DNA of 32,000 nucleotides, taken from NCBI RefSeq assembly GCF_047555085.1, contig NZ_CP180230.1, positions 60,001-92,000 of the forward strand. The letters run 5' to 3'. The first letter of the stretch is position 1, and every line of letters starts with the position of its first letter. The notes beneath the pieces are model-generated. The model was not told the origin of the DNA, ran no database searches, and worked only from the letters and a program-made list of their open reading frames with translations. Positions 1 to 32,000 of the stretch are shown here, one piece after another. Position numbers and translations under genes: made by a program. Origin of the DNA: Candidatus Saccharimonadota bacterium (GTDB lineage Archaea > Nanohalarchaeota > Nanosalinia > Nanosalinales > Nanosalinaceae).

Positions 1-750
1 AACCAGCTAGTTACATCCGCTACAGAAGAGATCAACGTATCTTCGGAGCATTTGAGGCCCGGAATCAATAATTTCAAGGTAGGAACTAACAAGGGAGGCC
101 TCCTGGGATCCACAGAATATGCCTTAGAAGATGTAGAGGCCTATGTGCATGATAGAAGATTCAATGATCACAGGGACAACTTCCAGATATACCAGTACGA
201 GTTAACTGACTTTGTAGGAGCTAATCTAAGCTTCAACATTCCTGTAGATTCTTCAGTAGTTACAGAGCCTCTTGAAATAGATGTCAACGGTAATGAAGTC
301 TTCAGCGAAAGATCTGTAAGATCAGATCAATCTGTATCAATAACACCATCCAACTCAAATCTTAATCCAGGCTACAATACTGTAACTTTCTCAACAGAAG
401 CTAATGCCAGATACACGCTTGAAAATGCGCAGATGGCAGTAAGATATATCGGCACTACGCAAGGAGTTGAAAGAGATCTAGACTTCGAGCTTTCAGAGCA
501 AGATCTATCGTTCGTAGAGCGTGAAACTACTGCTGAAACTCTGAAGTTTGATTACCAGTTCCTTACCGGAGACAGAGAAATCAGGTTCACGTTAAATGAC
601 TATAATACTAGTATAAGTCCTGATAATGGGGAGAACGTTCTAGACATTCCTGAAGAAGTTTTCAGGGAGGATAATACTTTGAGTATCGAGGGGCAGGGAG
701 CATTCACATTAAATGATTTGACTCTTAGCTCCGAGGTGACAGAAGAGTGA
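1..750 (+). CDS. C-terminal part of a hypothetical acidic, probably secreted protein; the CDS enters from upstream of the window
   Basis: Track ORF 52..750 begins at a TTG, but the same frame is open back to nt 1 (NQLVTSATEEINVSSEHL...), so the gene is most likely 5'-truncated by the window edge. The TGA stop at 748-750 overlaps the GTG at 747-749 of the next gene (GTGA), which suggests translational coupling. No family recognised. Confidence 0.6.
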   Translation, partial: NQLVTSATEEINVSSEHLRPGINNFKVGTNKGGLLGSTEYALEDVEAYVHDRRFNDHRDNFQIYQYELTDFVGANLSFNIPVDSSVVTEPLEIDVNGNEVFSERSVRSDQSVSITPSNSNLNPGYNTVTFSTEANARYTLENAQMAVRYIGTTQGVERDLDFELSEQDLSFVERETTAETLKFDYQFLTGDREIRFTLNDYNTSISPDNGENVLDIPEEVFREDNTLSIEGQGAFTLNDLTLSSEVTEE

Positions 751-3659
751 GTCTGAAAGGCTGGGCAATCGCAATAATCCTTTCACCTTTCACTCTAGGC
801 CTCTCGGTACCGCTTTATTTCTGGTACTGGTTCCTGAAGAAAATCGGCAAATGGTACATCAGAGGCCTCAAAATATTCTTCCTGATGCCAGCCGCGATAG
901 TGCTGTACATAATAGCGCGCATAATAGAGGCTATAGTCGGCGACGTCGAATGGCTGGTATCAATATTCACAGGCGGTATACGAAACATGGAGGCTCAGGG
1001 AGACTCTGCGATTTCAATTCCAGGCCTCAGCCAGTTTAAGCTACGCTACATTGCAGCCTTTGCAGTAGCACTTTACGTTGACTTTGTGCTTTTCATCCAG
1101 CCCCTGGTGTCTGGAGGAGTCCCTGAATTTTCCTTTGCAACTTTCACAAGCTTCTTCGCTGTAGGCCTGCCATTTATCGTTCTTGTAATTTTCAGTGGCC
1201 TTATCAACAAATGGCAAGGAGCAGATATTTCTGGTTCGACTAAAAAACTTGCAGGATCGGGTGTGGCAGCAGGAGCAGGAGCAGCAGGAGCTGCTGCCGC
1301 AGCACCTGGTGAGGCGGTAGGAAGTGCTGCAGGAGGAGCCGCTAATGCTGCCGGCGCTGCAAAAGATGCAGCAGAAATGTATGAAGATATTGAAGTTGCA
1401 GAAGCAGCAGAGACAGTCAGTGCAGGAGGTGCAGAGGCGGCTGGAGCTGAAGGAATAATCGCAGCTGTAGGTGGATCTTCGGTTGCAGCTGTAGGCGGTC
1501 CGATTCTACTGGCTGCTATTGCAGCGTGGATAATATACAGTATAATTGCAATTGTGATCTCTATAATTCTCCTGGGAATGACTTGGGGTTATGTATCACA
1601 GCTACTTCCTATAATTGCAGGGCCGATAATGGGGGCTATAGGCCTAGGCTCATCATATGCCAACTGGTTTGGAGAGAGTACTACTAATCAGTTCGCTCCA
1701 CAGGTTGATACAGCCTTTGCCGAAGAAAAACGCGCCATTCAGCAGGTAGGTGCCAGACTGGGATGTGTCCTAGAAGGCCCACAGTGTCTAAGACAGTGGA
1801 GAATGAACAATACGGTAAGGCCTGGTTCAGAGGCTGTAGGAGAAACTTATGAGCTCAGCATCGATCAGTTTGGACTAGGTGTGGAAAGAATAGATACTGC
1901 ATACAAGGAAGAAAATTATGTTTTACCTGTTAATTTCCTTGTTTCAAATGCTCGTAATGGCTTGAAAGGTATTACGGCCCGTGATGTGAAGTACAAGATA
2001 CTGATAAAGGATGCAGACAAGACTTACTGCAGTACATCAGGTGATAACGGACAGGAATGGCGTTCAATAACTTCGCAGGGCCTGACAGGTGATGATATAC
2101 AGCAGGCGAACTATATTCTGCCAGGTTTGGGTGTATCTCCTACTCAGTCCTTGGAAGAGCTTAATCTGGCTGACTGTGAACTCCTGCAGCCTTCTATGGG
2201 GGTCAACAGGGTTATGGAGCTTCAGTTGAAGTATAATTACTCTTCGCAGGCAACACTGTATTTCGATGCAATGTCAAGAGAACATCGTAGAGAGCAGGGG
2301 ATGCAGCCAGGGTTTAAAGAGTCTGAGACTGCAAAGACGCCTGTACAGTCATATATCAACGTACAGTCTCCTGTAACATACTATGAGACAGAAAACGGCG
2401 ACAGGAGAGCCGTACCGTTCTCAGCAAGGTTCGGATTTGAGACTCCGGGTGCAAGTGCAGAGTACAAGATCGATCCTGAATCGATAGAGATCAGGGATTC
2501 GTCTCTTACAGCACCTACTTCACAGTGCTCCGGTTTAAGCGATTCACCTGAAGGTGAAAATGTATACACTATATCTGAGGCAGCACAGAACCGGATTATT
2601 CTGCGCCAGAATGAAGGATGGTTCTCTAACAGGGTATCTCCGGCACCGCTCAGATGCACAATGACTCTGTCCGAGCCAGAACAGATAAGCCCAACAGGAG
2701 AAGAACTGATAATGAGGGTAGATGCAAACTATACTGTCAAAAAGACCACACAGATGGAGTCTTTCTCTGTCTGGAATACAGCATGCAATCGTGTTACATG
2801 CCCTCTAATAGTTACAGAACAGTACAATGAATCATCAGATAACAATCTATTCTTTACTTGCAGTTCCGGCAACTCAGTAGACTCCCGAGATGGATGTAGC
2901 GTCAGAGTTCCTGCAGAAGATGATGGAATCAATGGAATTAACTGGCAGATGGTAACTCTGGCTGAAAGAGGAGGATCTGATATAATTATAGAATCTGGCA
3001 AGAAAGCAGTACAGGTCAGGCCTTTCCTAGAGGATTTAAGACAGCGTTTCGATATGGAATCAGGATTCACACAAGGTAATCAGGATACACATGCACTGAT
3101 CACTGACTTTGAAAGCGAGCAGAATCTCTGGCCTGAAATGCCTGTCGGTGTAAGCGAACAGAGAGTTGACAATGCGATCTCACAGTACGCTGGAGCAGGC
3201 CTTGCAGTGTATGAGAACATGGGCAGTCTCAATAATCTCAGATTCAGAGGCCTTTCAGGGGCTCTGTGTGAACAGCAGTATACTCTTGACGTAGGAAGCG
3301 GCTCCAAGGAACAGGCCGTTCAGGATTACAGGACTGAGTGGTTGAATGATTACGGAGACAGAACCAATCTGTTCATGTTCCAGACATCTATAGTTGACTG
3401 TGAAAGAAGCATAGGACAGTATCTGGTTGACAGTGGAAGCTGCAGTGTAGAACAGGGAGGGAATCTTCTGGGTGCAGCAGGACAGTTCCTGGATCCAACG
3501 CAGTCAGTAGACAGCGATCAGTTCAGCAATGTAGAATCGTGCATGAACAACGCACAGAGAGTTAAATCATGCAGTCAGGGAAGCTCACAGAACGAGATAG
3601 GAGTCCTGATAAGATCTGGAGGAGAACTACAGTGCTACGGAGGAACGTTCCAGAATTAG
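747..3659 (+). CDS. Large polytopic membrane protein (970 aa) with an N-terminal multi-TM region, an Ala/Gly-rich low-complexity tract, a second TM cluster and a ~630-aa Cys-rich, presumably extracellular, domain
   Basis: Long ORF whose GTG start overlaps the upstream stop. Hydrophobic helices include WAIAIILSPFTLGLSVPLYFWYWFL, IFFLMPAAIVLYIIARII and ILLAAIAAWIIYSIIAIVISIILLGM. The AG tract reads AAGAGAAGAAAAAPGEAVGSAAGGAANAAGAA. The C-terminal hydrophilic domain has 16 Cys by my count. No family recognised. Confidence 0.8.
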   Translation: MSLKGWAIAIILSPFTLGLSVPLYFWYWFLKKIGKWYIRGLKIFFLMPAAIVLYIIARIIEAIVGDVEWLVSIFTGGIRNMEAQGDSAISIPGLSQFKLRYIAAFAVALYVDFVLFIQPLVSGGVPEFSFATFTSFFAVGLPFIVLVIFSGLINKWQGADISGSTKKLAGSGVAAGAGAAGAAAAAPGEAVGSAAGGAANAAGAAKDAAEMYEDIEVAEAAETVSAGGAEAAGAEGIIAAVGGSSVAAVGGPILLAAIAAWIIYSIIAIVISIILLGMTWGYVSQLLPIIAGPIMGAIGLGSSYANWFGESTTNQFAPQVDTAFAEEKRAIQQVGARLGCVLEGPQCLRQWRMNNTVRPGSEAVGETYELSIDQFGLGVERIDTAYKEENYVLPVNFLVSNARNGLKGITARDVKYKILIKDADKTYCSTSGDNGQEWRSITSQGLTGDDIQQANYILPGLGVSPTQSLEELNLADCELLQPSMGVNRVMELQLKYNYSSQATLYFDAMSREHRREQGMQPGFKESETAKTPVQSYINVQSPVTYYETENGDRRAVPFSARFGFETPGASAEYKIDPESIEIRDSSLTAPTSQCSGLSDSPEGENVYTISEAAQNRIILRQNEGWFSNRVSPAPLRCTMTLSEPEQISPTGEELIMRVDANYTVKKTTQMESFSVWNTACNRVTCPLIVTEQYNESSDNNLFFTCSSGNSVDSRDGCSVRVPAEDDGINGINWQMVTLAERGGSDIIIESGKKAVQVRPFLEDLRQRFDMESGFTQGNQDTHALITDFESEQNLWPEMPVGVSEQRVDNAISQYAGAGLAVYENMGSLNNLRFRGLSGALCEQQYTLDVGSGSKEQAVQDYRTEWLNDYGDRTNLFMFQTSIVDCERSIGQYLVDSGSCSVEQGGNLLGAAGQFLDPTQSVDSDQFSNVESCMNNAQRVKSCSQGSSQNEIGVLIRSGGELQCYGGTFQN
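1251..1500 (+). repeat. GCA/GGA/GCT-rich low-complexity DNA encoding the Ala/Gly-rich tract of the 970-aa protein
   Basis: Runs such as gcagcaggagcaggagcagcaggagctgctgccgcagca. The tract is locally GC-enriched and looks like an imperfect trinucleotide microsatellite. Confidence 0.6.
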
Positions 3660-4450
3660 ATTAAATGGAATAGATTTCTTACTGCTATTCCAAGGCCTAA
3701 AGCCGCTATTACAAACAGGTAAAACATTTTCTCTTCCCCTTCAACTTCCTTATTTATGATCAGTACTGCAGGAACAACTGCCAGAGTCTTAAGCAAAAAT
3801 ACTCCGTAAGGCCCGAAAACTTCGATAAAGTAACTGGCCACGATATGCTGCTCACTTGCTCCAAATCTCAATGCCACTGCAGTCGTTGTAGCATCAAGAT
3901 AATGCATAGCCACAGGAGCAACTATTTCAAGAGAAAGGAAATCCGGAGAAAACTTCTTTAGAATGGCTATACCGGGAATAAGCCAGAGAGATGTGATTAA
4001 AGCAGTCAGGCCTACAGCGTGAAAGTTCTCTATATTATGTGCGCTCAGTGAGATAACTGAAAGAAAAAGGCCTAGCACAAATACTGTTCGAGTGTAGTCA
4101 ATACTTTTCCATTTCTCCAGTTCTTTCCCTACAAACACGGCTACAAGGACACATGCTACAATAACTGAGATGAGGACAGGAGTATACGTCAGGAATACTG
4201 TTGCAGTCTCTCTAATTTCTGCTGAGGATAGTATGCCGCCCAGAACTATCCAGGGGCTGAAAGATATGAATAATTTTTTGCTGTACTCTACACCAAGCTT
4301 TTCTAGCGCTGGCTTCACTAGGTATATTATCCCAGCTGCGAAAAAAACTGCATAGAAAAAAGTGTTGTACATATTGTACGGCGCCACTGATTCATCAAAT
4401 ACGGGTCTCAGGAGTTTCTCCAATACAAAGTTTTTAACATCGGAGAACAT
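3656..4450 (-). CDS. Polytopic membrane protein, possibly of the archaeal DUF63 family
   Basis: 264-aa ORF with about 7 hydrophobic segments. The N-terminal region (APYNMYNTFFYAVFFAAGIIYLVKPALEKLGV...SPWIVLGGIL) resembles my recollection of the DUF63 signature. Its stop overlaps the stop of the convergent 970-aa gene by 4 nt (3656-3659). Confidence 0.6.
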   Translation of the reverse strand: MFSDVKNFVLEKLLRPVFDESVAPYNMYNTFFYAVFFAAGIIYLVKPALEKLGVEYSKKLFISFSPWIVLGGILSSAEIRETATVFLTYTPVLISVIVACVLVAVFVGKELEKWKSIDYTRTVFVLGLFLSVISLSAHNIENFHAVGLTALITSLWLIPGIAILKKFSPDFLSLEIVAPVAMHYLDATTTAVALRFGASEQHIVASYFIEVFGPYGVFLLKTLAVVPAVLIINKEVEGEEKMFYLFVIAALGLGIAVRNLFHLI

Positions 4451-4455
4451 AGTGT

Positions 4456-5466
4456 ATGTATATGGATCAGCGATTTACAGTCTTAACTTTACTGATTTCG
4501 GTAGTTGTTTTTTCTGGCTGTATCGGCGGAGGAGGAAACACTTCCAGCGGAGGAGGCCAGGCCATAACAGTTACAGGTATACAGGCCCAGCCGACTGAAA
4601 TATTTGCAGGAGAAAATGTAAGAGTCAGTGCAGGCCTGAAAAATACGGGCCAACTTCCAGCGGAGGTGCTTGTAGGAGATCAGGGCTCACAGATTATGAC
4701 AAGCCACTGTCCTGACATATTCGATGTTGCAAGTTTCTCGGCCACTAGTTCAAATGTCTCCGAGACAAGACAATCCTACGATCTGGCATCTGATTACGAG
4801 GTAAGGCTTAACTGGAATCTCGCCCAGACAAGCGACGATGTACCTCTCAATGGATACAGATGCAATCTCAGATTTGAAGTGCCTTTTAACTACAGTGTAG
4901 AATCCTTCAGCCAGATCCAGATCAAGGAAAGTTCAGAAGTAGACGGTGCAGAGCAGCTTTTCTCACAGACATCTAGAGGCCCGCTTGATATAGAGATCGA
5001 AGCCATAGGAAGCAGCGCTCCAAGTGGTGCTCCAACATTTATCGATGGAGACGGTGCCGAAGTGCTTGTAAGACTTGTAAATCAGGAGCCAACACAAAGC
5101 TCCTATACAGGAACTATCAATCTGAAGCCTCCGGTAATGATAGCAAGAGGGATACAGTTCAGTGAAGTAGATATAACTCAGGATAATGTCGAGGCCGCTA
5201 AAGTCATAGCAAGAAGACTGCCAGATATGGATCCTGGAGATATACAGGCCGGAGATCAGGTGAGGATGTGTCCTGATCCGGATACATTAAGCGGCAATGC
5301 AGGCCTCGCATTAAGCGAGGGCCAGTCAAAGATTTTCAGATGCGGCCTTGAATGGGATCTGAACAATGCTCCAAGTATAAGAGGAGAGATCTTTGCACGT
5401 TCAGACTACACATTTGTTAAAAACGCAGGAAACCAACAAATAAACGTGAGGTACCGTGGACAATAA
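4456..5466 (+). CDS. Putative lipoprotein, paralogue 1 of 3 (336 aa)
   Basis: The signal peptide ends in a lipobox-like FSGC (LLISVVVFSG/C). A Gly/Ser linker follows, then a beta-rich domain with a CARDB-like strand (GLKNTGQLPAEV). There are four further Cys. An alternative in-frame ATG lies at 4462. Confidence 0.75.
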   Translation: MYMDQRFTVLTLLISVVVFSGCIGGGGNTSSGGGQAITVTGIQAQPTEIFAGENVRVSAGLKNTGQLPAEVLVGDQGSQIMTSHCPDIFDVASFSATSSNVSETRQSYDLASDYEVRLNWNLAQTSDDVPLNGYRCNLRFEVPFNYSVESFSQIQIKESSEVDGAEQLFSQTSRGPLDIEIEAIGSSAPSGAPTFIDGDGAEVLVRLVNQEPTQSSYTGTINLKPPVMIARGIQFSEVDITQDNVEAAKVIARRLPDMDPGDIQAGDQVRMCPDPDTLSGNAGLALSEGQSKIFRCGLEWDLNNAPSIRGEIFARSDYTFVKNAGNQQINVRYRGQ

Positions 5467-6334
5467 ACACATAATTCTAGGCCTTATAGCGTTTACAGTA
5501 ATTGTATCAGGATGTTCATCAGTTACAGATGCATTACCTTCAGGAAACTCTAATACAGATTCTCAGCCCGAGCAGATACCGGGTAAAGGCCTTGAGGTAA
5601 CAGGTTTCAGTATATCCGATCAGACACTTTCTCCTGGACAGACAGCTGAAGTGACTCTGACGATGCAGAACTATCACAGGGAGGAAATCGAGCTTGGAGA
5701 AGTCACTCTGTATGATCTTGGGCCTCTGCTTACGAAGGAGAAACAGGGATGTACTCCGGATGAAGAAGATCTGGAGGCGGCTACCGATAATGTAAATCCT
5801 ATTATCGAATGTTCATGGGAGCTTACAGCACCTTCAGAAAACATGGTGGGAGGCTTCTCACAGAGAAGCGCATCTTTCACAGCCAACATCCCATATGAAA
5901 CAAGTATTCAGAACTACAGGCCTCTCAAGGTAGAGTTCAGGCCTCTTCAGGATATCAACAGTACCAGTCAGAAGTCTATCTCGTTCACTAACGGCGAAGT
6001 AGATGTACAGGCCTCTGTAGAGACGCCTGTAGCTTTCGGGGAGCAGAAGACGATTTCATTTAATCTGAAGAGAGCTGGAGATGGCCGTGTTGATGAAGAG
6101 TACAGTTTCGATTATCAGCCGGTCGCTGTGTTTGATCTTAACGGCGATGATGAAGTCACAGGCGAAGGTGCAGAATGTCCTGAAAGCGATGAAGTCATTC
6201 TGGGCGGCGGTTTGGACTTCAGCTGCTCTATAAGCATGGAAGGAACGAGTAGCGAGGTAAGAAACGTCTTTTTCACCGCATCTTATAAATACGTCAAATC
6301 TCCAACTTTGGGTATAACTATCGTGAATGAATAA
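5456..6334 (+). CDS. Putative lipoprotein, paralogue 2 of 3 (292 aa)
   Basis: The GTG start overlaps the upstream gene by 11 nt. The signal peptide carries a VSGC lipobox (LIAFTVIVSG/C). The first domain is CARDB-like (VTLTMQNYHREEIELGEV). There are four further Cys. Confidence 0.75.
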   Translation: MDNKHIILGLIAFTVIVSGCSSVTDALPSGNSNTDSQPEQIPGKGLEVTGFSISDQTLSPGQTAEVTLTMQNYHREEIELGEVTLYDLGPLLTKEKQGCTPDEEDLEAATDNVNPIIECSWELTAPSENMVGGFSQRSASFTANIPYETSIQNYRPLKVEFRPLQDINSTSQKSISFTNGEVDVQASVETPVAFGEQKTISFNLKRAGDGRVDEEYSFDYQPVAVFDLNGDDEVTGEGAECPESDEVILGGGLDFSCSISMEGTSSEVRNVFFTASYKYVKSPTLGITIVNE

Positions 6335-7332
6335 TGAATCTAGCTGAGAACAAGACGATTCTGGCACTTCTTTTCGCAACAGTAATAATTTCAGGATGTA
6401 CTGGTGGAGGTTCGACTGAACAGGATACCTCGACTTCAGCAGTGCAGGTAAATGAGTTCTCGGCTTTCCCTAATCCAACGCCTAGTGGACAGAACACAAG
6501 GTTCAGGATGCAGGTAGAGAACGTTGGCGACCACGATGCTGAGAATGTTTACGCACAGCTTTATGGTCCTCCGTTTGCATCTGAGGATGGACAGTCTAAT
6601 ACATGGAGGTCAAGTGGCGGAGATGCTGTAAGTAGCTCCGATAGGCTTCTAGAGTTCTCTGATCTTTCAGCTCCGCAGGAGAATACTCCTTCAACACCTT
6701 CAACTCAGACTGTGACGTTTACAGCTCCTGAACTTGATGACGGCCGTGAAATCGGGTACAATATGCGTGCACGGCTTATGTACAAGTACGGGACTGATGC
6801 GACTTCAGAGATCCAGGTTATGGGAGAAGACGCATATCAGGAGGCAGGTAGTCCTCAGGGATCTGCAACAATCCAGAACGACGATGGTCCTGTACAGATG
6901 GAAATCAGAACACCGACTCCGATAGCTATCTACAACAGCGGACAGGACTCTGTAGAAAAAGAGCTGTGTGTTGTAGTCAGGAATCAGGGAGCAGGAGTGC
7001 CTTTCACAGATGACGATGGCGATGACACAGATGCATTCAAGGGAGAAGGAAACGGATACAATCTGGAAGAAGTTCAGGAACACACCAACAAAGTCAAGCT
7101 TACAATAGAGAATGTTGGAAGAGTAGAGTTCCGGAAAGACGATGACGGAAGTTATGATGAATCTGTTAGCTCCCAGACGAAAGAAATCATAGGAGGAAGA
7201 GCAGTAGTCTGCTGGGATATGAGAATCCAGACAGGAACATCAGCTCTGGATACAACAATCCCTCTAAGCATCGAGAGCACCTACTTCTACAAGCAGGAAA
7301 GCTCCTCAGCAGTCACAGTACAGGGCCGCTAA
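6334..7332 (+). CDS. Putative lipoprotein, paralogue 3 of 3 (332 aa)
   Basis: The ATG overlaps the upstream TAA (aataATGa). The signal peptide carries an ISGC lipobox (LLFATVIISG/C) followed by TGGGS. The first domain is CARDB-like (RMQVENVGDHDAENV). There are two further Cys. Confidence 0.75.
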   Translation: MNLAENKTILALLFATVIISGCTGGGSTEQDTSTSAVQVNEFSAFPNPTPSGQNTRFRMQVENVGDHDAENVYAQLYGPPFASEDGQSNTWRSSGGDAVSSSDRLLEFSDLSAPQENTPSTPSTQTVTFTAPELDDGREIGYNMRARLMYKYGTDATSEIQVMGEDAYQEAGSPQGSATIQNDDGPVQMEIRTPTPIAIYNSGQDSVEKELCVVVRNQGAGVPFTDDDGDDTDAFKGEGNGYNLEEVQEHTNKVKLTIENVGRVEFRKDDDGSYDESVSSQTKEIIGGRAVVCWDMRIQTGTSALDTTIPLSIESTYFYKQESSSAVTVQGR

Positions 7333-7360
7333 AAGGCCTCAACATTTCTCTTATCTCATT

Positions 7361-7376
7361 TTCCCTTTTTCTGTAA
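7361..7376 (+). terminator. Putative oligo-T archaeal terminator after the lipoprotein operon
   Basis: T-rich tract ttcccttttt ctgtaa, 30-45 nt after the stop at 7330-7332. It contains the 10-mer TTTTCTGTAA, which also follows the gene ending at 19575. Confidence 0.45.
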
Positions 7377-7456
7377 AAATTTATCCGGACTATATCTGAT
7401 TTTTCAAGGCCTTATCTGAAAAACATATTTAATTGTTGTTATTTAACGTTGGTAAC

Positions 7457-7900
7457 ATGACAGATGGGGAGGAGGAATCTGAATTTTCAAGACGTGGATT
7501 TGCATATGTTGTAGGAGGCACTCTGGCAGCTACAGCAGCCTCTGGATGGTATCTGAAAGATATTCTTAACGGTATTTTTGAGAAAAGAGATGAGCCGGGA
7601 AACTTTGGGGAATCAACTTCAACTCCGCCGGGAACGCCGGGAGACAGGCCTTCCGATCAAACTTATGAGGATTGGGAGGACGCTATCCCTGCAGGATGCA
7701 GCCTGCCCCAGAGCTACGAGACCGCAATTGAGGAAGAGATCGATAAGTACGACGAGCTTCAGAGTGAAAACCTGACAGAATACGTCAATACTGGAAGAGT
7801 CAAATTCGAGAAAGATGGAACTGAAGGGTACATGATAATCGACGAAGATGATGATGGCCAATACGATCATGGCCGTTCTATTCCAGGAATGTGTAAGTAG
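7457..7900 (+). CDS. Small acidic secreted protein with a twin-arginine (Tat) signal
   Basis: Track ORF 7433..7900 starts at a TTG. I prefer the ATG at 7457, which gives MTDGEEESEFSRRGFAYVVGGTLAATAASG. The SRRGF motif followed by a hydrophobic stretch matches the Tat consensus S/T-R-R-x-F. The mature part is acidic with 2 Cys. Its TAG stop directly abuts the next gene. Confidence 0.65.
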   Translation: MTDGEEESEFSRRGFAYVVGGTLAATAASGWYLKDILNGIFEKRDEPGNFGESTSTPPGTPGDRPSDQTYEDWEDAIPAGCSLPQSYETAIEEEIDKYDELQSENLTEYVNTGRVKFEKDGTEGYMIIDEDDDGQYDHGRSIPGMCK

Positions 7901-7909
7901 GTGGGTGAA

Positions 7910-10900
7910 ATGTACAGAAAACTGATTCTGGCACTTTGTATAGCGGGCCTTGTATCCCTAGCTTCAGCTAACTCCTTGGACTCTGTAGAGTTTGATGAGC
8001 TGCCTACGGCATGGGAGACGGGAGAAGATCTTGAATTTTCTGTAGAGGCCTATGGAACAAGTATCGACAGGATGCTTTTTCAGTCCCGTCATCCGGGAGA
8101 CCTTCTCTTCGATACCAGGAGTGAGAACTTCTGCCAGAATCAGGATACATGCACATGGACTTTTGATCATACAGAGTATTCGGAGGGTACTTGGGAGTAT
8201 CGTTTCAGAGCCTATGCCGGCGAGGCAAGGAAAAATTCGGATAAATATCAGCAAGTAACTTACATTGATAATCTTGATTACGGTGTTTCATGGACTGAAA
8301 GGCCTCCGGAGAATTCCCAGAGAGGAGAAAGCGTTGAGATGTCTGTTACTGCATCGGATGATGCCTCACGTTTTGATACGGAAGGAGTCCTGAAGTTACA
8401 GTACCGCAATGATAACAATGAATGGGAGACTTTTGATACACGTGAGTGTTCATCATCTTCAACAGCGAATACCTGTTCAAATCAGGGATCCACTCAGTTA
8501 GACAGTGGAAAAATTCAAGACGGTGAAGCTACTTTCAGAGGCCTTGTAGAGTTCAGAGGGGGAGTTACAGCTAGCTCTGAACCTGCCACGGTAAGCGTGG
8601 AAAATCCATCGAACGTTGATAGGGTAGTCATTCGTAATCTGCCTTCTATGCATCCTGAACAGACGGATCTGGATCTTTATGGAGAGGCCTCTGGAACTAA
8701 TCTTGAGGAACTGATTTTGCGCTGGAGGCCTGTTGATGGGATTCAGTGGAATAGGATAAAGTCTACGAGCTGTAGCGGCGATTACTGCGATATATCTAAA
8801 GATAATTATGAGCATCCGAGGGCAGAGACTGTAGAGATACAGGCCTTAGGACGTGCCGGCGATAGCGAGAAAAAGGATACAGAAATTGTCGAGTTCACAG
8901 AGACTGACGACGGAGAGGTCGATGAGGTAGATCTTGATAATCTTCCGGATAGACAGAACGTTGATAACGATCTTGAAGTCACAGGTGATGCTTCGGGTAC
9001 TGAGCTTGACAGGATAATTTTACAGAAAAGAGAGCCAAATGATGACTGGGAGAGGGTCACAAGCCAGGGCTGCAGCAACAACGATGAATGCGACTTCGAG
9101 TACGATTACGAGCATGATTCGGAGCAGGAAGTTGACTTCAGGCTCCGTGCGGAGGCAGGAGATGATGGACGGAACAGTAACACTGAATCAGTAGAGTTCT
9201 ACGAATCTGACAGCATTGACAGTGTTGATATAGAGAATCTTCCGGATGAATGGAGTACGGATGAAGAACTTGAGATAGAGGCCTCTGCCGAAGGAGACGA
9301 CTTGGATGAGCTGATAGTCCAGGAGTCAGACAGAGATGAAGATGACTGGAGCCAGGTAGAGGACTACAACTGCGACGGTGATGATAACTGCGATTTCACT
9401 GCAGATTACACTGCAGACAGTGAAGAAGAGAAAGATTTCCGCGTAAAAGCTATAGCAGAGGACGGTGATGAAGACTACTCTGATGTAGAAGAAGTAGATT
9501 TTGTGGAAGATCCTGATACGATCGATTCCGTTGAAATAGATAACTTGCCGTCCAATCATCCTGTAGATGATTCTCTACAGATCAGTGGAGATGCCGAAGG
9601 CCGGAATCTTGACAGGCTTGAAGTACAGTACAGGGATCCTGGTGACAACTGGGAAGAACTTGATGATACAGACTGCGACAACGATGATTCATGCAGTATA
9701 TCGACGGATTACACTGCTGAAAATGAACAAACCAAACAGTTCCGTATCAAGGCCTTTGTCAGCGGCGACGAAGAATCATCCGATACTGAAGAAGTGAACT
9801 TTGTACAGGACGCTGATACTGTCGACTCGGTCCAGATAGATAATCTGCCCTCGACTCATCCTGTAGACGATTCGCTTCAGATTACAGGAGACGCAACAGG
9901 AACAGATCTTGAAAGACTTGAACTCCAGTATAGAAATCCTGGCGGAGACTGGGAACAGCTTTCGGACGAAGACTGTAACAATCAGGACTCATGCAGTATA
10001 CAGACAAGTTACACGGCAGACAGTCAGGAAACTGTACAGTTCCGTATAAAGGCCTTCACACAGGATGATTCCAGAACTTCGGGAACAGAAGAAGTACAGT
10101 TCCAGGAACCTGTCGATTCTGTCAGCACAGTAAATCTCTATGATCTTCCTGTAAGGCATCCTGTAGGAGAGGAACTTGAGATAGAAGGGGATGCAACAGG
10201 AGAAAGTCTTACAGAGATAGCAGTAGAGAAAAAAGAAGACGGAGACTGGAGCGATCTGAAAACTAAAGACTGTGAAGGGAGAAACGACTGCAGCATAAAA
10301 GCAGTATTCGAGGCCTCTACAGAGAAAGACGTAAGCTTCCGTATAAGAGCAGAAACAGGAGATGAACAGCAGACAACAGATTCGCGTAAAATTGAATTCT
10401 ACAGGCCTGAAAGAATAGATTCTGTAACAATAAACGATTTGCCTTCAAACTACGACGAAGGCCAGGCCCTCAGTATCCAAGGAGAGGCCTCTGGAAGAAA
10501 TCTGGACCAGATAAAAATACTTACACGCCATGTAGACGATATATCATGGGATACAGTATCTTCCAAAAGCTGTACTGGAGATAGTTGTTCAATTCAGGCA
10601 GATTATACTGCTGATAGCGAAGAGAGGAGGGAATTTGTCGTAAGAAGCTCTGCAGGAGGGGAAGACAAGTTTTCGGGTATACAGGTAGTGGACTTCAGAG
10701 CGGTACAGTCTCCCGAAGTTAGTTCTGTAACTATAGATAATCTTCCATCCTCATATCCTCTGGATCAGGACCTCGAGGTAACAGGAGAGGCCTCGGGTAC
10801 ACAGCTCGATGAGATGAAGGTTCAGTACAGGACTGATGGAGACTGGCAGGATCTTGGATCCTCCAGCTGTTCAGGATCATCATGCAGTATAACTGAAGAT

Positions 10901-13114
10901 TTCAGTACTGATGAGGAGCAGGAAGTAGATTTCCGTGTCAAAGCCTTCGCGGGAGATGATGAAAGAACATCATCTATGGAAACTGTAAGCTTTGAGGCCG
11001 AGCCAGATCCTGTAGTTGAAAGCGTTGAAATATCAGATCTTCCTTCCACACACCCTGTAGGCCAAGGCCTTGATATAGATGGAGAGGCGACAGGCATAGA
11101 TCTCGAGTCTATAGAGATCCAGAAAAGGCCTGAAGGCGGAAGCGACTGGACTGAAGTTGATTCAAGAAGCTGCTCGGGAAGTTCATGCAGCATAACTGAA
11201 CAGATAACTCAGGGAGAAGAAGGTAGTTTGGAGTTCCGTGTATCAGCCGCAGCAGGAAACTCTCTGGAGAACTCAAGTATAGAGACTGTAGAGTTCACAG
11301 AGGATGAACAGGAGCCTCAGCCTGAAATAGAAAGTGTAGATCTCGGTGAACTGCCTTCAAGATATGAAGCCGGCAAAGTGCTGGAGATCGATGCATCAGC
11401 CTCTGGATCAGAGCTTGAATCCTTGAGAGTACTTGAAAGGCCTGTTGATGGAGTACAGTGGAGCGAAGTGGATTCTGTTAGCTGTTCAGGTAGCTCATGT
11501 ACTCTGGAAACAGAGTATATCCGTTCATCTGAAGAGGTCTTAGAATTCGTTGCAGAGGCCTCTACACAGGACTCGATCAGAAGATCGGGCAAAGAGGTGG
11601 TCGACTTTTACGACGTTGAAGATACTGATAACGGTGACGATGATGACGACGTTGAAGATGACGGAGAAGAAGAGTCTGAAGAGGCCGAGCTTGATGTAGA
11701 AGTTGAAGACAGGGATAACAACGAACTGGAAAACGTTAGAATAGAGGCACAGAACGGTGAAGACAAGGTAAGATATACTAACAGCAATGGCAGAGTCAGC
11801 ATGGATCTGGAGCCTGGAGAGTACGAAGTAGAGGCCTCCAAAGAAGGTTACATGACTGAAACACGTGACGTGGATCTTGAGGCAGGCGAAGAAGAGGAGC
11901 TAGAGTTCAGGCTCCGTGAAGAAGGATTCGGTGTAAAAGTTTCAAGCATTAGCTCAGAGGCCTCAGTATGTGAAGGCGAAGATCTTGAAGTCAGTGCTGT
12001 ACTGTCAAATATAAGAGAAAGCGATCAGACAGTGGCTGTATACATAGAAGGGCCCGGAGAATCCAGGACAAGGACTCTTGATATAGATGGAGAAGGTGTA
12101 GCTGAAGTAGAGCTTGTGCTTGAATCTGTGGAAGGCCTTGGTGAAAAAGAGATAACAGTAGTGGCAGAGAATGATGGTAGATCTTCCAAGAGTAAAGAAA
12201 TAGATGTAGAAGACTGTGATGATGACAGCGATATCCAGAGAAATGTTCCTACCGGTATAACGGCATCTGTAAATCCTAAAACTGTTCTTGCAGGTGAAAA
12301 AGTAAGGATAAGAGGCGACATACAGAACGTTAGAACTTCAAAGCAGGTGGAAGTACTGGAGAATGGCGATGCCAGAGTAAATGTTCCATCTTCCAGAAAC
12401 GGAAATTATCAGGCATTCGTGACTCTGAACAGTGTAGGTATGACAGAGATAACTGCAAGGACGCAGGGCGGAGTATCTGCTACAAGGACTGTTGAAGTGC
12501 TTCCTAACTCTCATGTAAATCCTATGAAGGCGCCAGATATGGTGGTGCAGGGTGAAAAGTTTGAGGTATGTGCACAGGTACAGTCAGAAGTAGTACCTAG
12601 AGTAGTACTGGAAAGAGATGGAGAAGTAGTTGACACGGCAGATGAGAAGGGCGAAGTATGCTTCACTCAGACTGCATCGGAATCCGGCGATAGAATCTAT
12701 ACGATGAGAGCAGTAACATCCGGCTCAGGATCCTCAGTCTCCAAGAACATAGAAATAATAGAGGCCGGGAACGAAGTAGAGAACTTCCCGGGAAGCATAA
12801 CCTCGATAGAGACAGAGCCAGGCCTAGCCAAAGTAACACTCTACAACAAGGATTCGAAGGTATCGACATACGACCTTGAAGCAGAAGGCCTTTCGGAGAG
12901 AGAAATATCACAGAGCTCCCGGCAGAAAGTCCTGGCTCCAGGAGAGAAAGAAATCGTGTACTTCTACGTGAATCCTTCAACGCCTGGAACAGAAACTCTT
13001 CATATAGAGATCTCAAAGGATAATGAGTTGCTGGAATCCAGAACTGTTAATCTGAGGACAGCAGAGAGGCCTACGGAGAAAAAGAGTTTCTGGAGCAGCT
13101 TAGGCCTCTTTTAG
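7910..13114 (+). CDS. Giant secreted surface or adhesin-like protein. It has a Sec signal peptide, 12 tandem ~100-aa two-Cys Ig-like repeats, a poly-acidic linker, a carboxypeptidase-regulatory-like beta-sandwich, CARDB/Big-like domains and a conserved C-terminal module
   Basis: Track ORF 7901..13114 (1737 aa). I prefer the ATG at 7910 (MYRKLILALCIAGLVSLASA/NS), which is preceded by ggtgggtga. The repeat consensus is about VDSVxIDNLPSxHPVDxxLxIxGDAxGxxLxxLElQyRxxxxdWexl...C-x4-6-C-SI...FRIKAF...EEVxF. The linker reads DTDNGDDDDDVEDDGEEESEEAE. The PEGA/CarboxypepD_reg-like segment reads VRIEAQNGEDKVRYTNSNGRVSMDLEPGEYEVEASKEGY. Confidence 0.85.
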   Translation: MYRKLILALCIAGLVSLASANSLDSVEFDELPTAWETGEDLEFSVEAYGTSIDRMLFQSRHPGDLLFDTRSENFCQNQDTCTWTFDHTEYSEGTWEYRFRAYAGEARKNSDKYQQVTYIDNLDYGVSWTERPPENSQRGESVEMSVTASDDASRFDTEGVLKLQYRNDNNEWETFDTRECSSSSTANTCSNQGSTQLDSGKIQDGEATFRGLVEFRGGVTASSEPATVSVENPSNVDRVVIRNLPSMHPEQTDLDLYGEASGTNLEELILRWRPVDGIQWNRIKSTSCSGDYCDISKDNYEHPRAETVEIQALGRAGDSEKKDTEIVEFTETDDGEVDEVDLDNLPDRQNVDNDLEVTGDASGTELDRIILQKREPNDDWERVTSQGCSNNDECDFEYDYEHDSEQEVDFRLRAEAGDDGRNSNTESVEFYESDSIDSVDIENLPDEWSTDEELEIEASAEGDDLDELIVQESDRDEDDWSQVEDYNCDGDDNCDFTADYTADSEEEKDFRVKAIAEDGDEDYSDVEEVDFVEDPDTIDSVEIDNLPSNHPVDDSLQISGDAEGRNLDRLEVQYRDPGDNWEELDDTDCDNDDSCSISTDYTAENEQTKQFRIKAFVSGDEESSDTEEVNFVQDADTVDSVQIDNLPSTHPVDDSLQITGDATGTDLERLELQYRNPGGDWEQLSDEDCNNQDSCSIQTSYTADSQETVQFRIKAFTQDDSRTSGTEEVQFQEPVDSVSTVNLYDLPVRHPVGEELEIEGDATGESLTEIAVEKKEDGDWSDLKTKDCEGRNDCSIKAVFEASTEKDVSFRIRAETGDEQQTTDSRKIEFYRPERIDSVTINDLPSNYDEGQALSIQGEASGRNLDQIKILTRHVDDISWDTVSSKSCTGDSCSIQADYTADSEERREFVVRSSAGGEDKFSGIQVVDFRAVQSPEVSSVTIDNLPSSYPLDQDLEVTGEASGTQLDEMKVQYRTDGDWQDLGSSSCSGSSCSITEDFSTDEEQEVDFRVKAFAGDDERTSSMETVSFEAEPDPVVESVEISDLPSTHPVGQGLDIDGEATGIDLESIEIQKRPEGGSDWTEVDSRSCSGSSCSITEQITQGEEGSLEFRVSAAAGNSLENSSIETVEFTEDEQEPQPEIESVDLGELPSRYEAGKVLEIDASASGSELESLRVLERPVDGVQWSEVDSVSCSGSSCTLETEYIRSSEEVLEFVAEASTQDSIRRSGKEVVDFYDVEDTDNGDDDDDVEDDGEEESEEAELDVEVEDRDNNELENVRIEAQNGEDKVRYTNSNGRVSMDLEPGEYEVEASKEGYMTETRDVDLEAGEEEELEFRLREEGFGVKVSSISSEASVCEGEDLEVSAVLSNIRESDQTVAVYIEGPGESRTRTLDIDGEGVAEVELVLESVEGLGEKEITVVAENDGRSSKSKEIDVEDCDDDSDIQRNVPTGITASVNPKTVLAGEKVRIRGDIQNVRTSKQVEVLENGDARVNVPSSRNGNYQAFVTLNSVGMTEITARTQGGVSATRTVEVLPNSHVNPMKAPDMVVQGEKFEVCAQVQSEVVPRVVLERDGEVVDTADEKGEVCFTQTASESGDRIYTMRAVTSGSGSSVSKNIEIIEAGNEVENFPGSITSIETEPGLAKVTLYNKDSKVSTYDLEAEGLSEREISQSSRQKVLAPGEKEIVYFYVNPSTPGTETLHIEISKDNELLESRTVNLRTAERPTEKKSFWSSLGLF
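7976..11614 (+). repeat. Twelve tandem coding repeats (period about 290-340 nt, exactly 300 nt between units 6 and 7) inside the adhesin gene
   Basis: Each unit has one C-x(4-9)-C pair: CQNQDTC, CSSSSTANTC, CSGDYC, CSNNDEC, CDGDDNC, CDNDDSC, CNNQDSC, CEGRNDC, CTGDSC and three copies of CSGSSC. The anchor words gattccgttgaaatagataa (9524) and gactcggtccagatagataa (9824) are 300 nt apart. DNA identity between neighbouring units is only about 70% by eye, and the longest identical runs are about 12 nt. Confidence 0.85.
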
Positions 13115-13156
13115 CTGTTTCAGTTCTTTTTCTTGTTTTGGTGTCACTATCGAATG

Positions 13157-13193
13157 ATATATAAAAATAAATGTAGGTGTTATTAACAGGTGA
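13157..13193 (+). promoter_or_regulatory. Putative TATA box plus Shine-Dalgarno-like site for the 583-aa gene
   Basis: atatataaaaataa at 13157-13170. aggtga at 13188-13193 lies 9 nt before the ATG at 13203 and is complementary to the conserved 16S 3' end motif. Confidence 0.5.
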
Positions 13194-13202
13194 CAATAAA
13201 TA

Positions 13203-14954
13203 ATGCGTTTCGATAAACTGGTAGTTGCAACCTTCCTAATTGTAATGGCCACAGGAGTGGCTACTGCGAGCACAGCAGAACTTGATATTTTTCCAAAAGA
13301 ATCTTCCACGATGGTTGATTCATTCACGTCCTATGAGCTGAAGGTTACCAACACAGGTACTACAGAAGACAGGTATCATCTTTCATCAACTCATTCTAGC
13401 GAGATTGAGATAGCTCCAAGACAGATTCCCGAGACCGGGAATCTTGAGCCTGGAGAGTCGGAGACAGCACAGATCTGGTTCAATCCTGATCTCGACAGAG
13501 AAGAAGGAAGATACGATTTCACACTAACAGCTACTTCACAGGCCTCACAGGAGGATTATCGTGTCTCTGGAACAGTAGAAGTAATCAGAGAACACGATGT
13601 AAATCTTGAAGTAGAAAGCCCTGGATCAGTCTGTAGAGGAGAAGAGGCAAAGTACACTGTGTTTGTAACAAACGGAGGAACACAGGCAGAAACATTCAGA
13701 CTTACTTCTGAGGGAGGACAGCTTTCCCAGAATCGTGTGACAGTTGATTCAGGCAGTACAGAAACAGTTGGCCTTACAAGATCATCAGATATAGCTGTGA
13801 CAGACAGAGCATTCACAATAGAGGCCTCATCGACTTCAAGCTACGCAGATGATGCGGTATCAACATCTTTCATAGTTGAAAGCTGCTATGAGACTGATAC
13901 AACAATCTCCCCTCAGAATCAGAGGGCTGCAGCATTTACAGAGGTCTCATATGATGTAACAGTCACTAACGAGGGAACAAGATCAGTCAATGTTCCTCTG
14001 TCAACTAATTACGGAGAGCTTGAAGACAGCGAGCTAAGTATTGCTTCAGGAGACTCCAAGACAACAGAGCTAACTTATACTCCTGAAGAACTTGGAACAC
14101 AGACTCTTGAAGTCGAAGTAGGAGGCGAAGCACCTAGCTCAGCCTCTGCATCACTTGAAGTATACAACGGACAGGACGTATCCGTAGAATACAGTTCAAG
14201 CACTCAGGACGTATGTGAAGCACAGCAGTTCGAGAAGCGTGTAACTCTGGAGAACACAGGAGAGGCCTCTGACACGTATGATGTCTCAGTTAACAGAGGA
14301 AATCTCTCCGAGTCAGAAGTCCAGCTCGATCCTGGAGAGGAAAGAAGACTTGAGATCGGATTCGACTCCAGTGAATACGAGGTCGGTGAAAGCTATGAAG
14401 TTGAGACAACAGTTCAGTCACAGACATTTGATGAGCCAGAGAAGACAGCTACATCAACTTTCACTGTAGAGAACTGTTACGACCTTGAGATGGATGTTAT
14501 TCCGAACATCCAGAGTGCAGGAGAGAACAGAAGCGTCCTCTACGAGATACACCTAGAGAACACAGGAACAGCACAGAATACTTACAGTGTATCTGCAGAA
14601 GGACCTGACTGGATCTCAGTAAGGCCTACACAGGTAACAGTCCTGCCGGGAGAGACAGAGAAGTCATATATCTACGCAGGAATCCCTTACAACCAGACAG
14701 ATGGAACACTGGAGATCACAGCAACAGCAGAAGGAGAAATGGTTGAGAAATCAGAGACTGTTGAACTAGTCATAGGAGAAGAAGTCAGAGACTCCATCGA
14801 AAGTCCAGAAGGAGGATCGCTGACAGGAAAGTTCTTCTCCTCAATCTCGGGCCTATTCGGATCACTGACAGCAGCAGGAAACGGAACAAAGCTACTGATC
14901 TCACTGCTGGCAGGCCTACTGATCTCAGCAGCAATCCTGTACAGGGAATGGTAA
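13203..14954 (+). CDS. Secreted CARDB-type multi-domain surface protein (583 aa) with a C-terminal TM anchor
   Basis: Signal peptide MRFDKLVVATFLIVMATGVATAST. Five ~105-aa units each carry the CARDB/NEW3-like strand (KVTNTGTTEDRY, FVTNGGTQAETF, TVTNEGTRSVNV, TLENTGEASDTY, HLENTGTAQNTY). There are four Cys. The C-terminus reads SGLFGSLTAAGNGTKLLISLLAGLLISAAILYREW. Confidence 0.8.
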   Translation: MRFDKLVVATFLIVMATGVATASTAELDIFPKESSTMVDSFTSYELKVTNTGTTEDRYHLSSTHSSEIEIAPRQIPETGNLEPGESETAQIWFNPDLDREEGRYDFTLTATSQASQEDYRVSGTVEVIREHDVNLEVESPGSVCRGEEAKYTVFVTNGGTQAETFRLTSEGGQLSQNRVTVDSGSTETVGLTRSSDIAVTDRAFTIEASSTSSYADDAVSTSFIVESCYETDTTISPQNQRAAAFTEVSYDVTVTNEGTRSVNVPLSTNYGELEDSELSIASGDSKTTELTYTPEELGTQTLEVEVGGEAPSSASASLEVYNGQDVSVEYSSSTQDVCEAQQFEKRVTLENTGEASDTYDVSVNRGNLSESEVQLDPGEERRLEIGFDSSEYEVGESYEVETTVQSQTFDEPEKTATSTFTVENCYDLEMDVIPNIQSAGENRSVLYEIHLENTGTAQNTYSVSAEGPDWISVRPTQVTVLPGETEKSYIYAGIPYNQTDGTLEITATAEGEMVEKSETVELVIGEEVRDSIESPEGGSLTGKFFSSISGLFGSLTAAGNGTKLLISLLAGLLISAAILYREW

Positions 14955-14988
14955 ATTCCCCGTTCATATCTTATTCTTCTTATCTTTT

Positions 14989-16554
14989 CTAGAAAGGAAG
15001 GCCTAGCATAAACATTCTTACAAAGTTATCAACAAAGCTGAATGCGTTTCGAGGAGGCCTTTCAGCTACACGTATTTCAACTGAGTCGCTGTAAATAATC
15101 TCTTTTTCGGTTTCAACTTCCAGAACTCCGGTGAAACTTCCAGGAGCCTCTGGAGAGGTGTAGAAGTATACGCTGTCTCTTTCACCCATACCAAGAGAGA
15201 CATTCTCTGAACTGCTTGAAACCCAACTATCCGAGATATCCTTAAGCCTTACAGAGTAGTTTCTGGCCTCGCTGTTTGTGTTGTACAGAGATACACGAAG
15301 CACGCCACCCTCCGTCTCAACCGTAGATATCTGTCCAGGAAAACTTTCAACCTCACTTCCCTGAGGCAGAACATCTACTGAAGTCTCTACATGATCGCTC
15401 TTGCCATACGTCAATGCACGCATCAGATAATTTTTCTCCCCGGCTTCTGAGGATGTGACATTGAAACAAACTTCCCCGTTACCGTTCTGCGATTCTACAA
15501 GCTTTTTATCCTCAAGCAGAACCACATCAGGCTCTATATCCGAGTTCACCTGTCCACATATCCGGAACTCTTCGCCGGCGAAAACTTTCTCCGGAGCAGT
15601 AACTGAGGAGATGTATGCTACCGGCACAACCCTCAGATCTTCAGAATCAAACTCTTTACCTGAAGTAGCAGTGACTGTCCTGACACCTGAGTTCTCAGGC
15701 CTGAAATAAGCCTCGAAGAAACCACCAGGATCCGATTCAACAGTGGCAACTTTCACTCCGTCAACAGTGATATTAACAGGTACAGGTCCTTGAGCACCAT
15801 CTGCATATCCACGGACACGTACAAGCTCATCTACAGAGGCCTCAGAATTCCCTCGTTCAGGATAGATCTCCATATCCACGTTATCTACAGAATCAGGGCT
15901 GCCAGGTATCTCACAGTCTTTCAGTCTTATTTCATCGCTTACCTCCTGATCCCAGCCGTTAAGATCTATACTGAAGCTTTTCAGGCCTTTTCCCGTGATT
16001 CCAGTAAATGTGAATCTGTATGTCTGTGATTCTCCTGCAGGAACTACAAAGGCCTTTCCTGAAAGTATCTTTCCGAATCCTGTTCCTGTAAGGCTTACGA
16101 TTTCATCTGTTTCCCCCTCGTTGCGGACTTCTACCTCTGCAGGGAAGCTTGTGGATGAGCAGACAGAGTTCGGAGCATCTATCTCTCCGAGAGCAACGTC
16201 CGATTCCTGTTCTTCAGGCTCGTCCTTCTGCATAGTGAAGAAGTATTCGACATCTTCATCCTCTTCGACAAAAATACTTCTCTCGATCGAAACATAGCCA
16301 TCACGGGAGATCAGCAGCTCGTAAGTACCGTCATCAAGATTGAAGGAGGCCTCGTTGACATTTGTCTCCTTGTAATCTGTATCAAGAACTTCTATATCAA
16401 GTTGATCAAGATTTTCACCTGAACTGGATCTTGCGTCAACAGTTATCTCTGCCGCAGCAGCTCCTGAAAAAAGCAGTAAAACAGTTACAAGTACGATTTT
16501 CTGGCCTGAAAACAGTTTTTCTCTTCTCACAGGGAAGATATTGTAAATCCTCAC
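14989..16554 (-). CDS. Secreted surface protein (521 aa), a paralogue of the C-terminal ~500 aa of the adhesin
   Basis: GTG start at 16554, or an internal GTG at 16530 that gives MRREKLFSGQKIVLVTVLLLFSGAAAA/E. A CarboxypepD_reg-like segment (DDGTYELLISRDGYVSIERSIFV) is followed by a CARDB-like strand (EVEVRNEGETDEIV) and a Big-like domain. The C-terminal ~200 aa align with the adhesin tail (see findings), and the four Cys sit at equivalent positions. Confidence 0.8.
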   Translation of the reverse strand: MRIYNIFPVRREKLFSGQKIVLVTVLLLFSGAAAAEITVDARSSSGENLDQLDIEVLDTDYKETNVNEASFNLDDGTYELLISRDGYVSIERSIFVEEDEDVEYFFTMQKDEPEEQESDVALGEIDAPNSVCSSTSFPAEVEVRNEGETDEIVSLTGTGFGKILSGKAFVVPAGESQTYRFTFTGITGKGLKSFSIDLNGWDQEVSDEIRLKDCEIPGSPDSVDNVDMEIYPERGNSEASVDELVRVRGYADGAQGPVPVNITVDGVKVATVESDPGGFFEAYFRPENSGVRTVTATSGKEFDSEDLRVVPVAYISSVTAPEKVFAGEEFRICGQVNSDIEPDVVLLEDKKLVESQNGNGEVCFNVTSSEAGEKNYLMRALTYGKSDHVETSVDVLPQGSEVESFPGQISTVETEGGVLRVSLYNTNSEARNYSVRLKDISDSWVSSSSENVSLGMGERDSVYFYTSPEAPGSFTGVLEVETEKEIIYSDSVEIRVAERPPRNAFSFVDNFVRMFMLGLPF

Positions 16555-16563
16555 TTAAACGAA

Positions 16564-17598
16564 TTATTCCTCAACACGGAACTCGACAGCAACCTTCCGC
16601 TTCGACGGAGAAAAATCTGCTGTCACACGCTTTTCCAAAACTTCTACATCCAGACCTTTCTCAGAGGCCTCCTCACGCACTTTCTTGATAACAGGCCTGT
16701 AAAGATTATCTTTTTCCTCAACGCTGTATACGACAAGTCTGCCGCCATCTTCTGTACATTCCAGGGCCTCTCCGGTGAAATCCAGTGCGTTAGTAGGAGA
16801 AGGCATCAGTACGTGATCGAACTTTCCAAGTGTTGGACAGACTTCTCTTACATCGCCCTGCAGTATCTCAACTTTGTCGCCGACGCTGTTCATCTCGATG
16901 TTCTCTCTTGCGAACTTAACTGCTTCAGGATTTTTCTCCACACCGACTACAGAGGCCTTGCTGTGTTTTGCGATCGTGACAGGGAAAGGCCCGGCGCCTG
17001 CGAACATCACTAGAACTCTGTCATCGTCGTTTACTGATTCAAAGATTCTCTTCCTTTCAGTTCCCTCTCGTTCCGAGAAAAACATCTTCGTCGGATCAAC
17101 TTTCAGACGTACACCGTGCTCCCTGTGAACTGTCTCAGTCTTTTCCCCATAGAGATTTCTGTAGCCGCCGACACGGAACTCTCCGCTCAAATTTTCCTGT
17201 TTCAACAGGATCGAGTCAAGGCCGGGATTGTGTTCGAGAACAGCTTCTACAGCTTCTTCCTCTGATATACCATCCAGTTCGCTGATAACTACAATATCGC
17301 CGATACGCTCATAGGAAGGGATCTCAAGATCTTTCTCCTTATCTTCCTCAAGGATTGAGAGATCGTTCTCGATTTTTTCCTGAATATTCTCCAGGCCTTC
17401 ATCAATAAAGAGTTTCTCATCTTCACCGATCTTCTCCAGGGCCTCTTCATCCCCGAATTCCTCGTATGAAAGAACTCTGATCTCTATCTCAGTTTCCTCG
17501 TTAGAGGCCTTGAACTTTGTCTCCTCCAGTTTTTCAATATCGAAGTCCTGTCGCTGGAAGAGTTCCAAGGCCTTTGATTCAAGTTTTTCCTGTTTCAT
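16564..17598 (-). CDS. trm5: tRNA (m1G37) methyltransferase Trm5 / Taw2-family (Met-10+ like) SAM-dependent methyltransferase
   Basis: VLVMFAGAGPFPVTIAK, GVEKNPEAVKFARENIEMNSVGDKV, FDHVLMPSP and the C-terminal FSPSKRKVAVEFRV parallel the M. jannaschii Trm5 motifs as I recall them (VVDMFAGIG, AIEKDPYTFKFLVENIHLNKVEDRM, ADRILMGY, YAPGVWHVVLDLRV). I cannot separate Trm5 from Taw2 by eye. Confidence 0.75.
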   Translation of the reverse strand: MKQEKLESKALELFQRQDFDIEKLEETKFKASNEETEIEIRVLSYEEFGDEEALEKIGEDEKLFIDEGLENIQEKIENDLSILEEDKEKDLEIPSYERIGDIVVISELDGISEEEAVEAVLEHNPGLDSILLKQENLSGEFRVGGYRNLYGEKTETVHREHGVRLKVDPTKMFFSEREGTERKRIFESVNDDDRVLVMFAGAGPFPVTIAKHSKASVVGVEKNPEAVKFARENIEMNSVGDKVEILQGDVREVCPTLGKFDHVLMPSPTNALDFTGEALECTEDGGRLVVYSVEEKDNLYRPVIKKVREEASEKGLDVEVLEKRVTADFSPSKRKVAVEFRVEE

Positions 17599-17651
17599 AT
17601 CTTTTTCAAGTCCTCAAGGAGTTAAATTGATGAGGGTACAAAAATTTTCCT

Positions 17652-18347
17652 ATGTTACATCTTGTAGGCCTGGGACTGGACGACGGAGAAGTCACGGAGA
17701 AAGGTATAGAAGCGATAAAGGGAAGCGAGAAAATATTTGCAGAGTTCTACACGAATACAGAGACAGTTGATATAGCAGCACTGGAGGAAAAGACAGGAAA
17801 AAGTATAGAGAAACTTTCCAGGAAAGAAGTAGAACAGAAGGATCAGATAATAGAATCCGCAAAAGAAAGAGATACGGTCTTCCTTGTATCTGGAGATCCT
17901 CTTACGGCCACTACACACTATGATATCAAGCATCGGGCAGAGCAGAAAGGGATAGATGTTGAAGTAGTCCATGCGCCTTCAATCTTTACATCTGTGGCTG
18001 AGACAGGCCTTAATGTCTACAAGTTCGGAAGAACTGTTACACTCCCGGAGCATGCATCACCTGAATCTATAATTGATCACGTGGAGAAAAACGATTCTGT
18101 AGGCCTTCATACGCTTGTACTGCTGGACATAAATTACGATGCTGGTGATGCTGCAGAGAAGCTTATAGATATGAGTCCTGAACTCAAGAACAGAGAGGCA
18201 GTTATACTTGAAAGGGCGAACGCACAAGATCAGAATATTGTACACGGAGAACTCGGCGATTTAAGCCCTGAAGGGGAGACACCGCACTGTATCGTTCTTG
18301 TGGGAGAGAAATCTCACAAAGAGGAAGAGAATCTAGAGGCCTACTGA
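17652..18347 (+). CDS. dphB: Diphthine synthase
   Basis: MLHLVGLGLDDGEVTEKGIEAIKGSEKIFAEFYTN, VSGDPLTATTH, VHAPSIFTSVAETGLNVYKFGRTVTL and GLHTLVLLDI match the canonical archaeal DphB/Dph5 blocks (compare P. horikoshii MVLYFIGLGLYDE...AEFYTS, PGDPLVATTH, IHAPSIYSAVGITGLHIYKFG, GLHTLLFLDI). Confidence 0.92.
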   Translation: MLHLVGLGLDDGEVTEKGIEAIKGSEKIFAEFYTNTETVDIAALEEKTGKSIEKLSRKEVEQKDQIIESAKERDTVFLVSGDPLTATTHYDIKHRAEQKGIDVEVVHAPSIFTSVAETGLNVYKFGRTVTLPEHASPESIIDHVEKNDSVGLHTLVLLDINYDAGDAAEKLIDMSPELKNREAVILERANAQDQNIVHGELGDLSPEGETPHCIVLVGEKSHKEEENLEAY

Positions 18348-18357
18348 GTTATTGGCC

Positions 18358-18594
18358 TCAATTTTCCTCGAACTTTCCCAGTCTCTCCAGAGTTTCAAGG
18401 ATTCCCCAGGCATAGATAACTGACTCCCAGGCCCGGATAAAATCTTCTTCATCAAGGAAATGATACGTATCTTTCCTGTAGGCCTCAACGTTTTCCATCT
18501 GTTCGACATCTTTATCGAGGCCTTCTACTCTGTCCTCAAGTCTTTCAAGCCATTTCTCTGTCTCTTCCTTGAGTTTTTCCTGAGTCCTATCCAT
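18358..18594 (-). CDS. Small helical protein, probably of the archaeal DUF357 family
   Basis: 78-aa acidic helical ORF. The segment AYRKDTYHFLDEEDFIRAWESVIYAWGILETLERLG fits my recollection of the DUF357 Y-A-x-G-x-L-D/E signature. It is convergent with dphB, with a 10-nt spacer. Confidence 0.5.
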   Translation of the reverse strand: MDRTQEKLKEETEKWLERLEDRVEGLDKDVEQMENVEAYRKDTYHFLDEEDFIRAWESVIYAWGILETLERLGKFEEN

Positions 18595-18614
18595 AAACAG
18601 GCCTGAAAGCGAGA

Positions 18615-18660
18615 CATATAAAAGAATTATCTTTTACTATTGTCATGTAACAATAGGTGA
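18615..18660 (+). promoter_or_regulatory. Putative TATA box, conserved upstream word and SD-like site for the 301-aa gene
   Basis: catataaaag at 18615-18624, TTGTCAT-GTAACA at 18640-18652, and aggtga at 18655-18660, 9 nt before the ATG at 18670. Confidence 0.45.
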
Positions 18661-18669
18661 TTCAAGTTT

Positions 18670-19575
18670 ATGGGAATATTCGGACCGGCTCCAAGTATAA
18701 TTGATGCAGGCGCAGCAGCTGTAGAAGGAATGAGGAGACTTCAGGACTATGTAGAGGGTGATGATTATGACTCTCTGACTGATGAAGAGCTCCAGCAGTG
18801 GGCTGACGACAACGGATTTTCTTACAGGAAAGAAGATGGAGTAACTCATCTGGAGCCGGAGACTGAGGAAGCCCAGCAGTTGGTCGCAGAGACTGATATC
18901 GATTCTGATGAAGAGTATCCAATCGAGAGAAGGATGCTTGAGTCAGGTCCTGAAATTCTTGCACTTGAATCGGAAAATAATGCTGAAAGTGGATCTACTA
19001 TGACAGATGACTACGAATTTGAACTGAATCAGACGGAGGCCCTGCACGCAGGGTCTATGGAACACTACGAAAACCAGGATGAATACGGCGATCTAGAACA
19101 GGGAGAACTGGAAGCTCTAGGACTTGCTCTTTACGTTGAAGAGGCCGTCAGCGACGAGTCAGATCTTGTCGATAGAGACGACATGATCAACTACATCATG
19201 GAGAATGACGTCGATGGAGAGGCCTTTGTAGAGTTCAAGAAAGGTCTTGCAAGCGATTACGACGACTTCGCTGAAACTATGAATGCTTTCATCGGCCACA
19301 GAGATGAGCTTATCGAAGAGCTTGGAGCAACAGGAACGCTTTACCAGGCTCTTCAGGCAGAGACAAGAGCTGAAAGAGATAGCGCTGAAGATGCAATGAG
19401 CTCCGTAAAGTCGGCAGCTTCAGACGCCAAGACAAGCAGCGAATGGCTTGACAACGTAGCTGATCTTGATGGAGCAATTCAGGCTGAACAGGAATCTGCT
19501 CAGAGGAAGCAGGAGCTTGAAGAAGGTCTTCAGGAGATCAGAGAAGAAATAGGTCTTGAAGAAGACGACGAATAA
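18670..19575 (+). CDS. Hyper-acidic soluble protein (301 aa), paralogue A, unknown function
   Basis: No TM or signal peptide. The C-terminal ~150 aa align with the next gene (LEALGLALYVEE..., LASDYDDFAETMNAFIGHRDELIEEL, LYQALQAE, SSEWLDNV). Confidence 0.75.
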   Translation: MGIFGPAPSIIDAGAAAVEGMRRLQDYVEGDDYDSLTDEELQQWADDNGFSYRKEDGVTHLEPETEEAQQLVAETDIDSDEEYPIERRMLESGPEILALESENNAESGSTMTDDYEFELNQTEALHAGSMEHYENQDEYGDLEQGELEALGLALYVEEAVSDESDLVDRDDMINYIMENDVDGEAFVEFKKGLASDYDDFAETMNAFIGHRDELIEELGATGTLYQALQAETRAERDSAEDAMSSVKSAASDAKTSSEWLDNVADLDGAIQAEQESAQRKQELEEGLQEIREEIGLEEDDE

Positions 19576-19585
19576 TCTCTCACTT

Positions 19586-19620
19586 ATTTTTCCTTCTTTT
19601 TTTCTTTTCCTTTTCTGTAA
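19586..19620 (+). terminator. Putative oligo-T terminator
   Basis: atttttccttctttttttcttttccttttctgtaa lies immediately after the stop at 19573-19575. It ends with the same TTTTCTGTAA 10-mer seen at 7367-7376. Confidence 0.55.
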
Positions 19621-19678
19621 GTATTCCGGTATAACAAAAATGAATAAAAGTGTTGTCATTCTATAGTAACATACTGAG

Positions 19679-20512
19679 GTGTCTGTGATTTCAACTGGTG
19701 CTGGACTTAACAGGAGAGAACTGCGGGAGACTGCAGTAGACCACGTACTGGATAATATGGATCAGTACGATGATCCTGTTGACTATGAAGCTCTAGGACT
19801 GGCTCTATACACTGAAGACGTTATCACGGGCGCCAGAGATGATTTAGATAGTTCGGAGATTACAGACTATCTTGCTGAAAACAATGTAGATGATCAGAGA
19901 TTCATAGGCTACAAGGCAAGCCTTGCCAGCGACTATGATGAATTTGTCGGATTTATGGAAGACTTTATCGGCATGCGGGACGAGTTAGTGGATGATATCG
20001 AGTCTGAGGGAGTTTTCTACCAGGCGCTTTACGAAGAGGCCAAGAATGAAAGAAATAACGCTGAACAGGCACTGAACGATATTATAGGCCTGGTTTCCGA
20101 TGCAAGGGCAGAATCGTCATGGCTTGATAATATACCGGAAAGAGGCCCGGAACAGGATGATCCGGAAACAGATAATCCGGAGCCGGAAAGGCCTGGTTCT
20201 GGGCCAGGAACGCCAGGAGAGGATTCAGATAATTTCTCTACATGGTCCAACTACAACTTCGGGGAGCAGGTTATCTCCGGAGGCCTGAATACCTGGTCGA
20301 ACTATAACTTTGGGACACAGGTCGCAGGATTTGAGGGCGTAGAGGTAATTGAAGGAGAGCTTAACGAAGATATACTTGAGGAAGACTTCCCGTTATTTGA
20401 GGAACAGGAGCAAAGCTCTGAATCATGGATCTACAATCCACAGATCAGGGTCAGCCCGACTATAAATATTACAGCTGGCGGCGAGAGCTGGAGCTTTGAC
20501 CAGGCCTCTTGA
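19679..20512 (+). CDS. Hyper-acidic soluble protein (277 aa), paralogue B, with a PG-rich linker and a short internal repeat
   Basis: GTG start at 19679, or GTG at 19685. The shared domain reads YEALGLALYTED, LASDYDEFVGFMEDFIGMRDELVDDI, FYQALYEE, ESSWLDNI. The internal duplication reads FSTWSNYNFGEQV / LNTWSNYNFGTQV. Confidence 0.75.
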   Translation: MSVISTGAGLNRRELRETAVDHVLDNMDQYDDPVDYEALGLALYTEDVITGARDDLDSSEITDYLAENNVDDQRFIGYKASLASDYDEFVGFMEDFIGMRDELVDDIESEGVFYQALYEEAKNERNNAEQALNDIIGLVSDARAESSWLDNIPERGPEQDDPETDNPEPERPGSGPGTPGEDSDNFSTWSNYNFGEQVISGGLNTWSNYNFGTQVAGFEGVEVIEGELNEDILEEDFPLFEEQEQSSESWIYNPQIRVSPTINITAGGESWSFDQAS

Positions 20513-20537
20513 AAACAGTTCTATAGCCCTGAGAAGG

Positions 20538-20554
20538 GTTAACTTATAATTAAC
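20538..20554 (+). promoter_or_regulatory. Putative TATA box embedded in a 17-nt near-palindrome, upstream of a probably leaderless gene
   Basis: gttaacttataattaac has one symmetric mismatch pair. Its centre is about 28 nt upstream of the ATG at 20575. Confidence 0.45.
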
Positions 20555-20574
20555 TTTAAGATAAAACATACTTC

Positions 20575-22452
20575 ATGCAGCAGGCCTTACCTGAGGATCT
20601 ATGGTTTTTCATAATTGTAATGGCTCTGCTGATACTTGCGTACCTCTGGAATGACAGAGGGAGTTCAGGAGGAAAGAAGAAAAGAAAGAAGAGGAAAACA
20701 CCTGAACCAGAAGAGCCAGAGACGCCTGAAGAGCCGCCTGACATACGCATAGCGCGTCGAGGATCTACAACACCTGGAGAAGAATGCTGGATAAAGGCCT
20801 CTTTCACCACTGGAACTGGCGAAGTTCAGTCTCTAAAGGCTGAGATAAACGGTCAGGAAGTAGGGATCCGCGAGAGGCAGGGCAATGCGTTCATATCAAA
20901 TCCTGCAGAAGTACAGGAAGGAGAGAACAGGTTAAAGGCCTCGATAAAAACAGATGTAGCAACTAAGACAGATTCCACAACTTTCCCTGCAGGTGAGAGA
21001 GTTCCTGATGATGAGGAAGGCCCTACGCTACTGCTTGACTACAATATAGTTGATGAACGTAATGGGCATGTCCAGATAGAGGCCGATGCCCGCAGAGGTT
21101 CGGCGCCTATAGTGCAGACAGCCATATCTCTTTCTACCAGAGACAGAACTGTCGGAGGAAATAGCGACAACAGTGACTACTGTGAATTTGAAGCTGAAGG
21201 TTTACCGCCTGGAAATTATGTTATAGATGCTGTAACACAGGACGAAAACAGTTTAACAAATGAAAAAACAGAAACATTTACGCTTGAAGATACTTCCGGG
21301 CCGGGACCAGGAGAGCCTACAGGCCCTGAAGGTGGTGGAGGATATTCTGGCATACCTAACGTCTTTAATCCTCAGATAGAGGCCTCGCCTGAGATAAATC
21401 TTGATGTTCCTGAGGAGGCGATTCATATCTTGCAGGATATAGTTGGAGAGGTTGACAGAGAGGCGCCGGGAGATGTCTCTCAGGAAGTTGGGATGGAGGG
21501 TTATCAGATATTGATGGCTATGCACATGCTTCAAAATGATCTTGATGGCGATGATAATCGCCAGATTGTTGAGGAGCTGGAAAGGATAAGAGAAAGTCTT
21601 GGTCAGGGCCAGGTGTCGGAGAATGATCTTGAAAGTTCTCTCAGAGCTGTTCTGCATGATGTGTTTGGACAGGATCTTCAGGATGTGCTTGAGGGCCTGG
21701 AAGTAAACGGTTTCGATGAGGAAGCTATCGTTCAGGCTATAAATGAAAATAACGTGGATCTGGAGCCTCTGGCCGCCCGTCTTTCTGATATTGAACAAGC
21801 TGTTGGACAGCTGGAGAGTCAGGGTACAGACCTGACGGATATTGAGCAAAGGCTTGATTCTATAGAGGAGGCGGTGGAGGAGTCAGGAGGTTTTGACAGG
21901 ACAGCTGTCAATCCGATGGCGATGACTAGAGATCCTGAGGAGTCAGGATCCGGAGGTAATAAAAACGAGGAAAGTGTAAAAGATCGTATGGCAAAAGCCA
22001 ATACTCTGCAACACATTGATCAAGCTGAAAGTGCGTTAGAAAATCTGAAAGAGGAACAGAGCCAGATTGAGGATGATCTACAGGATGCTCACGCAACTCT
22101 GCAAGATCTACAGAATAACCTCCATGATGCTATAAAACACGAAAACCATCTTGACAACGTTCTAGATGATAATAATCTGAAGAATCCTAACAAGATCAAA
22201 GAAAATTACCAGTCTGAAATCCAGCAGATCAAGGAGGATATCAAGGCTGCTATCAAAGATTACAGAAGATTCGAAGGCGATGTAGAAGAGATCAGCAGAC
22301 TAGTTGATGAAGAAGAAGATGGAACTAATCAGCTTCAGAGACTTGACGAGGCCGTCGGAACTTCTATTCAGCACGTAGAACAGCTTGCTGAAAAAGTTAA
22401 AGAAGCCTACGGAGTTGAACTGGATACAAACCCACAGGTAAACTTTAACTAA
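20575..22452 (+). CDS. N-terminally membrane-anchored protein (625 aa) with a poly-Lys/Arg patch, a Pro/Glu linker, beta-sandwich-like domains and a long acidic coiled coil
   Basis: One TM (LWFFIIVMALLILAYLW) is followed by GGKKKRKKRKTPEPEEPETPEEPP. By the positive-inside rule the bulk of the protein is cytoplasmic. The C-terminal ~250 aa have heptad-like, Q/E/D/L-rich sequence (LENLKEEQSQIEDDLQDAHATLQDLQNNLHDAIKHE). Confidence 0.8.
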   Translation: MQQALPEDLWFFIIVMALLILAYLWNDRGSSGGKKKRKKRKTPEPEEPETPEEPPDIRIARRGSTTPGEECWIKASFTTGTGEVQSLKAEINGQEVGIRERQGNAFISNPAEVQEGENRLKASIKTDVATKTDSTTFPAGERVPDDEEGPTLLLDYNIVDERNGHVQIEADARRGSAPIVQTAISLSTRDRTVGGNSDNSDYCEFEAEGLPPGNYVIDAVTQDENSLTNEKTETFTLEDTSGPGPGEPTGPEGGGGYSGIPNVFNPQIEASPEINLDVPEEAIHILQDIVGEVDREAPGDVSQEVGMEGYQILMAMHMLQNDLDGDDNRQIVEELERIRESLGQGQVSENDLESSLRAVLHDVFGQDLQDVLEGLEVNGFDEEAIVQAINENNVDLEPLAARLSDIEQAVGQLESQGTDLTDIEQRLDSIEEAVEESGGFDRTAVNPMAMTRDPEESGSGGNKNEESVKDRMAKANTLQHIDQAESALENLKEEQSQIEDDLQDAHATLQDLQNNLHDAIKHENHLDNVLDDNNLKNPNKIKENYQSEIQQIKEDIKAAIKDYRRFEGDVEEISRLVDEEEDGTNQLQRLDEAVGTSIQHVEQLAEKVKEAYGVELDTNPQVNFN

Positions 22453-22504
22453 AATCATCAATTTCTGTGGAGAGAGCGATCTCTCCCAGTCATTTCCATC
22501 TCAG

Positions 22505-22517
22505 TTTTATTAATTAA
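22505..22517 (+). promoter_or_regulatory. Putative TATA box for a leaderless 95-aa gene
   Basis: ttttattaattaa is centred about 25 nt upstream of the ATG at 22536. Confidence 0.45.
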
Positions 22518-22535
22518 GACTTCTAATTTCACACT

Positions 22536-22823
22536 ATGAGAGATCCCTGGAAGTACCTGGCCTTCCCTATTGCCGCAATCATAGGATATCTGGCATCTCT
22601 AGGTCTTACAAGTGTAGTCGCAAACAGTACAGGCCTAGCAGAAGGAGTTGCCAAATTTGCTGTCATAGGAGGTACAGGCCTCGTTGCAGGGTTCATGATT
22701 GATGAAGTCATCCCGGCTTACATCGAGAAAATCCGTGAAGGCGGATCCGGAGGCGATATGGGCGGTGACTTCGGCGGTGGCGGCGGAGATGACGACTTCG
22801 GCGGTGACATGGACTTTGGATAG
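22536..22823 (+). CDS. Small two-TM membrane protein (95 aa) with a Gly/Asp/Phe tail
   Basis: Hydrophobic segments YLAFPIAAIIGYLASLGLTSVV and FAVIGGTGLVAGFMI. The tail reads GGSGGDMGGDFGGGGGDDDFGGDMDFG. Confidence 0.65.
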   Translation: MRDPWKYLAFPIAAIIGYLASLGLTSVVANSTGLAEGVAKFAVIGGTGLVAGFMIDEVIPAYIEKIREGGSGGDMGGDFGGGGGDDDFGGDMDFG

Positions 22824-23265
22824 AAAGAAACTTTTTCTAGGCCTCTTACTCGTATTTTTTGTTTCAGCGGCAGCCGCAGCTACGTATGGCTACAGCGGCT
22901 ATAATTCGTATAACGGGCTTGCATTGATTAATCTTGACGATCCGCAGCAGGTCCTAACGGCTTTTGTGGCTCCATTCCTACTCATTACATTGATTTTCCA
23001 GAGAGGATACTACAAGGCACTTTCGTTTACTCTAGCTGATGAGCCCACGAATATGTGGCCTTCTCCTGATGAGGATGATGAACGGGTCAGGATAAAGAAG
23101 TACTCGATGATAATGTCTCTGGCAACTGCGGGTATGATTGTTCCTACGCCCTGGTTCAATCTGATCCGCAACTGGGTTGCAGCTCTATTTGGAATGATAG
23201 GATTCCTGTTCTTCGGAGCTATATTTGCTGCATTTGTCTACGTTCTGTGGAAGGCCTTCTCCTAG
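22804..23265 (+). CDS. Polytopic membrane protein (about 154 aa)
   Basis: Track ORF 22699..23265 overlaps the previous gene by 125 nt. GTG at 22804 (or TTG at 22816) gives VTWTLDRKKLFLGLLLVFFVSAAAAA..., a typical signal or anchor sequence, and reduces the overlap to 20 nt. There are 3-4 hydrophobic segments. Confidence 0.6.
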   Translation: MTWTLDRKKLFLGLLLVFFVSAAAAATYGYSGYNSYNGLALINLDDPQQVLTAFVAPFLLITLIFQRGYYKALSFTLADEPTNMWPSPDEDDERVRIKKYSMIMSLATAGMIVPTPWFNLIRNWVAALFGMIGFLFFGAIFAAFVYVLWKAFS

Positions 23266-23284
23266 AAGGGCTTAATGCATTTAA

Positions 23285-24898
23285 ATGAGGAGACTAAACA
23301 ATTTACGTATGAAAAGGAAGATTCTGGCTCTTTCCGGATTTCTAACATCAATAACAGCCTCTGCATCAGCACAGGTTACAGGAGGGTCAGGTGAAATTAC
23401 TTCCGTATTCGCCATACTAGGCCAGGTACTGGGGATAGATATAGGCAATCCCTACAGCGCACTGGCACTTCTAGCTACTCTAGGTATAATGTCTCTTTCT
23501 ACCTACATCGTTCTGAAAGAGGCCTTCAAGAAAATGGATATGCTTGATACGGTACTACCGGGAAGCGGCCGTAACGGAGGAGGCAGAAATATTCTGGCAC
23601 TTCTATCCGTTCTTATAACATTAACAATATTCGGTACAGGAGCTGCAGCAGGCATAATTCAGGGATTCCAGGCAATATTCCTTCTTGGATTCGTATTCAT
23701 GATGATAGGAGGAGGAGTATTCATCATGATCGGTGGATCAGGAATGATTCTAGGAGGAGGGTCCAAGGCAATGGGTAAGTTCTCCAAAGATGCAGCTGAA
23801 GGGATATCTGAAGGTATGGAAGCCGTAGGAGAGATAGATGATATACTGGGAACAGCAGAAAGAGAGGCACAGGACGGTGCGGAAAACAATGATGAAGAAG
23901 AGGAAGAAGAGGCCGCTGAAAGGATAGAGAGGGCGCTTGAACTGATGAATGAAGTACTAGTCAACACTGCAGGAGATCTTGACTCAAAGAGAAATGAAGT
24001 AACAGATGCTGTAGGGAAAGTAGAAGAGGCTATAGGCCTGGAAGAAGACGAGTTTGAACAGCTTGGATACATCGACCAGCGCTTCAAGAGAGCAAATATC
24101 TTCCTTCATGAGGCCTCACAGGTAGTAGAATCTTCAGGTCCTGGAGGATCAGATCTGTTGAATGGAGAAGGAGCATTTAATCTTACTGATGACTGGTCTG
24201 ACCAGATCAGCATTGGAGCTTTACAGGGAATAGAAGGATTACATAAGAACAGTCCTGGTATGTCTGCTTCGGATCTTTACGGCCTTGCAGGAGTCAGAGA
24301 GGATTTCGAGAAGATCAATCAGTCCCTGGATATGATGACTGAGGAGCTCAGTGAAGAAGAGGGCGATATGGCAGAGGCCTTCCAGGAGCTCGTTGATGCA
24401 GTTGAGGCTGCTGTCGGGTATCATGAGATTCTTCAGGATCTTGGAGAATTGCTTGATGAAGCAGAGAGGGACGATGAGATGCTTGAACAGCTTGCTCAGT
24501 CCAGAGATTGGCGCAGACTTTACAATGAAGCTGATCACGAGGAAGATGAGGAGAGGCAGCTTGAGAACAGGAAGGCCGAGATTACAGGAGAGGAAGATGC
24601 TTTGAGAAGCGAGCTTAACTCTGCTGTAAATCTTCTGAAGAAGCATTTGCAGGAGGATGACAGGATTATCCAGGAAATAAGAAATGAGCTCGAAAACGAT
24701 GAAAGAAGTATTGAAGACGCTCTGTCAACGCTTTCAGGCGAGCTTGAAGGCACAGGCTACGAGTCTGCTCTTGGAGAGCTTGATAATATGCTGGCATCTA
24801 TAGAGGCCAGAATCGAGCGCATAGAAGATGAGGATATAAATGAAGAACAGAGGGAGAGAGAAGTTATCCAGCAGGCTCAGCAACATCTGGAAGGATAG
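23285..24898 (+). CDS. Polytopic membrane protein (537 aa) with a long acidic C-terminal coiled-coil domain
   Basis: The signal-like N-terminus is MKRKILALSGFLTSITASASA/QV if the ATG at 23309 is used. Four or five Gly-rich TM segments follow (FQAIFLLGFVFMMIGGGVFIMIGGSGMILGGG). After them come ~370 aa rich in E/D/L with heptad character (EDALRSELNSAVNLLKKHLQEDDRIIQEIRNELENDERSIEDAL). Confidence 0.8.
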   Translation: MRRLNNLRMKRKILALSGFLTSITASASAQVTGGSGEITSVFAILGQVLGIDIGNPYSALALLATLGIMSLSTYIVLKEAFKKMDMLDTVLPGSGRNGGGRNILALLSVLITLTIFGTGAAAGIIQGFQAIFLLGFVFMMIGGGVFIMIGGSGMILGGGSKAMGKFSKDAAEGISEGMEAVGEIDDILGTAEREAQDGAENNDEEEEEEAAERIERALELMNEVLVNTAGDLDSKRNEVTDAVGKVEEAIGLEEDEFEQLGYIDQRFKRANIFLHEASQVVESSGPGGSDLLNGEGAFNLTDDWSDQISIGALQGIEGLHKNSPGMSASDLYGLAGVREDFEKINQSLDMMTEELSEEEGDMAEAFQELVDAVEAAVGYHEILQDLGELLDEAERDDEMLEQLAQSRDWRRLYNEADHEEDEERQLENRKAEITGEEDALRSELNSAVNLLKKHLQEDDRIIQEIRNELENDERSIEDALSTLSGELEGTGYESALGELDNMLASIEARIERIEDEDINEEQREREVIQQAQQHLEG

Positions 24899-24912
24899 GC
24901 CTGATTTTCTTC

Positions 24913-24924
24913 TAATTATTTAAA
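24913..24924 (+). promoter_or_regulatory. Putative TATA-box promoter element (TAATTATTTAAA) for the 754-aa gene
   Basis: The 12-mer taattatttaaa is centred about 29 nt upstream of the ATG at 24947. An identical 12-mer recurs at 27312-27323. Confidence 0.5.
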
Positions 24925-24946
24925 CCGGGAGAGGAAAGTATGTACT

Positions 24947-27211
24947 ATGGCGGATTTCGGTGGAGTTGATGGCTCGGCTTTTGATGAGGCCTATGAAATC
25001 CTGAGTCAGGAAAATCAGGAGACTATAGAGGCCTATCGTCATAATTCGCCTACACATGAACAGATTAACCATATTGAAGAAGTGCTGAATATTCTACGTT
25101 CTCTTAGAGGAGACATCAGTCAGGGCCTTGAAGATCAGTCTAGAGAGATGGATGATGCTATAAGCAATCTTGAACAGGTGACAGGCCTTGATCGAGAGGA
25201 AGATGATCTTGCCCATCAGCTTGAATCACAGTGGGAGGATTTTGAGAGAAAAGTCACGGAGGAGTTTGAAAGAGCACAGGCCCAGAAAACTTCACGTACT
25301 CAGAAGATGCGGGAAGGTATTGGGTCACGATTTTCGGGAGTTTTCGGCGATGATGAAGAGGATGATTCCAATTCAGCGGAGGATTCCGGAAGAGCACAAT
25401 CCATAGTATATTATCCTGATCAACTGGAGGCCCAGTTAGCTACTATGGAACAGAAGTTCCTGAATCCTCTTTTACGTAACGAGGAGCAGAAAACAGAGCA
25501 GGAGCAGGCCCTGAAAAATCTTACACAGGTACTGGAGACTTCAGTTGAACTCCATCAACAGGCTAACAAGTACAAAATGATTCTTCTGAAGGCCAAAAAC
25601 GATGTACAACTACAGGAGCAGCTTGCAGAACAGTCCCATATTGACTGGTTCAATCAGGAAGTTATGGAGGCAGGTTCTCAGGAACAACGGCTTGAGAGAC
25701 AGGTAGAAGAAGTTATGAACGCTGAAAAAGCGTTAGTCGATAGATTTGAAGAGGCCTCTAATTTGATTCAGGAGATACTGAATATCGATCAGGATATAAT
25801 GGATACTATCTCGGCAAATTCCGGTGAGAAAAAAGGCCGTGCACAGAAAGCTATAGGATCCTTGACTTCCGGAGAAAATACCGTAGTAGATATGCTAGAG
25901 TTCATTAACAGTGTACACTCTGAGAACGATTATTCGATTGTTGCTCAGAGGATAAATGACGGTATCAGACCTAAAATAGCACAGATTCAGAGAATGGAGG
26001 ATACGGATATACGTCGGGAGCAGAAGCTCGCTGAAGAAGTCGAGGACTACGTTGCAGAGCACAGAAGACTTTTCGAGCAGCAGCAAAATGAAATTGAACA
26101 GGAGGAAAGAAATCTTACACCGGAAGGCCCTGTAGATGATGCTAGGAACGGTGCACCGCCAGGGACGCGTGAGTTTATACAGAAGATAGAGGAGTTGAGG
26201 GATCTCATGAATCAGGGTATTCTTGAGGATCTAAGAAATGCTGAACAGAATTACAGAAGAGTGTACAGGATTGATCAGGACGAAGTCGAGAACGTAAAAG
26301 ATTTCGAAGGCAGAGCTCAGAAGCTTTCAGATGATCTTGGGAGGATAGAAGAGGATTTCAGGGATAAAACTCCGTTTGAAAACGCGTATCAGGCCCAGGA
26401 TGGCTCAAAGCGCCTGAAGATGGAGATGGAGAAGCTGATGAACGGAGAGGATCCTTTCAGTGCAGGCCTCAGGCCTGTAGCTAATCTTATTGAACAGCTT
26501 CAGGCAGATCTACAGAAAATATATTCTGATGAAAGTGAGGAAAGAAATCACTTCCAGTCTGCACATGAGTCTCTTCAGCAGGAAGTTGTAAGGATTCGAG
26601 AGGTTATCGCCGCAGTAGATGAACTTGAATCAATGGTTGAAGAGTTCCGGGATCCAGATCATCCACGCAACAGTGTGAACGGAGAATCACATCCATACAG
26701 AGCATACCACGATGCCTTCCTGGCGGCCAGCAGAACATTGTTCGATGGAAATGATAGGGAGGTCCAGCAGCGTTTACACAATTTGATCGGTAGTATTGTA
26801 GAATGGATAAACAATCTTGAACAGGAAATAGAAAGGCTAGATGGAGTAATGAGCGAGGTAATCAATGAAGAGGATATCGAGATAAATGCCTTCAAGAATG
26901 AAATCGAAGTCCTGCAGAGAATGCTTGAGATGCTTGAGGAAACATTCCAGGGAGATATTAACGAGCCTATACCCAGTCCTGTAAGCCAGAAAATTGATCA
27001 AATAGACAAGGCCTTGAGAAAGATAGAGGAGAAACTGGAAGATCTGGAGTCAAGAAAAGAAGGAGAGGAAACAGAGTTCGAAAACGAGGAAGATTTCTTT
27101 GGTGATCTGGGCGACGACATGGATACTGCTTCAGATGAGGCAAATACTGTATTCGAGGAGGATGAATCAATGTTCGACGAAGAATTTGACGACGATTTCG
27201 GAGAATTCTAG
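24947..27211 (+). CDS. Soluble hyper-acidic coiled-coil protein (754 aa), unknown function
   Basis: No TM or signal peptide. E/D/Q/L-rich heptad-like sequence runs throughout. The N-terminus is MADFGGVDG and the C-terminus is EDFFGDLGDDMD...FDEEFDDDFGEF. Confidence 0.8.
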   Translation: MADFGGVDGSAFDEAYEILSQENQETIEAYRHNSPTHEQINHIEEVLNILRSLRGDISQGLEDQSREMDDAISNLEQVTGLDREEDDLAHQLESQWEDFERKVTEEFERAQAQKTSRTQKMREGIGSRFSGVFGDDEEDDSNSAEDSGRAQSIVYYPDQLEAQLATMEQKFLNPLLRNEEQKTEQEQALKNLTQVLETSVELHQQANKYKMILLKAKNDVQLQEQLAEQSHIDWFNQEVMEAGSQEQRLERQVEEVMNAEKALVDRFEEASNLIQEILNIDQDIMDTISANSGEKKGRAQKAIGSLTSGENTVVDMLEFINSVHSENDYSIVAQRINDGIRPKIAQIQRMEDTDIRREQKLAEEVEDYVAEHRRLFEQQQNEIEQEERNLTPEGPVDDARNGAPPGTREFIQKIEELRDLMNQGILEDLRNAEQNYRRVYRIDQDEVENVKDFEGRAQKLSDDLGRIEEDFRDKTPFENAYQAQDGSKRLKMEMEKLMNGEDPFSAGLRPVANLIEQLQADLQKIYSDESEERNHFQSAHESLQQEVVRIREVIAAVDELESMVEEFRDPDHPRNSVNGESHPYRAYHDAFLAASRTLFDGNDREVQQRLHNLIGSIVEWINNLEQEIERLDGVMSEVINEEDIEINAFKNEIEVLQRMLEMLEETFQGDINEPIPSPVSQKIDQIDKALRKIEEKLEDLESRKEGEETEFENEEDFFGDLGDDMDTASDEANTVFEEDESMFDEEFDDDFGEF

Positions 27212-27311
27212 TTCCTGTATACAGGCCTCAATACTTTCCGTTTCGATTAAAGCTACGTTCTTTACGCAGTATAGCCATTCAGAGGCCTCTAGTTGCTTTC
27301 TATTACTGGTT

Positions 27312-27323
27312 TAATTATTTAAA
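27312..27323 (+). promoter_or_regulatory. Putative TATA-box promoter element (TAATTATTTAAA) for the small-membrane-protein operon
   Basis: This 12-mer is identical to the one at 24913-24924 and lies 41 nt upstream of the ATG at 27364. It is followed by aggagg and agaggt, which could act as SD-like sites. Confidence 0.45.
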
Positions 27324-27363
27324 GGAGGAAAGGCAAATTCTAGGTATAAAGAGGTAATAAAGA

Positions 27364-27507
27364 ATGGCGACAATGCAAACTGTGATGACTCAGGTCATGA
27401 ATAATCCGACTGTATTTATTGCAGGCCTGGCGATTGGATATATTGGAGCTAAACTCCAGAGAAAGCTCGGCCGTAACAGCGGCGGCTTTGGCGGAGGTGG
27501 CTTCTGA
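27364..27507 (+). CDS. Mini membrane protein (47 aa) that is not in the supplied ORF track
   Basis: My translation is MATMQTVMTQVMNNPTVFIAGLAIGYIGAKLQRKLGRNSGGFGGGGF. It has one hydrophobic helix and a basic patch followed by a Gly/Phe tail. Its TGA at 27505-27507 overlaps the ATG at 27507 of the next gene (tgATG-type coupling). Confidence 0.5.
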   Translation: MATMQTVMTQVMNNPTVFIAGLAIGYIGAKLQRKLGRNSGGFGGGGF

Positions 27508-27767
27508 TGGCAGATAAGAAATTCCACAGATATCTATACGATATCGAAAACTGGATTGACGAAGTTGTCATCGCAGTTCTTTCATTCGGAGCGATCTTTG
27601 TCGCAACGTATGTAATGTTCATAGCACCTGGCCAGATCAGTTTCCTGGATCTAGGGAACACTCTTGAGCCATGGATCACGATGCTCGCACTGATGATAAT
27701 CGGAAGAGAGCTTTGGCTGATCAAGAATGCGATGTACCAGAAATGGGACATCGAAGAAGGTGAATAA
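27507..27767 (+). CDS. Small two-TM membrane protein (86 aa)
   Basis: Hydrophobic segments VVIAVLSFGAIFVATYVMFIA and WITMLALMIIGRELWLI. The gene is translationally coupled to its upstream neighbour and lies 4 nt from its downstream neighbour. Confidence 0.65.
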   Translation: MADKKFHRYLYDIENWIDEVVIAVLSFGAIFVATYVMFIAPGQISFLDLGNTLEPWITMLALMIIGRELWLIKNAMYQKWDIEEGE

Positions 27768-27771
27768 CTGA

Positions 27772-28392
27772 ATGGTGCAGTCATTTGGAGGCCTAATGGA
27801 GACACTTACAGGGATAGACTTCTTTACAGGCCTTCTTCCATTCGTTATTACTTATACTGTATTTTTCTTCATACTGAGATATCTAGCTTCAGAAGTACTT
27901 TTCGATGGCTGGGATGACAACAAGCCAGATCAGTTCGCAGCTATTCTATCGATAGCGTTTGCCTTCTTCACGGCTAACTTCATACTGAATCAGCCGTGGG
28001 CAGCAGCATTCTTCTCACAGTACCTGGGAAGACTTACAGTGATCATAGTAGGCCTCTTAGGATTACTGGCCTTGCTAGGATTCGTCGGAATAGATCTTGA
28101 CAGCAGCAAGACCGGTGTAGGATGGGTGATGGCGTTACTTGTCATTGCAGCCTTTGCAGTATCCGGTGGAGTCAGTTCAATCCTGCCGGTGTCAAGCAGG
28201 AATGCTGCTATAGCATACCTGTCCAATGGCCTCACATACATGATTGACTCAGGCCTGATCTTCCTAGTACTGATCGCAGGACTGCTCTATTACACAATGA
28301 GAGATCCAAGCAGTGGCAGCAGCGAAAGAATGCAGTGGTTCACACCTTTCGGAGGAGTTCAGAAAGGTGGCGACGATGAAGATGGGGGGTAG
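27772..28392 (+). CDS. Polytopic membrane protein (206 aa), paralogue of the next gene
   Basis: About 5 TM segments. It aligns by eye with the 162-aa protein (GIDFFTGLLPFVITYTVFF vs MGFRLFLPWLLVLAITYGLL; LSIAFAFFTANFILNQ vs IALAMAFFTILGVNQ; IIVGLLGLLALLGFVGIDL vs FGLFGLLGLMILIAVTGYDM). It ends in an acidic Gly tail (GGDDEDGG). Confidence 0.75.
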   Translation: MVQSFGGLMETLTGIDFFTGLLPFVITYTVFFFILRYLASEVLFDGWDDNKPDQFAAILSIAFAFFTANFILNQPWAAAFFSQYLGRLTVIIVGLLGLLALLGFVGIDLDSSKTGVGWVMALLVIAAFAVSGGVSSILPVSSRNAAIAYLSNGLTYMIDSGLIFLVLIAGLLYYTMRDPSSGSSERMQWFTPFGGVQKGGDDEDGG

Positions 28393-28404
28393 GTGATTCA
28401 TTAG

Positions 28405-28893
28405 ATGGGAGCCTTTGAGATAATAATCCAGACAATGACAGAGATGGGCTTCCGTCTATTCCTACCTTGGCTTCTTGTCCTAGCTATAACCTACGGTCTT
28501 CTGGAACAGTACGAGATAATAAGCAGTGAGACACAGGTAAACGGCTCCATCGCTCTGGCGATGGCTTTCTTCACGATTCTTGGAGTTAACCAGTACGCTC
28601 CAGCAGGCATATTCACTAACTTTGCGGCTGCGATGGCTTTCGGCCTCTTTGGGCTTCTGGGATTGATGATTCTTATCGCTGTAACAGGCTATGATATGTC
28701 GCAGTTTGCAGAGAAAGGTACGCCACGCTACTTTGCATATACTATCTTCATAGTATCATTCATCACGATCGTAGTAACATATGTGGATATAGGGACAGTA
28801 GTAGGAGAGGGCATGAACGCCTTCAATGATGTAATCCTGCCAATACTGATCCTGATCTTCTTCATACTGCTTGTAAGAGAAACCACAAAGTAG
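28405..28893 (+). CDS. Polytopic membrane protein (162 aa), paralogue of the previous gene
   Basis: About 5 hydrophobic segments. See the alignment words listed for 27772..28392. Confidence 0.75.
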   Translation: MGAFEIIIQTMTEMGFRLFLPWLLVLAITYGLLEQYEIISSETQVNGSIALAMAFFTILGVNQYAPAGIFTNFAAAMAFGLFGLLGLMILIAVTGYDMSQFAEKGTPRYFAYTIFIVSFITIVVTYVDIGTVVGEGMNAFNDVILPILILIFFILLVRETTK

Positions 28894-28981
28894 AGGCCTT
28901 ATTTTCTAGGCATATCAGTAGTATTGAAAGAAGCAGTCAAGTTTAGAAAAAAGAGAGATATAAAGAAAAGAGGCCGTTTTT

Positions 28982-29830
28982 CTATTCCGACCTGAATGCA
29001 TCCATGTCGATATCATCGACTTCCTGATTCGACACGGAGCTATCTGTTTCAATACCCTGTTCTCTTTTTATCTCCTGTACAAGGCCTGTCAGGTCACGGA
29101 TGTTGTCTACAAGGGATGGAAGAATCTGCTGGAAGGCCTTCTCCAGGCCTCCGATCCGTGATTCATAGGAATCAATATGGTCTTCAACTTCGTCCATCTT
29201 CTGTACGAATTCTTTCTGATCTTCATCGTCTCTTACTTCCAGATCATGTACACGACTGTCAAGTTCTTCCAGTTTCTCCTCTATCATATCGAGTTCAGAG
29301 TACACGTTCTGGAACTCTGTCTCCACTTTCTGGAAGTTCTCTGCAATTATTGTTTCGATAAGCTCCTCGATCTGAGGGTCTACTGTATTTTCACCGGTCT
29401 GTAGCTGTGGCTGATTCTGCTGATTCCCGCTACTTTGCTGTGTCTGTTGCTGCATCTGCTGGTTCTGCCCTTGGTTCTGATTTTGGTCTTCCTGGTTGTA
29501 GCCTTCGTCCATAGGACTTACAGCCTCGTCGTCTCCTTGGTATGGGCTCATTGGTTCTGGTCCTCCGCTGTTTGAATCTCCGGTTGCCGAAGAGGTCACC
29601 ACGTTGTTGATTGCTCTGTTGATGTCATCCGATGAGTACTGTCCCTGCAGCTCGTTTCTGATCTGATCTTCATCGTATCCCTGCTTGAACATTCCCTTTA
29701 CAGTTCTCTTCAGGTTTCCGCCTCCAACTTGGCTGATACTTTGCTGCTGTTGGGACTGAGAACTAGAGTTGCCGGACTGACTGTTGCTGTCATCATCGTC
29801 TTTTAATCGTCCGAAAAGCTTGAAATCCAT
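28982..29830 (-). CDS. Q/N-rich low-complexity protein (282 aa) with a C-terminal acidic coiled coil
   Basis: The N-terminus is MDFKLFGRLKDDDDSNSQSGNSSSQSQQQQS. A short helical module follows (KQGYDEDQIRNELQGQYSSDDINRAINNV). The Q/N tract reads QEDQNQNQGQNQQMQQQTQQSSGNQQNQPQLQ. The coiled coil reads ELDMIEEKLEELDSRVHDLEV...IGGLEKAFQQILPSLVDNIRDL. Confidence 0.75.
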   Translation of the reverse strand: MDFKLFGRLKDDDDSNSQSGNSSSQSQQQQSISQVGGGNLKRTVKGMFKQGYDEDQIRNELQGQYSSDDINRAINNVVTSSATGDSNSGGPEPMSPYQGDDEAVSPMDEGYNQEDQNQNQGQNQQMQQQTQQSSGNQQNQPQLQTGENTVDPQIEELIETIIAENFQKVETEFQNVYSELDMIEEKLEELDSRVHDLEVRDDEDQKEFVQKMDEVEDHIDSYESRIGGLEKAFQQILPSLVDNIRDLTGLVQEIKREQGIETDSSVSNQEVDDIDMDAFRSE

Positions 29831-29872
29831 GGTTTAACCTCTTAGTACTTGAAAATCAATTTGTGATTGCTC

Positions 29873-30325
29873 CTATTTAACTTCACTGTCTGTATCGGCG
29901 TTTTCACGCTTCTGCTCTCTCAGTTTCTTCTCCACAAGTGACTCAACTTCGTCCTTTGAAACGTAGTCTTCCTCGATCATCTCCCGCACCTCTTTCTCAG
30001 TCATGAAAGATGAATTTATAGGGTTCATGAGGTTCATGTAGTTCTCTATCTCATCCAGTTCCTGAGAAGTCACGAACTTTCTTTTCTCCCTGTTAATGTT
30101 CTTTATATCAACTTCAAGGTTTGCCACACGATCGCTTAACTCATTGACGTCATTTTCCAGCTCCTGTATATCCTCGCTGTTGGACTCCGTCTTGTTCATA
30201 ATGGTGTCATCAAGAGTATTAACTCTCGCAGAGAGGTTCCTGATCTTCTCTTCCAGGTCTCGGACTCTTCGATTGAAGTCGTTAACCCGGTCAACTACCT
30301 GGTTTATGATATTCTGCTGTGGCAT
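29873..30325 (-). CDS. Small coiled-coil protein (150 aa), possibly FlaC/ArlC-like
   Basis: Heptad-rich sequence (VRDLEEKIRNLSARVNTLDD, IQELENDVNELSDRVANLEVDIKNI) is followed by ENYMNLMNPINSSF. This loosely recalls the coiled coil plus YE..s..NPF ending of the archaeal FlaC domain. The gene is divergent from the ATPase gene (43-nt spacer) and upstream of the Q/N-rich gene. Confidence 0.7.
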   Translation of the reverse strand: MPQQNIINQVVDRVNDFNRRVRDLEEKIRNLSARVNTLDDTIMNKTESNSEDIQELENDVNELSDRVANLEVDIKNINREKRKFVTSQELDEIENYMNLMNPINSSFMTEKEVREMIEEDYVSKDEVESLVEKKLREQKRENADTDSEVK

Positions 30326-30368
30326 CCCTACCTAACCTTTTACCAATGCTCAAATAACAATGTTAGGT

Positions 30369-32000
30369 ATGGACGTAAAAAACAAGGATGTATTCGACTA
30401 CGAATACGACGACGAGACAGGAACAGTCGAAATCAACATGCTTGGATCGATCTATGGGGCCTCTATAGAGGATTATCCTGAAGTCATGTCCCGTGTAATC
30501 AACATTCTACAGGAGATCCCGGAAGCAGGAAACGTAGTACTATCCGAATCAAGAGAATATGAGTATGAAGAAGATCAGATAAGGCTTCTAAGAGAGATAG
30601 CGAACGCAGTAAGAGATATTTCAGCACAGGGATATCTTTCACAGGATATAAAGAGAGATAAATGCAGCCAGCTGTACGATCAGCATCTACCGGAAGTACA
30701 GAGAATAGTATTTGACAAGTTAAGGAGAGATCCTGTAGGGGCCTACGTCAAGCTTATTAGAAAGGAAAGACACTTGAGACAGGATAAAGACCATGCGTAT
30801 CCTCAGCAACAGCGCTGTATCAAGTATTTTATACAGGATGTGATTAAACCTGTCAAAAACACTCTGGAACAGTGTGAAATGATTCAGAGAGCACAGGACT
30901 ATCTTACAGGATATCACGTTGGCGATAGAGAGATCTACAGGGAATTTTTCCACCCTCTTGTAAGGCCTAACTTTATGCTTACAAAGTACATGTCTCTTCC
31001 TCCTGAAAGAGGAGAGGAGAAAACTAGATATACTGTAAGAGACGATATCGAAGTTTCTGTGTATGAAGTCCCTGATCAAACAAGGCCTGTATATCACGTT
31101 GATCCCCCGGAGTTCAATCTTCCTGAGGAGAAATACAAACTCTTGGATGCAGCTAGACGTTTCATGGCCTCTCACAAGCCGGATGAAGGAGAGTTCGCAA
31201 GGCCTGAAAGAATGAATGAAGTCTTCGAGAACATCGGCAGGGACATGCTGAGAGATATTGCGAATCAGATGGGCCTCAAACTTTCACTTGACGAACTCGA
31301 CAAGCTTACAGATATACTTAACAGATATACTTCAGGCCTGGGAGTACTAGAGATTCTTTTGACTGATCCAAAAGTACAGGACGTCTACATTAACTCTCCG
31401 ATCGGAGATGCTCCGATTTACATTACGCATCAGGACTTTGAGGACTGCGAGACAAATCTTATTCCAACAAAAGAGGAGGCCGAATCCTGGGCCACACGCT
31501 TCAGGATCCAGTCTGGAAGGCCTCTTGACGAAGCAAATCCTGTTCTCGATACAGAGACAGAGGTACAGGGAGGCCGTGCCCGTGTAGCAGTAATACAGGA
31601 AAATCTCTCTCCTTCAGGCCTTGCATTTGCTTTAAGGCGCCACAGGTCCCGTATATGGACGCTTCCACTGTTTATACAGAATGGAACTATAAATTCTATC
31701 GGGGCAGCAGTGCTTTCCTTCCTTGTGGATGGTAATCGTTCGCATCTATTCGCAGGGACGCGTGGAGCAGGAAAGACGTCTCTTCTATCAGCTGCTATGC
31801 TGGAAATCATGAAAAATCATCGTATAGTTACTGTAGAAGATACTCTGGAGCTTCCTATACCTCAGATGAAGGATCTGGGATACAATATAGAAAGGATGAA
31901 ATCTCGCTCTGTAATTACGCAGGTTGAAAATGAAATGAGTGCGGATAATGCTATTCGTACCTCTCTCCGTCTTGGAGACTCTGCGCTTGTTATTGGAGAG
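30369..32000 (+). CDS. Type II/IV secretion-family ATPase (archaeal FlaI/ArlI-PilB / GspE / VirB11 superfamily), 3'-truncated by the window end
   Basis: This ORF is not in the track because it runs off the end. I translated 544 codons from the ATG at 30369 without meeting a stop. Family blocks include RYTSGLGVLEILLTDPKVQDVYIN, EEAESWATRFRIQSGRPLDEANPVLD, GGRARVAVIQENLSPSGLAFALRRH, Walker A GTRGAGKTS (31755-31781), VTVEDTLEL and LRLGDSALVIGE. The N-terminal domain is long, about 330 aa. Confidence 0.88.
   Translation, partial: MDVKNKDVFDYEYDDETGTVEINMLGSIYGASIEDYPEVMSRVINILQEIPEAGNVVLSESREYEYEEDQIRLLREIANAVRDISAQGYLSQDIKRDKCSQLYDQHLPEVQRIVFDKLRRDPVGAYVKLIRKERHLRQDKDHAYPQQQRCIKYFIQDVIKPVKNTLEQCEMIQRAQDYLTGYHVGDREIYREFFHPLVRPNFMLTKYMSLPPERGEEKTRYTVRDDIEVSVYEVPDQTRPVYHVDPPEFNLPEEKYKLLDAARRFMASHKPDEGEFARPERMNEVFENIGRDMLRDIANQMGLKLSLDELDKLTDILNRYTSGLGVLEILLTDPKVQDVYINSPIGDAPIYITHQDFEDCETNLIPTKEEAESWATRFRIQSGRPLDEANPVLDTETEVQGGRARVAVIQENLSPSGLAFALRRHRSRIWTLPLFIQNGTINSIGAAVLSFLVDGNRSHLFAGTRGAGKTSLLSAAMLEIMKNHRIVTVEDTLELPIPQMKDLGYNIERMKSRSVITQVENEMSADNAIRTSLRLGDSALVIGE

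Follow-up and report, generated by a model that had tools for sequence, protein, structure and literature searches.

What makes a single restriction-type palindrome, the hexamer AGGCCT, the commonest six-letter word in a stretch of archaeal DNA, and does the excess belong to the word itself? The DNA analyzed here (the window, 32 kb in all) comes from the chromosome of the DPANN nanohaloarchaeon Candidatus Nanosalina sp. VS9-1, four proteins of the window being identical to proteins of that organism. Besides this window, a single syntenic locus was sampled from each relative.

Abundance and anatomy of AGGCCT in the window

An exact recount gave 115 copies of AGGCCT (3.6 per kb), the very number that the original prediction had reached by eye; it is the top hexamer of the window, ahead of ACAGGA with 60 copies. 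Composition had been predicted to yield only five to seven copies, and indeed the mononucleotide expectation is 6.1, the first-order Markov expectation is 7.6, and 100 dinucleotide-preserving shuffles of the window gave a mean of 8.02 (standard deviation, 2.62; maximum, 16), about 41 standard deviations under the observed count. Markov models of orders 2, 3, and 4 expect 23.6, 55, and 107 copies, but they approach the observed count because AGGCC and GGCCT are mostly parts of AGGCCT itself; as the fit is circular, high-order models, including the fifth-order one that the original prediction had suggested, are uninformative for this word. A codon-preserving shuffle had been proposed as a check. 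When synonymous codons were shuffled within each coding sequence, with the protein and codon usage kept, 14.8±3.3 copies were obtained (maximum, 24), and a shuffle of codon order gave 8.0±2.9, versus 101 observed. These counts confirm that AGGCCT is some 15 to 20 times too common throughout the window.

An excess of this size, 115 copies versus 6.1 to 8.0 expected, is of the order of magnitude that characterizes the highly iterated palindromes (HIPs) of cyanobacteria, and it survives the controls for protein and codon usage, as that class requires. The one-base neighbors of the motif, predicted to be several-fold rarer, number 0 to 17 copies each, all 18 being at least 7-fold rarer than AGGCCT, and 115 of the 206 copies of GGCC lie inside the hexamer. 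Avoidance of a restriction site under a restriction-modification (R-M) system needs an under-represented palindrome and was rejected, since AGGCCT in the window shows the opposite sign. A restriction-type palindrome is likewise over-represented rather than avoided in Helicobacter pylori, where CCGG is in excess despite a cognate R-M system, the cause being unexplained (PMC4687349); there, however, the magnitude is merely about 1.4- to 1.5-fold.

The 115 copies are dispersed over positions 1 to 32000 and, given without strand, start at 96, 137, 797, 863, 1022, 1163, 1640, 1818, 3018, 3197, 3248, 3693, 4008, 4068, 4632, 5301, 5479, 5587, 5918, 5939, 6009, 7334, 7407, 7646, 8046, 8300, 8539, 8685, 8726, 8841, 9279, 9750, 10050, 10311, 10403, 10485, 10788, 11065, 11126, 11438, 11556, 11832, 11958, 12133, 12820, 12886, 13067, 13102, 13540, 13822, 14263, 14622, 14912, 14999, 15055, 15697, 15837, 15983, 16050, 16347, 16665, 16693, 16953, 17393, 17505, 17568, 17666, 18005, 18101, 18337, 18480, 18518, 18599, 19220, 20086, 20189, 20281, 20502, 20582, 20795, 20936, 21380, 22631, 22676, 22839, 23252, 23520, 24034, 24111, 24375, 24897, 24987, 25029, 25183, 25752, 26464, 26471, 27009, 27223, 27283, 27423, 27789, 27828, 28050, 28251, 28894, 29082, 29134, 29145, 30963, 31083, 31200, 31334, 31518, and 31616. 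AGGCCT is a bare hexamer, found in all phases, on both strands, and in genes and spacers alike, with unconserved flanks (at most 0.14 bit per position), as HIPs are. Codon phases 0, 1, and 2 of the window open reading frames (ORFs) hold 20, 40, and 43 copies, respectively; the predicted examples of each phase, all on the plus strand in ORF 7901-13114, are AGG CCT (Arg-Pro, 8300-8305), gAG GCC Tat (Glu-Ala-Tyr, 8046-8051), and agA GGC CTt (Arg-Gly-Leu, 8539-8544). Genes of both strands carry the word, as had been claimed, with 80 copies in plus-strand and 23 in minus-strand genes, in proportion to gene length.

The original prediction also held that the word is at least as dense between genes, and its density is 3.5 per kb in long ORFs versus 5.3 per kb outside them, where the starts include 7334, 7407, 18599, 27223, 27283, and 28894, the six sites that it had quoted. 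The copy at 7334-7339 lies one base past the stop codon of ORF 6334-7332 and is followed by a T-rich tract; the same place is occupied in the orthologous genes of three relatives (L001, L002, and L130). The copy at 7407-7412 precedes the start of ORF 7433-7900 by 21 nt, that at 27223-27228 is 12 nt past the stop codon of ORF 24947-27211, and that at 28894-28899 abuts the TAG stop codon of ORF 28405-28893. At 24897-24902 the word overlies the TAG stop codon of ORF 23285-24898 (gaTAGGCCT), again ahead of a T-rich tract. Such placement directly past a stop codon and ahead of a T-rich tract was seen in 11 of 150 genes, a modest excess.

The extended palindrome AGAGGCCTCT occurs at all seven predicted places, namely, 8683-8692, 9277-9286, 10483-10492, 11554-11563, 14261-14270, 25750-25759, and, between genes, 27281-27290. 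With flanks so weakly conserved and the commonest 10-mer present in only seven copies, an interspersed repeat element of the REP, MITE, or CRISPR-like kind was rejected; the window had no Rfam matches. Spacing over the 32 kb is exponential (coefficient of variation [CV], 1.04), counts per gene fit a Poisson distribution (chi-square of 21 with 24 degrees of freedom), and the count per gene has no significant relation to protein conservation. The closest pair (26464-26476) has starts 7 nt apart. The longest motif-free stretch (29151-30962; starts 1818 nt apart) covers coiled-coil genes adjoining archaellum-like genes and falls within the tail that about 114 exponentially distributed gaps should produce, and gaps of more than 1.2 kb between starts are slightly more numerous than expected (four versus about 1.5).

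The word in proteins and among relatives

Within the window genes, 20 of 24 Arg-Pro dipeptides are spelled AGGCCT, and the word is present in 40 of 57 [KEQ]A[SYFLCW] tripeptides and 41 of 65 xGL tripeptides. Across nine enriched loci the corresponding fractions are 87/109, 248/358, and 244/396, compared with 7/81, 14/206, and 38/395 in 13 non-enriched loci; motif-compatible peptides are therefore spelled with the word in 62 to 80% of cases in enriched lineages versus 7 to 10% in non-enriched relatives. The peptides themselves are 1.8-fold commoner in enriched lineages (15.9 versus 8.9 per 1,000 amino acids), indicating that the DNA signal shapes proteins, as had been predicted of a frame-independent signal. 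Outside ORFs, 58 copies were found in 10.5 kb of enriched loci, where 1.2 are expected, versus 1 copy in 18.7 kb of non-enriched loci. The excess is thereby shown to belong to the DNA word itself and not to codons, peptides, or a repeat element. The recount and the codon- and peptide-preserving shuffles both support the selection or drive that the original prediction had read into the excess, and the comparison with relatives strengthens that case.

Among the relatives, we have shown that at least four nanohaloarchaeal clades are enriched, that some lineages are intermediate, and that many close relatives are at background; the proposed comparison of motif densities thus bore out the excess in several clades and failed to find it in many other relatives. 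Densities of 2.3 to 5.05 per kb were found in the window and in L001, L002, L130, L134/L009 (SG9), L143, L144, L145, L148, L215, and L219; intermediate densities of 0.6 to 1.8 per kb were found in L137 (M3_22), L210 (Nanohalovita BNXNv), L147, and L220; and the density was 0 to 0.4 per kb in about 17 further nanohaloarchaeal loci. Only about half of the sampled nanohaloarchaeal lineages have the trait. Some relatives avoid the word or its core, with only 7 copies of GGCC in 21 kb of N. constans and no AGGCCT in L135. Comparable enrichment was absent from about 125 loci of other archaea (0 to 1.1 per kb), the two densest being short contigs that hold 2 and 7 copies. No earlier report of an AGGCCT excess was found in the literature searched.

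In the pooled enriched loci, AGGCCT is 15.6-fold above non-enriched relatives and 8- to 30-fold above each of its 18 neighbors, transversion neighbors included. When enriched loci are set relative to non-enriched relatives, its one-base deviants are biased to the outer positions (1.8-fold on average): outer variants are at 1.3- to 3.05-fold, with AGGCCC/GGGCCT up 3.05-fold, and inner variants are at 0.5- to 1.3-fold, while GGCC with neither AGGCCT flank is unchanged. AGGCCT shares this outer-position bias with HIP1, whose one-base deviants are likewise outer-biased according to Elhai (PMC4390886).

Possible causes of the excess

The reading that we prefer, and to which we give about even credence, is that AGGCCT reflects a fixation bias of the HIP type known from cyanobacteria, lineage specific and acting autonomously at each site; the bias is probably linked to a factor, such as a DNA methyltransferase, that recognizes AGGCCT or GGCC and has been gained or lost repeatedly. 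Every potential site would be under an equal fixation bias toward the full hexamer, with log-odds of about 3 to 4, alike in coding opportunities and in spacers. Such a bias could arise by molecular drive, through biased repair or gene conversion favoring the motif-carrying strand. Poisson spacing, together with a bias that is equally strong within genes and between them, favors a drive acting site by site over a function dependent on a particular density, and we infer that molecular drive is a better fit than selection at thousands of separate sites.

The driver would be a putative sequence-specific factor, repeatedly gained or lost. To our knowledge, no repair system favors a whole hexamer. 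Following Elhai's proposal for HIPs, the likeliest candidate is a DNA methyltransferase of the StuI type (AGGCCT) or one with a GGCC core, acting with methyl-directed repair or recombination. Genes for DNA methyltransferases, restriction enzymes, and Vsr-like proteins were absent from the window and from about 40 syntenic nanohaloarchaeal loci; the REBASE entry for M3_22 holds one type II methyltransferase. The describers of Ca. Nanohalovita BNXNv list only a type III R-M system (PMC10266531), although AGGCCT is at intermediate density in its sampled locus, an observation that counts against the preferred reading. The AGGCCT methyltransferase of A. borkumensis modifies the second C (PMC12128166), and its detection by SMRT sequencing suggests m4C; the 1,674 copies in that genome are not a strong enrichment, so that having a cognate methyltransferase is not by itself enough to enrich the site. 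REBASE had predicted AGGCCT as the target of an M. thermoacetica enzyme that turned out to make m4C at GGGCCC (PMC6700114).

The HIP-type fixation bias has its closest parallel in HIP1 (GCGATCGC), for which methyltransferase-linked repair, selection, and an uptake signal have all been proposed as the mechanism (PMC4390886, PMC5861425, bioRxiv 10.64898/2026.06.24.733823). Both words are short GC-rich palindromes that are at least 15-fold over-represented, are dispersed in all frames and in spacers, shape codon choice, are lost or replaced in some lineages, and have outer-position deviants. HIP1 is an octamer at about 0.5 to 2.5 per kb, nearly phylum-wide in cyanobacteria and reported to be quasi-periodic (10 to 90 kb), with known cognate methyltransferases; in contrast, AGGCCT is a hexamer of DPANN archaea at 2.3 to 5 per kb in enriched loci, is exponentially spaced over 32 kb, is confined to about half of the sampled nanohaloarchaeal lineages, and has no methyltransferase gene beside it in the window or the syntenic loci. 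Closer in form are GGCGCC of Calothrix PCC 7103 and, in other cyanobacteria, rCCGGy and GCsGC: GGCGCC, too, is a 6-nt palindrome and restriction-type site with an observed-to-expected ratio of about 15 to 20 in sporadic lineages, but these words belong to single bacterial genomes, whereas AGGCCT occurs in several archaeal clades. Hexamer HIPs with such ratios co-occur with a cognate methyltransferase, one of matching specificity being found in each alternate-HIP genome by Elhai (PMC4390886).

It is rather unlikely, in our judgment, that AGGCCT is a DNA-uptake or recombination tag akin to the DUS of Neisseria and the USS of Pasteurellaceae, in which case a surface or recombination protein would prefer AGGCCT-bearing DNA, conspecific fragments richer in the word would be taken up or recombined more often, and the word would spread by molecular drive. 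Those words are also accumulated by drive in all frames, alter peptides, and are lineage specific, and AGGCCT resembles them in its independence of frame, its presence in genes and spacers, and its effect on peptides. Known uptake sequences, however, are 9 to 12 nt long, are not palindromic, occur about once per kb, and are more even than random, and for DUS and USS the receptor and competence machinery are known. We know of no uptake sequence or natural competence in DPANN archaea, nor of competence in nanohaloarchaea in particular. A 6-nt palindrome with exponential spacing is not a word of the DUS/USS kind, and at 3.6 per kb an extra copy should add little, yet most opportunities are filled. 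For such a tag speak the frequency of the word past stop codons ahead of T-rich tracts, its patchy but clade-coherent distribution, as expected of a gained or lost receptor, and the current proposal that HIP1 serves as a signal for uptake or transformation (bioRxiv 10.64898/2026.06.24.733823; 10.1101/2024.09.10.611283). Nanohaloarchaea also have giant VirB4/TraG proteins of a T4SS-like kind, as well as loci of the pilus or archaellum type (PMC10266531).

Direct selection on each copy appears more doubtful still; the word would then be the binding site of an abundant DNA-binding protein (in the nucleoid, segregation, or global regulation) or a dense self-marking methylation site read by a defense system. 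According to Xu et al., selection and not repair keeps HIP1 in place, and HIP1 is linked to chromosome structure (PMC5861425). The AGGCCT excess is strongest in spacers, and VS9-1 and SG9 share 12 of 19 AGGCCT positions (63%) versus 10 to 15% for control hexamers, or 10 of 11 given identical residues. Independent saturation predicts this sharing, no enriched pair compared being closer than about 72% nucleotide identity, a distance at which conservation and convergent saturation are inseparable. The Poisson spacing and per-gene counts, with only a modest stop-codon preference, likewise argue against a selected function, and close relatives manage wholly without the word. Extrapolation from the window gives about 3,700 sites per 1 Mb, each needing log-odds of about 3 to 4, which would be a heavy demand in the presumably small populations of an obligate symbiont.

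There is little to recommend very-short-patch repair of the Vsr or Mig type as the sole cause, and we consider it highly improbable. An m5C methyltransferase at GG(m5C)C, with a T:G endonuclease or glycosylase, would turn AGGTCT or AGGCTT into AGGCCT. An archaeal precedent is the GGCC methyltransferase and T/G glycosylase Mig.Mth of Methanothermobacter plasmid pFV1. In Escherichia coli, Dcm/Vsr likewise shifts oligonucleotide frequencies genome-wide by methyltransferase-linked repair (CCWGG-related words), but its effects are few-fold at most and confined to T-to-C related words, whereas AGGCCT is up 15- to 20-fold as a whole hexamer against all neighbors. AGGTCT/AGACCT is at 0.53-fold of the level of non-enriched relatives (P = 3e-7), with a ratio below 1 for each of the three enriched clades, as such repair would have it; this deficit, however, largely tracks a general deficit of GGT/GGTC in all flank classes (0.3- to 0.4-fold in the Nanosalina clade, 0.8- to 0.85-fold in the other clades), no context-specific depletion of deamination products is apparent once general GGT usage is allowed for, and AGGCTT, at 0.92-fold, is not depleted in enriched loci. 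A single-position bias raises the motif only against its C-to-T neighbors, yet all 18 neighbors are far rarer, and the AGGTCT and AGGCTT pool of about 0.7 per kb is too small to supply the extra 3.4 per kb. The A. borkumensis enzyme, the one AGGCCT methyltransferase with a mapped site, probably makes m4C and would yield no T:G mismatches. Dcm-like methyltransferases do exist in nanohaloarchaea (PMC11001535), but conversion from transition neighbors alone is inadequate, and of the four candidate mechanisms in the original prediction, it is this one, acting alone, that the data argue against.

A trivial cause (an assembly or adapter artifact, a repeat family, or halophile codon and amino acid usage) deserves almost no credence, for although acidic halophile proteomes are rich in GAG- and GCC-type codons and Markov orders 3 and 4 absorb most of the excess, that fit is circular, the excess recurs in independent assemblies (NCBI isolates and metagenome-assembled genomes, TARA/ENA, and JGI) with copies in frame within conserved genes and unconserved flanks, and the reading is refuted by the protein- and codon-usage-keeping shuffles and by equally halophilic relatives of the same GC content that are at background.

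Meaning for nanohaloarchaea

For 30 years, palindromes in such excess have been a puzzle of cyanobacterial genomes, without agreement on a mechanism. By its likeness to them, AGGCCT is an archaeal counterpart of the HIPs, extending the phenomenon to another domain of life with a different word, a StuI-type hexamer, and at a higher density. A DNA-level force respells most compatible codons and nearly doubles certain di- and tripeptides, affecting an estimated 1 to 2% of residues in a symbiont genome of about 1 Mb. Close nanohaloarchaeal lineages differ in having the trait on, half-on, or off, and complete genomes or cultures exist for several of them (VS9-1, SG9, M3_22, Nanohalovita BNXNv, and Nanohalobium constans); through this contrast, phylogenetic profiling can find the driver gene, and the methylation hypothesis can be put to the test. 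In practice, AGGCCT density also serves as a marker when nanohaloarchaeal contigs are binned or mobile elements are to be connected with their nanohaloarchaeal hosts.

More speculatively, and with low confidence, AGGCCT may be a putative self-recognition tag of certain nanohaloarchaeal lineages, in which a dedicated recognition protein, horizontally acquired several times, would bias uptake, recombination, or repair toward tagged, perhaps methylated, DNA. If so, these ectosymbionts with their reduced genomes could use the tag to distinguish their DNA from the GC-rich DNA of their haloarchaeal hosts and to exchange genes with one another. Archaea would then have their first sequence tag of the uptake or drive type, and the nanohaloarchaea would offer a tractable natural series of gains and losses for solving the HIP problem.

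Abundance and anatomy of the motif in the window

An exact recount gave 115 copies of AGGCCT in 32,000 bases, the very number that had been estimated by eye, and a mononucleotide model predicted 6.1 copies, within the 5 to 7 anticipated from composition; every coordinate quoted for individual copies was correct on rechecking. AGGCCT was the commonest hexamer of the window, the runner-up having 60 copies, and dinucleotide-preserving shuffles (n = 100) contained 8.0 ± 2.6 copies, with a maximum of 16. The tetramer GGCC occurred 206 times, 115 of them within AGGCCT, and every other NGGCCN word was present at 17 copies or fewer. The 18 one-off neighbours, of which the original prediction had described those at the outer positions as several-fold rarer, were found at only 0 to 17 copies each. 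Markov models of order 2, 3 and 4 predicted 24, 55 and 107 copies, a rise that occurs because the subwords AGGCC and GGCCT are mostly copies of the motif itself. High-order and maximal-order Markov tests, including the proposed fifth-order model, were rejected because copies of the motif make up the pentamers, so that the observed/expected ratio approaches 1 by construction.

The sequences flanking the 115 copies carried at most 0.14 bit per position, with a mild symmetric bias in which T was disfavoured at -1 and A at +6. The commonest 10-mer around AGGCCT was the extended palindrome AGAGGCCTCT, with 7 copies, as listed earlier. Since the flanks are uninformative and the commonest 10-mer is so infrequent, AGGCCT is a bare word and not a repeat element. 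An extended-palindrome or hairpin element was also considered and rejected, complementary -1/+6 flanks being only marginally in excess (41 of 115 copies, ~31 expected).

Distances between copies were exponentially distributed (mean, 276; median, 180; CV, 1.04), and the number of copies per gene matched a Poisson distribution (chi2 21, 24 df) and had no significant relation to protein conservation. The claims made for placement also held: all three codon phases were used (20, 40 and 43 copies in phases 0, 1 and 2), counts in genes of both strands scaled with gene length, and noncoding DNA was at least as dense, with 5.3 copies/kb outside long open reading frames (ORFs) and 3.5/kb within them. 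One "intergenic" stretch, 18348-18669, has copies at 18480, 18518 and 18599 but probably contains an unlisted short gene, judging from a DUF357 ORF of 79 to 81 amino acids at this place in relatives; some copies counted as noncoding would therefore be coding.

Four proteins encoded in the window match proteins of "Candidatus Nanosalina sp. VS9-1," a DPANN nanohaloarchaeon, with full-length identity (WP_414837851, 856, 858 and 867). The window encodes a DUF63 membrane protein, a Trm5/Taw2 tRNA methyltransferase, a diphthine-synthase-like TP_methylase, large Ig-like/CarboxypepD_reg surface proteins, and coiled-coil genes adjoining an archaellum- or pilus-type locus, among them a FlaC-like coiled-coil protein (28982-29830). 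The 3' end (27507-31810) resembles part of such a locus and has small conserved ORFs; in relatives, a T2SSE/FlaI-type ATPase sits just past the matching region. This region also contains the longest interval of the window without the motif, 29151-30962. No tRNA genes or Rfam families were detected in the window with ARAGORN and Rfam, and an association of AGGCCT with RNA genes or tRNAs was rejected on that basis.

Distribution among nanohaloarchaea and other archaea

Relatives were collected by exact homologue look-up, a profile scan that sampled one genome from each GTDB species, and a scan of JGI metagenome contigs, and their syntenic Trm5 loci were compared over up to ~21 kb each; GC content was 40 to 50% throughout. 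Strong enrichment (2.3 to 5.05 AGGCCT/kb) was observed in the window (3.6), in SG9 (3.5; identical loci L009 and L134) and in the loci L001 (4.7), L130 (4.4), L002 (2.9), L144 (3.7), L143 (2.9), L145 (5.05), L148 (2.3), L215 (4.2) and L219 (4.0). Intermediate densities were found in M3_22 (L137; 1.8), "Ca. Nanohalovita haloferacivicina" BNXNv (L210; 1.4), L220 (1.5) and L147 (0.6). About 17 other nanohaloarchaeal loci, including those of Nanohalobium constans and SW_7_43_1, were at background (0 to 0.4/kb), as was a Nanosalina metagenome-assembled genome (MAG) whose Trm5 is 65% identical to that of the window. Some 125 loci from other archaea (Archaeoglobi, Methanosarcinales, Thermoproteota and other DPANN) had 0 to 1.1/kb, and the top two (0.83 and 1.07/kb) were short contigs with at most 7 copies each.

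A neighbor-joining tree of Trm5, crude and based on this single gene, placed the enriched loci in at least four clades with nonenriched clades between them; this interleaving indicates that the trait is clade coherent and was acquired or lost on several occasions. In BNXNv and M3_22, both complete genomes, the GGCC totals (116 and 128 per 21 kb) matched those of enriched lineages, AGGCCT itself occurred 29 and 37 times, and the half-sites AGGCCN and NGGCCT were elevated. Decay, build-up or a less specific driver could account for these blurred flanks.

In codon alignments of orthologues, motifs of the window were also AGGCCT at 38 of 60 positions in L001 and 12 of 19 in the distant SG9, compared with 10 to 15% identity for control hexamers. 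Where the residues were identical, AGGCCT was shared in 32 of 35 and 10 of 11 cases, respectively, against ~30% for controls. Because most opportunities are filled in every lineage, the sharing of positions equals that predicted by independent saturation and is no evidence of conservation. Enriched genome pairs were ~68 to 72% identical in DNA, none being closer than ~72% besides the two identical SG9 assemblies, and no Trm5 pair exceeded 88% identity.

Several relatives strongly avoid particular restriction-type words: N. constans (L008, CP040089) has only 7 GGCC in 21 kb (~45 expected), L145 (MAG D1M06_93) has only 2 CTAG (46 to 80 in other loci), and L135 lacks AGGCCT (3.9 expected). This avoidance suggests that restriction-modification systems specific for GGCC, CTAG and perhaps AGGCCT circulate in the phylum.

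When viral contigs were scanned for three AGGCCT copies at short gaps, the matches listed were mostly chance occurrences or tandem repeats. A small viral or plasmid-like contig of 6654 bp with a rolling-circle Rep (L014, IMGVR_UViG_3300025172_000014; PF23343) had AGGCCT as its joint commonest hexamer (13 copies), with three copies at 28 bp spacing repeated at both ends, an arrangement resembling terminal redundancy or an array of iterons. Two IMG/VR viral contigs of 36% GC were rich in scattered copies of AGGCCT and TTAAGGCC, L010 with 13 in 3.6 kb and L081 with 8 in 5 kb (~0.1/kb expected), and may be an unrelated case of enrichment of the same word.

Imprint on coding and spacer sequences

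When synonymous codons were permuted within genes, which keeps both protein and codon usage, the coding sequence of the window retained 14.8 ± 3.3 copies compared with the 101 present, and permutation of codon order left 8.0 ± 2.9. Peptides able to be spelled with the motif were mostly so spelled in the window: 20 of 24 Arg-Pro (RP), 40 of 57 [KEQ]A[SYFLCW] and 41 of 65 xGL. Pooled over nine enriched and thirteen nonenriched loci, the proportions were 80% versus 9%, 69% versus 7% and 62% versus 10%, respectively, giving odds ratios of 15 to 42 (log-odds of 2.7 to 3.7). Motif-compatible peptides were themselves commoner in enriched lineages (15.9 versus 8.9 per 1,000 residues), so that protein sequences have shifted towards the motif, as expected of the DNA-level signal originally proposed to shape them.

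Outside ORFs of at least 100 codons, a mask that leaves some short genes scored as noncoding, enriched loci had 58 copies in 10.5 kb (37% GC; 1.2 expected) and nonenriched loci had 1 copy in 18.7 kb. Wherever a sequence can vary freely, then, the bias has much the same strength. This uniformity, together with the Poisson statistics, points to a process that acts on each potential site independently and not to a function met by a given density or spacing.

Among 150 genes of enriched loci, 11 had AGGCCT at offsets -2 to +1 of their stop codon, with ~3 expected from spacer density, although several cases are orthologous and represent fewer independent events than 11. They were found in the window (7334, 24897 and 28894; also 27223) and in L001, L002, L130, L143 and L145, in most cases ahead of a T-rich tract resembling a terminator.

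Candidate mechanisms

In this study, we have shown that the AGGCCT excess is real, very strong, frame independent, locally uniform in the genome, lineage specific and reshapes coding sequences. We infer that the most likely mechanism is a molecular drive, in which heteroduplexes or replication errors would be resolved with a bias towards the strand with the full AGGCCT. The mediator would be a sequence-specific factor repeatedly gained or lost by nanohaloarchaeal lineages, most plausibly an AGGCCT- or GGCC-core DNA methyltransferase acting together with methyl-directed repair or recombination, along the lines suggested for the highly iterated palindromes (HIPs) of cyanobacteria (PMC4390886). 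Drive is preferred to selection on each copy because extrapolation from the density of the window gives ~3,700 sites per genome, each with log-odds of about 3 to 4, because the organism is an obligate symbiont, and because close relatives do without the motif altogether; this preference is a plausibility argument. The drive model has a weak point in that we know of no repair pathway that favors a whole hexamer. The fetched loci yielded no cognate methyltransferase: Pfam, NCBIfam, PADLOC, catalytic-motif regular expressions and phmmer with an M.HaeIII query (an approximate sequence) found no DNA methyltransferase, restriction enzyme or Vsr in the window or in ~40 nanohaloarchaeal loci, nor did any protein of the window resemble a mismatch nuclease. 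The partly enriched BNXNv has been reported with a type III system only (PMC10266531), which is a weak point of the methyltransferase model.

The main competing explanation, a tag for uptake or recombination, would fit a frame-independent motif, its patchy distribution, the modest excess just past stop codons, and current thinking on HIP1, the best-known HIP (bioRxiv 10.64898/2026.06.24.733823; 10.1101/2024.09.10.611283). However, a 6-nt palindrome at 3.6/kb with random spacing fits such a tag poorly.

A Vsr-like repair drive, one of the candidates in the original prediction, may contribute but cannot be the cause. Between 180 kb of enriched and 273 kb of nonenriched DNA, the twelve inner-position variants of AGGCCT (six reverse-complement pairs) occurred in the former at 0.5 to 1.3 times their nonenriched frequency, the six outer-position variants (three pairs) averaged ~1.8 times, with AGGCCC/GGGCCT at 3.05 times (p = 2e-13), and GGCC with neither correct flank was equally frequent in both. 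Deviants are concentrated at the end positions, like those of HIP1 (Elhai; PMC4390886). The first-C deamination product AGGTCT/AGACCT was at 0.53 times in enriched DNA, as a Vsr-like process would predict; however, this deficit largely tracks a general shortage of GGT/GGTC in all flank classes (2- to 4-fold in the Nanosalina clade; 15 to 20% in other clades), and the second-C product AGGCTT was not depleted. Moreover, a one-position repair bias raises a motif only relative to its transition neighbours, whereas AGGCCT stood 8- to 30-fold above every neighbour in the pooled enriched loci, and the pool of neighbour words is too small to supply the excess. In addition, m4C, the mark suggested for the AGGCCT enzyme of Alcanivorax borkumensis, does not create T:G mismatches. 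That enzyme acts on the second C (PMC12128166), and its SMRT detection suggests m4C, on our own reading; an enzyme of Moorella thermoacetica predicted in REBASE to recognize AGGCCT turned out to be specific for GGGCCC and to form m4C (PMC6700114).

The GGT/ACC depletion, which is clade specific, forms a second compositional signal and is not accounted for by AGGCCT. The window, L001 and L002 had 6.9, 3.5 and 4.2 GGT/ACC per kb, against 11 to 14 in SG9 and nonenriched relatives, a 2- to 4-fold depletion whatever the flanking context, and GGC was not correspondingly raised in the Nanosalina clade after AGGCCT was masked. Other words also varied. In an AGGCCT-enriched set (the window, L001, L002 and L009), compared with L004, L006, L007 and L008, the GATC-containing palindromes TGATCA, ATCGAT and CGATCG were ~2.5-fold and GATC 1.7-fold commoner. 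AGATCT and CTGCAG were 3- to 4-fold over expectation in the window, and AGATCT was over-represented in nonenriched relatives too.

Open-access papers and bioRxiv (covering AGGCCT or GGCC in nanohaloarchaea or archaea, strain VS9-1, nanohaloarchaeal methylomes, HIPs and over-represented palindromes) contained no prior report that we could find of AGGCCT enrichment in nanohaloarchaea or other archaea, and an earlier mention elsewhere is possible. The published nanohaloarchaeal methylome, from a different genus, has the motif GDGCHC (PMC11001535; PMC10266531), and surveys of restriction-site representation report over-representation of only ~1.4-fold (PMC4687349). The excess described here is HIP-like, yet AGGCCT is a hexamer, is denser and is archaeal. 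Its spread among sequenced and cultured relatives, in which it is on, intermediate or off, makes this system unusually informative.

Follow-up and report, generated by a model that had tools for sequence, protein, structure and literature searches.

A nanohaloarchaeal pilus-like ATPase locus and its conserved, apparently undescribed coiled-coil and membrane neighbors

Thirteen genes (A to M) precede a secretion ATPase (N) in a nanohaloarchaeon, and the question is whether they form one machine with it (Table 1). A first-pass annotation of the window (the whole 32,000-nt stretch of DNA analyzed here) proposed that they work together with the ATPase as a new surface or contact machine, with no pilins visible. 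All thirteen open reading frames (ORFs) that it listed are present. Judged by their distribution among relatives, they are neither one coherent new machine nor one conserved set. The region probably makes up the upstream half of a locus for type IV pilus-like filaments, with layers of genes that differ in age. The filament system of this ATPase in salt-loving nano-archaea is already reported as pilus-like, and only two coiled-coil proteins (L and M) and one family of small membrane proteins (J/K) are conserved, and apparently undescribed, partners of the ATPase. Throughout, the linkage between A to M and the ATPase rests on gene neighborhood.

Table 1. Features of the ATPase locus (positions in the window)
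Feature	Coordinates	Strand	Description	Remark
A	18670..19575	+	Hyper-acidic soluble protein, 301 aa, B paralogue	Nanosalina relatives only
B	19679..20512	+	Hyper-acidic soluble protein, 277 aa, A paralogue	
C	20575..22452	+	625-aa protein, N-terminal hydrophobic helix then KKKRKKRK, C-terminal coiled coil	
D	22536..22823	+	95-aa membrane protein, two helices, Gly/Asp-rich tail	Main nanohaloarchaeal clade
E	22699..23265	+	Polytopic membrane protein	TTG start as listed gives a 125-nt overlap with D
F	23285..24898	+	537-aa protein, signal-like N terminus, three to four Gly-rich helices, acidic coiled coil	
G	24947..27211	+	754-aa soluble coiled-coil protein, weakly F-like	Few lineages
H	27364..27507	+	47-aa protein, one hydrophobic stretch, Gly-rich tail	Stretch below hydropathy cut-off
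I	27507..27767	+	86-aa membrane protein	Start overlaps H stop by 1 nt
J	27772..28392	+	206-aa membrane protein, ~five helices	J/K family, conserved core
K	28405..28893	+	162-aa J paralogue, convergent with L	J/K family, conserved core
L	28982..29830	-	282-aa cytoplasmic protein, core ATPase partner	Alignment, profile matches, neighborhood
M	29873..30325	-	150-aa coiled-coil protein	Upstream of L, divergent from ATPase; alignment
M/ATPase spacer	30326..30368	.	Divergent intergenic region, 43 nt	Two conserved AT-rich boxes
N	30369..32000	+	FlaI/GspE/CpaF-class secretion ATPase	First 544 of 751 aa; cut by window end

The ATPase and the genes beyond the window

ATPase N carries an extra N-terminal domain of ~300 aa and is 100% identical to its full-length source protein (P0001, “Ca. 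Nanosalina sp. VS9-1”). It passes the Pfam T2SSE profile (38 bits; cut-off, 24.9) and scores 141.6 against the NCBIfam FlaI equivalog, the cut-off of which is 550. The top matches in the PDB are 2OAP, 4II7 (FlaI), and CpaF, with coverage confined to residues ~290 to 700, and the nearest solved relative is 2OAP, the non-archaellar afGspE. A model of the N-terminal domain (pLDDT 69) had no match in a fold search of the PDB. This domain occurs in loci both with and without K, L, and M, so on presence alone it cannot serve as a docking site specific to them. Archaeal pilus subclade 4F combines coiled-coil accessory proteins with N-terminally extended ATPases (PMC4858521).

The first-pass annotation saw no class III signal peptides, which holds for ORFs A to M, none of which has a class III-like N terminus; the apparent absence of pilins is an artifact, because the window stops at nt 32000. 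Reading beyond that point in relatives, as the annotation advised, recovers both missing components. Directly after the ATPase, relatives from Nanosalina itself and from Nanohalobium carry a gene for a polytopic T2SSF platform (Pfam score, 28.3; cut-off, 25.2) and a run of some six to ten small genes that encode class III-like signal peptides. Class III-like N termini were found in 117 ORFs downstream (ATPase strand) versus 30 upstream (either strand). By its downstream gene content, ATPase N opens an archaeal type IV pilus-like operon, and the proposal of a new machine without pilins or platform cannot be upheld. Such an operon, termed archaella-like, has been reported together with filaments in Nanohalobium (PMC7443923), and FlaI, FlaJ, and archaellin-like proteins were detected in the proteome of Nanohaloarchaeum and interpreted as pilus-like (PMC6642349).

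Genes restricted to few lineages or to the main clade

Profile searches gave no family match for A to K in Pfam, NCBIfam, or PHROGs, in agreement with the initial description. The two hyper-acidic proteins are paralogous as described (41% identity over 147 aa, E = 2e-32), each with a pI of 4.05 and with 29% (A) and 24% (B) D+E; A has no hydrophobic helix. A is absent from all 52 genome loci, the covered flanks of which reach only 10 kb, and was found only in two Nanosalina-like metagenome contigs, where gene order is kept; B was likewise found only in Nanosalina relatives, and its metagenome homologue shares 58% identity. The three long coiled coils, two of them membrane anchored, were also recognized correctly: C has one hydrophobic helix (residues 3 to 21) and F three or four, and none was found in G. 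Heptad-like stretches comprise 135 residues in C (at 475 to 612), 110 in F, and 274 in G, versus 0 to 13 in shuffled controls. C has weak profile matches to SMC/Rad50 coiled coils only, is found only in L003, L057, and L058 (Nanosalina relatives), and evolves fast (40% identity over 288 aa to a metagenome homologue). G resembles F weakly (22% identity over 342 aa, E = 0.007), and G-like ORFs occur only in L002, L005, L050, and L058, with a second F-like ORF filling the slot elsewhere; beyond Nanosalina relatives, G is confined to two loci labeled just Nanohaloarchaea or uncultured archaeon. More speculatively, A, B, C, and G may be fast-diverging acidic or coiled-coil proteins of few lineages at a variable junction, and in Nanohalobium the A-C junction is occupied by toxin-antitoxin cassettes.

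D, E, F, H, and I are restricted to the main nanohaloarchaeal clade and are missing from the deeper branches (L021, L022, L045, and L053) and from all outgroups. D occurs in 23 of 53 loci, always 5' of E-F, and was not found in outgroup lineages. E occurs in 24 loci; its true start probably lies ~30 to 40 codons past the listed TTG, and alignment with the Nanohalobium homologue starts only at residue 54. The F profile recovers 42 ORFs, distributed over 27 loci and lying between E and H, with one to three copies per genome, and the coiled coil of F is predicted to be cytoplasmic because lysines follow helices 1 and 3. H is found in 29 loci, always preceding I, and I in 30 (87% identity in a metagenome relative). 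The small or polytopic membrane proteins number six (D, E, H, I, J, and K) rather than the seven first counted. The tight gene coupling described for them is real: D and E overlap, H and I overlap by 1 nt, and gaps of 4 and 12 nt separate I from J and J from K.

The conserved neighbors L, M, and J/K

The order D-E-F-H-I-J/K-(L)(M)-ATPase is fixed in all nanohaloarchaeal loci with enough flank, and in every such locus M, L, and J/K adjoin orthologous ATPases of ~750 aa. The same genes K, L, and M stay beside the ATPase in distant DPANN outgroups that are neither halophilic nor acidic and where other neighbors differ. K-L-M lies beside the ATPase, with the platform not adjacent, in L047, L051, and L056. 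M-L lies near a full-length orthologous ATPase (48 to 53% identity) in each of four further, distinct contexts (L059, L060/L061, L062, and L064), and the platform is also adjacent in three of them. As this conserved gene neighborhood shows, M, L, and J/K have been inherited together with the ~750-aa ATPase across Nanohaloarchaeota and distant DPANN. About ten outgroup ATPase loci (L025, L027, L029, L030, L033, L035 to L037, L048, and L052) have no K, L, or M nearby, so the module is not obligatory or is encoded elsewhere. The synteny that the initial reading proposed to test extends to M, L, and J/K, including distant DPANN, and a link to the ATPase is supported for these; no such support was obtained for A, B, C, and G, found in few lineages at genus level, and D, E, F, H, and I belong to one clade.

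From its N terminus onward, L comprises a three-helix domain, a linker rich in Q and P, a coiled coil (SRIGGLEKAFQQVLPSLVDNVRDL, highly conserved in the alignment), and an acidic tail with the motif D-x-D-M-E-D-W. At E ≤ 1e-3, 2,034 representatives of the L family were retrieved. L lies within a few kilobases of an orthologous ATPase in four distinct informative contexts and is directly divergent from it in three. Its score against Pfam FlaC_arch equals the gathering score (27.8 bits), so the statements that no family is recognizable and that the accessory proteins are unlike FlaC-H/X were, for L, too strong. Weak matches extend to FlaC_arch in 31 of 36 family members and to DUF7310 in 30 of 36. 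These matches are short, coiled-coil, and at or below threshold.

M, found in 40 of 53 loci, has conserved N-terminal (RVNDFNRRxRDLEE) and C-terminal (NPxxSxFxTxxE) motifs. It accompanies L in every L-bearing locus but L045, where the reverse holds, and is also present in L054, L056, L059, L060, L062, and L064. Both are coiled coils by their heptad-like stretches, and hhalign aligns M with the L coiled coil over 68 columns (93% probability, E = 3.4e-7), which suggests that they are related at the profile level; coiled-coil composition could also explain the match. The divergent arrangement was described exactly: L and M are on the minus strand, and 43 nt separate the M start codon from the ATPase ATG. 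In 14 aligned main-clade loci, about 36 to 49 nt separate the two starts, and both AT-rich boxes (CTTTTATTTTA and GAATAATAATG) are conserved; in L021 and L053 the spacer differs and is longer. By direct count in the sequence, each box is about 26 to 33 nt away from one of the start codons. The spacer probably holds back-to-back promoters for M-L and the ATPase operon.

J and K share 29% identity over 62 aa (E = 0.003), and K matches both Nanohalobium paralogues. The family is present in 39 loci, often in tandem arrays of two to five copies. Among these loci are the outgroups L034, L047, L051, L054, L056, L059, and L062 and, weakly, L064. None of 74 database hits has a precomputed Pfam domain. 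An AF2 model of J (pLDDT 73) had no Foldseek match in the PDB (best E = 0.78, TM below 0.21), and the fold and profile searches recommended at the outset assigned no known fold to J/K, as for the ATPase N-terminal domain.

Proposed architecture and competing readings

A hexameric ATPase would dock onto the platform, and together they may polymerize the pilin-like proteins; the product would be the surface filaments that electron microscopy revealed on Nanohalobium. The new part would be K-L-M, an apparently undescribed accessory module of this pilus-like machine. M and L would be distant coiled-coil relatives of each other, and their expression would start from the conserved back-to-back promoter that also serves the ATPase operon. 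At the machine base they could assemble into a hetero-oligomeric scaffold or regulator in the cytoplasm; the cytoplasmic coiled-coil scaffold proposed earlier is reasonable for these two proteins. Such a role would parallel that of ArlC/D/E or ArlX, which surround the archaellum motor, or, alternatively, that of arCOG07564, a coiled-coil protein encoded in halobacterial pilus loci. J/K may give the scaffold its membrane attachment or extend the platform. More speculatively, D, E, H, and I, together with the membrane-anchored coiled-coil F, might be Nanohaloarchaeota-specific additions to the basal structure.

That the locus instead specifies a genuine archaellum, the swimming organelle that works by rotation, with L/M as a divergent ArlC/D/E-type switch or scaffold, is improbable. 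La Cono et al. described archaella-like stalks and termed the operon archaellar (PMC7443923), JGI uses the names “archaellum component FlaC” for some homologues and “FlaI” for the ATPase, and the FlaC_arch matches of the L family point the same way. However, the ATPase is far below the FlaI equivalog cut-off and has a non-archaellar closest solved relative, none of ten downstream proteins matches the archaellin, FlaF, or FlaG Pfam families, and the gene tables of L001, L054, L056, L059, L060, L062, and L064 contain no KaiC-like ArlH. Hamm et al. judged the subunits present insufficient for an archaellum (PMC6642349).

A more serious contender than the archaellum, although still unlikely, is that D to K, possibly with A to C and G, make up membrane and cytoskeletal complexes of their own (at least one), e.g., for envelope maintenance or division, with only M/L linked to the ATPase and with adjacency to the pilus operon merely reflecting generally conserved nanohaloarchaeal gene order. 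Within Nanohaloarchaeota, DUF357, diphthine synthase, and Trm5 are about as syntenic as D to I, so that the synteny of D, E, F, H, and I is weak evidence. The clade restriction of these five genes and the toxin-antitoxin cassettes at the A-C junction also fit, as does the apparent division of D-F, G, and H-K into different transcription units, each with AT-rich boxes of its own upstream and all on the other strand from M-L. J/K at least probably belong to the module, because they adjoin L, M, and the ATPase in outgroups where all other neighbors differ and because in L064 the membrane genes come after M-L and share their strand.

A viral, plasmid, or other mobile insertion with its own secretion ATPase would account for acidic, fast-evolving ORFans and for the inteins in some ATPase orthologues, and PHROGs returned a weak match of unknown function for B (its sole match; E = 5e-4) and a weak tape-measure match for G (E = 0.006). 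No PHROGs match among genes of the A-M region is significant, and profile searches did not assign them to a virus. The chromosomal position is stable across genera, between Trm5/diphthine synthase and Alba/phosphoglycerate mutase, and the ATPase is 75 to 98% conserved across the phylum. The nearest plasmid match is a haloarchaeal ATPase alike in the core region only (40 to 45% identity) and without L/M neighbors. With no viral signal, a stable position, and phylum-wide ATPase conservation, a mobile origin is effectively refuted and retains only a negligible probability.

The promoter words said to be shared by these genes are not specific to A to M if they contain AGGCCT: this palindrome does stand at several A-M gene ends and in intergenic regions, and it occurs 115 times in the whole window versus 8 expected.

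The ATPase and its pilus-like operon

The ORF that runs past the end of the window (N) corresponds with 100% identity to residues 1 to 544 of a 751-aa protein from “Candidatus Nanosalina sp. VS9-1” annotated as “ATPase, T2SS/T4P/T4SS family,” and its orthologues across the Nanohaloarchaeota share 75 to 98% identity with it. Despite truncation, N belongs to the hexameric secretion ATPases of the T2SSE/FlaI/PilB superfamily (Pfam T2SSE, 38 bits; cut-off, 24.9). PDB matches include 2OAP (E = 9e-27), FlaI (4.5e-21), and CpaF (7e-18), and the best solved relative, afGspE, is not archaellar. The score against the FlaI/ArlI equivalog model (NCBIfam NF058587) is 141.6 bits, against a cut-off of 550. 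The ATPase carries an extra N-terminal domain of ~300 aa, which is Cys rich in nonhalophilic orthologues; Foldseek found no fold match in PDB for a model of this domain (pLDDT, 69; best E = 0.18). In several of the compared loci L028, L031, L040 to L043, L045, and L047, the ATPase ORF is 1,250 to 1,940 aa long, and in most of these a protein match was reported for residues 1 to 493 only, which points to one or more inteins just past the Walker A region.

The genes that follow the ATPase lie outside the window, and the position of the platform gene is taken from the loci of relatives, including a same-genus contig (L002; 93% ATPase identity) and the chromosome of “Ca. Nanohalobium constans” (L001, CP040089.1; 79%). 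In both, the ATPase gene is directly followed by that of an ~710-aa polytopic protein, which in L002 (712 aa) is identified as a platform by Pfam T2SSF (28.3 bits; cut-off, 25.2); T2SSF-type platforms are also encoded with the ATPase in L001, L054, L060, L062, and L064. Six to ten small ORFs come next in L001 and L002, with N-termini resembling archaeal class III signals (e.g., MKG/LASIV..., MRNKG/AIATL..., and MKRKG/LSQIL...). A pattern scan of all loci for K/R-G before a hydrophobic segment, used in place of a dedicated predictor, found 117 such N-termini downstream on the ATPase strand versus 30 upstream on either strand, and none among the thirteen upstream ORFs A to M. Because a platform and class III-like ORFs follow it in L001 and L002, the ATPase gene heads an archaeal type IV pilus-like operon. 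The absence of visible pilins, reported in the first-pass annotation, was thus an effect of the window edge, since the pilin-like genes of relatives come after the ATPase, which here would put them past nucleotide 32000. The look beyond the ATPase that it proposed yields, in these relatives, the T2SSF protein and the pilin-like N-termini; a prepilin peptidase (PibD/FlaK, Peptidase_A24) was not found in the gene tables of the examined loci, and none of the ten downstream L002 proteins matched a Pfam pilin family.

The filament operon itself is already known. Filaments on Nanohalobium were described by La Cono et al. (PMC7443923), whose account of them names the operon archaella-like; this is probably the L001 operon, which is orthologous to that at the window end and has the same gene order. 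FlaI, FlaJ, and archaellin-like proteins were detected in the proteome of “Ca. Nanohaloarchaeum antarcticus” by Hamm et al. (PMC6642349), who argue in that context that this set makes a pilus-like structure and not an archaellum. The passages of these two papers that deal with the operon cover the ATPase, platform, filament genes, and “hypothetical proteins,” with no mention there of the upstream M, L, J/K, and D to I.

Layers of gene age upstream of the ATPase

Upstream of the ATPase, ORFs A to M are genuine open frames with the coordinates assigned in the first-pass annotation, and most of its description holds. A and B, both hyper-acidic (pI 4.05), are paralogous, with 41% identity over 147 aa (E = 2e-32). 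C, F, and G contain long heptad-like stretches, far above shuffled controls, with one hydrophobic helix in C, three to four in F, and none in G. L and M, both coiled coils, are encoded on the other strand, with exactly 43 nt between the start of M and that of the ATPase. The small or polytopic membrane ORFs, whose ends overlap or nearly abut, number six (D, E, H, I, J, and K) and not the seven proposed. A to K gave no meaningful match to Pfam, NCBIfam, or PHROGs, as anticipated from their lack of a recognizable family; neither Rfam nor a tRNA scan found anything in the window. Surface proteins abound in the upstream half of the window (table). The C-terminus of B and part of C have in common a short module, NPQI(R/E)(V/A)SP(T/E)IN, and D, G, and L end in acidic-aromatic tails (DMDFG, DDDFGEF, and DIDMDAF, respectively); both may be short binding motifs.

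Coordinates of features in the window and in two compared loci
Feature	Positions	Strand	Remarks
Region rich in surface proteins	4456-16554		Upstream half of window
Three tandem ORFs	4456-7332		Lipobox-like N-termini
521-aa protein	within 4456-16554		Similarity to 1,737-aa secreted protein
ORF with twin-arginine-type signal	7433-7900		SRRGFAYVVGG
1,737-aa secreted acidic protein	7901-13114		CarboxypepD_reg and weak F5/8-type-C matches
Ig-like protein	13203-14954		CARDB/FixG_C
DUF357 gene	18358-18594	-	Inverted in Nanosalina
ORFs A to M	18670-30325	+ (A-K), - (L, M)
ORFs A to C	18670-22452	+	Between DUF357 and D
Module in B C-terminus	20420-20512
Module in C	about 21400-21440
M/ATPase spacer	30326-30368		Inverted repeat ACCTAAC...GTTAGGT
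ATPase N	30369-32000	+
L001, diphthine synthase-DUF357 interval	1736-4751		Toxin-antitoxin cassettes
L001, orthologues of L, M, J/K, and D to I	4778-9952
L034, ORF between M and ATPase	3267-3545		92 aa

The ATPase locus was scanned in one genome per species (52 loci), and synteny was scored with iterated profiles of the window proteins. Wherever the upstream DNA reaches far enough, main-clade nanohaloarchaeal loci have one fixed order, D-E-F-H-I-J/K-(L)(M)-ATPase, with one to three copies of F and two or more paralogues of J/K. Loci of deeper branches (L021, L022, L045, and L053) keep J/K, L, and M and no other window family of that order. C occurs in L003 only and G-like ORFs occur in L002, L005, and L050, a second F-like coiled coil filling the G slot elsewhere; A and B are found in none of the 52 loci, whose flanks reach 10 kb only. 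A metagenome scan for A and B recovered two Nanosalina-like contigs only, which repeat the array (g08...A-B-C-D-E-F-G-H-I-J-K-L) whole, with 75, 58, 40, 51, and 45% identity to the window for A, B, C, F, and G, respectively, and 81 to 90% for D, I, K, and L. A to C and G thus evolve fast and are limited to few lineages.

The synteny of DUF357, diphthine synthase, and Trm5 within the phylum is about equal to that of D to I, so that conserved order at this level says little about function. We conclude that D, E, F, H, and I are additions of the main nanohaloarchaeal clade, and that A, B, C, and G are add-ons of few lineages, without evidence of a tie to the machine. In other genera, DUF357 immediately precedes D and lies on the plus strand. 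In Nanohalobium, the neighboring interval, between diphthine synthase and DUF357, is occupied by PIN/VapB and HEPN/nucleotidyltransferase cassettes, and the DUF357/A-B-C region looks like a variable junction.

The accessory genes M, L, and J/K

Full-length orthologues of the ATPase, including the N-terminal domain, occur at 48 to 55% identity in metagenome-assembled genomes with nonacidic proteomes, some labeled Aenigmatarchaeota. In L034, L047, L051, L054, and L056, J/K, L, and M alone of the window families stay beside the ATPase; its other neighbors are unrelated (e.g., ribosomal protein L15e, DNA ligase, and glycosyltransferases), and in L047, L051, and L056 even the platform gene is not adjacent. 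An exhaustive profile search with the L coiled coil yielded 2,034 representatives at E <= 1e-3 (744 at E <= 1e-10); almost all are 200 to 330 aa long with the coiled-coil domain C-terminal, and their cluster names are uninformative. A word-indexed search yielded 19 proteins, most of them fragmentary and none of them haloarchaeal. Gene context was inspected for five more representatives, including the weakest one listed. In L060/L061, L062, and L064, M-L and an orthologous ~750-aa ATPase with its platform point directly away from each other; in L059, M-L lies about 3 kb from the ATPase, with three genes between. The fifth (L063) is a nanohaloarchaeal contig ending inside the ATPase. J/K-like membrane genes are next to L in L062, weakly so in L064, and about 2 kb off in L059. 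About ten outgroup loci contain the ATPase without K-L-M nearby, and in a rough neighbor-joining tree most of these form a separate ATPase branch with a second platform gene instead.

Because loci outside the halophilic clade keep them near the ATPase, we conclude that M, L, and J/K are, as far as gene neighborhoods indicate, a conserved accessory module of this ATPase family. The “undescribed envelope apparatus” suggested in the first-pass annotation therefore survives in part: conserved ATPase-linked accessory genes exist and are syntenic with the ATPase even in outgroups, but the machine is not pilinless and the thirteen genes are not one set. Neither the M-L-J/K module nor its breadth is described in the literature within reach of our search, and it is apparently the module, and not the filament operon, that is new.

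L consists of an N-terminal three-helix domain, a Q/P-rich linker, a strongly conserved coiled coil, and, in halophiles only, an acidic tail (D-x-D-M-E-D-W in most halophilic relatives). The best PDB sequence match of the three-helix domain is a designed three-helix miniprotein; it also weakly matches the UBA-containing chain 2d9s, and 17 of 130 relatives match RecX_HTH1. In both the close and the broad L family, FlaC_arch (PF05377) and DUF7310 (PF23991) are the Pfam entries matched most often. L itself, which had been placed among the unrecognized proteins, reaches the FlaC_arch gathering cut-off (27.8 bits; profile positions 1 to 40 of 55), a score to which coiled-coil composition bias may contribute; at E <= 0.01 the profile is matched by 31 of 36 close and 42 of 130 distant members, none of which scores above threshold. 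For DUF7310, L scores 25.1 bits, below the cut-off of 40, with weak matches in 30 of 36 close and 57 of 130 broad members. DUF7310 is, at a guess, the Pfam counterpart of arCOG07564, the coiled-coil family of halobacterial pilus subclade 4F; if so, L falls below threshold for that family (25 versus 40 bits). The 92-aa ORF that separates M from the ATPase in the outgroup locus L034 has both a membrane helix and a helical motif like that at the N-terminus of L (EMKEILKSYGFSG), a hint that the N-terminal domain of L could be membrane tethered.

M has an N-terminal RVNDFNRRxRDLEE motif, a coiled coil, and a C-terminal NPxxSxFxTxxE motif conserved in all lineages aligned. The coiled coils of M and L match in a profile-profile comparison over 68 columns (93% probability, E = 3.4e-7), with coiled-coil bias possible, and a heteromeric M-L pair would fit this match. 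J/K proteins have about five helices and an N-terminal LP(F/W)LL motif; none of 74 database hits of the family has a precomputed Pfam domain, and the Foldseek comparison that had been proposed gave no PDB match for an AF2 model (pLDDT, 73; best E = 0.78), whose alignment was assembled from database hits. The spacer between M and the ATPase and its equivalents in 13 main-clade loci are about 36 to 49 nt long and keep two AT-rich boxes (CTTTTATTTTA and GAATAATAATG), each roughly 26 to 33 nt from one of the two start codons; these are putative back-to-back promoters of leaderless transcripts.

Proposed role, alternatives, and sequence composition

Nanohaloarchaeota, like other DPANN archaea, rely on physical contact with a host, for which pilus-like filaments are the leading candidates; annotation of the filament machinery goes no further than ATPase, platform, and “hypothetical proteins.” We regard the class of the ATPase, the platform and pilin-like genes downstream, and the coinheritance of M, L, and J/K with the ATPase as established. 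An ATPase hexamer on the platform would assemble a surface filament; M and L would serve at its base as a cytoplasmic scaffold or regulator built of coiled coils, by analogy with ArlC/D/E or ArlX, and J/K could tether this scaffold to the membrane platform or extend the platform. F has lysine-rich loops after helices 1 and 3, from which the F-type coiled coils would lie in the cytoplasm, where they may enlarge the basal structure in Nanohaloarchaeota. Taken together, M, L, and J/K might be an unrecognized basal module (a cytoplasmic coiled-coil ring with five-helix tethers) that marks a distinct, widespread class of DPANN type IV filament and to which Nanohaloarchaeota would have added D, E, H, I, and the F/G coiled coils with their membrane anchors, giving a structure of unusual size that fastens the cell to its haloarchaeal host; we advance this joint reading tentatively and consider it rather doubtful as a whole.

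The closest likeness, as judged from gene content and the N-domain trait, is to archaeal pilus subclade 4F (Makarova, Koonin and Albers 2016, PMC4858521), in which a FlaI/GspE-class ATPase is likewise followed by a TadC/T2SSF platform and several class III signal peptide genes, the extra N-domain of the ATPase is Cys rich, and halobacterial loci also encode a coiled-coil protein, cytoplasmic as proposed here. In contrast, the present loci have two divergently transcribed coiled-coil genes and a five-helix membrane family, the latter absent from that description. With the bacterial Tad/Flp pilus, the CpaF-like ATPase core and T2SSF-type platform are shared; the Tad secretin, TadZ, and other accessory genes are not, the envelope is archaeal, and the accessory proteins differ.

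A true archaellum would also place coiled coils beside a FlaI-type ATPase, where ArlC/D/E (FlaC/D/E) and ArlX (FlaX) are thought to form a cytoplasmic ring or scaffold, and the FlaC_arch score of L points the same way. Nevertheless, it is unlikely: the ATPase is far under the FlaI cut-off with afGspE nearest, and ArlH (KaiC-like), ArlF/ArlG, and archaellin Pfam families are absent from the gene tables of L001, L054, L056, L059, L060, L062, and L064, although such genes could lie elsewhere in these genomes, and from the ten downstream L002 proteins. L and M lack the membrane anchor of ArlX, and the layout of L and the motifs of M are peculiar to them. For these reasons of score, nearest relative, and missing families, our results agree with Hamm et al. 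(PMC6642349) that the structure is pilus-like. D to K could instead be an independent membrane complex merely adjacent to the ATPase, which is viable for D, E, F, H, and I; for J/K, retention beside the ATPase in outgroup loci argues against it. A viral or mobile origin is effectively excluded and was dropped: PHROGs gave nothing below E = 5e-4 for A to K, the chromosomal context is stable, and the plasmid search recovered only an ATPase core, at a Haloterrigena pilus locus with no L or M.

The pilus-like reading leaves an accessory trio of two coiled coils and a small membrane family, with about 2,000 sequence-diverse relatives, as concrete targets for proteomics, tomography, and modeling in the few cultivated nanohaloarchaeon-host pairs. 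From the trio one may also learn what scaffolds a minimal archaeal filament motor that has neither ArlH nor ArlX. That the “thirteen-gene apparatus” for the most part breaks up into sets of unequal age guards against overinterpretation.

The palindrome AGGCCT is the commonest hexamer of the window (115 copies in 32 kb versus 8.0 +/- 2.6 expected), occurring in all three codon phases and between genes. Because it is ubiquitous there, the shared promoter words put forward earlier, if they contain AGGCCT, are not evidence of coregulation. It is below 0.5 per kb in L003, Nanohalobium, and several others and is similarly enriched in same-genus loci and strain SG9 (2.5 to 3.4 per kb; loci scanned, L002, L057, L009, and L007), for which one idea is a methylation-linked repair drive.
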